Assembly (NCBI GenBank): GCA_963806535.1
Contig: CAWDYC010000007.1
Location: 1 to 64,000, forward strand
Direction of reading: 5' to 3'
Length of the DNA stretch: 64,000 bases
Source of the DNA: Candidatus Bathyarchaeota archaeon
Lineage (GTDB): Archaea; Thermoproteota; Bathyarchaeia; Bathyarchaeales; Bathycorpusculaceae
This document shows, one piece after another, positions 1 to 64,000 of this stretch (the first letter of the stretch is position 1; every line of letters starts with the position of its first letter). The position numbers and the translations under genes are program-made. The notes below the pieces were generated by a model. That model was not told the DNA's origin, searched no databases, and saw only the letters and a list, made by a program, of their open reading frames with translations.

Positions 1-643
1 CTTAGCGAGCTGTCTTATCCTAAGCCGTTTTCTCTTAAAGAATTTGAAGAGGAAATGCAGGAACTCAGTGTTATGGTAATGGATACAAGATTGCCTTACG
101 CCTATGCTGGGTCACATATTCCGAACTCTTTAAGCATGTGGCTTGGGGGAACCAGCGTTTATCCAGGTTGGTTACTGAGAACCCAACCAATACATCGTTT
201 TTGTCCTTGAACGCCCCAGTGACATCGACATTGTAGCCCCTCGACTGCGCCGATTGGGTTTTGATAATATGTGCGGCTACCTCTGCGGAGGCATAAATGA
301 ATGGCAAGAAGCAGGAAAACCCATCAACCGAGTAAGTACAATGTCGGCTCTCGATCTCAAAAGAAAACTGGAGAAAAGTGAAGTTTTACTTTTGGATGTT
401 CGGGAACCAGATGAATGGAAAGAGGATGGGATTGTAGAAGATGCAAAATGTATTCATTTTGCAGACTTACCAGACAAAATAGATTCTTTGCCAAAAAGCA
501 AGCCGATTGCTGTGACATGCTCTGTTGGAAACCGCGCAAGCACCGCCGCAAGCATATTGGAAAGAGAAGGCTTTACTGATGTGAGCAATGTACTTGGTGG
601 AATGACCGCTTGGACAAACCTCGGTTATCCAATAAAAAAATAG
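1..643 (+). CDS. Tandem rhodanese-domain protein, probably the C-terminal part of an MBL-fold hydrolase/rhodanese fusion; 5' truncated by the window, frameshift near 180
   Basis: Frame 1 from base 1 reads ..VMDTRLPYAYAGSHIPNSL.. (rhodanese). A second frame continues into ORF 254-643 with LLDVREPDEW, CSVGNRAS and LGGMTAW. Confidence 0.8.
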
Positions 644-656
644 ATCTGTTCGCCGA

Positions 657-1382
657 TTACTCTTTTTTGGTGTCTTGCATTCCTAATGCCATTCTGCTGG
701 CTTTGTCCTTGGGCTCTAAGAGTTCATTGACTAAGTTGTATTGACGTTTGTAAATATGGCAGTTCTTTGAGTGAAAAATCAGTTTGCCCGTTTTCAAACC
801 GAGATTTGCTCTCTCATTGATTTCAGAAACAAAAGCCTCATTAAACATTTGTAAGCCGGCAATGTTTGCTGGTAAACCTGCATAGGCATCCCACGATCGG
901 AAATAGCATGTTAAATGCATTTTGCCCTCAAGAAGTTCTGTGTCAATGAGACTAAGACAGGGAGGTTCATGGCGTTCTTTAGTACCTGGACGAAACAGTT
1001 TGATGTCGTCAGGCAGTCTTACAACCATCGTTATTTGTCGGTCATTTTGCTCTTTTACGTAGCGCTGGATAGCCTCTTCGACTTGGTCAACAGGCTCTCT
1101 TAGTCTACTACCGTAAGTGTAAGTCTCATCCTGTTTTCCTTCTCCGCACCACAAGTACGTTAACGCATACCATTGAACATACTTCATATCGCAAGGCGCC
1201 TTGTCCGCAACAAGCGGCCGGTTTTCTGGACTTGTAATTTCGATTGATAAGTTAAGTTTCTTAGTTTCAGTTACTTCAGAACCGTAACCTACATTGAAGT
1301 TTTCGCCCTCTTTCCAAATTTGGTTTAACGTTTTGAACCAAGCGTCAGGGCAATCGAAGGCATTGATCTTGACATGCTTCAT
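657..1382 (-). CDS. thyA: Thymidylate synthase, archaeal type
   Basis: YTYGSRL, catalytic PPCL, YFRSWD..GLPAN and HIY motifs. Start placed at the ATG of MKHVKI. Confidence 0.85.
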   Translation of the reverse strand: MKHVKINAFDCPDAWFKTLNQIWKEGENFNVGYGSEVTETKKLNLSIEITSPENRPLVADKAPCDMKYVQWYALTYLWCGEGKQDETYTYGSRLREPVDQVEEAIQRYVKEQNDRQITMVVRLPDDIKLFRPGTKERHEPPCLSLIDTELLEGKMHLTCYFRSWDAYAGLPANIAGLQMFNEAFVSEINERANLGLKTGKLIFHSKNCHIYKRQYNLVNELLEPKDKASRMALGMQDTKKE

Positions 1383-1506
1383 AGTAGGTCTCCAAGATAC
1401 CGAATAATGTCTATTCATTTGAATAATAAGTTTACTAAAAATGACTAAAAACAAAAACGACGTAAAAGTCTTTTTGAAAAATTAAAAAAGAAGAAAAGTT
1501 TGGGTT

Positions 1507-3175
1507 TTAGTAGGGCATTCCGCCGCCCATTCCACCCATTCCACCCATACCGCCCATTCCTCCAGGAGGCATTGGGGGCATTTTGCCGCCGCCTTTTATG
1601 CTGATTAAGTCGTCGATTTTCAGTATCATGTTTGCTGCTTCTGTGGCTGATTTTATAACTTGCTGCTTTACACGGAGTGGCTCAATGACTAGTAGGTCTT
1701 TCATGTTTTTGATTTTTCCAGTGGAAACTTCTATTCCGAAGTATTGGCTTTCAGGTTTCTCGTGTTGTGCTCTGAGTGCTACCATGATGTCTATGGGGTC
1801 TAAGCCTGCATTCTCGGCTAATGTTAGTGGAATTGACTTCAATTGCATCGGCATATGCTTCTACTGCAAGTTGCTCTCGTCCGCCCACTTTAACTGCATA
1901 AGCTCGTAGGCCTTTGGCAAGTTCTGCTTCTGGTGCACCGCCGCCTGCAACGATTTTGCCGTCTTCTATTGCATTGCGTACAACGCATAAACCGTCGTGT
2001 AGTGAACGTTCTGCTTCATCAATAACTTGGTTGGATGCGCCTCTGATGACGATGGTTACAGCTTTTGGATTTTTGGCTTCTCGAACATAAAGAAGTTTAT
2101 CGTCGCCGATTTTTACTTCTTCAACACGTTTAGCTTTGCCAAGAACGTCAGCTCTAATGTCTTTTACGTTTGCAACTATTTGGGCGCCTGTAGCTTTGGA
2201 TAGTTTTTCTATGTCGCTGCTGCTTACGCTTTTAACAGCAAGAACTCCAGCTTTGCCAAGAAAATGCAGTGCCGTATCATCTATACCTTTTTCGCAGAAG
2301 ACAACGTTGGCGCCAGCTTTTGTAACTGAAGTAACCATTTCTTTGAGCATGCGTTCCTCTTCGTCGAGGAAAAGTTGCATTTGATTTGGACTTTCAATGT
2401 TTATTTTAGCGTCAAACTCTGTTTTTTCAATTTCCATCTTTGCATTCAACAGAACGATTTTAGCGCCTTCAATGATTTTTGGCATTTGTGAGCTTGCAAT
2501 TTCTTTGTCGATTACCATGCCTTTGACAAGTTCTGTTTCATCTAGGCTTTTTCCATGTTTCTTAACGACTTTTATTAGGTCAATGTCCGATACGTATTTG
2601 CCGTCTATTTTTTCTGTTACTTGTTTTACTGCTTCAACGATGATTTTTGCGAAGTGGTCTTCTGCAACGTTAATGCCTTTGCTAGATAGGGATGTGATTG
2701 CTAAATCCCTCAGAGTTTTGTCATCATCAATTGAAATGGGAATTGCGATTTTATCTAAAATTTCTTGAGCTTTCTCACTTGCTTTCTTAAAACCTTCAAT
2801 TATGACGGTTGGATGAACGTTTTTGTCAACCAAACTTTCGGCTTTTGAAAGTAATTCGCCCGCCAAAATCACTGCAGTTGTTGTTCCGTCGCCGACTTCG
2901 TTGTCTTGAGCTTTTGCAACTTCAACGAGCATTTTTCCTGCTGGATGTTGAATGTCAAGCTCTTTCATTATAGTTGCGCCGTCATTGGTTATGGCAACAT
3001 CGCCCATGCTGTTAACAAGCATTTTATCCATACCGCATGGACCAAGCGTGCTTTTTACTGATTCAGCAACTATTTTTGCCGCCATGATATTGTTTTTTAG
3101 TGCTTCGCGACCGGTTGATCGGCCTGTGCCTTCTTTTAATACTAGAACTGGAATGTTTCCTCCACCTTGAGACAT
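1507..3175 (-). CDS. ths: Thermosome (group II chaperonin) subunit; one frameshift near 1845 splits it into ORFs 1751-3187 and 1507-1854
   Basis: [39 protein letters not shown] and a C-terminal GGM repeat tail. Confidence 0.95.
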
Positions 3176-3321
3176 AATTTTCACCAATAGTTTATTTTTG
3201 AGTAATAACGGAATTCATCAATCGAATATTTAAATATAAATTTTTCTCATGAGATAAATATTAGAATACATAGCGAAAATTCAGAATTCTTTAATTTTAG
3301 CTTAGTGAGAGGTGACTATAA

Positions 3322-3660
3322 GTGAGTAAATTGACCGATGGCGACAAAGCATAGCTCTTGGGGTTTGAAAGCGGAAGAAACTTTTATAACTCAAAAATGA
3401 AGAACCGCGAAGTCACAGAAAAAACCTATACTCGCTGGTTTAAGAAATACTCTGACGATTTAGGTAAAACTCCAGATGAATTGCTTTTACTAAAGCCTAA
3501 CGTGGTTGAGGTTGCATTGATGATTCAGAAAGGCATAACGCGATAAATCTGAATGAAGCCGATAAAGTTCTTGAGAATTACATAGAGAACGATGAGATAA
3601 CTCAAAGTAATAAACTATTGATTTTAACAACTGTGAAAAGTTTCTATTCAGCCAACTTAA
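3322..3660 (+). pseudogene. Decayed N-terminal (core-binding) part of an archaeal tyrosine recombinase/integrase
   Basis: GAGGTGA RBS, GTG at 3322, in-frame TAG at 3352, then TEKTYTRWFKKYSDDLGKTPDELL. After a frameshift near 3543: EADKVLENYI...ILTTVKSFYSAN. This resembles integrase N-termini. No catalytic domain follows. Confidence 0.55.
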
Positions 3661-3809
3661 TAAGAATAAGATACGGAAAATATGTTTCGATGTCCTAAAT
3701 TTGAAAGTTCCTTGACGGGAACTGAAGTTCATATTTATTCTATTTTTCTATTGTGCGATTCAGACGGTTTAATACATCAAAAATAGGAATGTGAGTTTGT
3801 AAGAAAATA

Positions 3810-3855
3810 TGACTACACCAAGTCAAGAATCTTTTACGAGAAGGCTTTTATCGCT
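3810..3855 (+). promoter_or_regulatory. Repeated upstream element copy 1: TGACT-N6-AGTCAAGA palindrome plus BRE/TATA-like CTTTTATCGC
   Basis: tgact acacca agtcaaga atcttttacgagaaggcttttatcgct, about 20 nt before ATG 3875. Homologous to the copies at 4609 and 6940. Confidence 0.75.
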
Positions 3856-3874
3856 ACGGCTTTTAACAACTAGT

Positions 3875-4511
3875 ATGCGAAACAAAGTCAAAACTTTTCT
3901 TTTACTTGTTGGAATATTTCTTTGCCTAACCAGTCTGCTTCTGCCTTGGTGGAGAATGAGCGCTTCGACACAAAATTCGGGTTATGATGGTCATAGTGTG
4001 GGGTATGGAGTAGACGCTTCCGCTAATTTGTATTCTTTGACGGGTGGTGTAGGGTTCTGTCGAAGTGTCGGTGAGGATGATTATAAAATTGCGATTACAA
4101 ATGAAGGAGTAGAATATTGGTTTGGGTGGACTGCGCTTACATTAATCAGCTTGGGGATAATATTAGCTATAGTGGGAAATAATAAGTTACGAACTAGAAA
4201 ATGCCTCATGAGTTTTGATTCTTATCGGTATTCTAGTTTATCCTCTTGGACTGGAATTAAGCTTGAATTCAGAGTGGTTAGTAGGGAACCAACAATCTTA
4301 TTCAAATTTTCAAGTTCTAAATGCATTGTCAGGAAGCTTAGGTAACAGTTATTTTGGCTTATTCTCTTCAGGCACAGGTACTCAACAATTGCCAGCAATG
4401 TCATTTCGAGGAGAATTATTTTTCCCTAATGTAACTATGTATTATATGAGCTATCTTTCGGATGGATTTTTTACTGCCATTATCGGTGTTGTTTTGTTGG
4501 CTTTGGCGTAA
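3875..4511 (+). CDS. Hypothetical multi-pass membrane protein; frameshift near 4200-4220 joins ORFs 3809-4345 and 4215-4511
   Basis: Hydrophobic N-terminus ending LLLPWW, several TM segments, and a continuous membrane-protein character across the two frames. Confidence 0.6.
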
Positions 4512-4552
4512 ATAAAGGTAAAACCAGAAAGTCCTTCTAATTGTAGGTTATG

Positions 4553-4669
4553 GACCTTTTCCCAAGCAACTGTATATCCATCTCTGTTTGGTTGTTTGGT
4601 CAAGAAAGTTTGACTTGCCTTAGTCAAGAGGTTTAACGAATAACCTTTTATCGCCAAGAAATACCGTAT
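4553..4669 (+). promoter_or_regulatory. Downstream motif GACCTTTTCCCAAGCAA (4553-4569), followed by upstream element copy 2 (4609-4655)
   Basis: The 17-mer is 16/17 identical to 5653-5669. tttgact tgcctt agtcaaga ggtttaacgaataaccttttatcgcc precedes ATG 4679. Confidence 0.75.
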
Positions 4670-4678
4670 ATTTGCTAT

Positions 4679-5653
4679 ATGGGTAATATCAGTAAATCCT
4701 TTGTTGTATTACTTATCGCCTTATCTCTTATGCCAATGGTCACTCTCCAACAAACCGTAAATGCTCAAAACTCACAAAATGCTCTACCTCCAACAGAGTG
4801 GCAAAATAGCTATAGTAATAATGAATCAGGTTTTATGGGTGGGTTTGAGTCAGCTTCCAATGTTATCCAAACTGCGGATGGTGGATATGCTTTCATGGAT
4901 TTAGGTTGGTCACACTCGGTTAGCTTTCAGCCAGCTACCGTTTACAAACTAAATTCAACTGGTTTTATAGAATGGAAAAAAACAATTGATGACCTTCAAG
5001 CCAAAACTATTATACAAACAAATGATGGTGGATTTGAAATAACGGGCTGGTGGTCATCTTATGGTACAACTTACCAATTTACTCCCAATCTGGTTAAGAC
5101 CGATTCCCAAGCCAATATTCAATGGGTTGAGAATTATTCGAGTGACGGGATTGAGAACCCTTCAAATCTTCCTAATCTTGGCGTTACTTACCCTGTTTGG
5201 GAGCACGGAGGTTCTTATTCTACAGTTGGAAGCATTAAAACCAGCGATGGCGGATTTGCTCATTGGTCTCTTGGAAACATTACCAAGACCGATTCTTACA
5301 ACGACACTCAATGGGTAGAAAACATAACTTATGTTAGCGATAGAGGAGTTTCTCCTCTTGGATTAACATCTGTTATTGAAACATCGGATGGAGCACTTGT
5401 GTCATTAGGTGTTGGATACTATTCAATTAGTAATTCATTGACAGGCAAAATTTATTTAACGAAGACAAAACCATTTCTGCCTATACCTTCACCCACTCAA
5501 TTGCCAACTCCTTTGGCAACGCCTTCTTTATCAATAAGTAGTTTAGTAGCTAAACTAGCGATTCCAATACTTGTCGTTTCAATTTTAGCAATTATAATTA
5601 TCTCTTTGCTGCTTTATAGCAGGCATCGAAAAACCTCTAAACTAAATCGATAG
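4679..5653 (+). CDS. Secreted, C-terminally anchored protein with QTxDGG repeats (beta-propeller-like)
   Basis: Signal peptide; repeats IQTADGGY, IQTNDGGF, IKTSDGGF, IETSDGAL; P/T-rich linker; TM helix and basic RHRKT tail. Confidence 0.8.
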   Translation: MGNISKSFVVLLIALSLMPMVTLQQTVNAQNSQNALPPTEWQNSYSNNESGFMGGFESASNVIQTADGGYAFMDLGWSHSVSFQPATVYKLNSTGFIEWKKTIDDLQAKTIIQTNDGGFEITGWWSSYGTTYQFTPNLVKTDSQANIQWVENYSSDGIENPSNLPNLGVTYPVWEHGGSYSTVGSIKTSDGGFAHWSLGNITKTDSYNDTQWVENITYVSDRGVSPLGLTSVIETSDGALVSLGVGYYSISNSLTGKIYLTKTKPFLPIPSPTQLPTPLATPSLSISSLVAKLAIPILVVSILAIIIISLLLYSRHRKTSKLNR

Positions 5654-5669
5654 ACCTTTTCTCAAGCAA
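5653..5669 (+). repeat. Second copy of the 17-bp downstream motif, GACCTTTTCTCAAGCAA, between convergent stop codons
   Basis: Direct match to 4553-4569. Confidence 0.7.
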
Positions 5670-5671
5670 GG

Positions 5672-6919
5672 TTATTTTTGCCACTTATGTTTCTTGAAGT
5701 AAACCAACAACCCAGCGGCTAATGCAACCACTATAATAATTGCTGAAATAATGACTGCAAATTGTAAAGGTGAAATTTTCGAAGTAGATGTTATAGTTGG
5801 CAGAGAAATATCGACTTGTTGAGTAAGCGGATGATGGTCAATATTGTTTTGGTCAATATCGTATGTTCCGCCACCATTATAGTCAAACCAATAATTGCCG
5901 ATTGCACCGTTATCCCATGAAACAATTGCTGTTCCAGTTGTATAGTTTACCAGATATGTGGAGTTTTCGCCTGACCATTTATGCTCAACATTAGCGTTTT
6001 TGGAATTATTGATGAAATTGTTGTTATAGATTAAGTTGTTTGACCCTAGAAATGGTGATTCACTCGTTCGGTCAGGGTAGTCAATCACAAAGTTTCGCAG
6101 GTTAATACCGTTGGTATTCCCGACGATGTAGTTATCATAAACTGCTGAATCGTTACTATTGGCATCGAACTCAACGCCGTACCCATAGTCTTTAGAATCA
6201 CTATCATACCCAGTATTGAATGTTATGTTATTAGCAAAAACATTAGCATTCAAAGCATACTTCAGCGATATGCCAAAAGTATTATTTGTTATCTGATTGT
6301 TAAAAACCTTGACATTCTTTCCAGATAATTCCAAGCACCCAAGGTTGCCCGAAAATACGTTGTTGGAGACAATTCCATCGACAGAATTAATACTGACCTC
6401 AGTTGAACCTCTTTCTCTATTGCTTGAAAAATAATTCTTAGAAATCACCAAATTGCTAACTTCGCCAGCGCTTATGGCAAAGGGGTTTCCAAGAAACTTA
6501 TTACCTATAATTTGAATATTTGAGCATTTAGTGTCTTCATATACTGTAATGGCGACTACACAACTAACAAAAGTAAGGTTGCAAACACTCACATCAGAGG
6601 AGTAAATCTTAATTGTGTTATATGTCCCTGCCCAACCATGGGGTTGAGGTTCGCCATGGATTATTGTTTTGTTCCAGTCTTCTCCTATCAATGATAGCGG
6701 TTTTCTAATTTCCACAGAATAACAATAGTATTCTCCTTTTTTTACAAAAACCTTGTCTCCTGCACTTGCATTGCTTACAGCCGATTGGATAGTTGGGTAT
6801 TGTTCTGGAACAATGAGGGTTCTGGTTTGGGCTTTAACGGTGAAAGATGGTAGCAAAACTAAGGACATTATGAATAATAGAACAAGCAACAATGCGAAAC
6901 TCTTGCCGATATTGCCCAT
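5672..6919 (-). CDS. Secreted NosD/CASH right-handed parallel beta-helix protein with C-terminal TM anchor
   Basis: IVPEQYPTIQSAV..A..GD.VFVKKG.Y, Asn-rich beta-helix repeats, WDNG..GNYW.DY..D.HPL, TM followed by FKKHK. Confidence 0.85.
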   Translation of the reverse strand: MGNIGKSFALLLVLLFIMSLVLLPSFTVKAQTRTLIVPEQYPTIQSAVSNASAGDKVFVKKGEYYCYSVEIRKPLSLIGEDWNKTIIHGEPQPHGWAGTYNTIKIYSSDVSVCNLTFVSCVVAITVYEDTKCSNIQIIGNKFLGNPFAISAGEVSNLVISKNYFSSNRERGSTEVSINSVDGIVSNNVFSGNLGCLELSGKNVKVFNNQITNNTFGISLKYALNANVFANNITFNTGYDSDSKDYGYGVEFDANSNDSAVYDNYIVGNTNGINLRNFVIDYPDRTSESPFLGSNNLIYNNNFINNSKNANVEHKWSGENSTYLVNYTTGTAIVSWDNGAIGNYWFDYNGGGTYDIDQNNIDHHPLTQQVDISLPTITSTSKISPLQFAVIISAIIIVVALAAGLLVYFKKHKWQK

Positions 6920-6939
6920 ATTTAATGTTAGAAACTATT

Positions 6940-6988
6940 AGCGATAAAAGGCTATTCGTAAAAGTCTCTTGACTGATTTTAGTCAAGG
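6940..6988 (-). promoter_or_regulatory. Repeated upstream element copy 3 (reverse strand)
   Basis: Reverse complement reads ccttgact aaaatc agtcaaga gacttttacgaatagccttttatcgct, about 20 nt before ATG 6919. Confidence 0.75.
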
Positions 6989-7265
6989 TTTGAGACTGGA
7001 TAAAAACTAATTTCAGGTTCAGAAAATTGTTATTTTTATGGCGATTTTGCAGTGATTAAAACCTTATTTTCAAATATAAGTAGCAATTTCCAAAACTGAA
7101 TTCGTGTTTTCACACAGTCTCGTTATTGACTAGGCTGTAGCTTTTTGGTTTAGATTTCTCAAATAGCTTTTTGTTATTTTCGTTACTCTATTTTGGCTGG
7201 TAATCTATTGTCTTCTATTTCTTTAAGCTGCCAAACCCTGAAGCAGAGACGGCTCAAACTTTCTA

Positions 7266-7349
7266 TACGTTCAAAACATGCAAGTACACGTCAAGTATGC
7301 CCAGATTCACGTCAAAACAGCGCAGAACCACGTCAAATTTCTTCACAAC
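7266..7349 (+). repeat. Phased short repeat CACGTCAA with 21-bp period
   Basis: CACGTCAA at 7287, 7308 and 7329; degenerate TACGTTCAA at 7266. Confidence 0.55.
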
Positions 7350-7514
7350 TTCAAAAGCAAAACACCGCCAAATCCAATCTTTCTCCAATTCAAGCCTTTT
7401 CCAAGCCTATTCCAAAACGAAACAGCGCAAAATTGAAGAAAAAGCTTCAAATTTAAAATTTCTAATCTTTCAAAAAAGAATGCAGATTTCAAAAACCCAG
7501 ACACTGAACTCGAT

Positions 7515-7735
7515 CTAAGGAGTCAGCCTTGCTCGATCCCGCGGATACGGGGTTACTTCTCGGATATTCTTTTTTCCGCTCAGAATCATCGTTAAACCAT
7601 TAACGCCAAATTGCCCAGCCGACATGAGGTGGTATTCCATAGTCGAATGCTTGCAGATGATATTTGAAGAATTCAGAGTTATGCCCTTTCTCCTACATCC
7701 TCGGCATTAACAGGTCTTTCTGTCTAATTCTTGTA
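7515..7735 (-). pseudogene. aspS: Decayed 3' fragment of aspartyl-tRNA synthetase
   Basis: Manual translation across two frameshifts and a TAG: TRIDRKDLLMPRM*EKGHNSEFFKYHLQAFDYGIPPHVGWAIGVNGLTMILSGKKNIREVTPYPRDRARLTP*. This matches the archaeal AspRS C-terminus (YG.PPH.G...G; NIRE...FPRD..RL.P). Confidence 0.85.
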
Positions 7736-7779
7736 TCGCATGGAACAAACTCAATATTCTATTAAATTCATATGTTGCG

Positions 7780-8842
7780 TTATTCGGTCTTAATTATGTG
7801 GTAGCTGGATGCTTTGCGAAGTCTATTCATGACAGCTAAGCCCATACCTTCAGAAGGAATACCCTTCAGTGATAATGACATCAACGTTTTCGGCGTCAAC
7901 TTCTCTTAATAAGCGAAATAAGTTTTGCGCAATAATTGGCAAACTGAATCGGCTACCAAGAGATTTAACCACGGCGGCCTTGTACGATTTTTGAGTTTCA
8001 TCGGTAGCCAAAATCCCTACTTTTGAACCTCTAAGCGCGTAAGAATCAGCTAGTTCTTGAATTCTGCTTTTAACAGTTGAAACTGTTCCTTCGACCAAAA
8101 TGACTTCTGCTTTTGGCGCGTAATGCCTATGTTTCATTCCGGGAGACTTTATCTTTTCAAGAGGCAGTTCCTTTTCTGCTTCAACAAAGGGATGAAGCTG
8201 CACGTTGCCAAAAACTTGCTTCAACGCTTCAAATGTTGTTCCGCCAGGACGAAGAACCATCGGAGGATCAACACTCAAATCTAAAACTGTAGATTCGACA
8301 CCGATTTTGGTCGGGCCTCCGTCAATGATGGCGTCGATTCTTCCGTTGAGGTCTTCATAAACATGCTTTGCGGTTGTTGGACTGGGTTTGCCTGCCAGAT
8401 TCGCGCTTGGCGCAGCGATGGGACAATTGCTTTGTTTGATTAGTGCGAGGGCTACTTTGTGTTTTGGCATTCGAATTGCAACCGTCTCTAAACCCGCAAC
8501 TGTTTCTTTTGGAACTATGTTTGAACGCTTAAAAATTAGGGTTAACGGGCCAGGCCAAAACTCTTTCATAATCAATTCAGCTTTCCGCGGCACTTCACGC
8601 GATAGCTTGTAAACTTCGTTTGTGTCTGCAATATGGATTATTGGAGGGTTATCTAACGGTCTTTTTTTAGCTTCAAAAAGCGCCAGAACCGCATCTGGGT
8701 TGAGGGCATTTGCGCCTAAACCGTAGACAGTTTCAGTTGGAAAAGCTACCAAACCGCCGTTTTGAATAATTTTGGCCGCAATCTGAATTTTTTCTAGGTC
8801 AGGATTTTCCGAGTTGACTTTTAAGAGAAGAGTTTGTTTCAT
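7780..8842 (-). CDS. sua5: L-threonylcarbamoyladenylate synthase Sua5 (YrdC plus SUA5 domain); frameshift near 7862
   Basis: VAFPTETVYGLGA, K.RP.DNP.I.H, APSAN..G.PSPT, SPGMKHRHYAP. The other frame gives the end EGMGLAVMNRLRKASS...* at 7780. Confidence 0.92.
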
Positions 8843-9345
8843 TGGAGTTGCCTTTTTAGTTCAAGTACTACTGATGTTTCAATTTGGCGTTCAGTAATGC
8901 ACCAATATTTTTTTAAGAGTTTATTTTTTTCTTCTTCACATACAAGTTGGAACCCATGTTTTTCATAAAATTTTATTGCCCAACCTGCAGCTTCCCACGT
9001 TCCGACGTACACACTTGAGGTTTGAACTAAACTGAGCAAGTGGTTGAGGAGTTTTTCGCCGAGTCCTATTCGCTGGTAATTTGTCAACACATAAGCATGC
9101 CTGATTAACGTTACATCACTGACCCGTTGTATCCCCATTACGGCAATCAATTCACCTTTTTCTTTTAAGCCATAAAATTGGACGCCTCTTTGGATTTCTT
9201 CTTTGAGCTCTTGCGCTGGCATGTAAGGAATTTTCCACATATCCGTTGGGATTTTTCCATTGTAAATCATTGCGGCATCATTCACTACCGTCAAGATGGT
9301 TTGAAAATCAACGTCGGTTAATTTACAAATCATCGGGGCTTTCAC
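8839..9345 (-). CDS. GNAT family N-acetyltransferase
   Basis: YVLTNYQRIGLGEKLL acetyl-CoA motif and AIKFYEKHGF. Confidence 0.85.
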   Translation of the reverse strand: MKAPMICKLTDVDFQTILTVVNDAAMIYNGKIPTDMWKIPYMPAQELKEEIQRGVQFYGLKEKGELIAVMGIQRVSDVTLIRHAYVLTNYQRIGLGEKLLNHLLSLVQTSSVYVGTWEAAGWAIKFYEKHGFQLVCEEEKNKLLKKYWCITERQIETSVVLELKRQLQ

Positions 9346-9376
9346 GGTTTAAATTCTGCAGGAAAATGGCTGATTT

Positions 9377-9763
9377 TTAAGTTGCGGTTGGTTCCTTCTG
9401 GCTTTCGGATTTGATAAGTTTGTCAAGTAAATGCATGAAGAATTCTTGCGCCTGAATTTCACCTATTTTTTCTAAGTAAACCGAAACCATAGCGATTTTT
9501 CCCTTCTTAGAAGCAACATATTCTGCAAACATCCTTGCAGAAATTTCATTCTTATCTCCTAAAAGCACAGAGGAAGTTGCTGCACCAATCGAGTCTTTAC
9601 TTTTAGGAACAGCAATTGCCAAGGTTCCAAGTTTATCTTCTTTTTCGCTAAGCATAATCATGCATGAGTTTTTCGCTTCCACGTACACTGCAAGAAAACG
9701 CATGTCTTTTTCTTGTATTTCTTCCTTAACGACTTTGGCACGTTCCACTCGTTTTTCCCTCAA
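9377..9763 (-). CDS. Conserved archaeal protein, proteasome-assembly-chaperone-4-like
   Basis: LGTLAIAVP...SSVLLGD....ARMFAE...GK..MVS pattern. The family call is recalled, not searched. Confidence 0.45.
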   Translation of the reverse strand: MREKRVERAKVVKEEIQEKDMRFLAVYVEAKNSCMIMLSEKEDKLGTLAIAVPKSKDSIGAATSSVLLGDKNEISARMFAEYVASKKGKIAMVSVYLEKIGEIQAQEFFMHLLDKLIKSESQKEPTAT

Positions 9764-9900
9764 AGGTTGCTATAGTTTAGACTGCTTAAAAAGACTTCAC
9801 CCAACAATTACACTTAAAACCGTAAAGCAAAAGAACTTCTATACACCAACCTTTCGTTACCAACACAGGTCAATTAACAGCTCGGACGTCAAGAATTGAA

Positions 9901-10575
9901 ATGAACACAAAAACCAAGAGAATCGCAGCAGTTATCATAGCTATTCTAATTTTGACTTTAAGTTTAATAGTAGTCTTTTCACAAAATCTTGCAAGTACAA
10001 GTGGCGATAGCAAATTAGCGCGTGTAGCATGCCTTGGTGATAGTATCACTGAGTTGACAGGGTATCCAGAATATCTGCAAAAGCTGATGGGTAATGCATC
10101 AGTTGTATGCAATTTTGGTTTTAGTGGTTCCACTGTAATTTTCAACACAAGTGAACCATATTATTTTAACCACGAATTCAAAAATGCCAAATATTTTGAG
10201 CCGACGACCGTTATTATAATGCTTGGAACTAACGATGCTCATCCGGACGTTTACAGCCAAATCAGTGCTTTCGTACCAAATTATGTGACATTAATACGAA
10301 GCATACAGGCAATAAGCAGCAAACCCCAAATTTTTCTGGTGGAGCCGCCGCCAATATTCAACAACACCCTCGGAGTAGGCATCGATGGCTATTTGCAAGG
10401 TGTAATCCCCAGCATAAAAGAAGTGGCAAATCAAACTGGCTTACCTATAATAGATGTTTACACACCTTTGATTAACCATCCTGAATATTTTACCGATGGC
10501 CTCCACCCAAACGGTGACGGTGCTAAAATAATTGCCAACACAATTTATGCGGCAATCACTTCAAATTCATCATAG
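9901..10575 (+). CDS. Membrane-anchored SGNH/GDSL esterase
   Basis: N-terminal TM, CLGDSIT, NFG.SG, MLGTND, DGLHPN. Confidence 0.9.
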   Translation: MNTKTKRIAAVIIAILILTLSLIVVFSQNLASTSGDSKLARVACLGDSITELTGYPEYLQKLMGNASVVCNFGFSGSTVIFNTSEPYYFNHEFKNAKYFEPTTVIIMLGTNDAHPDVYSQISAFVPNYVTLIRSIQAISSKPQIFLVEPPPIFNNTLGVGIDGYLQGVIPSIKEVANQTGLPIIDVYTPLINHPEYFTDGLHPNGDGAKIIANTIYAAITSNSS

Positions 10576-10579
10576 ATTG

Positions 10580-11659
10580 TTATCCTATCAGTTTTTTGAG
10601 GACAGGCACTTTCTTCATTAATAAAACTAAACCTAAAGTAATGAAAAAAGTCAGCACCGCAAGCAATGGAATTTCAATAATAGGGTTTAACGTGGTAAAA
10701 CTTAGTTTGAATCCTAGCAAACCTCTCTCGAATGTCTCTAAAATTATTACATGAAACAAGAAAATAGGCAGAGTGTTTTTGCTGATGGCTCGAACAACTT
10801 TGCTAGATGTCTTGTGGTTAGCTCCAGGCCAATCTGGACGAAACTTTAGCAGAATCAAAAATAAAGCAGCAGACCCTAAAATTGCGGGTATTGTGAGGTA
10901 ATCAAAAGAGTAGCTGCCTTCCCCTATGAAGTTTAATGGATAGTTCAATACCCATATGCCAAATATTGTGGCGACAAAACTTGCGATTAACAATCCATAC
11001 AGTAGGGAGGAGCGCAACTTTATTTTCTGCAGGTATGTGCCTAATACAAAGAATCCGGTGAAACCGCCGAGAAGGAAGACCCTATTGTCCAAGGTATAAC
11101 CGACGGCCAATTGTATAAGAGGCACGATTGTAACGCCTGCAAACCAAAGACCAATTAAGTAACGAATAACCCGCTGATTTCCACTAGCTATTACCACCCT
11201 CAAAATTGGCGTTATCAAATAAAGACCAGCGATAAGATAAATAAACCAAAACTGGTAGTCGGCGCCAGTAAGCAAATCCCTCAGTATTCCTTGACCGATA
11301 TTGCTCAATGTTACCGGTAAATGGCTGAGGTAAAAACCCCACGCGAGATAAACCATGCTCCAAAACGCAAAAGCCACCCCTAGACGACTTAAACGCTTCT
11401 TAAGAAAAACACGTATAGGTTCATTGAGTTTGGCTGGCTGGAGCAAAAATGCCCCGCTTAACATGACAAATAATGCAACGCATGAAAGCGCCAAGCTTTT
11501 GTAAACCGCTGCGGTCCACCAATAAGATACGGGCACAGAAGAGGCTTGTAGTGCTTCATTTGATGCGTGAAGCAATATGACCAAAAAAATGGCTAAGGTG
11601 CGGATAAGATGGTCTGGAATTGCAAGCCTCTTATTTGTATCTAAACTCTGCCCTTCCAA
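10580..11659 (-). CDS. Acyltransferase family 3 (WecH-like O-acyltransferase)
   Basis: IR.LAIFLVILLH, V.LFVMLSGAFLL, FWFIYL..GLYL.TP, IFLFH; about 10 TMs. Confidence 0.85.
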   Translation of the reverse strand: MEGQSLDTNKRLAIPDHLIRTLAIFLVILLHASNEALQASSVPVSYWWTAAVYKSLALSCVALFVMLSGAFLLQPAKLNEPIRVFLKKRLSRLGVAFAFWSMVYLAWGFYLSHLPVTLSNIGQGILRDLLTGADYQFWFIYLIAGLYLITPILRVVIASGNQRVIRYLIGLWFAGVTIVPLIQLAVGYTLDNRVFLLGGFTGFFVLGTYLQKIKLRSSLLYGLLIASFVATIFGIWVLNYPLNFIGEGSYSFDYLTIPAILGSAALFLILLKFRPDWPGANHKTSSKVVRAISKNTLPIFLFHVIILETFERGLLGFKLSFTTLNPIIEIPLLAVLTFFITLGLVLLMKKVPVLKKLIG

Positions 11660-11881
11660 TTAAAAGCGCCCTATAGCGTGATATAGAGTATTTGCCTAGG
11701 AAATAACTTATAAAAGTACTTGTTTGTTGCAGAAAATTGATTTGAAATGATTAAAGTTGAAAAGTAATTTTTCATTCGGAATTTTAATTAATCTGCATAA
11801 TTGGTCGTAGCGAATTTTTGCATATCTTAAGGTAATTACGTTAACCCTTATTAGCAAAAAGGAGTAAAATGTAGATGTATT

Positions 11882-12961
11882 ATGCAGCAGGGAAAGAAGT
11901 TGAATCAAGAGAGAGGACTTTCTATTCCCGTTGACCTTATTCGAACAATAGCTATAGTTGGCGTAATTTTGCTTCATGCTGCAAATGATTTAACTATTCA
12001 ACAAATGGGTCAATTTGAAATCGTTCGTTGGGTGACTGTTGATATTTACCAAAGTTTGGGGCGAATAGGGGTTCCATTGTTTGTGATGTTAACTGGTGCT
12101 CTTCTGCTTCAACCTTCAAAAAATGAAAGCATCAATGTTTTTTTCAAGAAAAGATGGGCTAGAATAGGGCTACCGTTCATCTTCTGGGGAGCAGCTTATT
12201 TTGCATATGACTTTTTCGTTTTACATCAAGCAATTACTACAAGCGCAATCGTTCAAGGTATACTAACGGGTCCATACTACCATTTCTGGTACCTTTACAT
12301 GCTGGCAGGACTGTATCTTCTAACGCCGATCCTTCGCATACTGGTAGCTAATGCAGACAACAAGATAATGAAATACTTCACGATACTTTGGTTTCTGGGT
12401 GCATCCATCATACCGTTCGCAGGCTTGCTCACAACATACCATTTAGACAGCAATGTTTTAACAATTACGGGTATGGTAGGCTATTTCATTTTAGGGGCAG
12501 TTCTTCTAAATATAAAAATGCGCCGCTCAATTGTCGTAATGATAATGTCTATTGGAATAGCCCTAACTGTAATTGGCACTTATGCGCTCGCTGCCACTAT
12601 AGGAGGAGTAACAATGTTTTTCTTCCAACAATATCTAAGCCCAACAATGATTCTTGCGTCGGTTATGTTGTTCCTGCTTTTAACCACGCTCAAACCGCCC
12701 GAAGATAACAAAGAAGTCAGTCCGCAGACTAAAGGTAATAAATTTCTCAGAGTAATTAGTCAAAATACGTTGCCGCTATTTTTATTCCACGTAATGATCC
12801 TTGAGTCCCTTCAATCAGGCTACTTCGGTTTCGCAATTAATGGCAATACAATAAATTCGATCATTGGAGTTCCTTTGATAACCGTTGTTACATTGTTCAT
12901 TTGCCTTGCCGTGATCCTTCCGTTGAAGAAGATACCCGTGTTAAAGCAATTGATCGGCTAA
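11882..12961 (+). CDS. Acyltransferase family 3 (WecH-like), paralog of 10580-11659
   Basis: DLIR.IAIVGVILLH, VPLFVMLTGALLL, HFWYLYML.GLYLLTP. Confidence 0.85.
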   Translation: MQQGKKLNQERGLSIPVDLIRTIAIVGVILLHAANDLTIQQMGQFEIVRWVTVDIYQSLGRIGVPLFVMLTGALLLQPSKNESINVFFKKRWARIGLPFIFWGAAYFAYDFFVLHQAITTSAIVQGILTGPYYHFWYLYMLAGLYLLTPILRILVANADNKIMKYFTILWFLGASIIPFAGLLTTYHLDSNVLTITGMVGYFILGAVLLNIKMRRSIVVMIMSIGIALTVIGTYALAATIGGVTMFFFQQYLSPTMILASVMLFLLLTTLKPPEDNKEVSPQTKGNKFLRVISQNTLPLFLFHVMILESLQSGYFGFAINGNTINSIIGVPLITVVTLFICLAVILPLKKIPVLKQLIG

Positions 12962-13056
12962 TGCTCATCTGCTTTTTTGGAGTTAATTGGTTTAAAGGAT
13001 GAAGTATCGATAATAAGATAAGAGAGCTATCGGTAGAGTTCATTAAGTCTTAGGCC

Positions 13057-14406
13057 ATGAGTAATCCCAGACAAGTTAGGAAATATCTTCTTCCAATCTT
13101 GCTGATCCTTATTCTAGCGATTTCCATTGCTGCAACATACAGTTCATATTCAAGCGTAAACACGCCTAAAGCTGACCCAGGCGCTTACATCGGTGTTGCT
13201 TTCGGCGGAAACACCACTCAAGAAGCGAAACTGCTTATTGACAGAGTAAAAAGTTACACGAATCTATTCATCTTGGATTCAGGCAGAAACCCCATCAGCG
13301 AAAACCAAACGACCGTTGAGGAAATTTGCGATTATGCTGTTTCTAAAGGTTTAAGCGTTATTATAAACATGGGAATCAAAGACGTGACTAACCCCGCAGG
13401 TTGGAATTGGTTCTGGCAAGCACAATCTCTTGACGCCATTAAGCAGCGTTGGACCCAGCGTTGGGGCGATAAGTTTCTAGGTGTATACTATAATGACGAA
13501 GTTGGTGGATTACAGTTGGATGCAAATTGGAGAAATTGGTACACACTTTTTGCGCCCCGTCTAAACCAAATAGGAGTGCCGATAGCCAATGACTTGTATG
13601 CCATTTACCTAAAAATGAAAGCTGATGTAGACAACGGCACGTTACCTACAAACTATGACATAGAAGCCAATTTTTTTGTAAATGACGTGATGGGGATGGA
13701 TCCAGGAGTTCAAAATTTAACTGCAGCGAAAATCCCAATGTTCATTTCGGATTACGGTTTGTACTGGTGGGATTACTTGGGCGGATACAGTACCGTGTTT
13801 GCCGAGATAGGAGGGAACCGCACAAGTGTTGCAGAGCAAATAGCGGAAGTAAAAGGTGCAGCGCGAATGCAAAACAAAGATTGGGGAACAATAATCACTT
13901 GGAAATATAACCTACCGCCTTACCTGGAAGGAGGAGACCAAATTTACAATGAAATGTTGACGTCTTACGAAGCAGGTGCCAAATACATCACAATTTTTGA
14001 TTACCCATACAATCAAACTATTTATGGAGGTTTAACGAACAGTCAGTTTCTTGCGCTACAAGGATCCTATAATAACTATGGAGTTTTAACGGACAGTCAG
14101 TTTTCTGCTATGCAAAGATTCTGGAATGACGTAACGACTAAAAAATTCACTGATTTAAGCACTCCAGAAGCCGCGTTGGTGTTGCCTCATAATTTTGGTT
14201 GGGGCATACGCAACCCAAATGATACCATTTGGGGTTTCTGGCTAAGTGATAACAGGACTCTACCGATTGCAATTGACATAAGTCAACTTCTAATCAAGTA
14301 TGGTCCAGTTCTTGACATAGTTTTTGACGATTCAAGATACCCTGTTTCTAATGTGCCCTACCAACATGTTTACTATTGGAATCAAACAATCAATCTGCAA
14401 GGCTAA
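13057..14406 (+). CDS. Secreted/membrane-anchored hypothetical protein, possibly glycoside-hydrolase-like TIM barrel
   Basis: N-terminal TM, FLGVYYNDEVGG, DYGLYWWDY.GGY..VFAE; long ORF. Confidence 0.65.
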   Translation: MSNPRQVRKYLLPILLILILAISIAATYSSYSSVNTPKADPGAYIGVAFGGNTTQEAKLLIDRVKSYTNLFILDSGRNPISENQTTVEEICDYAVSKGLSVIINMGIKDVTNPAGWNWFWQAQSLDAIKQRWTQRWGDKFLGVYYNDEVGGLQLDANWRNWYTLFAPRLNQIGVPIANDLYAIYLKMKADVDNGTLPTNYDIEANFFVNDVMGMDPGVQNLTAAKIPMFISDYGLYWWDYLGGYSTVFAEIGGNRTSVAEQIAEVKGAARMQNKDWGTIITWKYNLPPYLEGGDQIYNEMLTSYEAGAKYITIFDYPYNQTIYGGLTNSQFLALQGSYNNYGVLTDSQFSAMQRFWNDVTTKKFTDLSTPEAALVLPHNFGWGIRNPNDTIWGFWLSDNRTLPIAIDISQLLIKYGPVLDIVFDDSRYPVSNVPYQHVYYWNQTINLQG

Positions 14407-14477
14407 TATTCGCTGTTGTCTTGTTGGAAACGCTTAATTAAGAGCTTATCTTATTGCTGGATACGGATGGATAAAAT

Positions 14478-14849
14478 TTGAGTGACGAAATTTCCAAGTT
14501 ACCGCCTAACGTGCAAGAAAGGCTTCTTAGATTACAACAGTTGCAGCAAACCTTACAATCAATTTTGGCGCAGAAACAACAGGTTGAAATGGAAAAAACA
14601 GAAGTAGAACAAACAATAGCTGAACTTCAGAAAACTGCCGAAGATGCAGTGATTTACAAGGCAATTGGATCATTGTTGGTTAAGGCAGAGAAACCAAAAG
14701 TTACTGAAGATTTAGTTGAGCGAAAAGAGCTTTTGGACACAAGAAGCACTGTTTTGGCAAGGCAAGAAGAAAGAATGCGCAGCCAAATAAAAGAAGCGCA
14801 GACTAAACTCCAAGAAGATCTGAGTCCAGTTTCTCAGCCATCATCTTAA
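14478..14849 (+). CDS. pfdB: Prefoldin beta subunit
   Basis: LPP.VQ..L..LQQLQQ.LQ, IYKAIGSLLVK, coiled coil. Confidence 0.92.
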   Translation: MSDEISKLPPNVQERLLRLQQLQQTLQSILAQKQQVEMEKTEVEQTIAELQKTAEDAVIYKAIGSLLVKAEKPKVTEDLVERKELLDTRSTVLARQEERMRSQIKEAQTKLQEDLSPVSQPSS

Positions 14850-14850
14850 G

Positions 14851-15147
14851 GTGAAGCTTGTGGTAGAGCTGGGAATACCAGACCTAACCACTGAGCAAAT
14901 AGAAACTTTATGTTCAACAGCTGAGAACGCGGCAAGAAAACTTATTCTTTCTAAGGTTTCTTCAAAAATGGTTGATAGATTAGATATTAGTGTTGAAGCT
15001 GCAGGGTCAAAACCAGTAAACGTTACTGTAGAAGTGGACCTTGTCCTGTCGCCCCAATCAGAAGACGTCGATGCAGAAGGGTTGGTTAAGGAAGCCACAA
15101 ATGAAGCTCATAAAGCCATTGAAAAGTATTTGAGAAAAATAAAATGA
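14851..15147 (+). CDS. DUF3194-like small archaeal protein
   Basis: LT.EQIE.L...AE..AR..I pattern; usual position after pfdB. Confidence 0.65.
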   Translation: MKLVVELGIPDLTTEQIETLCSTAENAARKLILSKVSSKMVDRLDISVEAAGSKPVNVTVEVDLVLSPQSEDVDAEGLVKEATNEAHKAIEKYLRKIK

Positions 15148-16142
15148 ACGATTTCCAAAAAATAATTCAAGTTTTAGATCAAACTGATGCGGCTTTTGTT
15201 CTTTTATTATGTCATCGCAGTGCAGATGCTGATGCAATATGTTCAGCTTATGCGTTACAGTGTTTGCTGAAGCGGTTCAAACCCGATGTTGTAACTGAGA
15301 TCGGCTGCCCTCAAGGCGTAAACAAACCATCTAAAGTCCTTCTCGAACATATGCCCATCACAGTAAATCTTAAGCCCAACATTGAATCAGCAGATGTAAT
15401 AGTGCTTTTAGACCTAAACACAATTGACCAGCTTGACGAAGTAGCAGAAGTGATTAAGAAATCTAAAGCGCCAAAAATTATAATTGATCATCATTATCCA
15501 AATCCAGAAACAACAAAAATCTGTCAAGCATGCGTTATCGATGAGAAAGCAGCAGCCAACTGCGAAATAGTCTACAGGCTTTATGTGCAAGCTAAAGCGA
15601 AGCCTAACATCAATGAAGCTAAAGCCTTGTTTATCGGTATAGCTTTTGACACTCGTCATTTTGCGTTGGCAAGCTCAGCTACTTTACAAATTATCGGTAA
15701 ATTAGTTACTTTAGGGATAGATGCCCAGGAGACATTGGCGACGTTTGCCCTGCCCATTGATACTTCTGAGCGGTTAGCTAAGTTGAAAACTTGCAAAAGA
15801 GCCAAAATAATACGAATCAATGAGTGGATAATTGCACTGTCTCATGTTAGTGCTTATCAAGCGTCAGGAGCTAAAGCCCTAGTTGATTTAGGGGCTCATA
15901 TGTCAGCTGTTGCAGGCTTGAAAAATGGAAAAATCGAGATGAGCCTGCGTAGCTCTCGCCAGTTCATGGAAGAAACAGGCATTAATCTTGGAAAAGACAT
16001 TGCGACGCCACTCGGCGAGTGGTTGCAGGGAGTCGGCGGAGGACACGCAATGGCAGCGGGAGTAAGCGGAACAGGCGAAATAGAACCAACACTAAAACAG
16101 TGTCTTGTGCTATTAAAAAAGAAAATATCCAAAAAAGCGTAG
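15144..16142 (+). CDS. DHH family phosphoesterase
   Basis: H..ADADA, IIIDHH, GIAFDT, GGGHAMAAG. Confidence 0.9.
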   Translation: MNDFQKIIQVLDQTDAAFVLLLCHRSADADAICSAYALQCLLKRFKPDVVTEIGCPQGVNKPSKVLLEHMPITVNLKPNIESADVIVLLDLNTIDQLDEVAEVIKKSKAPKIIIDHHYPNPETTKICQACVIDEKAAANCEIVYRLYVQAKAKPNINEAKALFIGIAFDTRHFALASSATLQIIGKLVTLGIDAQETLATFALPIDTSERLAKLKTCKRAKIIRINEWIIALSHVSAYQASGAKALVDLGAHMSAVAGLKNGKIEMSLRSSRQFMEETGINLGKDIATPLGEWLQGVGGGHAMAAGVSGTGEIEPTLKQCLVLLKKKISKKA

Positions 16143-16192
16143 CTACCCTTAAATGAGAAAACTCTCACGCTTATGGTTAGCAGGCACAAAAA

Positions 16193-17044
16193 TTGGCTAT
16201 AATCGAAACAAAAAACCTCACCTACACCTATCCTGGCGCATCCAAACCATCAATTTTAGATGTTTCCTTTAAAGTAGAGAAAGGCGAGTTTGTTCTAATT
16301 ACTGGGCCAAGCGGCTGCGGCAAAACAACCTTGTGCAGATGCTTCAACGGGTTAGTACCGCACTTCTATCAAGGCGAGTTAAAAGGCGAAATCTCGGTTG
16401 CAGGTGTAGATCCGCTTAAATGTCACACTTACGAGATGGCGAAGCATGTCGGCTTGGTTTTCCAGAACCCAGAAAACCAGCTGTTTGCACTTTCCGTTGA
16501 AAAAGACGTTGCTTTTGGTCTTGAAAACGTCGGGGTGCCCAGAGAAGAAATTCGAAAAAAGGTTGATTATGCTTTAAATCTAACAGGCATTTATGATTTA
16601 CGTGAACGTTCTCCTCACGAGATTTCAGGAGGACAACAACAACGAGTTGCAATAGCATCAGTTTTAGCGATGGAACCCGAAATCATTGTTTTGGATGAGC
16701 CAACTTCTTTTCTTGACCCGTTAAGTGCAGAAAAAATTTTTGAAGTAATTAACGATTTAAACAAGAAACAAGGAATAACCGTAATCCTTGTGGAGCACCG
16801 GCTGGATTTAACAGCGAAATACACAAATCACCTTATTGTAATGGACAAAGGAACAGTTCGTTTCGAAGGAAACCCAAGAGAAATTCTTGCAGCAGATGAA
16901 ACACGTTTAATGGGTGTTGGGATCCCAAAAGCAACCTTGCTTTACCAAATGTTGAAAAAGGACGGCTTAAACCTTAGCGACACAACACCTTTGTCTTCTG
17001 AAGAATTAGCCGACCAACTGCTGGAGGCTCTTAAACCCGAATGA
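16193..17044 (+). CDS. ecfA1: ECF transporter ATPase A
   Basis: GPSGCGKTT, FQNPENQ, ISGGQQQR, LDEPT. Confidence 0.9.
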   Translation: MAIIETKNLTYTYPGASKPSILDVSFKVEKGEFVLITGPSGCGKTTLCRCFNGLVPHFYQGELKGEISVAGVDPLKCHTYEMAKHVGLVFQNPENQLFALSVEKDVAFGLENVGVPREEIRKKVDYALNLTGIYDLRERSPHEISGGQQQRVAIASVLAMEPEIIVLDEPTSFLDPLSAEKIFEVINDLNKKQGITVILVEHRLDLTAKYTNHLIVMDKGTVRFEGNPREILAADETRLMGVGIPKATLLYQMLKKDGLNLSDTTPLSSEELADQLLEALKPE

Positions 17045-17868
17045 TTGAAGCAGAAAACGTTCACTACTCTTACCCCAACAAAGTGGAAGCGCTAAAGGGC
17101 GTCTCAATCACCATAAAAGACGGCGAATTCGTCGCAATCATGGGACAAAACGGCGCGGGAAAATCAACATTCGTTAAGCATTTCAATGGTCTATTGAAGC
17201 CCTCAACTGGAACAGTAAGGGCAGATGGAGTAGTAACAACTAAAACAAGTGTAGCGACTCTAGCCAGAAATGTCGGTTTTGTTTTTCAAAACCCAGATCA
17301 CCAATTATTCAGCGAAACAGTGGAAGACGAAATTGCATTTGCACTTAAAAACTTTGGATTTAAACCACAAGTAATTGAAGAGCGAATTACATGGGCGTTG
17401 AATCTTTTATCTTTAACTCAATACCGCAAGACCTCACCTTTCCTTCTTAGCGGCGGAGAACGGAAACGAGTTGCTTTAGCTTCCGTTTTGGCTTGGGACC
17501 CTAAAACATTGATTTTAGACGAACCTACTATTGGACAAGATCATGAACAGAAAGAAATTCTTCGCCAATTTATTTTGCAACTTCAAACTCAGGGAAAAAC
17601 AGTTGTTATTGTCACTCATGATGTAGAATTTGTGGCGGAAAGCAACCCACGGGTTGTTTTAATGAAAGAAGGCAAAATTGTGGCTGACGGTATAGGAAAA
17701 GATATCCTTACAGACCCCGCTCTGCTAGAAATGTCGTCTATTGTTCTGCCTCAGATTGCGCAATTATTCATGAAACTTTCGCCTCTAGGGCTTCCCAAAA
17801 ACATCATTGACATTTACGAAGCTAAAGAAATAATTTTGAAAGCCAAGGAGAGCAAAAATTCGAAATGA
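17041..17868 (+). CDS. ecfA2: ECF transporter ATPase A'
   Basis: GQNGAGKST, FQNPDHQ, LSGGERKR, LDEPT. Confidence 0.9.
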   Translation: MIEAENVHYSYPNKVEALKGVSITIKDGEFVAIMGQNGAGKSTFVKHFNGLLKPSTGTVRADGVVTTKTSVATLARNVGFVFQNPDHQLFSETVEDEIAFALKNFGFKPQVIEERITWALNLLSLTQYRKTSPFLLSGGERKRVALASVLAWDPKTLILDEPTIGQDHEQKEILRQFILQLQTQGKTVVIVTHDVEFVAESNPRVVLMKEGKIVADGIGKDILTDPALLEMSSIVLPQIAQLFMKLSPLGLPKNIIDIYEAKEIILKAKESKNSK

Positions 17869-18647
17869 GTGTTTTTGACGGATTAAGGTTTAGGAAAGTT
17901 TACTCTCCGATTCACAATTTAGACCCAAGAATAAAATTCGTCTACGTAATTTCAATTTTCGTTGTTGCCATTTTATTCTCACAAATTATACCGTTGCTTC
18001 TACTTTTTCTCTTGCAAGTTCCTTTTGTTTTGTTAGCAAGAGTTCAGAGACAGTGGCTTCGTTCACTGCGAGGAGCATCTTTTTTGGCGGCGCTCATTTT
18101 CGTTATCAATGTTGGGACAACCTATTTCACTTCAGGCTATACAATATCGGCTCTAAGCATAGAGAATGCTGCCTCGCTTACACTTCGTTTCGTAGTGCTC
18201 GTTGAGTCCTTCTCAGTTTTCTTCCTCACCACTTCCCCAGACCATTTAGGCTTAGCTTTGGAAGAATCGCGAGTGCCCTACGAGTTTGCTTTCGCCTTCA
18301 CCACTGCAGTCAGGTTTGTCCCAGTTCTAGCGGAGGAAGCCCAGACAATTATGGATGCACAAAAAGCCAGAGGACTTGAACTAGAAAAGGGCGGCTTACT
18401 TAAGAGAATTAGAAATTATGTGCCCGTTCTGATTCCCCTGATTGTTAGTGCTATACGAAGAAGTTTGGAGTTGGCAGAGGCTATGGAGTCTCGAGCCTGG
18501 GGAGCAACAAAAAAACGCACCAACCTGTATGCGTTAAAACTTCATCGCGGAGATTACGCTTTACTCGCAATCAGTGTCGGAATTTTAGCAATAGCCGTTT
18601 ATATACATTTTTTTGTGTCGGTTCCAACTATAATCAGTTTAATATAA
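17865..18647 (+). CDS. ecfT: ECF transporter transmembrane component T
   Basis: LDPRIK, RFVP.L..EA..I.DAQKARG, AEAMESRA. Confidence 0.9.
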   Translation: MSVFDGLRFRKVYSPIHNLDPRIKFVYVISIFVVAILFSQIIPLLLLFLLQVPFVLLARVQRQWLRSLRGASFLAALIFVINVGTTYFTSGYTISALSIENAASLTLRFVVLVESFSVFFLTTSPDHLGLALEESRVPYEFAFAFTTAVRFVPVLAEEAQTIMDAQKARGLELEKGGLLKRIRNYVPVLIPLIVSAIRRSLELAEAMESRAWGATKKRTNLYALKLHRGDYALLAISVGILAIAVYIHFFVSVPTIISLI

Positions 18648-18800
18648 GATTAAATATTACCTACGAATGTCGGAGTTGGGATAAAATCTATTTCAAATAG
18701 CCGAGCACATAATTTGATGTCGGCTATTTTCCTTAATTGAAACAAAAAAAAGCTTAAGAATACCAGTTTTTCCTTACTTTCGGAGCTACTATGCTTGAGC

Positions 18801-19223
18801 ATGCAACTGATTGATTCCTTTACAATAACATTGTCGGTTGTTGCAGTATTCTTACTAGTCTTGGGATTACCTCTTGTCAAGGGAATAAACACTAAAAAGA
18901 ACCTGATAAGGCACGGAATCTTGACGATTGTAGCATTAGCACTCCAAGCGGTTTTGATTTTTGTAATTATGGTTCCTTCTTTTGTGAATCATTTTGGTGA
19001 GATTGTTTCTCTCCAGAAAATGTTTTCTTTTAACATATGGCTTCACGTTATTTTAGGATTATTGGCTTTCATTTCAGGATTAGCGTACGTAGCTTTGTAG
19101 TTAACGTTTTATTCATCCGGAATGAGATGTGCAAGAGCAAAAAAATACATGATGCCAACATTGATAATTTGGATAATAGCGGTAATTAACGGAGCTCTAA
19201 TTTTCCTGTTACAAATGATTTGA
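18801..19223 (+). CDS. DUF420-like four-TM membrane protein interrupted by an in-frame TAG at 19098-19100
   Basis: RHG, MVPSF, WLHVILG. The frame continues after the TAG as LTFYSSGMRCARAKKYMMPTLIIWIIAVINGALIFLLQMI*. Confidence 0.55.
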
Positions 19224-19291
19224 TATTAATCTTGCTTCTTAAAAGGGGAAAACGATATTGACAACTTATTCCTCACTTATGGCTGAATAAA

Positions 19292-20167
19292 ATGACAGAG
19301 CAAACTCGTTTTGGTCCAGCAGGAGTGCCGCCGATGTTTAGGCTTATGGGAGCAACAACATTTGATACCCCGAAACTTCTGCGTGAAGAGGACTTGGACG
19401 CTTTTGAGTACGAAGCAGTTCAGTGGGGTCAAAAACCACAGATAAAACAAGAACATGCCCAAAAACTCCGCGAAGAAACAAGAAAAAACGATGTAAAGCT
19501 CAGCATGCACGGCTCGTATTACATTAACTTGGCAGGCAAGAAGGAGGTTGTAGAAGCAAGTAAACGCCGCTTGATTGCTTGTGCAACAGCTGCCGACTGG
19601 ATGGGAGCATACGTCTTAGTTTTTCATGTCGGTTTTTATGGACTTTTTGAAAAAGAGTTTGCATTCAAAACCTGTCTTGATGCAATCAAAGAAGTTAAGG
19701 CTGAAATGCAGAGCCTTGGTTTGAAGGTGAAGTTGGGTCCTGAAACTATGGGAAGAAAATTTCAAGTCGGCAGCCTAGACGAAATTTTAACCATCAACGA
19801 GCAAGTAGAGGGCACCCAACTTGTAATCGATTGGGGACACCTGCACGCAAGAGGACTTGGCGCTTTAAAGAAGGTTGAGGATTTTCGGGTAATAGCTGAA
19901 AAAGTTGAGCAGCAGCTTGGAACTGAAGCCCTCAGAAATATGCATTGCCACTTCTCAGCTATCGAGTTTAACAATCAAGGAGAAAAAGAGCATCATACGC
20001 TTGACGAGAAAAGGTATGGACCAGACTTCCGCATGCTAGCCCAAGTAATCGCCGACTTCCAAATGCATCCCACAATGATATGCGAAACACCAAATCTCGA
20101 CGTAGACGCAAAAAAAATGAAGTCCACGCTCAAAGAAGTACTGGAAAGCAAGCCGCAAAAACTGTAA
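19292..20167 (+). CDS. nfo: Endonuclease IV-like TIM-barrel (AP endonuclease family 2)
   Basis: RFGPAG, SMHGSYYINL, FHVG, GPETMG, IDWGHLHAR, HCHFS, EHH, ICETP. Confidence 0.85.
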   Translation: MTEQTRFGPAGVPPMFRLMGATTFDTPKLLREEDLDAFEYEAVQWGQKPQIKQEHAQKLREETRKNDVKLSMHGSYYINLAGKKEVVEASKRRLIACATAADWMGAYVLVFHVGFYGLFEKEFAFKTCLDAIKEVKAEMQSLGLKVKLGPETMGRKFQVGSLDEILTINEQVEGTQLVIDWGHLHARGLGALKKVEDFRVIAEKVEQQLGTEALRNMHCHFSAIEFNNQGEKEHHTLDEKRYGPDFRMLAQVIADFQMHPTMICETPNLDVDAKKMKSTLKEVLESKPQKL

Positions 20168-20206
20168 GCGTTACAAATCGTTTTCGTAAACAATTAATCT
20201 ATTAGT

Positions 20207-20815
20207 TTATTTGGACAATAATCGTTCAGCCAATTGCAGTTCTTTTATTGTGTTTATGTTTACGGCTAATTCGGGTAAGTCGAGAAGGAAGATATCTTGA
20301 TCAAGCCATTCATCACCGTACCGTTTATGCCCATCGATAACATTTATTCCGACTGGAACAACATCTTTATCATCCATTTTGAAGGAGTATTCGATACTCA
20401 TGCCTAATTTGGTTTTGGTTTTGATCGGAACAGCGACAGTCAATGCTGGCTTGCCACAACGCTCATAGCGTTCAACGATAGCATCCAATGCTTGGCTTGT
20501 AACAAGCGGCAAATCGGCTGCAATAGCTAAAAAAACACCCAGCTTAAGATTTTGGCTGGCATACCCCATGTCTGAAACATAATCCTTTCCAGGTGTCTCT
20601 ATGATTTTGACTTGGAAATGGTTGAGGTATTTTGCAGTGTTTGGTGTGCAATCAGTTACAGCTACAACTATGGAGTCAATGTTTTTAGCGTTTTTCAATG
20701 CTGCAATTACGTATTCGATGACTGGTTTCCCGCAGACTTTGATGAGTGGTTTTTCTTCTGCGAGACGCATGCGGGTTCCTTTACCGCCTGCCATAACTAG
20801 CGCCGTTACGCCCAT
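20207..20815 (-). CDS. cobY: Adenosylcobinamide-phosphate guanylyltransferase
   Basis: MAGGKGTRM...EKPL, ADLP, GINVI, NINT..EL; overlaps cobS. Confidence 0.85.
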   Translation of the reverse strand: MGVTALVMAGGKGTRMRLAEEKPLIKVCGKPVIEYVIAALKNAKNIDSIVVAVTDCTPNTAKYLNHFQVKIIETPGKDYVSDMGYASQNLKLGVFLAIAADLPLVTSQALDAIVERYERCGKPALTVAVPIKTKTKLGMSIEYSFKMDDKDVVPVGINVIDGHKRYGDEWLDQDIFLLDLPELAVNINTIKELQLAERLLSK

Positions 20816-21561
20816 GCGACCACCGCCAACAAAACAACTATTGATACCATTCGCGTTATCTCGTTTGTTGCGCCAAACACGTCGCCTGTAACTCCGTTGA
20901 AGTGCCTCTGTGCAATCGCAGTCATGATTAAGCCAGTGAATACGGCTGTTATAATGACGAAGACGCCTGCCCAACGGAACAATGGCAAAGCAACCGCCAA
21001 TGAAATTATTAAGGCTAAAACCAAGCGCAAGTCACCTTTCCCTCCATGCATGACTTCAAGAAACGGAGAGTTCATTCCTTCATGAACTGATTTTCCAGCC
21101 CAAGCCATAACAACCATTGAAAGCTTCGTTGAAAGCTCAATTACGATGATTCCGCCGATTATTAGACCTATATTTAGCTGGCCGATCGCCAAAGCTGTAA
21201 TTAACATAGTCATTATACCCATTGACAGCCCGCCAGCCCCTGTTAGCTGGTCATGCATAACCTCAATTTTATGCTCAGCTGTGCCATGAGCCATAATTCC
21301 ATCGCCAAAATCTAGCAAGCCGTCAGTGTGGTGTAGGCCAGTAATCAGCAACAGCAAAGCCAACACTAAGCCGCCTACAACTATGCCTGGCAAAAAATGA
21401 TATGCAACCCAACCGAAAACTCCAGCCAACAAACCGATAAATGCACCGATTAAAGGAAAAAGCCACATATATTTGGCGCAGTCCGTGAGCATGTCTTTGT
21501 CCATTGTTACTGGAAAGATCGTGAGGAAAGAAAAAAGGTTCTTTAACTCTTTAACAACCAA
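20806..21561 (-). CDS. cobS: Adenosylcobinamide-GDP ribazoletransferase (cobamide synthase)
   Basis: FLTIFP, FPLIG, TGLHHTDGLLDFGDG, MHD..TGAGG, GVTGDVFGATNE. Confidence 0.92.
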   Translation of the reverse strand: MVVKELKNLFSFLTIFPVTMDKDMLTDCAKYMWLFPLIGAFIGLLAGVFGWVAYHFLPGIVVGGLVLALLLLITGLHHTDGLLDFGDGIMAHGTAEHKIEVMHDQLTGAGGLSMGIMTMLITALAIGQLNIGLIIGGIIVIELSTKLSMVVMAWAGKSVHEGMNSPFLEVMHGGKGDLRLVLALIISLAVALPLFRWAGVFVIITAVFTGLIMTAIAQRHFNGVTGDVFGATNEITRMVSIVVLLAVVAWA

Positions 21562-21568
21562 GCCTATC

Positions 21569-22670
21569 TCACTTCAAACCCATCAGAGAGGCATAATTGC
21601 TTTCTATCTCTTTAAGCAATAGGTCTTTTGTTACTGCCCCGCCAAGTTTAGCCATCGCAGCTATAGATGCTCCGCCTGCACCGACGCCTTCTTTCACCAG
21701 CCCAGTCTCATAGATCTGCAAACCTGGAAAACGTGAACAGGTAAAATTTAAGTCGGCAGCTAAAACTGGGACGTCACAGAACTGGGTAACTATTCCTTTG
21801 AGGTCGGAGGATTTGTCTTTCGCAACCCATCGTGTGGTGCCGACTGCGACGTTGCAGAGAACATCAGGATTCAAAGCGTTTACGAGTGCCAAGATTGCAC
21901 TCATCTGAGTTCCACCAGCCATGAGCACTGGAACCTGAGATGCAGCGCCGATAACTAAGCCTGAAAAAGCCGCCATCATCGGATCGCCAACACAGGAAAT
22001 GGCTTTAACAGGATTTTTTGCTAAACTGCCAAAACTCTCGCCCGCAGCCTTCAAGCCGGCCTTAACCGTTTCAGCCTTCAAACTATGCGGATTTTCGGGC
22101 AGGGTACTGCTTACCTTTCCTTCAGCTTTCACGCCTAAAGCAGATAAGACGCCAAGAGCGGTTGTGGTTCCACCGGGGATGCTTTCGCCAATAACAAGAT
22201 AATCAACAGCCTTAGCCAAGTTGAGCCCAGCAATTTTGGCTCGCTCAATAACCTCTGCAACATTGTCAACCGAGTTGCCTGTTCGGATGTCTCTTCCTTG
22301 GCTTCCCCCGAAGTCCAGAAAGGGAATTTGAGGTTTTACCTTTACTCCGCCGCTGGCAATCAACACTGGAATATCAGCTAAATGCAGAGCCGACATTGTT
22401 ATCAGAGCTGGTGTAGGAATTCCGTCAGGAGTTATCGGTACTCCAGAAATGGATTTGCAGCGTCCAAGCAGAAGCAATTCAGCATCAGCTGGCGGCGTGT
22501 AATCAGTAAATTCTGGGTTTGCTCCAGCCGCCGATATGCCAGAGATCTTGCCTAGTTTCCGTTGTGCCGATTGTGCAAATGAAAAGGGGGTTTTTGCCGT
22601 CGATTTCTTCGAGGAAAGCTTTCGCTTTTAATGGGTTGTTAGCTATTAGGACGTCAAGGGTTGTACTCAT
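21569..22670 (-). CDS. cobT: Archaeal nicotinate-mononucleotide-dependent phosphoribosyltransferase CobT (TIGR00303-like); frameshift near 22550
   Basis: GISAAGA...YTPPADAE, PTPALIT, GESIPGGTTTALGVL, AGGTQM, VKEGVGAGG. Confidence 0.88.
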
Positions 22671-22671
22671 T

Positions 22672-23358
22672 CTACGGTTTTACCTTGCCTTTCGGCTTGA
22701 CTTCGAATTTCTTAATTTCTAAATATCCGAAGCCGCCGTCTAGCTTGTGCTTTGCCGTTTCTAGAATTTCAATCTTTTTCTTGAAAGTGGGTCCATCTGT
22801 CACAACAGTATGGTATTCGCCGCCTTCGCCGCAGGGGTCAACATTTCCGAGCTTGAGAATGTCGTCATAAAATTTTTTGTCTAGTACTCGTCCTAGCCAC
22901 TCAACGCCTAGCTTTTGCAAATTTGTGCGAACGACCGTAGCTTTAAAACCGGTTTTTAAATAATCTAAGTAAATTTGTTTTGTGTCACCCATCCACAGTG
23001 GCTTTAGGGGGTTTAAGCCGACTTCTTTAAGCACTCTTCCCAGCCAGCCTTCTTCATGACCTGCAACTTCGTAAATGTCTCCTGTAACTAAGCCTTCAGC
23101 ACCTTTGAGTTTTAAACGCCTAAGTGCGCTTTTGAAGTCGTTTTCGTAGGTTTCGGGAGTAGCTTGCTGTTTTACCAATGGAATTCCAATTGCGTCTGAC
23201 TGTGCATCTAGGATGCCGGATGGAATCATGTGGAAGTTTGATTTTTCTTGACTCATCATCATAGTTAATAGGCTGATTATTTCATTGCCTTGCTGACTTG
23301 CTAGATAGTATGCGTAGCAGCTATCTTTGCCACCACTCCATGATGCAATAACTTTCAT
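22672..23358 (-). CDS. Diphthine-ammonia ligase-like PP-loop ATP pyrophosphatase (DUF71/Dph6 family), first gene of the cob operon
   Basis: SWSGGKDS, GDI, PLW, WLGR, DPCGEGGEYHT.V.DGP.F. Confidence 0.85.
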   Translation of the reverse strand: MKVIASWSGGKDSCYAYYLASQQGNEIISLLTMMMSQEKSNFHMIPSGILDAQSDAIGIPLVKQQATPETYENDFKSALRRLKLKGAEGLVTGDIYEVAGHEEGWLGRVLKEVGLNPLKPLWMGDTKQIYLDYLKTGFKATVVRTNLQKLGVEWLGRVLDKKFYDDILKLGNVDPCGEGGEYHTVVTDGPTFKKKIEILETAKHKLDGGFGYLEIKKFEVKPKGKVKP

Positions 23359-23670
23359 TTTGTTTCGCTCTCCTTAATATCACCCTTGACTATTATTTCT
23401 TGTAAAGAGTGAATGTAAAAAATATTGTTTTTCATAAAAATATCTTGAGAAACAGGTAAACATGAAAACAATGTTTTGTTAGTCAAACTTTTAGATAATT
23501 TGCTTTTCAATTGAATATTGTACGGTAAACAGATTTTTTTCTCGATGTTTAGCAAATTATCACACCAAATGCATGGTTGGTTTATCCACCCTTTTCATAT
23601 AAGCATTACGGTAATTTGGGGCGAGCAATGCTTAAAGCGCACTTCACCTTCTAAAAACAAGGTTGAAAAA

Positions 23671-24180
23671 ATGTCCAAAAAAAATCTCACGCTTCTCGAG
23701 TTTTTAGAAAACCATGAAATTTCCCTAAAAAGCCTTATCGATTGCGCGCTTGAAATGTACGTTCCGCACCCAGGCATTGAGAGCGAGGAAAAAGCTACTG
23801 AAATGCTAAAAGAAGAATTCCTTGACGTTCTTAACGACGTTAACATATCCATCCTTGAAACTGCAGCTTTTCATGCACAAGAAGATGCAGAGAAAGGCTT
23901 GATTCCGGGATTAACGCAAGAAAGGTTCAGGGGGAGACCGGGACCAGTTGCTGACGAGATTTTGGGCATAGCAATTGCGACTTATATAGGTGGAACCCGA
24001 GCAGTTTTCGAGTACGTTCGGTTTGACCAAGCAAAACCAGGGATTCTAAAGAAACTAGGTTCAATAACAAACGACGCAATCGGCGCATTGGTTGCAGGTG
24101 TATCGTCCAATGTTTATACTCGCGCAACTAAAAATGCGAACACAAATCAAACGAGACGGGAAGCTCCAGTGTTTTATTAA
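23671..24180 (+). CDS. cobZ: Alpha-ribazole phosphatase CobZ-like (PgpA-like)
   Basis: LEMYVPHPG.E..EKA, L.DVN, ADEILG..IA.YIGG..A.FEY.RFD..KPGIL..L; cob context. Confidence 0.75.
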   Translation: MSKKNLTLLEFLENHEISLKSLIDCALEMYVPHPGIESEEKATEMLKEEFLDVLNDVNISILETAAFHAQEDAEKGLIPGLTQERFRGRPGPVADEILGIAIATYIGGTRAVFEYVRFDQAKPGILKKLGSITNDAIGALVAGVSSNVYTRATKNANTNQTRREAPVFY

Positions 24181-24322
24181 TGGAGAAGGGCGTAAAGCAG
24201 TTTTTTATTTGACAGTTCAAATATCAAAAATTTACATCGTTAAGTTGCGTTCTTATTCCAAGTTTTGTTTTACCATAATGTTATAATACTATTATCGATT
24301 GAGGAGTTAACGTTGGGCGTCC

Positions 24323-25480
24323 ATGGTTCATACTAAGCTGTGCATTGTTACACACACTTTTCTACCCCATGTCGGCGGCATTGAAAAAGTCGTCAACGAA
24401 CAAAGCAAACGGCTGCTACAAAAAAACTTTGAACCCATGGTAGTCACGAATCGTATTGGAACACCTAAACATTATGTGGTTGACGGCGTAAATGTTGAGT
24501 GTTATGAATCTTTAAACACAGGTTTTCGTCTCGGTATTCCTTATTCGATTCCGACGGTGCCGAGTTTTAAAACATTTCTTAAGGCTGTAAAATCAAGTAA
24601 AATTGTTCACGCTCATGGTCACCCCTACCTGACTTCGCTCATTGCAGCTAAGATAGCCAAGAGATACGATAAGCCATTTGTTTTAACTCAGCATAACACA
24701 TTCATTGAATACGAAAATTTTTTTGACACTATTGAGCGGTTAAATGATTTAGCAGTTGGGAAACAGTCGATAAAAGATGCTGACAAAATAATCACTGTAA
24801 GCAACGCCACTAAGGATTATGTTTTAAGTTTAGGCGCAAAACCAAAAAAAATTAAAGTCATATATAACGGAGTTGATTTGGAACGTTTCAAACCTTTAGC
24901 GGGAAAACGGGAGGAAATGAGAAAAAAACTCGGAATCCCCAAAAACTCCAAAGTAGTCATAACTGTTAGGAGATTAGTTTTCAAAAACGGCATCGACACT
25001 CTGATAGAGTGCGCAAACATCGCTGTCAAAAAGAACCCAAACATTATTTTTCTAGTGGTTGGGAAAGGCCCAGATCAAGTTAGCATTCAGATGAGAGCGC
25101 AACAAATAGGCATAGAAAATAATTTTAAGCTTGCTGGATTCGTAAGAGATGAAGATTTACCATTCTACTATAACACCGCGGACTTCTTCGTCTTGCCCTC
25201 AAAATCCGGAGAAGGCTTGCCTTTGGTTGCCCTTGAAGCTATGGCTTGCGGATTACCGGTAATTGCGACAGATGTTGGTGGAATTAATGAAGTATTAATG
25301 GAGAAATGGGGAAGATTGGTTCCTGCTAACCAGCCCGAGAGACTTGCAAAGGCAGTTTTGGAGTTTGCAGATATGGATTTTTCTTCACGCCGAAAAGAGT
25401 TGAGGGCAATTATGGAAGAGAAGTTCAGCTGGGACAAAAATGTTGAAAGACTCGTTGAAATATACGAAGAGCTTATTTAA
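24323..25480 (+). CDS. Glycosyltransferase family 4
   Basis: PHVGGIE, IYNGVD, LPS.SGEGLPLVALEAMACGLPVIATDVGG. Confidence 0.92.
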   Translation: MVHTKLCIVTHTFLPHVGGIEKVVNEQSKRLLQKNFEPMVVTNRIGTPKHYVVDGVNVECYESLNTGFRLGIPYSIPTVPSFKTFLKAVKSSKIVHAHGHPYLTSLIAAKIAKRYDKPFVLTQHNTFIEYENFFDTIERLNDLAVGKQSIKDADKIITVSNATKDYVLSLGAKPKKIKVIYNGVDLERFKPLAGKREEMRKKLGIPKNSKVVITVRRLVFKNGIDTLIECANIAVKKNPNIIFLVVGKGPDQVSIQMRAQQIGIENNFKLAGFVRDEDLPFYYNTADFFVLPSKSGEGLPLVALEAMACGLPVIATDVGGINEVLMEKWGRLVPANQPERLAKAVLEFADMDFSSRRKELRAIMEEKFSWDKNVERLVEIYEELI

Positions 25481-25509
25481 CCAAACTATGGAATCATTAT
25501 AGCCTTTAT

Positions 25510-26262
25510 ATGGAGAAGCACGGGATGACATCTAAAGTTGATTTGGTTTCGGTTGTAATTCCAACATTAAATGAAGCAGGCAACATTCGTCAAATATTAA
25601 CTACAATTCACAACGATGTAACTTACCCTAAAGAAATAATTGTGGTGGATAGCAACTCAACTGATGGAACTATAGAAATAGTAAACGACACAAGTTTCTG
25701 CAGGCTAATAATTGAACCAAAACGTGGCTACGGTGTTGCCCTTAGAACAGGCATGAAAAATGCGAAAGGTAACATCATCGTTATGGTTGACGGCGATGGA
25801 ACATATGAGGTTCGACATATTAACCGTCTTGTGGAGAGGATGCTTGAAAAAGACGCTGATATGGTTTTAGGTACTCGCATGTACGATCCAAACAAAGCCA
25901 TGGGCTTCCTTAATTTCTTGGGAAACAAAGTGATAACCTTCACCTTTGACTTTTTCTATAGTCAATTCCTCAGCGACAGCCAATCCGGCTTTCGAGCAAT
26001 ATCCCATGAAGCCATCGACGAAGTCAAATTAGTAGAGCAAGACATGGCCTATGCAACTGAGATGCTAATCAAATTCGCTAGGGAAGGCTATAACATGGTA
26101 GAAATCCCTACAACTTACAAATCCCGAAAATACGGCAAAACAAAGCTTAAACCATTTAAGTCAGGGATTGAAATATTTAGCACTATATTCAGAGGAGTGC
26201 TGGATGCCAAAACAGTCAGGACATGTTATGGGCATTGGAAGAAAAATCGGCATAAACGATGA
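25510..26262 (+). CDS. Glycosyltransferase family 2 (DPM1/polyprenol-phosphate type)
   Basis: VVIPTLNE, VVD..STDGT, GYG.AL..G, DGDGTY, DSQSGFRA. Confidence 0.9.
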   Translation: MEKHGMTSKVDLVSVVIPTLNEAGNIRQILTTIHNDVTYPKEIIVVDSNSTDGTIEIVNDTSFCRLIIEPKRGYGVALRTGMKNAKGNIIVMVDGDGTYEVRHINRLVERMLEKDADMVLGTRMYDPNKAMGFLNFLGNKVITFTFDFFYSQFLSDSQSGFRAISHEAIDEVKLVEQDMAYATEMLIKFAREGYNMVEIPTTYKSRKYGKTKLKPFKSGIEIFSTIFRGVLDAKTVRTCYGHWKKNRHKR

Positions 26263-26728
26263 AAAAGGCTATGCAATCGCCATTTTTCTTGTTTTAATAA
26301 TTGTATCCGCACTCGTCGCAAGTTACTATTTGGTTTTTAATACGCAGCCAGCAGGATACAATACAATATATATACTTGACGCTCAAAAACAAGCGGTTGA
26401 TTACCCAATTACATTGGTTGCTAACCAGAACAGCACTTTTGATCTCTGGGTCGGAGTTGTTAATAATATGGGAGGAAGCGGAAACCAGACTTATCAGGTT
26501 CTTTTGAAAATTACACCGAATCTTTCCGATTTCCCAATTGACGTGCAGCCAACCCAAACATACCAGTTAAGCTTAAGAAACACCGATACTTGGCAAACTG
26601 AATCGACTATAACACTAAATGAGGTTGGAAACTACTGGGTTGTTTTTGAACTCTGGCACCAGAATTCTTCAGGAAATTATAATTTTACAAATGATAAAAC
26701 TGCCTTGAACGTTCAAGTAATAAGCTAA
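26228..26728 (+). CDS. DUF1616-like membrane-anchored Ig-fold protein
   Basis: Single TM, then YILD....A.DYP..L, VGVVN, VFELW; start uncertain. Confidence 0.6.
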   Translation: MGIGRKIGINDEKGYAIAIFLVLIIVSALVASYYLVFNTQPAGYNTIYILDAQKQAVDYPITLVANQNSTFDLWVGVVNNMGGSGNQTYQVLLKITPNLSDFPIDVQPTQTYQLSLRNTDTWQTESTITLNEVGNYWVVFELWHQNSSGNYNFTNDKTALNVQVIS

Positions 26729-28191
26729 GCCTTCTTCTGTCTTTCCGCGAATTCTTTTTCAATGGCCACTCTGTGAATGTTGTTATAAGCGCAGAATGGT
26801 ATGATTTTAAGGTCAGGTGTAATGTAGTGGACGACGCAGCGTCTTACTCGGTTTACGTCGAAGTTGTAGGAATCCATGAATGCCATGCAGCCTAAAAGAA
26901 AGATTCTTCTGCGGATTTTGCCCAGCGATTGGTAAGACGGTGATAGATGCATACGCATGATCGAGTTCATTAGGGTTAAAATGCCGACTTCTTTTGTTAC
27001 TAAGAACATGTCCATTGAAAGCATAGAAGCCATAAACAGGGATGAGAGCAAAGAGAGTTTACCTTTAGACTCTGCGGTCTCAGCAGTTTTGCGAATGCTA
27101 TTAAAGAATCTGTCAAAGTTGACGAAGCGGTTGATTGGGAACATTTTGCCATCTTTTGAAACATAAATCCAATTTACAATGCCGCATTGCGGGCTGCAGG
27201 AAAAAAGTGGCCAAGGTTTCTGCATGAATTTACGCATTATCTTGATTGGAGAAGTCATCACTGACATGGGGTACAAGTCCGTGCTCTTGATTTCGCCATG
27301 AGTTTGCTTCTCCACGTCTTCGGCAAAGTGAAATTCACGGAAGTTTTCCCTAAATCGGTTCGCCGTGGCCCGACCAGTAAAAGCGATAGGCTGGAAAATC
27401 AAGCCTCTAACAATATCAGTGTTTTTGGATGCGAACCGAATTATATCGCCAACCTCTTCATCGTTTAAACTCTTCATTAGAGTGTTAACCAGGATTACTT
27501 CCATGTCGTATTTGCGGCAAACGTCTAAGGCTTTTAGTTTGTAGTCAAAAAGCGCTTGTCCACGGACCTTCTTATAGAAGTCATCATGAAAACTGTCAAA
27601 CTGCAAGTAAACAATGTTTAGCCCGCTTTTCTTCATCCTCTCCGCTAACTGGGGGCTTTCAGCTAAACGCACACCATTAGTAGCAAGGATTGTCATGAAC
27701 TTGAGTTTATGTGCTGCCGCGATGATTTCAGGCATATCTTCACGTTCGGTCGGTTCTCCGCCTGAGAAGAGAATAGCTGGAGGCTTAGGGTTGGCTTGAC
27801 TTGCGAATTCAAGCATTCTTATTAGGTGTTCTTTGGTCGGTTCGTAATCGATTTCTTGCTCGGGAAACGTTGAGAAACACACGGCGCATTTTAGGTTGCA
27901 CCGTTTGGTTACATCGATAACTCCTATAACTGTGCCTGAAGCGTGTTTTGTGCATGTTTCACAGACGTAGGGGCAACCTTGCGGATCTTTTGGAGCATTC
28001 AAGTCGCCCAAGTACTGGAACTGGTCGTAGGTTTGCATGTGATTGTAAACATCTGTGCTCTGCCAATGTGTTGCTTCGAAGTTTCCGTGTTCGGGGCATT
28101 GCTTGGTGATCTGGATTTTGCCGTTTGCTTGTTTTAGTTGAGCATCGATTTTTTTCTGGCATTCAGGGCAGATGCTCTTAGTGTCGGTCAT
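26725..28191 (-). CDS. tes: Tetraether lipid synthase (Tes / GDGT-MAS, MJ0619-family) radical SAM enzyme
   Basis: N-terminal CPEC...CPEH, GCPYVCETCTKH, rSAM IDVT.RCNL.C.VCF, VYLQFD, SCSPQCG, FMDSYNFDVNRVRRCVVHY.TPD..IIPFCAYN. Confidence 0.8.
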   Translation of the reverse strand: MTDTKSICPECQKKIDAQLKQANGKIQITKQCPEHGNFEATHWQSTDVYNHMQTYDQFQYLGDLNAPKDPQGCPYVCETCTKHASGTVIGVIDVTKRCNLKCAVCFSTFPEQEIDYEPTKEHLIRMLEFASQANPKPPAILFSGGEPTEREDMPEIIAAAHKLKFMTILATNGVRLAESPQLAERMKKSGLNIVYLQFDSFHDDFYKKVRGQALFDYKLKALDVCRKYDMEVILVNTLMKSLNDEEVGDIIRFASKNTDIVRGLIFQPIAFTGRATANRFRENFREFHFAEDVEKQTHGEIKSTDLYPMSVMTSPIKIMRKFMQKPWPLFSCSPQCGIVNWIYVSKDGKMFPINRFVNFDRFFNSIRKTAETAESKGKLSLLSSLFMASMLSMDMFLVTKEVGILTLMNSIMRMHLSPSYQSLGKIRRRIFLLGCMAFMDSYNFDVNRVRRCVVHYITPDLKIIPFCAYNNIHRVAIEKEFAERQKKA

Positions 28192-29063
28192 ATTAGCCCT
28201 CCAAGTGTTGCCTCGATTATTAATGCTAACGGAAGAAGAATCATCGACATTGTTACTAAACGCTCATATTTCCGCACATTCTGCAATGTGGAAGTGGAAG
28301 TTGCGAGGCGAGCCGAAGAGTAAATTAGTAGAACACTCCATAACAGAATAAACGGCAAATAAGCAACTGTAAACTTGCCTATGAGGTAGGGAAGAGGCGC
28401 AAGCACTCCGGTTAGAGTGAAAAATACTGCCGCCATCTTTGCTGAATTTATGCTGCCGATTTTTTGTGGAAGCGTTGGATAACCAACTTTTGAATCTCCT
28501 TCTATGCTGAGGATATCCCGCAAAACATTACCACCGATTGTGCCGAAAGCGATTGGGTAAAGACTTAAAGAAATTAAGTTGATTGTGCCGGAGATTGTGG
28601 CTTGTCCATACATAAATGCTGTTCCAGTTAATATGCCGACTAAAATGTTAGCGGCAAAACCTGATTTACGTTTTACAAGCATTGAGTAAATCAGAAGTAA
28701 CGCTGAATCAGCAGCGATAATTGCGAAGCTCAACCAATTAATGAATGCAGCCATAATCAGACCCACTGCAAAAAGTATTCCTGAAATCGCCACTACTTGT
28801 TTTAATGAGAGAGCACCCGAAGGAATAGGGCGTTTTGGCTTGATTACAGAGTCGCTCTCTCTGTCGAAATAATCATTGATCGCAAAACCTGCAGAAGTAA
28901 TAAAAGCCATGGAAAAGAAAATGAGTAAAACTGTTTGTATACTGAGGCTAAGAGGATTTTTCGTTATGGCAAAAGCCGTTAGGAGTGATAAGCCGCCAGT
29001 CATCAGCCAGTAGGGAAGCCGCAGTAGAGCGATCAATCCTCTCGCTGGCGCGGCAGACATCAT
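28188..29063 (-). CDS. UbiA-family prenyltransferase, digeranylgeranylglyceryl-phosphate synthase-like
   Basis: AINDYFDRESD.VIKP.RPIPSG, second Asp motif RDILSIEGD...G..TLP; multiple TMs. Confidence 0.85.
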   Translation of the reverse strand: MMSAAPARGLIALLRLPYWLMTGGLSLLTAFAITKNPLSLSIQTVLLIFFSMAFITSAGFAINDYFDRESDSVIKPKRPIPSGALSLKQVVAISGILFAVGLIMAAFINWLSFAIIAADSALLLIYSMLVKRKSGFAANILVGILTGTAFMYGQATISGTINLISLSLYPIAFGTIGGNVLRDILSIEGDSKVGYPTLPQKIGSINSAKMAAVFFTLTGVLAPLPYLIGKFTVAYLPFILLWSVLLIYSSARLATSTSTLQNVRKYERLVTMSMILLPLALIIEATLGGLI

Positions 29064-29995
29064 ACTTTGATTTTCCTGTCGGCGATTACTTCTTTGATGC
29101 TGTCTTCAAGGCTTACCTTCGGGTTCCAATTTAACTCTGCTTTGGCTTTGGAGATGTCAAACCAAATTTTAGTGACGTCGCCCTGCCAAGACTGCCCCGT
29201 TGTGGTAACGAACGTTTTTTTCTCCAAACCGAGGATTTTAAGCATCATTTTGGCAAGGTCAATAATGGTTACTGTTTCGCCGTAACCTAAATTGTAAACT
29301 TTGCCATTGGCAGAATCGCTGGAGCCAACTTTTACCAAGGCATCCACGACGTCGGAAACATGAACGAAATCCCTTGACTGCATGCCTGTCCCGATGATTT
29401 CAAGTTTGCCCGGGTTCGCCGCCAGTTTATCTAGAAAGTCATGGATAACACCGTGGCATCTTAACCCGTAAACGTTAGCGAACCTTGTGATAACTATGTC
29501 TAAGCCATATTGGTCTTTGTACATTTCACAGTACTCTTCACCCACCACTTTTGACAGGCCGTAGCATGAGAATGGATGAAACCCGTAGCTTTCAGGAGTT
29601 GGAAAAACCGTAGGATTGCCGTAAACTGCGGCACTTGAGGCAAAAACGAGTTTGGCGTCGTTTTTGCGCGCTTTTTCTAGTACGCTCACGGTTCCCTTAG
29701 CGTTTGTGTCGAAATCTATCATAGGATTCTCCATAGAATAGGGAACCACGACTTGGGCGGCTAAGTGATAAATTAAATCAGCCTTCTCTTGAGAACAGAG
29801 CTTATTGGTGTCAAGTATATCGCCTTTGATAAGTTTGGCTTTAGGAACGTCTTTGACATTTTCCATTTTGCCGCTTGACAAGTTATCGTAAATCGATAAG
29901 TTAGAAGTTAGTTTTGACAGCTTACTGCAGAGGTGATAACCGATAAACCCTGCGCCGCCAGTAACAAGTATTTTTTTCCCCTCAAGTTCTCCCAT
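29060..29995 (-). CDS. NAD-dependent nucleotide-sugar epimerase/dehydratase (GalE-like)
   Basis: VTGGAGFIG, HLAA, ASSAAVYG, YGLSK, R.ANVYG, RDFVHV.D. Confidence 0.9.
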   Translation of the reverse strand: MGELEGKKILVTGGAGFIGYHLCSKLSKLTSNLSIYDNLSSGKMENVKDVPKAKLIKGDILDTNKLCSQEKADLIYHLAAQVVVPYSMENPMIDFDTNAKGTVSVLEKARKNDAKLVFASSAAVYGNPTVFPTPESYGFHPFSCYGLSKVVGEEYCEMYKDQYGLDIVITRFANVYGLRCHGVIHDFLDKLAANPGKLEIIGTGMQSRDFVHVSDVVDALVKVGSSDSANGKVYNLGYGETVTIIDLAKMMLKILGLEKKTFVTTTGQSWQGDVTKIWFDISKAKAELNWNPKVSLEDSIKEVIADRKIKV

Positions 29996-30042
29996 GCAAA
30001 TCACGATAAAGTCTATATTTCTTCAAGTTAGTTGTAGGGTAT

Positions 30043-30888
30043 ATGTCGCCAGTGAAACCTATAAAAACTTTTAGGGATTTGCTGTCTTTCCTAACCATTA
30101 TTCCAGTTGGCGGAAAAGAAGATTTTATTTTCACCACAGCCGAAAATGTGTATCTTTTTCCATTGATCGGCGGCTTTATTGGGCTTTTGGCGGCAGCTTA
30201 CTTCGTTGGTTCAGGCTTTATTGTAAGGTTTGTGCTTGGTTGGGTGAATTCGGTTGTGGTATTGCCGACTGATTTTTTATCTAAGCTTGCAGTTGCCGCC
30301 ATGACTGTTGCGTTCTTATTGGTTATTACTGGGCTTCAACATTTTGACGGTTTAATCGATTTAGGTAACGCCGTCGGCCTTGGGAACCTGCATGACCGAA
30401 AAATGGTTGCGCATGCTTGGACTGTAACTTACTCAGGAGCAATACTTGCGATTATTGTGGAGTTTGCGGCTTTTTTGGGGTTATTTTTCATCTTCAGCCC
30501 ATTGCTTGCTTTCGGCGCAATAATCGCCGCTGAAGTCTCAGCTAAATTGGCGATGGTAACCATTATTTGGGTTGGAAAACCTACGCATAAAGGGTTAGGC
30601 TCAATTTTTCTGGCAAAAGCAAAAAAGAAATTAAATCTTATTGCATATGGACTTTCGGTTTTCATTGTTTACCCATTTTTCGCTTACGCACTCAGTCCAC
30701 TTCTGGGTTTAATCGGCGTTGCCGTGATGCTGGTGAGTATTCCAGTAGCGCTTGTGATGGAGAAAATTTCAGAAAGAGTCTTTTGGGGAGTTTCAGGCGA
30801 CACAATTGGGGCAACAAACGAGGTAGCTAGGGCAGCTACGCTTATTTTGCTTGCAGCCGTGTTTGCAATTTTGGCGGTGTTGAAGTGA
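30043..30888 (+). CDS. Divergent CobS-family membrane phosphotransferase (second copy)
   Basis: SFLTIIP, FPLIG, TGLQHFDGLIDLGN, GVSGDTIGATNE. Several canonical CobS residues are altered. Confidence 0.8.
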   Translation: MSPVKPIKTFRDLLSFLTIIPVGGKEDFIFTTAENVYLFPLIGGFIGLLAAAYFVGSGFIVRFVLGWVNSVVVLPTDFLSKLAVAAMTVAFLLVITGLQHFDGLIDLGNAVGLGNLHDRKMVAHAWTVTYSGAILAIIVEFAAFLGLFFIFSPLLAFGAIIAAEVSAKLAMVTIIWVGKPTHKGLGSIFLAKAKKKLNLIAYGLSVFIVYPFFAYALSPLLGLIGVAVMLVSIPVALVMEKISERVFWGVSGDTIGATNEVARAATLILLAAVFAILAVLK

Positions 30889-31508
30889 AAGTTCCTGCTT
30901 TGATTATGGCTGGTGGAAAAGGCACTCGCATGGGTCTGCCTTCAGAGAAGCCGCTTTTGTGCCTCTTAGGGAAACCTCTAGTTGATTGGGTTGCGGAAGC
31001 AGTTAGCAGTGCTCAAAACATTTCAGAATTTTATATCGTAACAAGCCCGAATACTCCTGAAACTGAGAAGCACTGCCAAGCGAAGGGATGGAAGATTTTG
31101 CGCACAGATGCCAAAGGTTACCATAACGACCTCAAACAGGCTACACAAACAGCTGGCTTGATGAGTCCAGTATTAACTGTTCCGGCGGATTCCCCCGCAG
31201 TTACAAATAGATTTCTCGATAAAATTATTAGCCAGTTTGAATCATGTGGGAAAGATTTCTATGCAGTTTTTGTTCCTATCAAAACCCGTGAAGAATTGGG
31301 TCTTTCAGTGGATTCTACCGATGAATACAATGGCGAATGGTACGCGGTTTCAGGAGTCAACATAGTTAATGGCAACAAAATCCAAGGTGAAGGCAAAATA
31401 GAAACAAGCGCATTAATTACAGAAGAAATTGAAGTTCTCCTAAATATTAATACGCTCAGAGATTTGGAAATCGCAGAAAAAATAATGCAAGACAGAAATT
31501 CAAGTTAA
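30885..31508 (+). CDS. CobY-like nucleotidyltransferase (second copy)
   Basis: MAGGKGTRM...EKPL, ADSP, GVNIV, NINTLRDL. Confidence 0.8.
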   Translation: MKVPALIMAGGKGTRMGLPSEKPLLCLLGKPLVDWVAEAVSSAQNISEFYIVTSPNTPETEKHCQAKGWKILRTDAKGYHNDLKQATQTAGLMSPVLTVPADSPAVTNRFLDKIISQFESCGKDFYAVFVPIKTREELGLSVDSTDEYNGEWYAVSGVNIVNGNKIQGEGKIETSALITEEIEVLLNINTLRDLEIAEKIMQDRNSS

Positions 31509-31594
31509 ATGGAAAGCAATATGGTTTTTAGAGAAATATTTAACATCCCAATCACCTAATCTAAAACAGTTGCAGTCTCAGGAGACCAATTTGG

Positions 31595-33022
31595 ATGAGT
31601 TTACTAAGTCACGATAGTTTCTGGAATGCAGTGATAACTCTGCCTATGACAAAAAAAATGCTGCAACTATCACTCAAAAAATGTCCCTCTTGCGGCAGAA
31701 CGGTTCTTGAAGCGGCATTAGACGATTATTCGGGAAAAACTGAGCGAAAATGCGAAAGCTGCAGTGGTTTTTACTCGCAAATTATTGGTTTCTGGGTTGA
31801 ATTCTTAAGGCGCAGTTTAAATTTTAAGCGGGAAAAAGTTGAGAAGCTTTTGGCTGACCCGTATGCAAGGCGGGCTGTGATGAATTTAACCAAGAGTTTT
31901 ACTTACATGGGAATTAAAAAGCCAATGTCCCTTTACGCGCCCTTCCTTATCGTTTGGGATTTTACCCATAAATGCAATTTGAAGTGCAAGCACTGCTACT
32001 CAAATAGCGGCGCAATCAGGGAAGAAGAATTGACAACGCAACAGGCTAAAGATGTGGTTGATCAAATTGCAGACGCTGGAGTTACGGCGCTTGCTTTTTC
32101 AGGTGGTGAACCCTTAACCCGAAGTGACTTTTTTGAGGTGGCCCGTTACGCAGCCGACCGGGGGCTCTACATATCCGTTGCCACAAATGGAACTCTCCTC
32201 ACCAAAGAAACGGTCCAAAAACTCAAAGCCGCCAAAGTCAATTATTTGGACATCAGCATTGACGGCGCATGCGCCAAAACACACGACGAATTCCGAGGAG
32301 TGCTAGGAGCGTTTGATAAAGCGGTCGCTGGTTTGAAGAATTGTATTGAAGCAGATCTATGTGTGTGCATAGCGACGACGGCGACAAAAAATAATCTTGA
32401 AGAAATGCCTGCAATAATTGATTTAGCTGAAGAGTTGGGAGCAGAGAGGTTTACTAACTTTAATTTTGTTCCAGCCGGCAGAGGAAAAGCACATTATGAA
32501 CAGGATCCGTCTCCTGAAGAACGGGAAAAACTTATGCGCTATTTGCTGGCGAGAATGTCTAAGGGATGCAAAACAACAATTCTTACAACCGCGCCTCAGT
32601 TAGCGCGCGTGGGTATTCAGTGTCAAGGAGAAATGGGTACGGGCGAGTTAACAATGTCTATGGCACACATGCAAACCGTTAAGGTAACGAAGAAAGCCAT
32701 TCCATTGGCAGATTTTATCGGCGGATGCGGCGCAGGACGATTGTATTGCTCACTCTCACCCCAAGGAGATGTTCACCCATGCGTCTTTCTACCAGTAAAT
32801 GTTGGCAACCTCAAAACGGAAAAATTCCAAGACATCTGGCTAAACGCACCACTCTTCAATGCTTTTAGAAACAGAGCAAACCTCAAAGGAGCATGCGGAA
32901 AATGCACATACAAATATATTTGTGGCGGCTGCAGAGCCCGTTCATCAGCATACCATAATGGTGACATGTTAAATTCCGACCCCGGCTGCATAATGGGAGT
33001 GAAAGGTGCCAAAAGTGCCTAA
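31595..33022 (+). CDS. Radical SAM/SPASM protein with N-terminal extension; resembles the family containing GMGT synthase (Gms)
   Basis: APFLIVWDFTHKCNLKCKHCY, FSGGEP, TTAPQ, LADFIGGCGAGRLYC, and SPASM C..C....CGGCRAR..DPGC. The Gms affinity is recalled, not searched. Confidence 0.75.
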   Translation: MSLLSHDSFWNAVITLPMTKKMLQLSLKKCPSCGRTVLEAALDDYSGKTERKCESCSGFYSQIIGFWVEFLRRSLNFKREKVEKLLADPYARRAVMNLTKSFTYMGIKKPMSLYAPFLIVWDFTHKCNLKCKHCYSNSGAIREEELTTQQAKDVVDQIADAGVTALAFSGGEPLTRSDFFEVARYAADRGLYISVATNGTLLTKETVQKLKAAKVNYLDISIDGACAKTHDEFRGVLGAFDKAVAGLKNCIEADLCVCIATTATKNNLEEMPAIIDLAEELGAERFTNFNFVPAGRGKAHYEQDPSPEEREKLMRYLLARMSKGCKTTILTTAPQLARVGIQCQGEMGTGELTMSMAHMQTVKVTKKAIPLADFIGGCGAGRLYCSLSPQGDVHPCVFLPVNVGNLKTEKFQDIWLNAPLFNAFRNRANLKGACGKCTYKYICGGCRARSSAYHNGDMLNSDPGCIMGVKGAKSA

Positions 33023-33971
33023 CCCACAAACAGTTAAAATTTTCCGTGCAAAAGACGACATAAGCGAAATTGTCAAGGAAGCCGTCGCTAATTCAGGGCT
33101 AAGAGGTAAACATAGAATTTTCATTAAGCCAAACTTAAGTCACCCAGAATATCTGCCAGGTGTAGTTACTAGTCCTGAATTGATGAAGCAACTCGTGGGT
33201 TTGTTGCGTGACGGAAATAGCGAGGTCATTGTGGGCGAATCAAACGGCTTCAACTATCCTTGCTGGACAGCCTTCGATAAAACAGGAGCCGAAGCCGCAG
33301 TCAAAGCTGCTGGCGGCAGTGTCATTAACCTATCCGAAGACAAAGTCGTTGAAGTAAAATTCCAAGGCAACACTCCCTTGAAACGGCTGTTTCTTCCCAA
33401 AACCATCCTCGAAGCCGATGCTGTGGTCGATTTGCCGTTGATGAAAACGCATGAATTTATGGCTTATAGTGGTGCCATCAAAAACCTTTTTGGTTGCGTT
33501 CCCAGCAACAAACGAATTTATTTACATCCTTACTTGCCTGAAGTTTTCTATCGCTTATACACTCTTTTCAATCCACAATTAACCATTATGGATGCAAGAA
33601 CAGGCATCGAAGGTAATGGACCTACTAAAGGCAAACCAGTCAGAATGGGGTTAATGTTGACTGGCAATGATGCGTTAGCCGTAGACATAATCGCTGCCAA
33701 AGTCATGATGCTTAACTGGAAAGAAACCTATCTGAACTACATCGCTAACAAAACTGGCATGCACGAAGACGACATCGGAGTTGAAGGTGTACCGATTGTC
33801 AAAGTTGAGCACAGGTTTGAGCCTCCACGGATTGATTTGCCAGTGAAAGCACAAATGTTGATTTATCAACATGAATACCTGACGAAAGTTTTCTTCTGCT
33901 CGCTAGACTTAGTTAAGTTGTTCCAGAAGGTAACGGTAGCTTATCGGGGCAAACCTATAGAAATCGGCTAA
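33006..33971 (+). CDS. DUF362 domain protein
   Basis: FIKPNL, T.PE, GES, P.MKTH, GAIKNLFG, MDA..G.EGNGP..G. Confidence 0.85.
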   Translation: MPKVPNPQTVKIFRAKDDISEIVKEAVANSGLRGKHRIFIKPNLSHPEYLPGVVTSPELMKQLVGLLRDGNSEVIVGESNGFNYPCWTAFDKTGAEAAVKAAGGSVINLSEDKVVEVKFQGNTPLKRLFLPKTILEADAVVDLPLMKTHEFMAYSGAIKNLFGCVPSNKRIYLHPYLPEVFYRLYTLFNPQLTIMDARTGIEGNGPTKGKPVRMGLMLTGNDALAVDIIAAKVMMLNWKETYLNYIANKTGMHEDDIGVEGVPIVKVEHRFEPPRIDLPVKAQMLIYQHEYLTKVFFCSLDLVKLFQKVTVAYRGKPIEIG

Positions 33972-35167
33972 CTTAGGGCTTGATCGTAGACTTTCATGGC
34001 GTCTTTGACAACTATGCGCCAGTCAAGTTGCTCCTCAACCGTTTTACGTGCTTTTTTGCCCATCTCCTCAGCCTCAACTGGATGTTCTAACAAATACAAG
34101 ATTCTATCCGAGAACTGCTTGGGATTGAAGGGTTCGACTAGAAATCCGTTTTTGCCGCTGTCAATGGTTTCTGGGATGCCTCCTACAGTGGTGGTGACGA
34201 CAGGTAAGCCAGTTGCTAATGCTTCCAACACGGCGAAGGGGTGATGCTCATAAAAGGTTGAGAACGCGAAGATGTCTGCGGCTTGGTAGAGTTTTGGCAG
34301 TTTCTTGTCTGGGTAGTAGCCTGTGAAGATGATGTTGTTTTTGACGCCGAGTTTCTCCGCGTGAGCGATTAATTTGTTCATTTCGTCGCTTTGTCCTTTA
34401 CCTGAAATGATGAATTTGACATTGCTAAAATGTTTTGTTACAGCGGGCATGCTTTCGATTAGGGTAAACAAGCCTTTGCGGGCATATAGTCGCCCAACGG
34501 AGACGATGGCTATGTCATTTGGGTTAAAGCCCAATTCGGCCTTGACCTTGCGTTTGTTAATGGCTGGCTTAAACTTGTTGATGTCAACGCCGTTGTGGAT
34601 GACCTGTATCTTGTTTGCAGGAATCTTGTAGTAATTTGTCAACTCCCACTTAGTGAAGTGGCTGACAGCGATTATTTTTCGTGCTCGCCTAAGCATGCCT
34701 TCTTCGAAGAAACGCAAAAACCAGTTAAAACTCACCAAAAACTTCTCGTTTGCGTTTAGACGGCTATAAGGTTCACCTCGAATGGCTTCAGCCTCGCCTT
34801 TCCATGTGGAGTGAACGGTACATACCAGGGCTTTTCCAAAGCTTGTTGGTACAGCAAAGTTGGGTGTCAAAGGCAGTTGGGGATGGGTAATATCCACATT
34901 TGCTGTGTTTCGAACGCTTTGGAGTTTGCGGTTGCTGGCGGCTGCGAGCATGAAGGATTTGACGATTGGAGTTCTTGGGATTTTCAGGAAGGAAACGTTG
35001 AGGTTAGGGTTTACTTGGATGTCTTGGGCTTGGTTTGAGCCTGTGACGACGTAAATTTTGTAGCCTTTCTTGAGAAGTTCGTTTGAGAGGTAGTAAACGT
35101 AGGAACCGGTTCCGCCTGTGAGCGGCCAGTACTCGGGTGAAATAAAACAAACTTTATGTGCCGTCAC
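33968..35167 (-). CDS. Glycosyltransferase family 4
   Basis: EYWP..GGTG.Y, IHNGVD, VGRL..RKG, E.HPFAVLEALA.GLPVV. Start at the GTG overlapping the upstream stop. Confidence 0.9.
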   Translation of the reverse strand: MTAHKVCFISPEYWPLTGGTGSYVYYLSNELLKKGYKIYVVTGSNQAQDIQVNPNLNVSFLKIPRTPIVKSFMLAAASNRKLQSVRNTANVDITHPQLPLTPNFAVPTSFGKALVCTVHSTWKGEAEAIRGEPYSRLNANEKFLVSFNWFLRFFEEGMLRRARKIIAVSHFTKWELTNYYKIPANKIQVIHNGVDINKFKPAINKRKVKAELGFNPNDIAIVSVGRLYARKGLFTLIESMPAVTKHFSNVKFIISGKGQSDEMNKLIAHAEKLGVKNNIIFTGYYPDKKLPKLYQAADIFAFSTFYEHHPFAVLEALATGLPVVTTTVGGIPETIDSGKNGFLVEPFNPKQFSDRILYLLEHPVEAEEMGKKARKTVEEQLDWRIVVKDAMKVYDQALS

Positions 35168-36153
35168 TTGTTCCTCCCAATCAAGTATTTTATTGTCGTG
35201 TTCGTTGCGCCAACAAACCACGCCGCCGCCCGTACAAAGTAAAGCACGAATAGACGCATCGCGGTCCAATCGTGAAACTTGACTGATATCTTAATCGCTG
35301 AATAAACAAAGTAAACCACCATCGCCAACAAGATTAAGCCTGAAACAACCCACAGCAAACGCAATATAGGTACGATACCCAAAATGAAAAACAAAATAAC
35401 GCCCAGAATCAACAAGGGTTGGATATTCATGCCTACATCCGTGATTTCGTCACCGCGAGCCAAGCGTCCGTGTTTAAAGTAGAGTTTTAGCGTATTTTTG
35501 CCATATTGCAGTTGCTGCCGATAAAATGCCTTCAAAGTGGGACGATTATAGTGATAACAGATGGCTTTAGGCTCGTACGCAATCTTGTAGCCCTTAGCAC
35601 TGATTCTAAAACCAAGGTCCGTGTCGTATTGGCTTGGCAAGTTTTCGTCCCATCCTCCGGCTTCTTCGACAACAGCTTTTTTCAGCAACAGATTCATTGT
35701 AGCTATACGGCCAGTGAATTTTCCAATTCTGCGATAACGGTTTCTAAGTTCATAGCCGATGCTTCGTGCCCATAGGTTGTCATAGTTCCATGTTTCTATG
35801 CTGCCGCTGACGCCTACCACTTGATGCTCGTTCAAGTGAGGCACAAGAAGCTTAAGCCATTGGGGCTGCACTTTGGCATCGGCATCTATAAAGCCTAAAA
35901 CCTCGTGTGAAGCGATTTTCATGGCGTAATTGTAAGCAGCTGGAGCGTTCAAGCGAATAGAAACCACCTTAACAGGGAGTTTTTCTGCAAGCTTAACTGT
36001 GGCATCTTTGGAGCCGCCATCCATCACTATAACTTCGATATAGCTCGCAGGATAATCAAGAGCCAAAACGGATTTGAGACATTCCTCTATGGTTTGCTCG
36101 CTGTTGTAAGCTGCAACTATAACTGAAACTTGAGGATACTCGTCGTCAGCCAC
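35164..36153 (-). CDS. Glycosyltransferase family 2 with C-terminal TM helices
   Basis: VSVIVAAYN, DGGSKD, FIDAD, GGWDE....DTDL..R, RQQLQYG, TMs. Start at GTG 36153. Confidence 0.88.
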   Translation of the reverse strand: MADDEYPQVSVIVAAYNSEQTIEECLKSVLALDYPASYIEVIVMDGGSKDATVKLAEKLPVKVVSIRLNAPAAYNYAMKIASHEVLGFIDADAKVQPQWLKLLVPHLNEHQVVGVSGSIETWNYDNLWARSIGYELRNRYRRIGKFTGRIATMNLLLKKAVVEEAGGWDENLPSQYDTDLGFRISAKGYKIAYEPKAICYHYNRPTLKAFYRQQLQYGKNTLKLYFKHGRLARGDEITDVGMNIQPLLILGVILFFILGIVPILRLLWVVSGLILLAMVVYFVYSAIKISVKFHDWTAMRLFVLYFVRAAAWFVGATNTTIKYLIGRNK

Positions 36154-36157
36154 CTGT

Positions 36158-36874
36158 TTAACCCTTCGCAAATGCTGAAAATATTGAAAGCAGAATTTTG
36201 AAGCCGTCAACCAAGGGATCAACGCCCGACCTACCGTAGGTTCGTTGCTCAAAGCTTATCGGCACCTCGGTTACACGAAATTTTTCCTTTGCTGTTTTTA
36301 CAAGCATTTCGGATTCGATTTCGTAAGTGCCAGAAGTAAGTTTCTGACTCTTTAGTACATCACTTTTCATGGCTCGATATCCCGATTGAGAATCAGTTAT
36401 GCCTACGCCTGTTAAAAGTTCGATGGAACCGTTGAATAGTTTTACGCCAAAGGCATTGAGTTTGCGTGCAGCCACTTTTTTGTGGTTCATGTATCTTGAT
36501 CCTATAACTAAGTCTGCTTTGTCTTTCAACACGGGCGCCAGCACTTCCGAAAGCTCTTCAGGCCGGTGTGAACCATCTGAGTCAATGGTTACTATTATGT
36601 CGCCATGTGCCTTGGAAAAGCCTGCCCTTAATGCATAGCCTTTGCCCATATGCTGCTTTAGCGTGTAGAGTTTTACACTTTGCCGTTTTGCAATCGCAAG
36701 CGACTTATCATAGGAGTGGTCGTCTACAACTATGATTTCATTTTTTAAGCCGGTTTGCTGGGCAGCCTCTTTTACGCGTTCAATAATGTCGCCTATTGTT
36801 GACTGCTCGTTGTAAACAGGAATTATTATTGAAAGCAGCATTTGCGAGGGGCTCATTTGACTTTTAGATGCCAA
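36158..36874 (-). CDS. Glycosyltransferase family 2 (DPM1-like)
   Basis: IIIPVYNE, VVDD.S.D, GKG.AL..G, DSDGSH.P, DSQSGYRA, E.PI....R..G.S. Confidence 0.9.
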   Translation of the reverse strand: MASKSQMSPSQMLLSIIIPVYNEQSTIGDIIERVKEAAQQTGLKNEIIVVDDHSYDKSLAIAKRQSVKLYTLKQHMGKGYALRAGFSKAHGDIIVTIDSDGSHRPEELSEVLAPVLKDKADLVIGSRYMNHKKVAARKLNAFGVKLFNGSIELLTGVGITDSQSGYRAMKSDVLKSQKLTSGTYEIESEMLVKTAKEKFRVTEVPISFEQRTYGRSGVDPLVDGFKILLSIFSAFAKG

Positions 36875-36920
36875 TGGAAGACCTTATAAAGTTTGGCACT
36901 GCAACCTTGTAAGCAGTTGA

Positions 36921-37496
36921 ATGGTTAGTTTGATGTCAAAGATGGAAGCCACTATGCAGACTAAAGTTTACTCTGACAGAAAAATCTGGTTTTCCATGTG
37001 GTTTCTGGGCGCAGTTGTTACTTTCGGCATAGTTTTTTTCCCCATGTTTTACCGCTTAGTTGACGGTAGGAACAGGCATTTTCAACATGAAAACGAACTT
37101 GAAAAACAGGTTGGTGAACGTTTAGAGAAACAGGGTAAGAAATCGCCACCAACAAGTAGCCGTTTTACGCGGATGAATGCGAAGGCGTGGGCAGTAAGCA
37201 TCATTCTTGTCGTGCCAGTTTTCATCATCGTTTATTTGTTATCAAGAGATTTGGCGGTTCACGAGCGAAATGAGGATGCGTTTCTTGCAGCTGCTTTTCC
37301 ACAGCGAATATTTATGCCTCAGACGATACCGATAAAAACATATGTTTTGGTCACAATTTGTACGTTGGGCGTTGGAGTTGTTTACTGGCTTTACAAGGTT
37401 GTTAACTTGTATAACGCTCACTATAAAGCAGAGTTGCAAGTGGAAAAAGAAATAGGTAGGCTAATGGAGGAAGAAAAAGCTGACGGGCACATGTAA
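36921..37496 (+). CDS. Small membrane protein (DUF4234-like)
   Basis: Repeated ..VT.GI....Y.L...N.H units with TMs. Confidence 0.6.
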   Translation: MVSLMSKMEATMQTKVYSDRKIWFSMWFLGAVVTFGIVFFPMFYRLVDGRNRHFQHENELEKQVGERLEKQGKKSPPTSSRFTRMNAKAWAVSIILVVPVFIIVYLLSRDLAVHERNEDAFLAAAFPQRIFMPQTIPIKTYVLVTICTLGVGVVYWLYKVVNLYNAHYKAELQVEKEIGRLMEEEKADGHM

Positions 37497-38598
37497 GGAA
37501 CATAGGTTTGTTAGTCACGGCGGAGATATCTGGGGTTTTAGCAGAAAATATAATGTGCCACTTGAAGATGTGCTTGAATTCAGCGGTCCCATCAATTTTC
37601 TTGGACCTTCGCCTAAAGCTGTTGAAGCTGTGAAACAGTATGCTAAACTTATCAAGTTTTATCCTGATCCTAACCCTGTAGAGTTCAAAATGGAAGTTGC
37701 AAAGTACGTGGGTCATGGCGTGGAGGAAGAAAACATTGTCTTAGGTAATGGCTCCATCGAACTAATCTACGCCATAACAGAAATTTTACCCAGAGGATTC
37801 AAAGCACTCATTCCAGTACCGTCGTTCAGCGAGTACGAAAAGGCTGCAATACGAGTTGGCGGAGAGGCAGTGTTTATCCAATTACCCGAAAGCTGCACTT
37901 TAGAAACAGAAAAAATCAAACGAGCAGTTACCGACAATACAAAAATTCTCTGCATTTGCAATCCTCATAGTCCATCAGGAACGCTCTACAGCAAAGAAAC
38001 ATTGCTTGACCTTCTTGATTTCTGCCACAAAAAAAATGTCATTTTCAGTGTAGATGAAAATTATATAGAATTTGCTGATAAAGGGCAAGAGACAACATTG
38101 GCAGGTTTGGTTAAAGACTACGAGAATCTTTTTGTTATTCGGTCAGTTACAAAATTCTACGGTATGGCAGGCATACGCTTAGGCTATGGCATAGCCGAAC
38201 CAAACCTCGTCAAGAAGCTTGAAAATGTCAGGATACCCTGGAGCATTAATAGTCTCGCAAGCTGCGCTACGCTTGCAGCATTTAATGATATTGATTTTAT
38301 TGAAAGCACAAAGAAAACAATATGCAAAGAACGAGCAGAGCTTGCAAAGAATCTAAACGAAATTGAAGGTTTGCAGGTTTACCCATCAGTGACAAATTTC
38401 CTGCTTGTAAGAATAACAAACCGAAAAATAACGTCCACAAAGCTCAAGGAACTACTCGCCAAAGAGCACATGCTAATCCGCGATTGCTGCACCTTCGTAG
38501 GCTTAGACGACAGCTACTTCAGAGTAACTGTAAGATCAGGCAAAGATAACCAGAAATTGGTACAATCTATAAAGCAAATACTGGGCAGTGTCAGTTAG
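37480..38598 (+). CDS. cobD: L-threonine-O-3-phosphate decarboxylase (PLP-dependent); probable CTG start
   Basis: HGGDIW..S lies in frame upstream of the track start; FSGPINFLGP, YPDP, GNGS.ELI, NP.SP.G, DE.Y, RSVTKFYGMAGIRLGY, IRDC..F.GL. Confidence 0.8.
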   Translation: MTGTCKEHRFVSHGGDIWGFSRKYNVPLEDVLEFSGPINFLGPSPKAVEAVKQYAKLIKFYPDPNPVEFKMEVAKYVGHGVEEENIVLGNGSIELIYAITEILPRGFKALIPVPSFSEYEKAAIRVGGEAVFIQLPESCTLETEKIKRAVTDNTKILCICNPHSPSGTLYSKETLLDLLDFCHKKNVIFSVDENYIEFADKGQETTLAGLVKDYENLFVIRSVTKFYGMAGIRLGYGIAEPNLVKKLENVRIPWSINSLASCATLAAFNDIDFIESTKKTICKERAELAKNLNEIEGLQVYPSVTNFLLVRITNRKITSTKLKELLAKEHMLIRDCCTFVGLDDSYFRVTVRSGKDNQKLVQSIKQILGSVS

Positions 38599-38602
38599 GA
38601 TT

Positions 38603-39451
38603 CTATTTTTTTGCTATCCAAAAACTCATTTCGGGGCTACCGATCAATTGATAAATCAAAGTCAAGGGGTTCCATATCCAAGTGCTGTTCTGATAATAAT
38701 CCGTTCTCTTCGAAAATTCAAAGCCTTCTTGTTTGAAAACCTCTTCGACACTTTTGTGGTTTAACGCATGTTCCTTTTTATGCCAATAATCAGAAAGCGA
38801 ATAATCTATCAATGGAACCTTTAACCCGATAATTTGGAAATACAAACTGTTGAGCAACGGGTTTGAATGAAAATAGATGCCTTTTATGAGGCTTGCCAAG
38901 CCGCTTTGTTCACTTTTCCAATATGACGGTGATGCTTCGTGGTCAACGTAGATTACGCCGCCCTTCTTGAGGAAAACGCTTAGGCCTTTAAGAGCAGATA
39001 TATAATCTGGAAAATGATGCAGAGCAGAGTAGCAAGTTATTAAATCAAATTTTCCAACGTTAAAATCGAGGTTTTCTACAGGGGAATTAATTATTGTTAA
39101 CTTTTTTGATTTTACGTATGCATTATATTTTGTTTGCAGAATAGCGCACATTTCAGGTGAAATATCTACAGCTACAACCCGATAGCCCATCTGCAAAAGC
39201 TTACCGGTTAAATTGCCTGTGCCCGCTCCAACATCAAGAGCAAACTTGTGGTTTTCAGCAACAAGTTTGTCTGCCATTATCAGTTTGTCACTTATTCTCT
39301 TCTGCTCTTTTTTACTATAAACTTCTGGATGGAGAGCTTCGTAGTATTTCGCTTCAGAGCGATGTACCTCAACGTTTGCTTGATGAATTTGATCTTTGAG
39401 ACTTGGGTTGTTTAGCAATCCGGTTTCCATCCAGCCAGAACAATTGGTCAC
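38603..39451 (-). CDS. Class I SAM-dependent methyltransferase
   Basis: LDVGAGTG, VDISPEM, FDLI...SALHH, LKKGG. Confidence 0.88.
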   Translation of the reverse strand: MTNCSGWMETGLLNNPSLKDQIHQANVEVHRSEAKYYEALHPEVYSKKEQKRISDKLIMADKLVAENHKFALDVGAGTGNLTGKLLQMGYRVVAVDISPEMCAILQTKYNAYVKSKKLTIINSPVENLDFNVGKFDLITCYSALHHFPDYISALKGLSVFLKKGGVIYVDHEASPSYWKSEQSGLASLIKGIYFHSNPLLNSLYFQIIGLKVPLIDYSLSDYWHKKEHALNHKSVEEVFKQEGFEFSKRTDYYQNSTWIWNPLTLIYQLIGSPEMSFWIAKK

Positions 39452-39487
39452 TATGTCCGTTTTGGAGTTTATATATTGTTTGAAAAC

Positions 39488-40846
39488 TCAGGACAACATC
39501 ATGGGAGCCTTTTTGATAACAGTCCAGAAACCTTCCCTCTTAATCTTATGCAGAATCCGCTTCGGCGACTTATTGAAGCTCATGTGGAATTGCCGCTGAA
39601 TCTTTAATAAAGACGCATAATCGAAATCCGCAGTTTTCACATATGCCGCGTAATCTTCAATTTGGTCGTAGAGGTGGTTCTGCATGACTTCATCATAGAG
39701 TGGGCTGCCTGGAACTGCAATGTAGATGTTCCAACGGCAGAAGTCAGGGTCAAGTTTTCTAGCGAACTTAAATGAAGTTTTCATGTCCTCGACTGTTTCG
39801 CCGGGGATGCCCAGCAGAAAAGAACAGGCAGTTTGAATTCCCTCATCTCTGCACAGCTCAAATGCACGTTCAGTCTGCTCGACTGTGATACCCTTGTTAA
39901 TTTTCTCGAGAATTCGAGGAGAGCCAGATTCGACCCCGAACCATATGGTTTTGCAGCCTGCAGATTTCATTTCTTGCACGAGTTCTTTTGAGAGGAGATC
40001 GGCTCGGGTGTCACAGACCCATTGGAGGTCAAGTTTACTTTCACGGATTAATCTACAAAGCTCAATGGTTTCTTTCTTTTTAATGGTAAAATTATCGTTT
40101 ATGAAATACACGCCTTTGGTGCCGAAGTTAGTCATTAAATATTTGATTTCGTCCAAAACCCTTTGAGGGCTGAAAGTGCGGCATGTTCGCCCCATCAACC
40201 CCGTGGTTTCACAGAAAGCACAACTAAACGGGCAGCCCCTAGCAATACTCATGTTATCCACGGGTTTAACGTTTAGATATTCCATTTCTCTTACGTAACG
40301 GTCCATCGGCAACAGATGCCAAGCGGGAAAAGGAATCTCATCCATATTCTTAATGAATTGCCGCTGGTTTTTGATGATTTTATCGTTACTTCTATATGCA
40401 AGTCCAGCAATGTTGGAGGGTCCGCTGGTTTTGTCGCCTTTGATGATGTAGTTGGCAAGCTGCTTCATGGCGAATTCGCCCTCGCCCATAACAACATAGT
40501 CAACTTCGGGATTCTGCAACAAGGTTTCGGGTTCGTATGAGGCATGCCAGCCGCCGACAACAACTTTGCAGGTTGGCACGGTTTCTTTAACTGCCTTGGC
40601 GGTTTCGATAACTCGACTATAAGTCACTGAGCTGCAAGTTATACCGACTATTTCAGGTTTGAGTTTCGCTAATTCAGCCGTTATCTCTTCAATAGGCTTC
40701 TCCAGCATGTAGTTATCTATCATCTGGACTTGAAAACCGCTCCTTTCTATGGCAGCAGCAACGTAAGCTAAGCCTATTGGAATGAATTTTCTGCCATGAA
40801 TCCAAGGTCCCTTTACTGGGGGTGCAGGCGTCATTAACAAAATCAA
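39488..40846 (-). CDS. B12-binding radical SAM enzyme (class B methylase-like)
   Basis: PIGLAYVAA, GGWHA, GEGE, RGCPFSCAFC, DDNF-like NDNF, GVESGS, GIPGET. Confidence 0.9.
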   Translation of the reverse strand: MILLMTPAPPVKGPWIHGRKFIPIGLAYVAAAIERSGFQVQMIDNYMLEKPIEEITAELAKLKPEIVGITCSSVTYSRVIETAKAVKETVPTCKVVVGGWHASYEPETLLQNPEVDYVVMGEGEFAMKQLANYIIKGDKTSGPSNIAGLAYRSNDKIIKNQRQFIKNMDEIPFPAWHLLPMDRYVREMEYLNVKPVDNMSIARGCPFSCAFCETTGLMGRTCRTFSPQRVLDEIKYLMTNFGTKGVYFINDNFTIKKKETIELCRLIRESKLDLQWVCDTRADLLSKELVQEMKSAGCKTIWFGVESGSPRILEKINKGITVEQTERAFELCRDEGIQTACSFLLGIPGETVEDMKTSFKFARKLDPDFCRWNIYIAVPGSPLYDEVMQNHLYDQIEDYAAYVKTADFDYASLLKIQRQFHMSFNKSPKRILHKIKREGFWTVIKKAPMMLS

Positions 40847-41078
40847 TCAGTATACGTCCTATCTGTTGCGAGTAGAAATAGTTACTATGGAAGTTTGTAG
40901 ATAAAGATTTCTTTAAAAATCAAAATCTTGCTTTTTTCGCAGTTGAAGGTCAAATAAAGTGGAAACAGTAGGTGTTTCATCTCATAAACCCAGTTTTGCA
41001 GTTTTTATTTAAAATTACGAAATGTTTAAGCACCCGTCATCTTGTATTTTCAGGAAATAAGGCATTTAGTGAAACGGA

Positions 41079-42464
41079 ATGAAGCCGCACGTAACTCTTG
41101 TAAATCCACCAACTCCGCAGGGATCTATGGGACATTTACCCTTTGCAGTTTTAGGTTTAGGCTATTTAGGCGCGGTTTTGGAGAAAAACAACTTTACAGT
41201 TGACGTTATTGATTGCCAGGCGCTCAACCTCTCATTTGAACAGGTTAAAGAGGAACTCAAAAAGCGTCAGCCCGACATAGTTGGCTTAACGGCAAGCACA
41301 CTCTCATACAAATCAGGATTAAAAATAATAAAATTAGCAAAAGAAGTTAACCCAAACATCTTAACCATAATGGGTGGACCGCACGTTACCTTCTGGGACA
41401 CCCAAGCCTTAGAAGAATGCCCGCAACTCGATGTTGTAATAAGAAGAGAAGGAGAGTACACATTACTGGAGTTAGTGCAGAAGGTGGAGGCAAAACAGGG
41501 TTTCCAAGATGTTCTGGGCATTACATACCGTATCGATGGCAAAATCGTCAAGAATGAAGACCGACCCTACATAGAAAACCTCGATGAACTGCCTTTTCCG
41601 GCACGGCATCTCTGGCCTATGGAGCAGCTGCGCAAGTATGAGGATGTTCTTTACTTAACCACCAGCAGAGGCTGCGTATTCTGGTGTAATTTCTGTGCCA
41701 CTGTACGAATGCATGGCCGAAAATATCGGTGGAGAAGCCCAGAAAATGTGGCGGATGAACTGGAGTTGCTGCATAAAAACTATGGCGTAGTCACATTTAC
41801 CTTCTGTGACGACGCATTCACCGTGGACCAAGCAAGAACCGAAAAGTTGTGCAAGGAAATTCTTAACCGCAAATTACAAATAAAATGGAACTGCGGCACC
41901 CGCGTTGATATGCTAACTAAAGAGTTGCTTGTTAAAATGAAGGAGGCTGGTTGCATCTCGGTTTGGTTCGGTGTGGAGTCGGGTTCTCAGCAAGTCCTAG
42001 ACGAAATGAAGAAAGGCATCACTACTGAACAAACCATAAAAGTGTTGGGCTGGGTGAGAGAAGTCGGGTTAAAACCGGTTCCCAACGTAATCTTAGGATT
42101 CCCCAGCGAAACAAAGAAAACCGCTTGGAAAACGATAAAGTACGCAGAAAAACTAAGTCCTAAAGATGTCCCATTCTACAACATTGCCACTCCGTTTCCG
42201 GGCACGCCTATGTACGACCAGGTTATAGAGAAAGGCTGGCTAAAAGTAGCCGACTTTGACAAATATGACACTGCAACACCCATTTTTGAAACGCCCTGGA
42301 TAAGCATGAAACAACTCAAAGAGATTCGGCAACAGGCGTTCAACCACTTCTATCTGCGACGCGCTTACTATCTTGACAAATCCCGGCGGTTCAAAATTTC
42401 CACGGCGCTCACTGTTGGAATTAACTTGGCAGCATTCATAAAATCGAAGTTTAGAGCACTATAA
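41079..42464 (+). CDS. B12-binding radical SAM enzyme
   Basis: LGLGYLGAVL, GGPHVT, SRGCVFWCNFC, DDAF, GVESGS, TPFPGT. Confidence 0.9.
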   Translation: MKPHVTLVNPPTPQGSMGHLPFAVLGLGYLGAVLEKNNFTVDVIDCQALNLSFEQVKEELKKRQPDIVGLTASTLSYKSGLKIIKLAKEVNPNILTIMGGPHVTFWDTQALEECPQLDVVIRREGEYTLLELVQKVEAKQGFQDVLGITYRIDGKIVKNEDRPYIENLDELPFPARHLWPMEQLRKYEDVLYLTTSRGCVFWCNFCATVRMHGRKYRWRSPENVADELELLHKNYGVVTFTFCDDAFTVDQARTEKLCKEILNRKLQIKWNCGTRVDMLTKELLVKMKEAGCISVWFGVESGSQQVLDEMKKGITTEQTIKVLGWVREVGLKPVPNVILGFPSETKKTAWKTIKYAEKLSPKDVPFYNIATPFPGTPMYDQVIEKGWLKVADFDKYDTATPIFETPWISMKQLKEIRQQAFNHFYLRRAYYLDKSRRFKISTALTVGINLAAFIKSKFRAL

Positions 42465-42631
42465 CAAAAAAATGAGCTCACAGTTAGTCTCTGACGTTTT
42501 TTAATAACTACTAATTTTCAGTCATTTCTCAGGTTTTTGAGGCAGCCTAGTACTGAGATGCAGAAAAATGCAAAATATATATGGTGCAGTTCGTATTACA
42601 GCTAACTAACAACGCATATTAGGGAAGAGAA

Positions 42632-44035
42632 ATGACCACTCACATTACACTAGTAAATCCCCCATATCCTTTAGGGTCTCATTTGCACCCACCGTTCCTC
42701 CCATTGGGTCTTGGTTATTTAGCTGCAGTTTTAGAAAAAAACAACTACAAAGTCGACATAATCGATTGCCAAGCTCTCAAAATTGGTTATGATCAAGCTA
42801 AAGAGGAAATTAAAACTCGCCAGCCCGACATAGTTGGAGTTACCTCAACCACACTTACATACAAATCTGCACTAAAAATTGTGCAAATGGCAAAAGAAGT
42901 AAATCCTAACATTTTAACAATTATGGGTGGACCACACGTCACATTCTGGGATCAAGAAGCCTTAGGAGAATGCCCACAACTCGACGTCGTAGTAAGAAGA
43001 GAAGGCGAACAAACCGTACTAGAATTGGTACAAAAAGCCGAAGCAAAACAAAGCTTCAAAGACATATTAGGCATAACTTACCGCGACAACGGACAAACAG
43101 TGAGAACTGAAGATCGCCCTTGGCTAGAAAACCTCGATGAATTACCCTTCCCAGCCATTCATCTGTGGCCTATTGAAAAAATGAGAAGCTTCGGCGAAGT
43201 AATCTTTCCCCTAACCACGAGCAGAGGCTGCGTATTCTGGTGCAACTTCTGTACTGCCGTTCGTATGTTTGGCAGAAAATACCGCATGAGAAGCGTAAAG
43301 AACGTAGTAGATGAAATTGAATATCTGCACAAAACCTTTGGTGCTGAACACTTCACCTTCTACGATGACGCATTCACGGTAGATCAATCCCGAACCGAAG
43401 CACTATGCCAAGACATCCTTAACCGAGGGTTAAAAATACGGTGGAACTGCGAAACCCGCGTTGACATGGTTACCAAAGAGTTACTTGCTAAAATGAAAGC
43501 TGCAGGATGCACTGATGTCTGGTTTGGCGTTGAATCCGGTTCAAATAAAGTGTTAAACTCTATGGATAAGGGAATCTCCATTGAGCGAACACAACAAGCC
43601 TTCAGATGGGCACATGAAGTCAAACTAATGACAGTTGCAAACGTGATTCTTGGCTTCCCAACTGAAACCAAAGAAAGCATCTGGCAAACCGTTAAATTTA
43701 TCGAAAAACTAGACCCAAACGACGTTGGCTACTACATTGCAACACCTTACCCTGGAACACCCATGTACAACCAAGTGAAAGAAAGCGGTGCACTGCAAAT
43801 CTTCGACTTCGACAAATACGACACAGCAACACCAACCTTTAAACTCGATAACTTAACCATGGAAGAACTCAGAGAAACACGCGAAAAAGCATTCCACAGC
43901 TTCTACTTACGACCCCGCTACATGTTAAGCGTGATCTTCAAAGGCGGAGTCTACGGCCGAGCATCAACCATGCTGGTCTTAGCTCACCTTCGCAGAGCAA
44001 TAAGGTCCAAATTCTCTTTCAAAAAATCAGCTTAG
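42632..44035 (+). CDS. B12-binding radical SAM enzyme, close paralog of 41079-42464
   Basis: PLGLGYLAAVL, GGPHVT, SRGCVFWCNFC, GVESGS, TPYPGT. Confidence 0.9.
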   Translation: MTTHITLVNPPYPLGSHLHPPFLPLGLGYLAAVLEKNNYKVDIIDCQALKIGYDQAKEEIKTRQPDIVGVTSTTLTYKSALKIVQMAKEVNPNILTIMGGPHVTFWDQEALGECPQLDVVVRREGEQTVLELVQKAEAKQSFKDILGITYRDNGQTVRTEDRPWLENLDELPFPAIHLWPIEKMRSFGEVIFPLTTSRGCVFWCNFCTAVRMFGRKYRMRSVKNVVDEIEYLHKTFGAEHFTFYDDAFTVDQSRTEALCQDILNRGLKIRWNCETRVDMVTKELLAKMKAAGCTDVWFGVESGSNKVLNSMDKGISIERTQQAFRWAHEVKLMTVANVILGFPTETKESIWQTVKFIEKLDPNDVGYYIATPYPGTPMYNQVKESGALQIFDFDKYDTATPTFKLDNLTMEELRETREKAFHSFYLRPRYMLSVIFKGGVYGRASTMLVLAHLRRAIRSKFSFKKSA

Positions 44036-44140
44036 ACCCAGTTTTCTTGTAGGCAAGCTCCAAGCAGTTTTTCTTTTCTTCATTTAGTCAAAAGTGAGGC
44101 TTTATATCACATTTCAGTAACTTCTTCCACGGGGTATATC

Positions 44141-44975
44141 ATGAAAGTTGCCTCTATGTGGAGCGGAGGAAAAGACAGTTCACTTGCTACTTACGATGCT
44201 ATTATGCAAGGCCATGAAGTTTCAGACTTTGTAAGCTACAGTTACAAAGGAACCTCTCAACCAAATCCAAATATGCCCATCAGTCCACTAAGTCGAATCT
44301 TCAATATAGTTGGAAGAGCAAGCCCAAGTATAGTATCTAACCTTGCAAGCGTCATTTACCATAAAGACCTCAGCACCATGATTCCCCATGAGGTTGCACC
44401 AGAAATCATACAGAAACAAGCCCAAGCAATTGAAGTGCCTCTTGTTCAGGGTGAAGTAAGATGGGACACAATCGATCAATTCTTAAAAACCAGCATTCGC
44501 TCACTAAAGACGAAAGGAGTTGAAGGTTTAGTTTTTGGAGTGGTGCCGCCCACATTTTCCTCTGGACACTAGCGAGAAACTCAGAGAATACCAGACTCTC
44601 GTGGCACATAAGGAATGGATGAACCGCATCTGCAGTGAATTAAACGTAAAACCAATTACGCCACTTTGGGAAAGCAACCCTGATCAGATTCTAAGAGACC
44701 TCATCACCAAAGGGTTTGAATCAATTATCCTTGTGGTAGATTCGAAATATTTTGGTGAAGAATGGTTGGGCCGAAAAATAGACAAGGACTTTTTGGATGC
44801 TGTATACAAGCTTAAACGGGAAAAAAGCGTACACATCGGAGGCAGCGGATACCACACGCTGGTTTTAGACGGCCCGCTTTTCAAGAAACGATTAAAAATT
44901 CAGAAAAGCCGAAAAATTTGGAAACGCGGATACGGTGTCTTAGAAATCGATGAACTAGATCTCGTAGCAAAATAG
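44141..44975 (+). CDS. Divergent Dph6/DUF71-like PP-loop ATP pyrophosphatase; frameshift near 44550
   Basis: WSGGKDS, QAQAI..PL, PLW, WLGR, YHTLVLDGP.F; two insertions relative to 22672-23358. Confidence 0.75.
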
Positions 44976-45076
44976 TAAAACAGCAAGTTTAAACCATCTT
45001 AGTCTTTGGCTGGTTTTTTTGGAAACTATATAAACTGTAGCTACGTATAGTTTGGAAACTAAATGGGTGTCTCTAT

Positions 45077-46531
45077 ATGTCGATGGTGGAAAAGAAAAAT
45101 GTGAAGGTCGCATTAGTTAACCCACCTATCATTGAAGGTACGTTCCGCCATCAACTTTATCTGCCGATGGGTTTAGCCTATTTGGCAGCTGTTCTTCAAC
45201 AAAACGGCATCGAAGTTAAAGTCATCGATTGCCAAGCCATATACATAAATCATGAGCACCTAAAATCAGAGTTGAGCTCTTTTCAACCCGACATTGTGGG
45301 GATAACATCAATTGCCCCGTTGATGAGTTCAGCGTTGCTGTCAGCGAAGGCGGCAAAGGAAACCTTGCCTGGCGTCCAAGTGATAATGGGTGGGCCTCAC
45401 GCGACGTTTATGGATGAGCAAATCATCGCGCAGGAATCAGCGGTTGACCTCATCGTTAGAGGTGAAGGCGAACAGACGCTACTCGAAATTGCGCAAAACC
45501 TAGGCGAACACAGCAAACTCCACGACATTAAAGGAATCACTTACAAAGAAAACAACCAGGTTCTCCGAACACCCAACCGACCTTTCATTCAAGATTTGGA
45601 TGCTCTACCCAAACCAGCCTACAACCTCTTCGAGCTTGACAGGTATCGGCTGTTTGGAAAAAGACTCTTACCCGTAATCACAAGTCGAGGATGCCCCTTC
45701 CAATGCAATTTTTGCGTTGCAACACGCATGTTCGGCAAAGAATATCGTATGCGAAGTGCAGAAGGCGTGCTCGACGAGTTGGAATGGTTAAAGAATACTC
45801 ATGGAGCTGAAGCGTTCACGTTCTATGACGATACTTTAACGTTTAACAAAGAGAGACTTTTCAAAATCTGCGACGGAATGAAAAGCCGAGGAATCAATCT
45901 GCCATGGGATTGCCAAACAAGAGTTGACCAGGTGTCGCCTGAGGTTTTGGCAAAGATGCGGGCGGCAGGCTGCCAACAGGTGTTCTTCGGTGTTGAATCA
46001 GGCTGCCAAAAAGTCCTCAATGCTATAAGCAAAAAAACGCGTGTTGAACAAAACGAAAAAGCGATAAAGATGGCAAAAGAAGCGGGTCTTTTCGTTACAA
46101 TCTCATTAATAATTGGCTATCCAGGCGAAACACAAGATACATTAAAAGAAACATTGACTTTTGTTCAAAAAACAAAACCTGACGACGTTTATGTTTGTGT
46201 AGCTACGCCTTTTCCAGGGACAGAGCTGCGGAATGTTGTTGAGAAAAATGGGTGGCAAATATCTGCTAACTGGGATTGCTTTGATACGATGACGCCTGTT
46301 TTTGAAAATCCTGAGTTATCGCTTTCACCCAAAGAGATTAAGAGATTTAGAGAACAATTCTACGACAGCATTTATTCTCCACGCTATGTTATTCAGCATT
46401 TGCTTAGAAGGAATTCTTACAGTAGAATGATGGCGCGAACAGCTGCAAACCATATTTTGTGGAGAATCAAATCATCTCGGAAACAAGAAGAGGATGTTCC
46501 TTCAGAAAATAGTGCACAACAGACAACCTAA
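45077..46531 (+). CDS. B12-binding radical SAM enzyme
   Basis: PMGLAYLAAVL, GGPHAT, GEGE, SRGCPFQCNFC, GVESG, GYPGET, TPFPGT. Confidence 0.9.
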   Translation: MSMVEKKNVKVALVNPPIIEGTFRHQLYLPMGLAYLAAVLQQNGIEVKVIDCQAIYINHEHLKSELSSFQPDIVGITSIAPLMSSALLSAKAAKETLPGVQVIMGGPHATFMDEQIIAQESAVDLIVRGEGEQTLLEIAQNLGEHSKLHDIKGITYKENNQVLRTPNRPFIQDLDALPKPAYNLFELDRYRLFGKRLLPVITSRGCPFQCNFCVATRMFGKEYRMRSAEGVLDELEWLKNTHGAEAFTFYDDTLTFNKERLFKICDGMKSRGINLPWDCQTRVDQVSPEVLAKMRAAGCQQVFFGVESGCQKVLNAISKKTRVEQNEKAIKMAKEAGLFVTISLIIGYPGETQDTLKETLTFVQKTKPDDVYVCVATPFPGTELRNVVEKNGWQISANWDCFDTMTPVFENPELSLSPKEIKRFREQFYDSIYSPRYVIQHLLRRNSYSRMMARTAANHILWRIKSSRKQEEDVPSENSAQQTT

Positions 46532-46541
46532 TTCAAAAAAA

Positions 46542-47680
46542 TTATTTTGGATAATAACCTAGAACCTTCAGCAATGCCTTGGTAGAAGGGTGTTTTCCAT
46601 ACTTAACATGAATTAGCTGAAGAATCTCTTTTGCAGGAAATAGAAAATTAACGGTCTTGTTTAGTTCATGAAAGGGCTTGCCGCTGAATTGCGAGTAGTT
46701 GTGAATGTAAAAGAGAAGCGCTTGTTTGCGCGAATAGAAGTGAGGAATGTAATTTTCGATTTTGTACTTTCTGCAGACAGAATCGAACCGCACATATGTC
46801 GCGTATAAGTAAGACTCGTCCATATTGCCGCATGAAGGAGACATTGGTCTTCCCTCATACAGCTCATTATATTTTGAAAGCAACGGTGTACGTTGACTGA
46901 TTCAGGAAAGTTTTTGAAGCGGTCCGATCCCCTCATATCCAACATTCCGCTTAAAACAAATTTGGCACCGTTTTTCTTAGCTGCCTCAATAACCTGCGAC
47001 ATATTTTCCTCGGTGTCTGTTACAAATGGAATAAGCGGAATCATCCACAAACCGACCGTTATGCCCTTATCTGACAGCTTTTTTATCACTTCTAGTCTTC
47101 GTTTTGGAGAGGGCGCATTCGGTTCTAGAGTTTTTGCTAATTTTTCATCAAGCGTTGTTATCGTTACTGCGATGCAGCACCATGATTTTTTAGAAGCCTC
47201 TTCCAAAAGGTCTAGGTCACGTAGAATAAGATCGGACTTCGTGCCGATTGCAAAAGGCCAACCGTTCTCATTCAACACTTCCAAAATTCGGCGTGTAATT
47301 TGATATTTCTTTTCCGCTGGCTGGTATGGGTCCGTGCTTAAGCTTAATCTAACGACACCCTTCCGCTTAAACGTGGATAATTCTTTGGCTAATATTTGGG
47401 GTGCATTCGTCTTAGCATAAACAGGAACGGAAAAATCCTTGCATCCTTCATATTTTTGAGAACTAGTGTGGCAGTATAAGCAGTTAAATTCGCAGTTATT
47501 GTAGGGATCAAAACAGTAGCTTGTCCAAAACTGAGTTTTTAACATCTCAAATGTGCCCAAAACACTCTTGCAGTTTGTTTCTTGATATTTAGCCGGTTCT
47601 GGAGGCATTGAATCCCTTTTCAGTTTCATTTCATCCTGTAAGATATTATTAACTTTAGCTATTTTTGTCTGAATAATCAT
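46542..47680 (-). CDS. Radical SAM protein of the spore-photoproduct-lyase-like (Rv2578c-like) family; frameshift near 46895
   Basis: DPYNNCEFNCLYC, STDPYQPAE..Y.ITR, TKSDLILRD, LEP.APSP..RL. Confidence 0.8.
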
Positions 47681-47760
47681 CCCTCAAACTCGTTGAACAG
47701 TATAATGTCAGCAGAATACTCCTTTAACGGTGTGAATTGTTACAAACTTCTTAGCTGCAT

Positions 47761-49210
47761 TCATTTTCCCAACAAAAACTGAATTGTTCTTTTTGGGTTG
47801 CGAAGTGCCTTTGCAATCTTCGCGGGAGTTAGTGAGTAGTTTATGAGATTTGCTTTGGCGCATAATTCGCTAAGTTCGGTTGCTGTGAACTCTGGAGTTT
47901 CAATTAGAGGTTCAACTTCGGCTAGGGCTTCATCGCTGAATTTCTCCTTTAAATAGCCGCCTCTTACTGCTTGTTCGTAAAGTTCAGTCCCGTAAAGAGG
48001 CATGGCTATGCTGAAGTAAAATCTGTCAGCGCCAAGGCTTCTTAGTTTGTAAGCATACTTTATTGTTTCGTTTATGTCGTCTTTTGTTTCGCCTATAAGA
48101 CCAATAACAAAGAAACAACCAACTTTGATGCCCACTTTCTTAGATAAAATAACAGCTGTTTCAACATCTTTCAAATTCAAGTTCTTCTTGACAATCTTGA
48201 TCTAAAACTCGTTGAACACCAGATTCTGGAGCAATACGTATTTTTTTGCAGCCGGAAGCTTTCATTTTTCTTAAAAGATTTTCATCAAGAGTGTCTGCTC
48301 TAACGCCGTTGGGTGTAAACCATTCAATGTGTAATTTTCTTTTTACGATCAGATCGCAGATGGCTTCTCCTCTTTTTTTGTCTAGCATCATATTGTCATC
48401 GTAAAAATCAATCTGTTTAATTTTATACGTGTTAACCAAATATTCGATTTCATCAACCACATTCTGGGGACTTCTTCCTCGCCAAGTTTTTCCCATAACG
48501 TTATGAATTGAACAAAAAACGCAGCCATAAGGGACAGCCTCTGCTGGTTATCATCATTGCCCAGGGTTTGCTAATTTCACCTCGCAGGGGATTTTCTTTC
48601 ACAGCTTCAAAATATGTATTCATTGGAAGTAGATGTCTTGCAGGAAATGGCAGCGAATCTAAATTTTCGATTGGAGGTCTCGGAGGCGTAATAACTATTT
48701 TTTCTTTCTCGGCAAAGCCAATACCTTTTACGTTCTTGACTTTGTCTCTATTTTTCTCTAGTGCATCCACTAACTCGGACATAGTTTGTTCTGGTTCGCC
48801 AATAACAACAAAATCAATGTCGGGATTTGCAAGGCATTCAGTTAGGTCTTGTAGAGGGATGTAAACCATTCAGTACGACGGTGACGTCTTTGTTGATGTT
48901 TTTTATTGCGGAAACAACTTCAGCGGTAGATTTCCACCAACCAGAGAACGGAACTGAAATATCAACGACGCTTGGCGACCATTCTTTTACTCTATTTGCT
49001 ATTTCCTCGTTGGATAAACCCTGTCGATAATTCATTCCCTTTATTTCTTCAAGGTTTTTCCAGCCTTCAGCAGGCGCATCTATTATTCGGACGTCGATGT
49101 TCCTTTTCAAGAACAGCTGCTATATACGCTATATCTAAAGGTTGAAATACACTTGGTTTTCCCCATAATTTGGGATGAATACGCGGGGGATTAATTAAAC
49201 AAACGCGCAT
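47761..49210 (-). CDS. B12-binding radical SAM enzyme broken by several frameshifts (track ORFs 48838-49110, 48501-48869, 48161-48496, 47761-48180)
   Basis: MRVCLINPP..QPLDIAYIAAVL, GLHP, GEPE, SRGCP..C.FC, DDN, PNGVRAD, APESG, P..GTELY. Confidence 0.82.
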
Positions 49211-49410
49211 ATGAATTTACCACAGTTTTTAATGCGTAGTAAGGTATCTGATTTTTTGTTGTATTAGGATTGAAGATTCTGATTAACATTTGCTTTATGG
49301 AAGGTTTAGTTCTGGAGACATCGAAAATTGGAGAGTACTCGAAGATTCCCTTTTGTCAAAACTTCAGTTTTCCGAGAATATCCCGAAAAGCATCCATTGT
49401 CTATGATATA

Positions 49411-49846
49411 TTACAATTTTTGTTTATTTCTAAATCGCAATGCCTCAACAAGAAAAATAACTGCAGAAACAACTGTCACCACTGTTAAAAGCCAAAACGA
49501 TTCTTGAATGGGGTCGTTTAAAATCAAATGAGGAACCAAAATTGCAATCTCTGAGATCAAAACTCCCAATAAAAACAAAGCCGAATATTGCAAAGCTAGG
49601 CAAAAGGGTTTTTCCTACCCAGACATAGCCTTTCATGTTTACTTTTTCCTTAACAACGTAATTTCCATATTCGTCTTTAACAACCAAACCTAAATCCAAA
49701 AGTTTCTGAAGGTTTCGATAAGCAACGCTTGGGCTGCTAAGGTTGGCTCCGCGCATCAAATCTCTGGGTCCAACAGGCTTTCCCATCTTGACCATGTAGA
49801 CGTAAGTTTGAAATGTCGTTGCATTCAGTTCTTCGTCGGGTTGCAA
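49411..49846 (-). CDS. Winged-helix transcriptional regulator with C-terminal TM helices; frameshift near 49560
   Basis: Y.YM...KPVGPRDLMR..NLSSPSVAYR.LQKL..LGLV.KD..G.Y, followed by two hydrophobic segments. Confidence 0.7.
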
Positions 49847-50003
49847 GCTATAACCAACCTTTAACCAATTAACGATGCTCTTGCTTAAAAAACCAAGCCA
49901 TCAAAAGCCGCAAATGTTTTTTCACATTGAAAAGGAATAACTATTCTGTAACTTTGCAAACCGTAATTGATATAAACACTTTACCCGAAGTATCACGAAA
50001 GCA

Positions 50004-51015
50004 GTGCTTGGGTTAACTCTTGGAACTAAACATCTTAAACGTATCAATTGCCATTCTCATGGTGGCTTCTAGCAATCTTATTAGATTTGGTTCTTGGTGA
50101 CCCATCACCCAACTACCCTGACAGATGGTTTTTCAAGCTTCACCCAACTGTTTTAATGGGTAACTTTACCAGCAAAATTGAACCCTACTTCAAAAATCCC
50201 AACCCAAAAACAGAAAAATTCTTAGGCGTTCTTTTGGGATTAACGGTAATTGCCACATTTGCGATTCCAGTTTACTTTGGTTTATGGGCAATCTTCACTT
50301 ATGTCAGCATTTTTGTTTATGCACTTCATTGGCATTATCTTGCTTAAAATGACGATTTGCATTAAACTTGAAACCGACTGGGCAAAAGCTGCTGCCAAAG
50401 CCATAAAGACAAACGACTTAGATGAAGCAAAAAAATACAGTCATTTCTCAAGAAGAGACTCAAGAACCCTAAACGGTTCTCAAATCAGCAGTGCAGTTAT
50501 CGAGTCTATGGCTGAGAACCTAATTGACTTCAAACTGTCTCCTATGATGTCCTTTGCATTGTTTGGAGTTACTGGCGCCATTGCTTTTCGAGCCATAAAC
50601 ACGCTTGATGGCATGGTGGGTTTCAAAGATAAAAAGCACATCAATACAGGATGGTTTAGCGCAAATCTGGACACAGTTGTAAATTACATTCCCACAAGAC
50701 TCACGGCGTTTGCTGATGATTGTTGCTGCAGCAATCCTTCGCATGGACGCTAAGAACGCTTGGAAAATCGCTTACAGAGATCACAAGAAAGACGCCGAGC
50801 AGAAATCATGGTTGGCCAATGGCGGCTATGGCTGGCGCATTGCGGGTGCAGCTTGGAGAAGCCTGGGCAATACGTTCTTGGGTGACAGTTTGGAGCCTTT
50901 AACAGGGGACAAGATTTTGGGTGCTTTGCGAATTAGAGATGTTACAATTGTTTTGTGGGCGATTTTGTGTGTCGGCGTAATTGTGGCTGTGCGTTTGTTC
51001 TTTTTGCCTATTTAG
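50004..51015 (+). CDS. cbiB: Adenosylcobinamide-phosphate synthase (CbiB); several frameshifts
   Basis: LDLVLGDP....HP.V.MG, SRRD, ESMAEN, RAINTLDGMVG, GWFSA.LD...NYIP.RL, S.N.GWPMAAMAGAL.V.L. Confidence 0.85.
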
Positions 51016-52581
51016 TTAACCTTTGAATAAACCACTTTTCCGTCGATAATTGTCATTTCTACTTTAATATTTTCAAAATTAGTCGCATAGAAGCATCCAA
51101 AGGATCATCTGATAGAACCGTTAAATCTGCCAGCATGCCATCTTGAATTGACCCTTTAAGTGTTCTTCACCAGAAGAGTAGGCTGCATCGATTGTGTACA
51201 TGTTTAAGGCTTCCTCAGGCGTTAAGCGTTGTTCAGGAAAGCTTGGTCTCAGCACAGCTTCATGCATTCCAAGAAATGGGTTTAGAGGTTCCATTGGGCA
51301 GTCTGAGCCTCCAGCAACTTTTATGCCTTCTTTGATGAGGCTTTTTAGCGGATGAAGCCACTTAGCTCTTTCCAAACCCAGACGCTTTGTAGCTGACCAA
51401 ACAGCAAATTCAGTTGAAATAACTTTGGGCTGAACAGTAACGACGACATTTAATACTTTTGAGTCGCTCAACCAATTGTTTGTTTAGAATTGCTGCTTGT
51501 TCAATTCGGAAACGAACGCTTTTTTGTTTGGACGTTTGCTCGATTACTCTTAGCACTGCATCAACAGCCTTGTCGCCCATAGCATGAATAATCTGGCTGA
51601 AAACCTGCGGATAGCACATCAGCAACTGAAGACTCCAATGTTTCCTCGGTTAAAAGCAATTTACCATTGTTATTTGAGTTCATCACTGTAGGGTTCGAAT
51701 AGCGCTGCGGTTTTAGAATCTAAATACCCGTCCACGAAAATCATTATGCCTCCAACATGTAGCATTAAATTGTCAATTGTTTGAAAACCTACAGTTTGTT
51801 TCATGAACGCTTCCGGAACAATAACGTTAACCCTGACAGGAAGCTTTCCTTGCGAATGTAAGTCTCTGAATTAAAGTCAACTCATTTTCCGAAAGAATTA
51901 TCCAGTGCACGCTTGTTAATCCTGCTTTCACAATTTCTTGGCAAGCTAACACCGTAGCCTCTGAAAGCTCATCAACCGTTGGTTCAGGAACCACTCGCCA
52001 AACCAGGTTTGTGGCGCTATCCCTTAAAATGCCTGTTAGTTCACCTGTCTGTGGGTTTTTGTCGATGTTTCCGCCTGAAGGTACCGTAGTTTGTTTTGTT
52101 ACACAAGCTAAACTCAAAGCTTTGTCGTTTACTACGCACATCATTTCTGTTTCATGATAAAGAATTACTGGATTATCTAATGCAGCCGCATTTAGATCCG
52201 AGAGGTTAAGCAGACGCTTTTCTTCAAACAGGTTTTGGTTCCATCCGCGACCAATTATCCATTTACCAGCTGGGATTTGCTTAACCTTCTCGTTTTATGC
52301 AGCTTTGCAGTTGTTTGATTGATTTTACGTTGGTTAAGTCAAGCCACAACAAGCATCTACCAAAGTCTGCCACATGTATGTGCGTGTCAATCAAGCCGGG
52401 AATGATTGTTTTGCCGTTTAGATTGACTAACTTTCGTGCTCTTGCCGATTAACTGGTTCACAGTCTCGTTTGTCCCAACTTTGACGATTTTGTTTTTTCT
52501 AATTGCTACTGCTTGAGCGATAGGCTGATTTGTGTTCATGGTTCTAACAATTGCGTTTAGAAGAACTAAATCCGCCGGCAA
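51016..52581 (-). CDS. Amidohydrolase 3 family (YtcJ-like) protein; many frameshifts
   Basis: ADLVL.N..V.TM, PGLIDTHIH, GRGW.Q, G.LTGILRD, GLTSVH, IHAMGD.A, RIEQA, QP, GSDCP, YT..AAY. Confidence 0.8.
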
Positions 52582-52584
52582 ATT

Positions 52585-55144
52585 CTATTTTCGCCTTTGT
52601 TTTCTGAGCAGATAGGCAATAGCGGCGATGGCTGCAAGCAATAATGCTACAACGATGATAATGATTAATGTCATGGGCTGAAATTTGAAATTATTTGTTG
52701 AATTTGGTGAATTTGAGGGATTCGACGGAGTTGGGGAGACTACTGCGTTTAAAGAATTAGAGAAACAGTAAAGATTCCAGTCGTTGCATCCTACATATAA
52801 GTCTTCCGTTGGCTATAGTTGGCGATGACCAGCTGCTGGAAGCTGTAGTAAAGTTTGCGATTTTTGTGCCATTATTTGTTGTATCAAGGACGAAAATGTG
52901 ACGTTGACTCGTAACCATATAGACTTTTCCATCAGCGTAAGAGGGGGAGACAGTTAACTCGTCGCCAGTAAAATAGCTCCAAATTGTTTGACCATTGTTT
53001 GCGTTAAGACATGCTAAGTTAAATTTGTCAATAATGAAAAGTTGACCATTTACATAAATTGGAGAGGATATGATAAATTCGCTTGCATCTGGGTCTTTAA
53101 AAGTCCATATGATTTTTCCCGTTGTCTCATTTACTCCATAATAAGTGCCCAAGTTAGACGATGTAAATACCAGCCCAGCTGCGACTGAGGGAGAACCGAG
53201 CATCTCTGTGCCTCCTTGATATATATATACATAGGGTAAGGACAGATTCCATATTACTTCTCCACTTTTCGCATCTAGTTTGTATAGAGCTCCCGCGTTT
53301 GGTTCTTGGGAAACAAAAAAGACAGCACCATCAGCAACTGCTGGAGAAGATTCTATTGGTCCATTTGTCTTGGTTTTCCATACGACATTGCCGTTTTCTG
53401 CGTTAAGCGCATACATGTAATTATCTAATGAGCCAACGTAAACTATTCCATCAGACACAGCGGGTGAAGATTTAAGCACTATCGTATTGTAAGTGAAAGG
53501 TAAATCACCATTGACAAAAGTGCTCCAAATAAGAGCGCCCGTGTAAGCGTCTAGACAATAAACGTATCCGTCATCACCGCCTGTGTAAACTTTACCATTA
53601 GCAACCGCTGGTGAAGATTCAATAGCATCTTGAGTTGTAAAGCTCCAAATAAGTGCACCACTCCATGCGCCAACAGCATAAATCTTTTTGTCCTGAGAAC
53701 CAAAATAGACTATTCCATTTGCAACGCTTGGCGAAGAGATAACGGATCCATTAGTTGTGAATTTCCAATCCAATGTCAGACTTGAAGGACCTTGTTGCGC
53801 TGTAGAAGAGTGCATTGGGTCGGCACGCCACATTGGCCAATTGCTTGCCGGAACTGAGCTCGTTCCTATGCACCATACTTGATTAAGTCTCGAATATTCG
53901 TTACCGGTAGTTGCATCGACAGATGTTGTTACGTCGCCTGGAATAATGTACAGGTTGCCGTATGCTATAGCGATTGACTCTCTAGGAGCTAATGCTTCCA
54001 TAGGAAGCGTCCAAATTGGCTTCCCACTGTACGCGTTTAGACATGCAAACTGGGAGACGCCAACTTGTCCACCGTACTCGGCATTTTCACCGATCGTTAC
54101 ATAAACTTTGCCGTCTGCAACGGCAGGCATTCCTGGCCAAAGGAGAGTATCGTCTGGACCGTTGGTTCTCCAAATCAGATTGCCTGTTTGTACGTCGAGG
54201 CAGTAAAGATACCCGTCTTTGTTCATTTCATAAACCATTCCGTAAGCGATTGCAGGCCCTGTTACGAAATATCCATCGTTGTCTGATAGTGGAGTATACG
54301 TCCACAGTATCTCGCCGTTTGTAGTGTTGAAACAGTAAAGTGTATTGTCGTCGGTTCCTCCTCTGATGAATCTGCCCTCAGAATATGCACCATTGAAAAT
54401 CATCGGTCCCTTTGTGGGTGTATCCCATACAACAGCGCCCGTCTTGGCATTAAGCGCTATTTGTTGATTTTCGAAAGAGCCAGCGAAAACCAAACCGTCG
54501 CCATATGTTGTTCCAATCCCTGTTTTTCCGCCACCAGGGATGTAGGTTTCCCAAGCTAAAGTTGGCGGTTTAGAGGGATCAGAAAAGTCCCAGGCTTGAA
54601 TATACGAATTCAATTTAACGTAGAACATTTTTTGCTCAGGACTGTAAACGTTGGCGGTGAAAATGCCAGTATCTGGTAAGAAATTGGAACTAGTCCATAA
54701 TAACTTCCCTGTTTGTGGATCAAGACAATTGCTTTCTACAATCATGTGAGAATTATCTATTTTGTAGGCTATTGGCCAAGTGCCATTAATGAAAATTGGT
54801 GTTTCCCACACTTTCTTTCCTGTTTGGTCTAGTGCCACAACCGATGTGTTAGTGCAAACGTAAATCATTCCGTTAAAGGCTACAAGATAAGGTTGTATTC
54901 CCGTTACATTCGATTTCCAAAGTATTGAGGATGTGGAAGGAGCTGGTCCTGCTGAAAATCGGGTAAAAGAGGAATCACCTTGAAACTGTGGCCACTCGTA
55001 CTGATTCAAATTAAAGTTAGAAGTTGTAGTTGTACTAACTTGTGCGTTAACATTCGAATGATAGGTTGATATTGCAGCAAAAATTGATGAGACAAGAAGT
55101 ATAGTCAAAATAGCTATAGCGCAGATTTTTTTGGGAATTTTCAT
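52585..55144 (-). CDS. Secreted PQQ/BamB-type beta-propeller repeat protein with C-terminal TM; frameshift near 52790
   Basis: Signal peptide, WPQFQGD and WPMWRAD..H starts of two propellers, SSPAVA.G.VY.GS.D repeats. The other frame gives a P/S/N linker, a TM and RKQRRK*. Confidence 0.85.
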
Positions 55145-55393
55145 TTACCCCCGAATATCACTGTAAATTGGAAGAGGTTAACCCTTGAACACCAATAAGG
55201 GTAGATAGTCTGTTTCACTATAAATCTTGCGGAAAAGCCATCGTTTATCAATTTCAATTAATGAAAAACAAAAATTTATGCAAAGTTAAGCTAAAAATGA
55301 AAACACTAATAGTACCGCACAATCTTTTTTAAGACGAAAAGAAACCTTAAAGTAAATAATGAATTAGCGAAGAGAATTTGAGGGAATTTTGCT

Positions 55394-56468
55394 TTGACAA
55401 ATAAAGGTCCTTTACTTATGACTTCTTGGAGGGCTACAGGTGCTTGCAATGCCCGATGTAAATATTGTAATGTTGATGCTTCCGGCAAGCGATCGTCCCA
55501 GAGAAATGACAACAAAAGAAGCCCTACATTTGGTTGATGAAGTACACAGTTTTGGTGTAAGATGGTTCGGCCTGAAAGGTGGAGAACCTTTGATGCGTGA
55601 AGACATTTTTGAAATTGTCACCTACGCAAAAAACTTAGGATTAAATGTTTGCCTACTAACCAATGGATGCTTTGTAGATGGAAAAATTTACGATAACTTG
55701 GTCAAGAATCAAGTTTGGACCTCAGTAAGCATTGATGGACCTGAAGAAATCAATGATCAGTTGAGAGGAAAAGGTTCATACAAAAAGGCGTTGGCAGCAA
55801 TCGAGAAGTTGTCGCAAGGTAAAATCCTAAACGGTTTAGCATGTGCAATTACATCCATTAACTACAAGCATTTAGACCATGTCGCCGAGTTGGCTGACAA
55901 ATATCATGCAAACTTTGTCTGGTACAACCATCTAGTTCCAAGCGGCAGAGCAAAAGAAACAATGGAACTAACCCCGACGCCAGAACAATATGAATGGACA
56001 CTTAACCACATATGGGATATAACCCAGAAGTACGATGGAAAGTTTGAAGTACATGTTCATTGCCCACATTTCGCTCGAGTGGTAAAGCAGAGAAACATAC
56101 CAAACTTTGACGAATGGTATCAACACAAGTTTCACGGCAAATGCACTTACTTTGCCTTCGGCGGATATCTAAGCGTCACAGAAAATGGCGATCTAATACC
56201 TTGCTTTTACACTGATCTTAGACCTTCTGAACCAATGATGCTTGGCAACATACGTGAAAAAAGCCTCACAGAAGCTTGGAAAGAAGTTCAAGAATCAAAG
56301 TATTATAGAAGTTTCCAGGACAAAAACGTTTTGAAAGGCAAATGCGGAGTCTGCGAATATCGTGAACTGTGCGGAGGTTGCAGAAACAGAGCTTATGCTT
56401 ACACTGGAGACATTTACGAATCTGACCCAGCATGCGCTTATGTGCCTGAGAGTCTACGCAAAAAATAG
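55394..56468 (+). CDS. Radical SAM/SPASM protein (PqqE/NirJ/Ahb-like); frameshift near 55500
   Basis: WRATGACNARCKYC lies in a frame upstream of the track ORF; GGEPLMR, SIDG, PC, GKCGVCEYRELCGGCRNRA..DPAC. Confidence 0.85.
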
Positions 56469-56557
56469 TGCTTTTCTTTCATTTATCCTCTATTTAATTT
56501 AGAAAAAGAAAATATCTTATAAGCAAATTAGATTCGAGAGTAATAGTAAGAGAAAAG

Positions 56558-58799
56558 ATGAACAAAATACTGTTATTTGCGTTGTCTTGTTAGCTGCGGT
56601 TTTAGCCTCAGGTGTTTCAGGAAGTTTTGTTAATGGAACTAACCAGCAGAGCGCTATATCGTGGCCTATGTTCCACAACGATCTATCACATTCTGGCTTC
56701 TCGAATTCTTCGGTCGCCAAGAACAAACAAAACACTATGGAAGTTTAATACCGGAGGCCAAGTTGGGTCACCTTCAGTAAGTGATGGTGTGGTATATGTT
56801 GGTTCATACGACCATAAGATTTACGCTTTTAATTCCTTCAACGGAGCGTTAATATGGAATGATTCAACGGGTGGCATAGTAATTTCTCGTCCTGCAATTG
56901 CAGGCGACATTGTTTACGTTGGTTCTGAAGACTACAAACTCTACGCCTTAAACGCGACTAATGGAAATCAGCTTTGGACTTACAAAACTGGTTATTATGT
57001 TGATTCCGATCCAGCAGTTGCTAACGGCGTTGTCTATTTTGGTTCTGAGGATAAGAAAGTTTACGCACTCAATGCCACATCGGGCGAATACCTTTGGAGT
57101 TATGTCACTGGTGACAAAATCATGCTTTCGTCTGTTGCGGTGAGTGATGGCTTAGTTTACATTGGCTCGTTAGATCACAATATCTATGCTATGAACGGTA
57201 CTGATGGCAAGCTTGTTTGGAGTTACAGAACAGGCGACCAAATAATTTCTACACCAGAAATTGTTGGCGACGTCATATACGTGGGTTCATTGGATCATAA
57301 CCTATACGCTTTAGACGCTTCCGATGGAAAGCTAAATTGGAACTTCACAGCAGATGACGCCATCTATTCCTCTCCAGACGTTTCAAATGGCTTAGTCTAT
57401 GTAGGCTCATTAGACGGCAAAGTTTACGCGTTAAACATTTTAGATGGCAAAGATGTTTGGAACTACAAAACAGGGGCTGCAATAGCGTCTTCTCCAACAG
57501 TTGTCAACAATGTAGTCTACATTGGATCGGATGACAACAATGTTTATGCGTTAAAAGCTTCAAACGGCGAATTTTTGTGGAGTTATAAGACAGGCGATCA
57601 AGTGATTTCTCGACCTGCTGTTGCTAGGGACATGATTTTTGTTGGTTCATGGGATGGCACATTTTACGCGTTAAACGCTAAGAGTAGGTAATCTCGTTTG
57701 GAGTTATGTAACTGGTGGCGAAATTGATTCGTCTCCAACAGTAGCAGACGGCTTGGTTTATGTGGGCTGTCATGACGGCAAAATATATGCTTTGAACGCT
57801 TCCACCGGAATGGTGGGTTACAACTCGGAGATGCATAACAGCGTTGTATGGAGCTATGCAACTGGAAATATGGTTATGCTTTCTTCACCTGCAGTTGCGA
57901 ATGGAGCAGTTTATGTTGGCTCTTACGACGGCAATGTTTATGCTCTTAATTCGTTGACAGGAACATACTTGTGGAGCTTTAAAACAGACGGTCCAGCGAT
58001 TTCGTCTCCAGCAATCTATAAGGGGGTGGTATACATAGGCTCTGAGGACCACAACGTTTACGCTCTAAACGAGACAAACGGCAACCTTGTTTGGAAATTC
58101 ACTACCGGCGACATGATAATGGTCTCTTCGCCCGCTATTTCAGACGGAAAAGTTTTCATCGGTTCAAACGACCATAAGATCTATGCGTTGGATGCATCTA
58201 ATGGAACTTCTATCTGGAATTATACTACAAACGGTTTTGTTGTTTCTTCTCCGAGTGTTGCAGCTGGACTAGTCTATGTTGGTTCATATGATCATGAGAT
58301 TTATGCTTTAAATGCCACAACTGGGCATGCTGTATGGAATTTCACAACAGGCGGTGTTGTCGCCTCATCTCCAGCCATCGCAAACGGTATTGTCTACGTA
58401 GGTTCAGGAGATAACAGAGTTTATGCTTTGCATGCAGCCAACGGAAAAATGGTGTGGAGTTATTCAACTGGAGGAGAAGTGTCTTCCTCGCCTGCCGTAT
58501 CAAACGGGATAGTTGTTGTAGGCTCGTATGATGGCAAAGTTTACGCTTTTGATAGCATAAATGGAGCTTGCATTTGGAGTTATGCAACTGGAGAAATGGT
58601 TGTTTCTTCGCCGGCAATAGCTAATGGTTTGGTTTACATTGGGTCATACAACCATATGCTCTACGCGTTTGGTTCTTCTGAGCACAAACAAACTTATTCC
58701 GCAACTTTTCCGATCGTTATCATACTGATTTTGGCGGCAATAGCACTCATCGCAATTCTGCTGGCTACAGTGCTCTATAAAAAGCGACAGAATTCATAA
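56558..58799 (+). CDS. Secreted PQQ/BamB-type beta-propeller repeat protein with C-terminal TM; frameshifts near 56710 and 57685
   Basis: Signal peptide, WPMFHND.SHSG, and many 40-aa repeats W.Y.TG..V.SSPAV.NG.VY.GS.D..VYALNA..G continuing across the track ORFs; TM followed by KKRQ. Confidence 0.82.
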
Positions 58800-59030
58800 T
58801 TTTTTAGCCGAAATATACTGGAAAAGCAGCATAAACAACCAAACAAAATTGAACCTTGTTTCTAATTTCTTGGGTTTGCTGAGATTCTGGACAAACTTAA
58901 GGAAGAAAAACGCAAAATGAAAACTCTAACCTTTCGCGTAATCTTAACCAAAGCCTACTCAGCCCCCATTCTTATCCATTTCTCTTTAAATCTAAAAAAA
59001 AGGGAAAGAGATGTTTTTTGTTTGGCATTT

Positions 59031-61757
59031 TTATGGTCGCTTCCTAAACATCTGCAGTGCAACTAATGCGAGTACTATAATGATTAGAACAAATAGTCCA
59101 GCGATTGCAGGAACAAAATATGTATCAGCGACAGATGTAGCAGCAGTTACAGTAGGAGCAGTTGTTGCATGTGCCGAATTTGCGACAAAAGTGGTTTCTG
59201 CGTATGATGGCCAGTAACCTTTGGTGCCTGCGAAGTTAGCGTAGACGGTGAAGTTGCCTGAGATGTCAGGTGTCCATGTTAAACTATACAAGCCGGTTGC
59301 GTCAGTTGTTGTAGTACCAATGGTTCTGAAATTGTCGTTAGAGTCCAAGACACTGATTGCCACTGGAACGCCTGTAAAGTTGGTTGGAAGCGGTTTTTGC
59401 TGGTAGACATAGCCCATCCAATCTTTCATGCTAGCATCAGATGCGACTGGAACACCATTTGGAAAGTCAGCCGCCTGCTGGTCTTGTGTTGTACCAGCTG
59501 AAATGTCGGTGACTGTGCCTCGTATCACTACTGGCGATCCAGATTCTACAGCAGTGTTTGGTGCTGAAACTGTGGTAGCGCTGGGTCCTCTGCCTACACT
59601 GTAAATTTGGTTGTCATAACCGTTAAACCACGTCGCGTAGCCATCTGCAATAGCATAACTCATCTGCCCGAATTCCATGGTGACGCCTGAAATAGTCCAG
59701 ATTTCTTTTCCGTCAGTTGCATTAACAGCACGTGCTAATCCGCCTTTATAAATCGGTGTCGTCCAAGTGTGCTCAGTGGTAATCAGGTATACAACTCCGT
59801 TGCCAATAGCGTTTATGAAAGTTGGAATGTTACCATAAGGCCAGTTATAGCCAGAGTTAGTGCTGTTTCCGTCGCCGCCATTACCATAAGTCCACAATAA
59901 TTGACCAGTTTTATCGTCATAGCAATAGAGTATTCCAGCGTATGCACTGCTGTAGATTTTGCCATAAGCAACCTGACCGGATAAAATGCCTGCGCTTGAA
60001 CTACCATAGTAGTCAAAGGCCGCTTGAGATGCACTTGTCCAAAGGTACTTACCTGTATTTAGATCGAATCCGACCCAGTTTGCAGCTTCTTTGTATGATT
60101 GAAGGAAAACGCGAGTGTTCCAATCAACTCCCTCTTGTACGACAGTATAGTTGTTTGCTGGAGGTTGCACTGTATTCCACCATGATACTGAACCGACTGT
60201 ACCCAAAGATGCATTGAGGTTGACAAAGAAGTACGTATACGGAGCTGAACTTGCGGCACCATAAAGCAAGTTTTCACCGTTTGAAGGCAGTGAACCATTG
60301 TAGCAAAGTATTCCATCGCCATATTTTGCTGCCACAACAGTAGTTGGTGAGGTCATAGTATTGAACCATGGTATTGAAACGTTCCAGTCATAACGACAGT
60401 TAGGATCAAGCGGGTTACAAATGCTTCCATCAATTGTCCCAGTAAATGTGGGAGCACCTGCATTTTCGGGTAGAAACAGTCTGGAGGAATTCCACTCACC
60501 CAAACGCCAATCAGGATTCGATGCATTGCCTGCGTTTGCCATGACAAAGTTCAAGTATTCACCGTCTGGACCCATTACTCTCGAAGAGCCGAAGGCGGGA
60601 ACATTAGTTATGTTGAATAGCATGTTTCCTGTGTCTCCATCGTATCCCATCCAGGTTAATGGTCCAGCGAATCCTCCGCCTGAAGGTGCAACTAGAATTG
60701 GTGGGCTAACGCCGTGCTCGTTTTGTGTTTGAACGTCCATGACTAAGCCGAATGATAACGCAGGTACATCAGTGCGAGACCAAACAAGTTGTCCTGTTTG
60801 CAGGTTAACGCAGTCAGTTGGTCCATAGCCGCTGCCAGCGCTTCCAAAGTTGTAACCACTAGCTGTGAATCCTAATGGTTCAGTGTAGTAGAGCATTCCA
60901 TCGAGTATTATGGGATTGTTGTATCTGATGAGGTATGCGGATCCGTCGAAATATGTCTGTGCTTGAAGGGCAAAATTGCCTCCTCCGACAACTCCTCCAG
61001 ATTGAAGCGGCTTAGTCCACATAACATGGCTAGTTTGAGGCCCTATTGCGTCTCCTGGAAACACCTGCTGACCACCAGAACCGCCTCCGGCAGCATCGCC
61101 ACCGGTATTGGTCCAACCACCATAGTTAGGTGCGCCATTACCGAGCCAGTTTGACGAAATCGACCACCAGTCAGTGTTTTCACCGTAAATTGGGCGAGTC
61201 CAATAAGCAGTTGGGAGAGGATAGCTAGTTACTCCTAAAGGTATAGCTGTTTGTTGCACTGTAATTGTTGTTGTTGCACTACTTGGTAGAAAAGAGTCGT
61301 TTGTGTATGGGTTGGGTCCTATAGGTTGACCAAGTCCGCCTGATATTGGCAATGTCGATGTGTAGGTTTCTCCTGGGTAAGTGAAGGTTATATTGTACGT
61401 GCCGGTTTGGTCAGGAATAAATGTGGTAAATTGATTTGATGTTGTGTCAGTAATTGTAGCAAAAGTCTGTTTTGTTATTGCACCATTAGGTGCTGTGATG
61501 GCAAGTTGGAAGTTGTGGAATCTAAGATCGTTTGTATAACCTGCGCCGTAATAATAGTTTGTGAGCCACATGAAAACGTTCACTTTCTGACCCACGCCTA
61601 CTGGGTTCGGTGTAGCATATACGTAGGCGTATGTGGGAATTTGCCAAGCCGGTGTATGTGCATTAGCAGTTGGTGATAGTATCATTGAAGCTGACATTGA
61701 AAGCATTAAGAATATAGCAATCATAATAGTCGCAATTTTATTTATTTTTCTTTTCAT
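59031..61757 (-). CDS. Large secreted surface protein (Ig-like N-terminus, PQQ-like propeller, C-terminal TM anchor)
   Basis: Signal peptide, PNPVGVGQ, PLPT.YWTRPI, W-capped propeller blades, VPVASDASM..WM.YVYQQKP.P, TM followed by RKRP. Confidence 0.85.
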   Translation of the reverse strand: MKRKINKIATIMIAIFLMLSMSASMILSPTANAHTPAWQIPTYAYVYATPNPVGVGQKVNVFMWLTNYYYGAGYTNDLRFHNFQLAITAPNGAITKQTFATITDTTSNQFTTFIPDQTGTYNITFTYPGETYTSTLPISGGLGQPIGPNPYTNDSFLPSSATTTITVQQTAIPLGVTSYPLPTAYWTRPIYGENTDWWSISSNWLGNGAPNYGGWTNTGGDAAGGGSGGQQVFPGDAIGPQTSHVMWTKPLQSGGVVGGGNFALQAQTYFDGSAYLIRYNNPIILDGMLYYTEPLGFTASGYNFGSAGSGYGPTDCVNLQTGQLVWSRTDVPALSFGLVMDVQTQNEHGVSPPILVAPSGGGFAGPLTWMGYDGDTGNMLFNITNVPAFGSSRVMGPDGEYLNFVMANAGNASNPDWRLGEWNSSRLFLPENAGAPTFTGTIDGSICNPLDPNCRYDWNVSIPWFNTMTSPTTVVAAKYGDGILCYNGSLPSNGENLLYGAASSAPYTYFFVNLNASLGTVGSVSWWNTVQPPANNYTVVQEGVDWNTRVFLQSYKEAANWVGFDLNTGKYLWTSASQAAFDYYGSSSAGILSGQVAYGKIYSSAYAGILYCYDDKTGQLLWTYGNGGDGNSTNSGYNWPYGNIPTFINAIGNGVVYLITTEHTWTTPIYKGGLARAVNATDGKEIWTISGVTMEFGQMSYAIADGYATWFNGYDNQIYSVGRGPSATTVSAPNTAVESGSPVVIRGTVTDISAGTTQDQQAADFPNGVPVASDASMKDWMGYVYQQKPLPTNFTGVPVAISVLDSNDNFRTIGTTTTDATGLYSLTWTPDISGNFTVYANFAGTKGYWPSYAETTFVANSAHATTAPTVTAATSVADTYFVPAIAGLFVLIIIVLALVALQMFRKRP

Positions 61758-61978
61758 TTTTTATTCTCCTTTATTCTGTGTGCACCAATTTCAAGCGTTA
61801 GCTATTTAAAATCTTTCATTAATTGGCTTCATATATCCGTAAACTAAATACCTAAGTCCAAAAAACATTTAGAAAAAAGTCAGTATTTGGAAACTCTTAA
61901 AAGCAAGAAGCTCTAAAAATATCAAAAAAGTTCATTCTCGCATGCAACATCCAAAAAACTATTTAACGAGAAAGGTTA

Positions 61979-62992
61979 TTGGAACTGAAGGTTGAAAAAA
62001 CGAAACAAATTGACGAAACCGATTCCAAGATTCTAAATACACTTTTAACAGAATCACGCACAAGTTTCACTGAATTAGCCAAAATATGCGGCATATCCAT
62101 AACAGCAACAATAAGAAGGTATAATCGTTTAAAAAAAACAGGCATAATTTGTGGAGAAAACATGCACCTTAACCCTTTAAGTGTGGGTTACGAAAGCATA
62201 GCGGAAATCGGCATTATGACAGATTTAGCAGACAAAGAAAAAGCCGCACAAGCAATAAACAAGATACAATCCGTAAGAATTGAAACCTTCATCGAAAGCT
62301 CGTTAGGGAAATATAATATATATGGTCAGTTAAGGGCACGAAAACTAGATGAATTAATGCGACTAGTCCAAAGAATAGACATTAAACCATTTACAAAAAG
62401 TTTAGACATTTTAATTTTTGCTGATTTATGGAATAATCCTTGGCATCCAGAAAATCTTGTTGCTAAGCCGTCTGAATGGGAAAATTTTATTATAAGAACT
62501 AGAAAGTCAATACCCAATTTTGAACACGTAACCTTAGATGAGATAGACAAACGTATAATGAAAATGTTAATGGAAAATTCGCGGATAGCATTCAAAGACA
62601 TTGCAGAAAAAAATAAAATTTCAACAAAAAATGTTATTCAGAGATATCAATTTCTTCGAGAAAAAAATGTTCTCAATCTTTCAACAATATCAATTGATCT
62701 TTTCAAGATAGGTTATAATGCAATATTAGATATTTACATAAACGTCGACAACAGAGGACCCCTACATGAGGTCGAGACGCAATTACTTCAGACACCCAAT
62801 TTAGTCTTTTGCGCTAAATATGTTGGCGGAGCGTATGATCTTAGAGTAGCAATTATTCTATCGAATTTTAAGGACGTCTTTCGATTAAAAAAACGAATTA
62901 ATTCAATAGAAAACATCAGGAAAGCAGAATTCTATCTGCATGAAATTCCAGGTCCTTGGCCAACCGATATTTTAGGCCCAACTCTTTTGTAG
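61979..62992 (+). CDS. Lrp/AsnC-family regulator with two tandem HTH-RAM units
   Basis: IDETD.KIL..LL.ESR.SFTELAK.. and LDEIDKRIMKMLMENSRIAFKDIA; GKYN and GAYDL effector-domain motifs. Confidence 0.85.
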   Translation: MELKVEKTKQIDETDSKILNTLLTESRTSFTELAKICGISITATIRRYNRLKKTGIICGENMHLNPLSVGYESIAEIGIMTDLADKEKAAQAINKIQSVRIETFIESSLGKYNIYGQLRARKLDELMRLVQRIDIKPFTKSLDILIFADLWNNPWHPENLVAKPSEWENFIIRTRKSIPNFEHVTLDEIDKRIMKMLMENSRIAFKDIAEKNKISTKNVIQRYQFLREKNVLNLSTISIDLFKIGYNAILDIYINVDNRGPLHEVETQLLQTPNLVFCAKYVGGAYDLRVAIILSNFKDVFRLKKRINSIENIRKAEFYLHEIPGPWPTDILGPTLL

Positions 62993-63229
62993 GGAAATAA
63001 GTTTGCTGGCAACAGTCGGGTTGTTTTTTTGGTATGACAAGAAAGGTGCTGTGGTGCCATATTTGAAGTCTAAATGTTGAATAGTTGCCTGTTAAAAAAT
63101 CTTTCAATTTTTGAAACATAAATCTGATTTTCCCATAATTTCATCTCTGCAATCAAGAACACAATTGTGGCTTTTTGGCTTCCAGTCATTAAATGCAAAA
63201 AAGAAATAAGTGATAGAAAATAAATAGCG

Positions 63230-64000
63230 GCTGGGTCCGTAGAACGCCTAAACAAACAGACAAAAACATTTCAAGGATTCATTACGGCTGGATTTGCGCA
63301 ACCGGTGGATTAAGTTCACGATTCGTTTATGCAACAGCTGCGTCAACGCTGCCGCTAGTTTTGGTAGAAGTTGAAGGAGGGCTGGGAATATCGAATGCTC
63401 AAGCAGGAGCTATATCAGCCACGTACGGGGTCCTTTTCATTATTAGTGCTCTTTTCTGGGGAATATTAGCCGATAGAATAGGATTGAGGAAATCGTTAAC
63501 GATAGCTTGCCTAATTCTATCGATTGGAACATTAGGTATGGGAACAATAAATTCAACTGTTATGGGAATGGTATTTTATTCACTTATTGGATTCGCGGCT
63601 GGAGCACCAATAACTCTAAGCGCAATGCTCACGGGGGCATGGTTTGATAGACGCAGAAGAGGCATAGCACAAAGTTACATCAGCAGCACTGATTCTCTTT
63701 GGATGGCAATGTTGGGAATTACAGTACCAATAATCATGCTCATTTATGGTTGGAGAAATGTTTGGTACATATTAGGCGCAGTGAGTCTTGTCTTGTCTGG
63801 CATAGTATATGTCCTAATAAGAAATAATCCCAGAGAAAAGGGTCTATCTCCCTGTGGGTCACCATTGAAAGCGGCAGCCAACATTATAGAAGCAATTCCA
63901 CAAACAGTTCCTCAAGAACAAGTAAGGAGCAGAGATTTACTTAAAATGAGAATAACATGGCACCTAGGCACAATGTTTATTTTGACTGTTTTCATACTCA
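63230..64000 (+). CDS. MFS transporter; runs off the window end, start unclear
   Basis: Manual translation: RIHYGWI..., GILADRIGLRK (motif A), AWFDRRRRGIA, YGWRNVW..LG. Confidence 0.8.

Follow-up and report, generated by a model that had tools for sequence, protein, structure and literature searches.

A repeated operator–promoter head that may drive cassette-like shuffling of surface-protein genes in Bathyarchaeia

In Neisseria, the dRS3/NIME repeats and minimal mobile elements are a familiar case of short palindromes, present in many copies next to variable surface genes, that promote exchange by homology. Those repeats are bacterial, however, and unlike the repeat described here they are not promoter heads in fixed register to a start codon. 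A comparable regulatory plan is that of archaeal activator operators next to the BRE, such as Sulfolobus LysM–lysW and Ptr2, in which a main palindromic site is joined by a degenerate second one that covers the BRE from one face of the helix; the main site can overlap the upstream stop codon (PMC3597687). The present repeat shares this plan, but its sequence is unrelated, its spacing is 24 or 35 bp rather than 21 bp, and its operator is dispersed on mobile, unrelated surface genes.

Site-specific recombination systems offer further likenesses. In dif sites, 11-bp arms enclose a 6-bp spacer (PMC8371274), and Xer/dif and Acinetobacter pdif sites resemble the present repeat in inverted arms, of this geometry in many heads, many copies, adaptive cargo, and a recombinase that would act in trans (PMC8371274 and PMC6449649). 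Modules of the pdif type need a site on both sides, whereas here most genes lack a downstream site, spacers of 17 bp occur, and a promoter adjoins the site as part of one unit. CTnDOT and Tn916 also have a variable overlap between conserved arms, and the 2-bp homology rule of heterology-tolerant tyrosine recombination may have a counterpart here (PMC2817482); the present units differ in that neither an integrase nor an excisionase is linked to them, their ends are not paired as in an element, and breakpoints extend beyond the overlap. Integron arrays, including archaeal CALINs, likewise line up single-gene units in tandem, for the most part in one orientation; secreted and membrane proteins abound among them, and often there is no integrase nearby (PMC9668308). 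In contrast to integrons, each unit here is self-promoted, the repeat stands in front of the gene and not behind it, there is no compensatory pairing for an attC-like hairpin, and no IntI was seen.

The window, the whole 64,000-nt stretch analysed, contains exactly three copies of TGACT-N6-AGTCA (3810, 4611, and 6970–6985), against a mean of 0.19 in 100 shuffles, none of which held three. The first-pass annotation had placed this palindrome before three surface genes, with spacers ACACCA, TGCCTT, and, on the minus strand, AAAATC; sites and spacers are real. TTTWACGA-N5-CTTTTATCGC also matches three times when up to three mismatches are allowed, all three exactly, and the ATG follows after 20, 24, and 21 nt, as had been claimed. 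The shared 3′ 17-mer, GACCTTTTCYCAAGCAA, occurs only at 4553 and 5653, the next-best match having three mismatches, and its second copy does fall between the gene 2 and gene 3 stop codons. Neither an Rfam family nor a tRNA was detected in the window. The motif reaches about 15 bp further upstream than first described. A self-contained dif-like core of inverted arms and a 6-bp spacer is not supported as first proposed; the arms belong to two boxes in tandem and are the half-sites that face each other.

Beyond the window, one scan detected the head in 120 of 125 loci, which come from 44 genomes, almost all of them MAGs of Bathyarchaeia; eight overlapping duplicate loci and five chance bacterial matches (L019, L041, L048, L057, L104) were dropped before counting. 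The head spans about 60 bp. It opens with box A (TYAGTCAA-GAAACT-TTGACTAA), of which box B, lying 24 or 35 bp further on, is a degenerate copy; BRE, TATA, and a predicted leaderless ATG follow, and the palindrome first noticed is in the middle of the head. A 6-bp spacer is true by construction in queried heads; the spacing given here is that of the 36 heads not selected by the query. The boxes lie 23–25 bp apart in 21 of these and 34–36 bp apart in 7, and 8 have a single box; correspondingly, the A–B linker is 5–7 bp in 21 and 16–18 bp in 7, with box A absent in 8. Since the two spacing classes, 24 and 35 bp, are one helical turn apart, the tandem sites remain in helical phase. The gap from the box B arm to TATA is 17 nt in 119 of 125 distinct matches (15–18 allowed), an invariant A lies 3 nt before TATA, and the first ATG is at +31/+32 in 59 of 119 heads. 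The polar GAAA centre of box A is kept at 94–98%, and conservation falls off sharply left of −15. Fixed distances of BRE and TATA from site and start, with tandem sites in phase, are the marks of an archaeal operator–promoter. An activator site next to the BRE, the second option of the annotation, fits this anatomy better; the two options are not exclusive, since the regulatory head is also the place of gene exchange.

At the left edge of the island lies a broken, N-terminal remnant of a tyrosine integrase (3319–3695, plus strand; roughly profile positions 12–109 of 423). An HMM from 69 homologues matches 3355–3543 (E 5e-18) and 3510–3695 (E 3e-9), and the remnant is 49% identical to the full integrase of L066. 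The integrase neighbour that had been reported is thus genuine, but it is limited to about 110 N-terminal residues and is not a general companion of heads. Box A is decayed at site 1, intact at site 2, and split at site 3. Head 1 (3795–3852, plus) has its decayed box A at 3795–3814 (PWM score 8.0), a 6-bp linker at 3815–3820, box B at 3819–3840 (score 46.3), BRE, and TATA at 3845–3852. Gene 1 (3875–4511, plus), with a predicted leaderless start, encodes a multi-pass membrane protein for which a Pfam search found no family; it is frameshifted near 4205–4216 and unbroken in relatives, and its halves match a single 215-aa protein (P0070) at 76% and 65%. A 3′ tail module follows (4551–4595, plus), holding the 17-mer at 4553–4569 and running into the box A of head 2. 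The same tail stands 33–46 bp before box A in many loci, and the 17-mer is a 3′ tail that leads to the next box A.

Head 2 (4596–4652, plus) has an intact box A (4596–4615, score 27.8), the linker TGCCTT, a box B with a 1-nt deletion, BRE, and TATA at 4645–4652. Gene 2 (4679–5653, plus; 324 aa) encodes a signal peptide, a repeat-rich body that is possibly a beta-propeller, and a C-terminal TM anchor ending in RHRK; homologues 41–52% identical stand behind heads in L039, L052, L023, and L045. Its Atlas look-alikes are mostly unnamed, some being beta-propellers, a lead only. The tail of gene 2, with the second 17-mer (5653–5669, plus), is cut off by the end of gene 3 (5672–6919, minus), which encodes a 415-aa NosD-like parallel beta-helix surface protein with a signal peptide and a C-terminal TM anchor, matching PF05048 (E 1.6e-13) and the TIGR03804 repeat. 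Of the three genes described as unrelated, genes 2 and 3 are so only in their bodies; their first 55 residues, containing the signal peptide, are 40% identical. Head 3 (6943–6991, minus) reads TATA at 6950–6943, BRE, box B at 6976–6955 (score 52.6), the linker AAAATC, and the right half of box A at 6991–6981. In the exact centre of this box A sits a 130-bp MITE of an IS1182-family element (6992–7121), beyond which the left half of the box (7122–7135, minus) aligns with the intact box A of L073. A flank common with L073 (7136–7755, minus; 82%) forms the right edge, with about 380 bp of non-coding DNA and a frameshifted 3′ fragment of aspS (codons 372–450, at 7755–7516). Unit 3 had been taken as inverted; because its orientation and flank match L073, an inversion is rejected in favour of independent arrival.

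Secreted or membrane-anchored proteins account for 95 of 100 downstream ORFs, and none of the 100 is a housekeeping gene; 28 have PEF/PEL near the C-terminus. Of 28 proteins compared with the PEF-CTERM model TIGR03024, one matched, at 21.5 bits, under the cut-off of 23. Between two and eight heads occur on 23 of 71 sequences. The majority strand carries 66 of 71 heads, and most gaps measure 0.7–2.4 kb, so that tandem, co-oriented single-gene arrays are present. Within head-to-tail arrays box A can provide the stop codon of the preceding gene. Fifteen anchor-ended ORFs (counted among 30 rows) have their stop inside a box, and ten heads are fused 2–9 nt past RHRK codons, which together suggest a preferred joint. 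A remnant of a tail or anchor lies upstream of 62 of 161 heads, as against 140 of 3000 random windows. On the other side, a search of the interval between 45 nt ahead of the stop and 150 nt beyond it found no box for 74 of 100 genes, and most of the others run into the next head; the two flanking sites expected of a dif module are thus generally wanting.

Gene content at the heads varies. Orthologous slots hold different genes, as at the aspS locus and the L020/L024/L075/L081 locus, the same gene occurs in different places, and empty alleles exist. The identity of the upstream flank is unlinked to that of the leader (excess −0.05 both ways). Breakpoints fall left of box A (L018/L123 are identical from −20 through both boxes; the L099 junction is 3 nt before box A), at the edge of the box spacer (the L046 duplication), right of TATA and inside the anchor (L024/L075), and at the ATG (L078, where the whole head from −35 to ATG is copied onto an unrelated gene). 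New insertions start 3–45 nt left of box A and end raggedly, and recent copies bring both boxes and the linker unchanged into sites that formerly had no box. Three apparent cases were set aside: L017/L117 is not a swap, the gene being the same; L026/L045 are not an orthologous pair, their common flank being an IS; and the upstream matches of L029/L044 are shared tails rather than slots. These calls of variable slots and breakpoints support a self-promoted, cassette-like shuffling of surface-protein genes, the option that the annotation had favoured. As marks of a mere transcription-factor site it had named fixed housekeeping genes behind the motif and a lack of breakpoints at it; here no housekeeping gene occurs among the 100 downstream ORFs, and breakpoints do map to the motif. 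It is highly improbable that the head is simply an operator before genes that stay put. The promoter anatomy agrees with such a static regulon, as does the slot of L017/L117, which kept its orthologous gene, but the variable slots at the two loci contradict it. Genes that have changed place, alleles with nothing in the slot, remnants of tails, and the lack of linkage to the flanks speak against it as well.

How the genes are exchanged can be approached through linkage. In 18 independent pairs, linkage to the gene is evident at the spacer of box B (57 vs 42.0; p 0.001), as it is at the BRE (46 vs 30.6), but absent at the 6-bp linker (48 vs 45.4) and at −3/−2. A drop at the linker is the pattern that a preferred crossover there would give. 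Linkage from the upstream side, however, extends to the BRE: in 19 independent pairs the count was 45, with 32.2 expected (p 0.006). Tested as a whole, box A looked unlinked to the gene, but when it was split its near-invariant arm positions gave an excess (63 vs 54.5); this may reflect only closeness to consensus, and polymorphic positions were therefore relied on. Linkers have a 5′ AA or a 3′ TT but seldom both (15 with both, 46 and 50 with one, 21 with neither; odds ratio 0.14, p 1e-7), and both classes occur within single genomes.

It is possible, though rather unlikely, that these features reflect a dedicated cassette system. Its tyrosine recombinase, either XerA or the integrase of an element and encoded away from the heads, would bind the arms and exchange strands within the 6-bp linker or a box spacer without requiring full homology, as IntDOT does. 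The cassette would then run from box B through promoter, gene, and tail to the next box A, its circles would re-integrate at other heads, and other breakpoints would be later decay. The linkage step at the linker, the AA-or-TT pattern, with its resemblance to the 2-bp rule (PMC2817482), the dif-like arms and spacer (PMC8371274), the co-oriented arrays with their short gaps, stop codons from box A, the L046 endpoint, and 11 insertions of the IS1182-type element in box centres all agree with this proposal. Against it stand the missing 3′ boxes and the 15 of 36 unbiased heads with a 16–18-bp linker or no box A. There are 81 different linkers among 132 heads, and two random heads share a linker with probability 0.010 and a box A spacer with probability 0.135. 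Recent copies carry boxes and linker intact into box-less sites, L024/L075 switch beyond TATA, and no head-to-head junction was found; flips of linker and box B spacer could be palindrome-loop inversions. If such a recombinase does act, with well under an even chance in our estimation, this would be a new type of integron-like system whose double-stranded, promoter-bearing sites serve both as regulatory heads and as substrates of a trans-acting enzyme tolerant of mismatched 6-bp overlaps. It would lie outside integrons and pdif modules and let adhesin-like proteins be shuffled across the genome, with dozens of slots available.

Searches by tblastn, catalytic-motif scan, and HMM, which were not IntI-specific and may miss distant or broken enzymes, bear on the same point. 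By integrase HMM and motif scan, tyrosine recombinases occur in only 2 of 71 long loci, 4–6 kb from heads, and neighbour clustering revealed no recombinase or transposase family recurring beside heads. Neither IntI nor attI was found beside the arrays in the 71 long loci, a result to be read with the model not being IntI-specific and CALINs also lacking IntI. An attC-like hairpin is rejected: in none of four registers (box A, box B, linker-centred, and outer) did pairing rise above that of column shuffles, and folding z-scores of −0.1 to −3.4 in eight strands revealed no common structure. The dif/pdif reading is weak, given the genes without a 3′ site, the spacer of up to 17 bp, the spread of exchange points, and the scarcity of integrases. 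Similarly, the linked integrase and paired ends of CTnDOT/Tn916 are not seen, and although linkage drops at the linker, several breakpoints lie outside the overlap.

The head might instead be one fixed end of a non-autonomous element. A transposase would act on that end alone, moving the head as a mobile promoter that drags variable lengths of downstream DNA along; this is improbable, though less so than a static regulon. The loss of conservation left of −15, the ragged new insertions, the L078 copy, and a gene-less head behind the thermosome gene of L011 are as such an element would leave them. Its left edge, however, has no conserved terminal dinucleotide or target duplication, and remnants of the previous unit's tail at 62 of 161 heads mean that the left end is not clean. 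The cargo is almost only surface proteins, and the one transposase tied to the boxes inserts into them.

The explanation we consider somewhat better than even, from the sequences compared, is an operator–promoter head whose homology drives cassette-like shuffling. The repeat would be a portable promoter with a tandem operator, bound by a putative dimeric protein at box A and more weakly at box B, on one helix face. Because box B abuts the BRE, the most likely role of this protein would be to activate, or to gate, the leaderless transcription of whichever gene follows the head. Dozens of heads per genome, with shared signal-peptide starts, TM-anchor ends, and 3′ tails, would serve as short direct repeats. 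Recombination between them, whether RadA-type, by microhomology, or by slippage, may pop genes from arrays, insert them at other heads, and swap bodies between head and anchor; now and then a whole head-plus-gene might land elsewhere through a ragged junction in the tail, and integrative elements and provirus-like islands could carry units between genomes. In favour of this reading are the fixed register to BRE and TATA, the helical spacing of the boxes, the LysM–lysW-like layout, the head that serves divergent genes, the reversed box B spacers still ahead of a TATA, the variable slots with unlinked flanks, the spread of breakpoints, the upstream linkage extending to the BRE, the genes without a 3′ box, and the tail remnants. 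Against it are the drop of gene linkage at the linker, the AA-or-TT pattern, the polar centre of box A, and the apparent preferred joint at anchor ends. In addition, short, only partly identical heads are a poor substrate for ordinary homologous recombination. The outcome would be integron-like, with self-promoted single genes in variable slots, and would need neither a fixed crossover point nor a dedicated local recombinase.

In soils, peat, and sediments, few uncultured archaea are as abundant as Bathyarchaeia, whose genomes contain numerous surface genes of beta-helix, beta-propeller, and Ig-like types that are still unexplained. The head provides a single searchable tag for this repertoire and a likely account of its expansion and turnover. 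Its gene set is the first candidate regulon for the class, and its slots are marked places at which strain-level or long-read data could reveal the mechanism directly. Literature searches found no published description of such a head-and-shuffling system, and it appears to be a means of cell-surface variation that has not been described before.

The element that interrupts box centres belongs to a described family. The MITE of head 3 has terminal inverted repeats and a 4-bp duplication (TAAC/AAAC), with further copies in L020, L056, L085, and L004, and a full IS in L045/L026 whose ends are those of the MITE matches NF033551; two frameshifted transposase halves give E 1.8e-47 and 6.1e-53, each under the whole-protein cut-off. 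These are the features of IS1182 elements, which duplicate a loop on insertion. tRNA targeting is rejected as a general rule: in most of 72 scanned loci the head has no tRNA nearby, and only a few follow the end of a tRNA (L068, L121). In 8 heads, or 13 if one mismatch is allowed, the spacer of box B runs in the reverse orientation and is still ahead of a TATA, and at L023 one head serves divergent genes.

In the window, all three palindromes, the block downstream of them and both 17-mers (4553 and 5653) lie where the first-pass annotation had placed them, and the palindromes exceed chance expectation (three occurrences, compared with a mean of 0.19 in shuffled sequence). The 6-bp spacer that it described is present, but is the linker between boxes A and B of a longer motif, with strong conservation at positions outside the scan query. 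That query (TGACT-N6-AGTCAAG-N15-18-CTTTTAT), in a single scan of species-representative genomes, returned at least 126 stretches (at least 125 loci, given L numbers here); every head count is thus a minimum, drawn from only some of these genomes. Among the matches listed, positions −12 to −4 read GTCAAGAAA in 93–117 of 119 sites, conservation is gone left of −15, an invariant A lies three bases upstream of CTTTTATC, and the commonest position of the ATG is 31–32 nt from where TATA begins (59 of 119). Box A is TYAGTCAA-GAAACT-TTGACTAA; box B is degenerate, with the left arm of box A and a right arm of TTTACGAA. By established archaeal promoter geometry, the elements 3′ of box B are a BRE, a TATA element and a leaderless start. 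The whole block, or head, is alike in anatomy to the LysM/Ptr2-type promoter, as described in an excerpt of PMC3597687. Thirty-six heads were detected through box B alone, which frees them from query bias; their box A is 23–25 bp upstream in 21 and 34–36 bp upstream in 7, and is absent from 8. The head scorer found no match in 500 kb of shuffled DNA.

True loci number at least 120 in at least 44 genomes, several with many copies. Among the 125 loci listed, 116 are filed under Bathyarchaeia or Bathyarchaeota and one under Thermoproteota; the window genes share 64–82% DNA identity with loci of Bathyarchaeia MAGs, which makes a Bathyarchaeia genome their very likely source. Three more (L036, L062, L065) carry bacterial names, yet beside the head they hold Bathyarchaeia-like genes, 57–85% identical to those of archaeal loci; they are probably mis-binned contigs. 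Five bacterial matches lacked the rest of the motif and were discarded as chance. No published description of the head system was found in the part of the literature searched, and an earlier mention elsewhere is possible. There is no mention in the portion of PMC10848311 consulted, or, by term search, in bioRxiv 10.64898/2026.10.09.758139.

The heads serve one class of gene. In the 71 longer stretches (long loci) and the window, 100 of 119 heads are paired with an ORF of at least 100 aa, the others having a broken ORF or none. An N-terminal hydrophobic stretch is found in 95 of these 100 ORFs versus 242 of 1014 others. They form 27 clusters, with NosD/beta-helix, PQQ, Kelch, NHL, lectin or Ig-like domains or no Pfam family, and share signal-peptide starts and transmembrane anchors ending RHRK or KHKH. 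Pfam places no housekeeping family among the 100; a motif that preceded such genes in fixed synteny, and at which no rearrangement breakpoints fell, would for the first-pass annotation have been just a transcription-factor site. The 17-mer begins a 3′ tail downstream of RHRK anchors; a complete tail runs 33–46 bp into the next box A, and only 7 of 29 RHRK-linked tails get as far as a box. A tail or anchor remnant lies within 70 nt upstream of 62 of 161 heads, versus about 5% of controls. At least three further tail types occur upstream of box A, some with GTAC-centred palindromes (L089, L093, L110, L118; L010, L030, L042, L053, L111; L020, L051, L081, L047, L122). Two otherwise different cargo genes share a 263-bp internal domain segment (L029 9086–9348, L044 13990–14252; 93% identical), which points to domain shuffling within the genes. 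A near-perfect head without a gene, pointing into a thermosome gene from its 3′ end (L011 10042, minus strand), may be a relic or an antisense promoter.

Genes are shuffled at the head. The slot behind aspS holds a beta-helix gene in the window and PQQ propellers in L073, whose flank is 82% identical to the window, and in L051; L047 and L122 likewise hold different genes in one slot. Alleles of another locus carry one unit (L020, L024), two (L075) or at least two (L081/L082), and the L024 gene is related to the others only in the last 28–54 residues. Conversely, the same gene occurs in different places in L045/L052 (86% over 994 bp), L053/L068 (89% over 610 bp) and L018/L123, and empty alleles exist (L068 and L052 versus L017/L117; L075 versus L060 and L080; L050 versus L099; L009 versus L012). 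Arrays of 2–8 heads occur in 23 of 71 sequences, and 66 of 71 heads in arrays are on the majority strand; head-to-tail junctions number 111, and none was seen that is head-to-head. In 15 cases, among 30 open frames listed for 201 boxes, the TGA or TAA of the box is the stop of an anchor-ended ORF. In outcome the system is like an integron array. In membership tests the heads did not qualify as pdif modules (excerpts of PMC6449649 and PMC8371274) or attC integrons (excerpt of PMC9668308).

Linkage was assessed as excess identity per position; the number of pairs is small, some of them are related, and the baseline within one genome is an excess of about 0.15. In 18 independent pairs with a common leader and gene start, excess appears at the BRE (46 versus 30.6) and box B spacer (57 versus 42.0), with none at the linker (48 versus 45.4) or in upstream DNA. 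In 19 upstream-sharing pairs it appears at −15/−14, the linker (61 versus 47.7) and the BRE (45 versus 32.2), with none at the leader. Box B and the BRE are common to both profiles, so exchange is spread across the head, although the linker region may be favoured. Single breakpoints agree, lying left of box A (L018/L123, L099), at the box spacer (L046), beyond TATA (L024/L075), at the ATG (L078) and inside the anchor.

We lean modestly towards reading the boxes as an operator and the shuffling as a product of homology. That a site-specific enzyme acts at the heads seems rather unlikely, although the possible preference near the linker would suit it, as would the linker sequences. These have AA at the 5′ end or TT at the 3′ end and rarely combine the two (the odds ratio is 0.14 over 132 heads and 0.16 over their 81 distinct hexamers), giving two classes that are approximate reverse complements and occur within single genomes; in 8 heads (13 allowing one mismatch) the spacer of box B runs in the opposite orientation, with TATA still behind it. 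A recombinase that requires two bases of homology, as in an excerpt of PMC2817482, would account for both features, but inversion of the palindrome loop would do so equally. Against an enzyme stand the spread of exchange points and the scarcity of tyrosine integrase genes, found in only 2 of the 71 long loci, which span 1.27 Mb, and there 4–6 kb from heads.

Nor are insertions in the boxes evidence of a recombination site; they show that the box is recognised as a palindrome. Eleven insertions of an IS1182-family element and its 130-bp MITEs lie at the exact box centre with a 4-bp duplication, and about five credible ones lie elsewhere. Those in boxes include a MITE in the window (6992–7121) and an element in L045 (10049–11721); the others are in L026, L022, L004, L058, L059, L085, L092, L028 and L003. 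Loop duplication is known for IS1182 members. The element is a target-specific archaeal IS with the head repeat as its landing site; for IS1272, targeting of inverted repeats has been reported (excerpt of PMC5678879).

The integrase remnant beside the window units (3319–3695, plus strand) is real and comes from a family of tyrosine integrases found in Bathyarchaeia elements, but that family is the one so rare near heads. The units lie in a low-GC island flanked by thermosome and Sua5 genes and bounded, opposite the remnant, by a frameshifted aspS 3′ fragment (7516–7755, minus strand), the only aspS piece in the window. To judge by these two ends, the island appears to be the decayed remains of an integrative element that had gathered cassettes; such ends are expected for a decayed element targeting the aspS 3′ end. 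In four loci (L010 6976–8472, L036 1107–2579, L079 7103–8578, L029 16384–17841) heads adjoin a terminase-like gene that has a small HTH-like partner, which makes mobile islands plausible carriers. No other obvious virion genes lie there, and the four may represent a small family of elements.

Genes for ArsR-type HTH proteins fused to a membrane or extracellular part often adjoin heads (L009, L012, L038, L044, L052, L078), and their products are candidate regulators. Two DUF3800-X RNA matches (RF02984; L046 10136–10206 and 14005–14076) lie within a 167-bp duplication with a box at its end, close to what we take to be a DUF3800-like ORF. Elsewhere in the window (39488–48900), a run of paralogous putative B12-binding radical SAM-like genes adjoins putative cobalamin genes; several are frameshifted, and the many frameshifts window-wide suggest long-read assembly errors.

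Follow-up and report, generated by a model that had tools for sequence, protein, structure and literature searches.

A lineage-specific cluster of second-copy lipid and cobamide genes in Bathyarchaeia, probably for a second tetraether pathway

Beside its ordinary membrane-lipid genes, the soil and peat archaeon from which this DNA derives carries a cluster of second copies, which probably encodes a lineage-specific second ether-lipid (tetraether) pathway alongside the canonical one, with its own cobamide-finishing module. Judged from gene content, the product would most likely be a special modified membrane-spanning lipid. The preliminary description of the window (the whole stretch of 64,000 nucleotides analysed) had proposed a dedicated tetraether-lipid cluster; the cluster of Tes, DGGGPS-like UbiA, Gms-architecture and B12-binding radical SAM genes is real and conserved, and the reading as a whole is partly supported. 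We extend that description in three ways: nearly all key lipid and cobamide genes of the cluster are second copies beside canonical ones, Tes2 is a Tes subfamily of its own, and the cluster is confined to two families of Bathyarchaeia.

Results

The analysis established to which families the genes belong and which are paralogues, and also their synteny, co-occurrence and phyletic range. Pfam, NCBIfam and PDB searches found every gene family previously named for the region in its place (Table 1). Canonical Tes, DGGGPS, CobS, CobY, CobD and CbiB are encoded elsewhere in the genome and are 29-48% identical to the cluster copies.

Table 1 Genes of the cluster and of the adjoining canonical cob module, by position in the window
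Gene product	Position	Strand	Basis
Canonical CobY, adenosylcobinamide-phosphate guanylyltransferase type	20207..20974	-	Pfam NTP_transf_3
Canonical CobS	20806..21561	-	Pfam CobS 138 bits; TIGR00317 156.5 bits (genome search)
CobT-like, weak DBI_PRT match	21569..22477	-	Pfam PF02277, E 5.9e-06
DUF71/Dph6-like, full length, cob module	22672..23358	-	Pfam Diphthami_syn_2, 175 bits
CobZ-like alpha-ribazole phosphatase	23518..24180	+	NCBIfam TIGR03161 119.5 bits, below cut-off 152.5
GT4 a	24323..25480	+	Pfam Glycos_transf_1 + Glyco_transf_4
GT2 a, polyprenyl-phosphate hexose synthase (AglJ-like) type	25510..26262	+	Pfam GT2; TIGR04182 164 bits, below cut-off 325
DUF1616 membrane-anchored protein	26168..26728	+	Pfam DUF1616; one hydrophobic segment
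Tes2, divergent second tetraether-synthase-family radical SAM	26725..28191	-	NCBIfam NF045702 472.4 bits (cut-off 450); Zn_ribbon_HMPTM
UbiA2, DGGGP-synthase-like prenyltransferase paralogue	28188..29063	-	NCBIfam PRK12884/PRK12882 167-174 bits, below cut-offs
NAD-dependent epimerase/dehydratase, GalE-like	29060..30004	-	Pfam Epimerase + GDP_Man_Dehyd; TIGR01179 176 bits, below cut-off 262
CobS2, divergent CobS paralogue	30043..30888	+	Pfam CobS 89 bits; TIGR00317 110.3 bits (cut-off 110)
CobY2, divergent CobY-type nucleotidyltransferase	30885..31508	+	TIGR00454 129.6 bits, below cut-off 174.7
Gms2, AhbD-like radical SAM-SPASM	31595..33022	+	Pfam Radical_SAM + SPASM; TIGR04545 308 bits, below cut-off 500
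DUF362 protein	33006..33971	+	Pfam DUF362, 168 bits
GT4 b	33968..35269	-	Pfam
GT2 b, MftF/PgaC-like, one long hydrophobic stretch	35164..36252	-	Pfam; NCBIfam; hydropathy
GT2 c, AglJ-like	36158..36874	-	Pfam; TIGR04182 163 bits, below cut-off
Conserved 191-aa membrane protein	36921..37496	+	Three hydrophobic segments
CobD2, threonine-phosphate-decarboxylase-like PLP enzyme	37555..38598	+	TIGR01140 265.6 bits (cut-off 290.6); HisC 249.5 (cut-off 276.6)
Class I SAM methyltransferase	38603..39451	-	Pfam Methyltransf_11 + Methyltransf_25
B12-binding radical SAM, orthogroup A	39488..40846	-	Pfam B12-binding + Radical_SAM
B12-binding radical SAM, orthogroup B/C	41079..42464	+	Profile searches; tree
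B12-binding radical SAM, orthogroup B/C	42632..44035	+	64% identical to 41079..42464 gene
Second DUF71/Dph6-like copy, split by one frame change	44141..44975	+	Pfam Diphthami_syn_2 on two ORFs
B12-binding radical SAM, orthogroup D	45077..46531	+	Clade with G029 and G052, support 100/100
PA0069/Rv2578c-family radical SAM, 339 aa	46661..47680	-	NCBIfam NF033668 184 bits, below cut-off
B12-binding radical SAM, orthogroup E, frame-broken in assembly	47764..49210	-	tblastn
CbiB2, at least two frame changes in assembly	50096..51012	+	Pfam CobD_Cbib on a fragment

At the centre of the cluster, the genes for Tes2, UbiA2 and the epimerase overlap by 4 nt at each junction. Tes2 aligns end to end with GDGT-MAS 7TOL (E 8.8e-114), keeps the CX3CX2C motif of the radical SAM cysteines and is 39-41% identical to the canonical Tes of the same genome (G000:C3:413851; NF045702, 665 bits). 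It forms an isolated, separate Tes clade; among 1.84 billion representatives no close relative was found outside the Tes2-bearing Bathyarchaeia lineages, the best representative beyond them being 37% identical (334 bits vs 487). The best NCBIfam matches of UbiA2 are DGGGPS models, all below cut-off, and its best solved relative is the DGGGPS 6M31 (E 1.1e-31); the NDxxDxxxD motif is kept, and identity to the canonical DGGGPS/UbiA (C4:536733) is 31%.

The preliminary description had suggested looking for the cluster in other Bathyarchaeia, and it is indeed co-located both in the genus and in a second family. A Tes2 orthologue (at least 73% identity, five of them partial) is present in 34 of 36 genus genomes. 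Of the named Bathycorpusculum loci, 50 have complete 10-kb flanks, and the core of Tes2, UbiA2, epimerase and CobS2 is adjacent in every one of these (each neighbour 50/50), and Tes2 is further accompanied by CobY2 (46/50), Gms2 (42/50) and GT4 b (41/50). Two genomes of one genus in the second family, G052 and G060, hold the cluster genes together at 30-63% identity: Tes2, UbiA2, the epimerase, DUF1616, GT4 a, CobS2, CobY2, CobD2, the 191-aa protein, GT2 c, GT2 b, GT4 b, Gms2, the methyltransferase and B12-binding radical SAMs, with CbiB2 also inside the G052 cluster. Because the arrangement is shared between species and by both families, the clustering is not due to chance. UbiA2 is restricted to these two families (67/103 and 12/18 by family; 0/279 in all other sampled families), with 80 positives among 401 Bathyarchaeia genomes. 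In a panel of 32 genomes of the source family, Tes2 and CobS2 occur in all 12 UbiA2-positive genomes, while among the 20 UbiA2-negative ones Tes2 is absent and CobS2 appears once, at a contig edge. Cluster-type Gms2 (at least 57% identity) is found in 12/12 positives vs 0/19 negatives, and a B/C orthologue (at least 52% identity) in 11/12 vs 1/19, counts that overstate the support since related genomes are not independent.

The canonical cob operon reported directly upstream is there as described (CobY, CobS, CobT-like, DUF71 and CobZ-like genes, 20207-24180). It ends at the CobZ-like gene, and canonical CobY, 35-37% identical to the in-cluster copy, belongs to this flank and lies outside the cluster. 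Orthologues of the CobT-like gene (78-89% identical) adjoin CobS in 6 of 9 genus genomes. The canonical module adjoins the cluster within the genus; in G052, with canonical CobS some 47 kb distant, the adjacency is not kept.

The divergent CobS and CobY paralogues, together with CobD and CbiB, were also correctly recognised, and they are restricted to genomes that have the lipid genes. CobS2, with seven hydrophobic segments by hydropathy, is transcribed divergently from the epimerase gene 38 bp away and overlaps CobY2 by 4 nt; both are 34-37% identical to the canonical copies. CobY2 keeps an N-terminal GGKGTRMG motif and has CobY 2MZB and 3RSB as best PDB matches, while CobD2 matches CobD 1LC5 (E 2.4e-45). 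The CbiB family is present as claimed, but the gene is frame-broken in the assembly (50096-51012), its HSPs to whole orthologues of 358-361 aa being spread over frames 2, 3 and 1; intact in-cluster copies exist in G003, G014, G052 and G060. Relatives carry a canonical second CobD copy adjoining canonical CbiB. In the source genome, canonical CobD has 7 stops and CobD2 is intact, whereas canonical CbiB is intact and CbiB2 broken, complementary losses which suggest that the Cob paralogues serve cobamide assembly. Within the panel, a canonical-type CobS is kept in 12/12 cluster-bearing vs 2/20 cluster-lacking genomes.

Gms2 consists of an AhbD-like core (residues 118-466) and an N-terminal extension of about 117 aa, alignable with that of wider Bathyarchaeial Gms-type proteins, of which it is a paralogue. 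The wider type is present in relatives and was not detected in the source genome. The DUF362 gene occurs in the genus, with no match in the G052 cluster.

Five B12-binding radical SAMs had been counted; four are intact, but the fifth (47764-49210) is frame-broken, with tblastn HSPs in frames -1, -2 and -3 to the intact orthologues (483-491 aa) of two relatives, G030 and G029. Frame breaks in the cluster may be assembly errors. Orthogroups A (8 rows including G052, support 97/98), B/C (11 rows, 100/100), D and E, which includes a G052 member, each cover both families, and number and position of these genes differ between species. In NCBIfam they score best against BchE, HpnJ and ApyD, a RiPP enzyme, with 219-270 bits and short of the cut-off in every case; sub-threshold scores are 157-240 bits for ApyD, 131-149 for the RiPP C-methyltransferase and 128-146 for BzaD. 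The neighbouring class I methyltransferase has a 50% identical orthologue in G052. Two genes do not follow this conservation. The claimed Dph6 paralogue does belong to its Pfam family, but it is frame-split, and no orthologue above 50% identity was found in the 6 relatives compared; the radical SAM at 46661..47680 has matches in none of 10 related regions and is an unrelated insert.

The glycosyltransferases GT4 a and GT4 b have orthologues in G052 (48% and 42% identical). DUF1616 orthologues in G052 and G060 show 30-34% identity, and those of the 191-aa protein, for which no Pfam family matched, lie in the same position in both genomes (30-33%).

Discussion

For the substrates, step order and product of this pathway we infer the following scheme. 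UbiA2, as a DGGGPS paralogue, would transfer an isoprenoid chain onto an acceptor of the glycerol-phosphate type, Tes2 would couple two chains at their tails to give a membrane-spanning tetraether, and Gms2 would cross-link the two biphytanyl chains. Candidates for tailoring the hydrocarbon or backbone are the B12-binding radical SAMs (orthogroups A to E) and the class I methyltransferase. A glycosidic head group, or a glycan anchored on the tetraether, may be built by the GalE-like epimerase together with two GT4 and three GT2 enzymes (one processive-type, two polyprenyl-phosphate-hexose-synthase-like); the AglJ-like GT2s and DUF1616 are equally compatible with a protein- or glycan-directed pathway. 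CbiB2, CobD2, CobY2 and CobS2 would form a second nucleotide-loop assembly set, most likely finishing or remodelling the corrinoid cofactor for four to six B12-binding radical SAMs. Counting against this scheme, UbiA2, Gms2, CobY2, CobD2 and all B12-binding radical SAMs fall below every curated NCBIfam cut-off, and the B12-binding radical SAM content differs from species to species.

A more specific version, in which the cluster underlies the synthesis of butanetriol and pentanetriol tetraethers (BDGTs/PDGTs) in Bathyarchaeia, seems to us possible though unlikely. One B12-binding radical SAM orthogroup would methylate the glycerol backbone, with UbiA2, Tes2 and Gms2 adapted to the methylated form. 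The link is circumstantial, its basis being phyletic coincidence: UbiA2 is limited to two families, and the Tes2 of the second lineage has 80-82% identical homologues labelled 'Candidatus Bathyarchaeum sp.' and 'MCG-1 archaeon SG8-32-1' at NCBI. In two sources, one a review, strain M17CTs, described as Bathyarchaeum tardum, is placed within Baizosediminiarchaeum (former subgroup-8), and BDGTs are given as the verified biomarker of that group, so that the first label matches the lineage reported to make BDGTs (PMC12694404; PMC10477458). Also in its favour, another review, citing Coffinet 2022, derives the BDGT methyl from methionine and proposes a radical mechanism (PMC11767167). Paralogues of post-GGGP steps only are, moreover, what would be expected if the backbone diverges after GGGP. 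However, the same review places the methyl on ready-made GDGTs, in which case no UbiA2 and Tes2 of a special kind would be needed (PMC11767167), and the accessible literature contains no report of BDGTs in the source's own lineage. Since Tes2 has no close relative outside its lineages, the non-Bathyarchaeial BDGT producer Methanomassiliicoccus cannot share it; the BDGT/PDGT idea thus gains no support from the Tes search, and any Tes-type enzyme that such a producer has in common with the cluster is not Tes2.

Turning to the cobamide genes, it is very unlikely, in our estimate, that they do not act on corrinoids and instead supply the lipid with a phosphodiester linker or head group. By analogy with a CDP-alcohol route or with the CofC/CofD pair of F420 synthesis, CobD2 would provide an aminopropanol-phosphate-type unit, CobY2 an NDP derivative of the phosphate ester, and membrane-bound CobS2 would transfer it to an alcohol. 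The CobS2 and CobY2 genes are interleaved with the lipid genes and not with the B12-binding radical SAMs, stand next to the epimerase-UbiA2-Tes2 operon, are strictly linked to Tes2 and UbiA2 and, by spacing (4-nt and 17-nt overlaps; 87-bp gap), are probably co-operonic with Gms2; their divergence, with CobY2 and CobD2 below cut-off, points the same way. Yet four consecutive pathway enzymes, CbiB, CobD, CobY and CobS, are duplicated jointly, for which the same corrinoid chemistry is the simplest explanation. The complementary CobD/CbiB losses suggest interchangeable copies, CobS2 reaches the CobS equivalog cut-off, and canonical-type CobS is retained with the cluster.

It is likewise very unlikely that an island for cobamide salvage and remodelling, a cluster for surface glycans (N-glycosylation-like) and some lipid genes are mere neighbours with no common pathway. 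In a variant of this reading, the B12-binding radical SAM, SPASM and methyltransferase part would mature a peptide or tailor a cobamide lower ligand (bza-like). In its favour, the AglJ-like GT2s, GT4s, epimerase and DUF1616 are genes commonly met in glycan assembly, the sub-threshold ApyD, RiPP C-methyltransferase and BzaD scores are sizeable, the canonical cob module borders on the cluster within the genus, and the B12-binding radical SAMs vary. Against it, the combination is kept in two families where canonical cob adjacency is not, all components follow one presence/absence pattern, no ThiC-like BzaF was found among the Pfam-scanned ORFs, and B/C and D lie nearest to Gms-adjacent enzymes in the tree, though at an unresolved fork.

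A second tetraether pathway is the reading we prefer. The AhbD-like core with N-terminal extension in Gms2 is the architecture described for Gms (PMC11214058). In the tree, B/C and D are the nearest clade, at an unresolved fork (drawn open, 93/87), to the B12-binding radical SAMs that in G054 and G336 stand beside the wider Gms type, and in these two genomes the pairing reproduces the gms-gmm arrangement described in that work (PMC11214058). By analogy with Gmm and Ted, tailoring in the cluster would be C-methylation and possibly desaturation.

Gene content and surroundings of the cluster

The lipid-cluster interpretation of the preliminary description stands in this form: our analysis supports a second pathway of tetraether type, conserved and restricted to its lineage, with cobamide paralogues embedded in it. 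ORF listing and profile searches recovered the gene families that it had placed in this region, with some corrections (see table; the suffix 2 marks in-cluster copies). Of the five B12-binding radical SAM proteins (B12-rSAMs) announced, four are intact and all of these carry Pfam PF02310 and PF04055, while the fifth is interrupted, with HSPs in several frames in this assembly. Likewise, CbiB is recognized as a family match but is spread over three frames, and the Dph6 paralogue exists as a second DUF71/Dph6-like gene that is split once. The canonical cob operon does lie immediately upstream. The remainder of the cluster comprises two GT4 and three GT2 glycosyltransferases (two of the three GT2 being AglJ/polyprenyl-phosphate-hexose-synthase-like), a DUF1616 protein, a GalE-like SDR enzyme, DUF362, a CobD/HisC-like PLP enzyme, a class I methyltransferase, and a 191-aa protein without family that has three hydrophobic segments.

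Positions of the features discussed (window coordinates, unless a contig is named)
Feature	Position	Strand	Remarks
Acyl_transf_3 membrane acyltransferase genes (two)	10580-12961		Divergent; upstream of the ECF-type transporter
ECF-type CbiO/CbiO/CbiQ transporter	16193-18647		
Canonical cob operon	20207-24180		CobY, CobS, CobT-like, DUF71 and CobZ-like genes
Cluster	24323-51015		
Tes2	26725-28191		
UbiA2	28188-29063		DGGGPS-like prenyltransferase
Gms2	31595-33022		AhbD-like rSAM-SPASM
Gms2 N-terminus	31595-31957		Four-cysteine CxxC...CxxC motif
B12-rSAM A	39488-40846		Intact
B12-rSAM B/C	41079-42464; 42632-44035		Intact
DUF71/Dph6-like gene	44141-44975		Split once
B12-rSAM D	45077-46531		Intact
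PA0069/Rv2578c-family rSAM	46661-47680	-	Inserted among the B12-rSAMs
B12-rSAM E	47764-49210		Interrupted
133-aa ORF	49445-49846	-	Without family; between broken B12-rSAM E and broken CbiB2
CbiB2	50096-51012		In three frames
Right flank with PQQ-repeat beta-propeller array	52757-62992		
rSAM-SPASM gene of the right flank	55440-56468		
Double AsnC/NirDL-like HTH protein	61979-62992		
Canonical CobD-CbiB pair (L151)	G000:C4:514195-516143		CobD with 7 in-frame stops, CbiB intact

The PA0069/Rv2578c-family rSAM has a counterpart in none of the ten related regions compared. The 133-aa ORF, of which the genome holds at least four further copies (54-61% identity), is possibly a small mobile or repeated gene. 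To the right of the cluster, from about 52.7 kb, follow PQQ-repeat propeller proteins and unrelated genes, some of which resemble genes of the alternative haem pathway. Scanned against Rfam with gathering thresholds, the whole window gave no matches, and thus no riboswitch or other known RNA. The host genome (G000) measures 2.95 Mb in 12 contigs and is 91.75% complete, the window lying on contig C7. Each of 11 listed sequencing runs holds at most 0.07 of the sampled words, with no RNA run among them.

Conservation and phyletic range

Conservation across Bathyarchaeia, which the preliminary description had put forward as a check, was found both in the genus and in a second family. Within the genus, a Tes2 orthologue of at least 73% identity is present in 34 of 36 genomes (five of them partial), and the two genomes without it are 58% and 65% complete. 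A gene-by-gene comparison of ten regions shows Tes2, UbiA2 and the epimerase gene side by side in every one, and CobS2 next to them in each of the nine that belong to the genus. For the 50 named loci whose 10-kb flanks are complete, UbiA2, the epimerase and CobS2 were each found at 50% identity or more in 50, CobY2 in 46, Gms2 in 42, GT4b in 41, and DUF362, GT4a and GT2a in 39, counts in which genes more than about 9 kb away fall outside the fetched flank. The named loci retrieved with Tes2 are nearly all labelled Candidatus Bathyarchaeota or Bathyarchaeia, several of them as Candidatus Bathycorpusculum species of termite guts, peat and soils. Some contigs or proteins 77-94% identical to Tes2 or CobS2 (L060, L121, L137 and P0070) bear the labels Acidoferrum, Methanocella, Limnocylindrales or Verrucomicrobiae, probably because Bathyarchaeia contigs were mis-binned in public MAGs.

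Two genomes of one genus (G052 and G060), from another family in the same order, hold the set in one block at 30-63% identity to the window. Its members are GT4a, DUF1616, epimerase, UbiA2, Tes2, CobS2, CobY2, CobD2, the 191-aa protein, GT2c, GT2b, GT4b, Gms2, several B12-rSAMs and the methyltransferase, to which G052 adds an intact CbiB2. Both genomes have a canonical CobS apart from the block (140-151 bits, the in-cluster copy scoring 82-84) and, likewise separate, a canonical CbiB. The G052 block is bounded on one side by GatB and amidase genes, and on the other shows extra redox genes (AKR-ferredoxin, RnfD-like-ferredoxin and pyridine-nucleotide disulphide oxidoreductase) plus an amidohydrolase. 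As side observations, the G052 cluster (L139, L053) contains a second short rSAM-SPASM, a second class I methyltransferase and six B12-rSAMs, places the pyridine-nucleotide disulphide oxidoreductase between CobS2 and Tes2, and has as fusions an aldo-keto reductase with a ferredoxin domain and an RnfD-like protein with ferredoxin domains.

At E ≤1e-40, a threshold that leaves out canonical DGGGPS, UbiA2 was detected in 80 of the 401 Bathyarchaeia genomes searched: in the window's family in 67 of 103 (about a dozen genera), in the second family in 12 of 18 (all one genus), and in none of the 279 genomes searched from all other families. We then have, from a panel of 32 genomes of the window's family (12 UbiA2-positive and 20 UbiA2-negative), a view of how closely the genes travel together. 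In all 12 positives, Tes2 (56-69% identical) and CobS2 (47-63%) lie no more than a few kb apart; among the 20 negatives there is no Tes2, and a single CobS2, located right at a contig start. Cluster-type Gms2 (≥57%) occurs in 12/12 positives and 0/19 negatives, and B12-rSAM orthologues of the B/C type (≥52%) in 11/12 and 1/19. As the panel genomes are kin, what these counts show is one block held in common, not a series of independent events.

The lipid-backbone paralogues

Tes2 passes the equivalog cut-off of NF045702 (472.4 bits against 450, residues 4-483), in agreement with the genome-wide search, and can be aligned from end to end with the solved GDGT-MAS of M. jannaschii (Mj0619, PDB 7TOL; E 8.8e-114). 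Its radical SAM CX3CX2C motif aligns with that of 7TOL, and its domains are an N-terminal zinc ribbon (Pfam Zn_ribbon_HMPTM) and Radical_SAM. The canonical Tes of the same genome scores 665.5 bits, lies on another contig in a neighbourhood unrelated to the cluster, and is 39-41% identical to Tes2. Among 1.84 billion cluster representatives, the best full-length match to Tes2 is the type of the second family (46% identity, 487 bits), the next following at 334 bits and 37% identity; an ESM Atlas search gave generic Tes-family clusters only. In a tree of 51 full-length Tes-family proteins, built by a quick method from the 440-620 aa proteins among the first ~60 matches (fragments and longer fusions excluded), Tes2 of the window, Tes2 of G052 and the 487-bit representative form one clade (SH-aLRT 99) that stands apart from the canonical Tes of the genome and whose sister-group fork stays open. 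By sequence, Tes2 is a Tes subfamily of its own. A recent duplication of the host's own Tes is rejected, since this tree keeps Tes2 and the canonical copy apart.

UbiA2 has its best curated matches among DGGGPS models but scores under every cut-off, those of PRK12882 (166.7 against 296) and PRK12884 (174 against 269) included. Its best solved relative is nevertheless the DGGGPS 6M31 (E 1.1e-31), with NDYFDRESD aligned to the NDIFDIEID segment of that enzyme. It is thus best described as DGGGPS-like by sequence, not as a certified member of the DGGGP synthases. The canonical DGGGPS-type UbiA, 31% identical to UbiA2, is again in a neighbourhood unrelated to the cluster. A reading of UbiA2 and the epimerase as DPPR synthase is rejected, the decaprenyl-phosphate phosphoribosyltransferase model scoring 45 bits against 167-174 for the DGGGPS-type models.

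Gms2 has an AhbD-like rSAM-SPASM core (TIGR04545, 308 bits over residues 118-466; Pfam SPASM present), preceded by an extension of about 117 aa in which Pfam finds weak zinc-ribbon matches only; the GMGT synthase Gms has an N-terminal extension of ~100 aa (COG4001 domain). Proteins of a wider Gms type, found in many cluster-less relatives, are 41-48% identical to Gms2 and align from about residue 13, that is, with the N-terminal extension included. By this comparison, Gms2 is classed as a paralogue of the wider Bathyarchaeial Gms type. Both types occur in 5 of the 12 cluster-bearing genomes; the genome of the window itself yielded no Gms1-type copy, the next-best rSAM-SPASM matches being at most 36% identical and without the extension. 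The cysteine motif at the N-terminus of Gms2 is also present in Gms2 of G052 and missing from two of the three wider Gms-type proteins aligned.

B12-dependent radical SAM proteins

A tree of 31 sequences resolved the B12-rSAMs into the orthogroups A (97/98), B/C (100/100), D (100/100) and E (100/100), each with members from both families. The paralogues are therefore older than the split of the families and, judged from this phylogeny, presumably have distinct roles. B/C and D make up the clade nearest to the B12-rSAMs that adjoin the wider Gms type in two cluster-less relatives, at a fork that stays open (93/87). Such an arrangement of Gms next to B12-rSAMs (gms-gmm) is described in Garcia et al. 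2024 (PMC11214058), who report from Bathyarchaeota 188 homologues of Gms and 307 of Gmm, with many multi-copy 'Gmm2' forms among them, and from peat metagenomes Bathyarchaeota-like Gms; the association of Gms with multi-copy B12-rSAMs in Bathyarchaeota is thus already published. Since a preprint identifies a Bathyarchaeal Gmm homologue as the tetraether desaturase Ted (bioRxiv 10.1101/2025.10.20.683597), the activity of these B12-rSAMs is not readable from homology. An AttH-like hydratase, the partner of Ted, was not seen among the annotated genes of the cluster.

Cobamide paralogues

The in-cluster Cob proteins are divergent, each in its own measure. CobS2, a polytopic membrane protein, is borderline for TIGR00317 (110.3 against an equivalog cut-off of 110; canonical CobS 156.5). 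CobY2 remains under the cut-offs of TIGR00454 (129.6 < 174.7) and NF045495 (98.6 < 250), its nearest solved protein being CobY, and keeps an N-terminal GGKGTRMG motif aligned to CobY 2MZB/3RSB. CobD2 is under those of both CobD (TIGR01140, 265.6 < 290.6) and HisC (249.5 < 276.6). One fragment of CbiB2 matches PF03186 at 138 bits, the gene being intact in relatives. The upstream canonical CobS and CobY are 34-37% identical to the in-cluster copies, and among the matches listed in the search for CobS2 homologues there are near relatives only, at no less than 74% identity.

Two roles for these paralogues fit their strict linkage to lipid genes. We favour a dedicated cobamide-finishing set that would serve the B12-rSAMs: four consecutive enzymes of nucleotide-loop assembly have been duplicated together, CobS2 still attains its equivalog cut-off, and a canonical-type CobS is kept in 12/12 cluster-bearing genomes as against 2/20 cluster-less ones. 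The losses argue in the same direction by being complementary, for at 514-516 kb of contig C4 the canonical CobD is dead and CbiB intact, and the window is the mirror image of this locus, with CobD2 intact and CbiB2 broken. A new role other than cobamide assembly, which we do not favour, would draw on the divergence of the copies, on their position among lipid and glycosyl genes, where CobS2-CobY2-Gms2-DUF362 resemble one operon, and on the cluster being without a second CobT or CobZ. A Bza-type lower-ligand pathway was judged unlikely, as BzaD scores of 128-146 bits fall short of the cut-off of 450 and below those of BchE or HpnJ. More broadly, cobyric acid synthase CobQ/CbiP (TIGR00313, E ≤1e-20) was found in none of four genomes (G000, G014, G003 and G052), three of which have CbiC. 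These archaea, whose late cobamide genes are duplicated, may salvage corrinoids or complete them by an unusual route, to which the DUF71 proteins adjoining cob genes may be relevant.

A possible link to butanetriol tetraethers

A product that comes to mind for the cluster is the backbone-methylated BDGTs. Homologues 80-82% identical to Tes2 of the second family are labelled 'Candidatus Bathyarchaeum sp.' and 'MCG-1 archaeon SG8-32-1'. A review (PMC12694404; see also PMC10477458) assigns strain M17CTs, that is Bathyarchaeum tardum, to Baizosediminiarchaeum (formerly subgroup-8) and gives BDGTs as the verified biomarker of this lineage, so that the restricted range of the cluster overlaps a reported BDGT lineage. 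According to a passage of PMC11767167, the BDGT methyl derives from methionine, presumably through a radical enzyme; the same passage describes methylation on ready-made GDGTs, which speaks against a role for the cluster, as do the lack of a close Tes2 relative elsewhere among the 1.84 billion representatives and the fact that no report of BDGTs in the window's own lineage was found in the accessible literature. On balance, we consider a link between the cluster and BDGT synthesis in Bathyarchaeia unlikely.

A joint reading, in which the cluster is the sought genetic basis of backbone-methylated tetraethers (BDGT/PDGT) in Bathyarchaeia, is if anything a shade more doubtful. Under it, one conserved B12-rSAM orthogroup (A to E) would methylate the glycerol carbon, and UbiA2, Tes2 and Gms2 would form a dedicated paralogue line for the altered backbone. 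CobY2 and CobS2 would stem from enzymes whose substrate carries its phosphate on a secondary carbon with a methyl group (aminopropanol phosphate), and could either supply a dedicated cobamide or link the butanetriol hydroxyl, which is just as hindered, to the head group.

The tetraethers of archaea rank as major biomarkers, and in sediments and soils Bathyarchaeia belong to the most abundant archaea; to our knowledge, their lipid genetics has barely been explored. The locus described here offers a compact, conserved candidate gene set with four to five B12-rSAM orthogroups, each kept across two families. It also yields a Tes subfamily and a DGGGPS paralogue for which we found no earlier description in the literature searched, and a case in which duplicates of late cobamide assembly genes sit inside a lipid cluster. 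The limitation of the cluster to two lineages, one of them apparently with reported BDGT producers, makes it possible to test directly where BDGTs, methylated GMGTs or a tetraether-anchored glycan originate.

Comparison with known systems

In the literature searched, no archaeal cluster was found to combine a new Tes subfamily with a DGGGPS paralogue and late cobamide paralogues; the supplements of PMC11214058 and of the preprint may list the locus or its proteins. The B12-rSAMs of the present cluster share with GrsA/B, Gmm, the GDGT methylases and Ted both the B12-binding and radical SAM architecture and the genomic association with other lipid genes; homologous enzymes of this kind methylate, cyclise or desaturate (GrsA/B, Gmm, Ted; bioRxiv 10.1101/2025.10.20.683597). 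For cobamide nucleotide-loop assembly, all four archaeal families (CbiB, CobD, CobY and CobS) are recognized, but as second, divergent copies found only with and among the lipid genes. As a full-length homologue of Tes/GDGT-MAS, with zinc ribbon, CX3CX2C motif and equivalog score in common, Tes2 differs in being a second copy in a separate clade, confined to two Bathyarchaeia families and always in one operon with the UbiA paralogue and the SDR enzyme. As in the archaeal gms-gmm(-grs) clusters reported in PMC11214058, an rSAM of Gms architecture adjoins B12-rSAMs, and as in the tes/mss-gms clusters that the same source gives for Acidobacteria and Planctomycetes, a tes-family gene is clustered with gms, here in an archaeon rather than in bacteria. 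Beyond these known gms clusters, the present one has as its Gms a paralogue of the wider Bathyarchaeial type, and adds a DGGGPS paralogue, five glycosyltransferases and a complete second set of CbiB, CobD, CobY and CobS.
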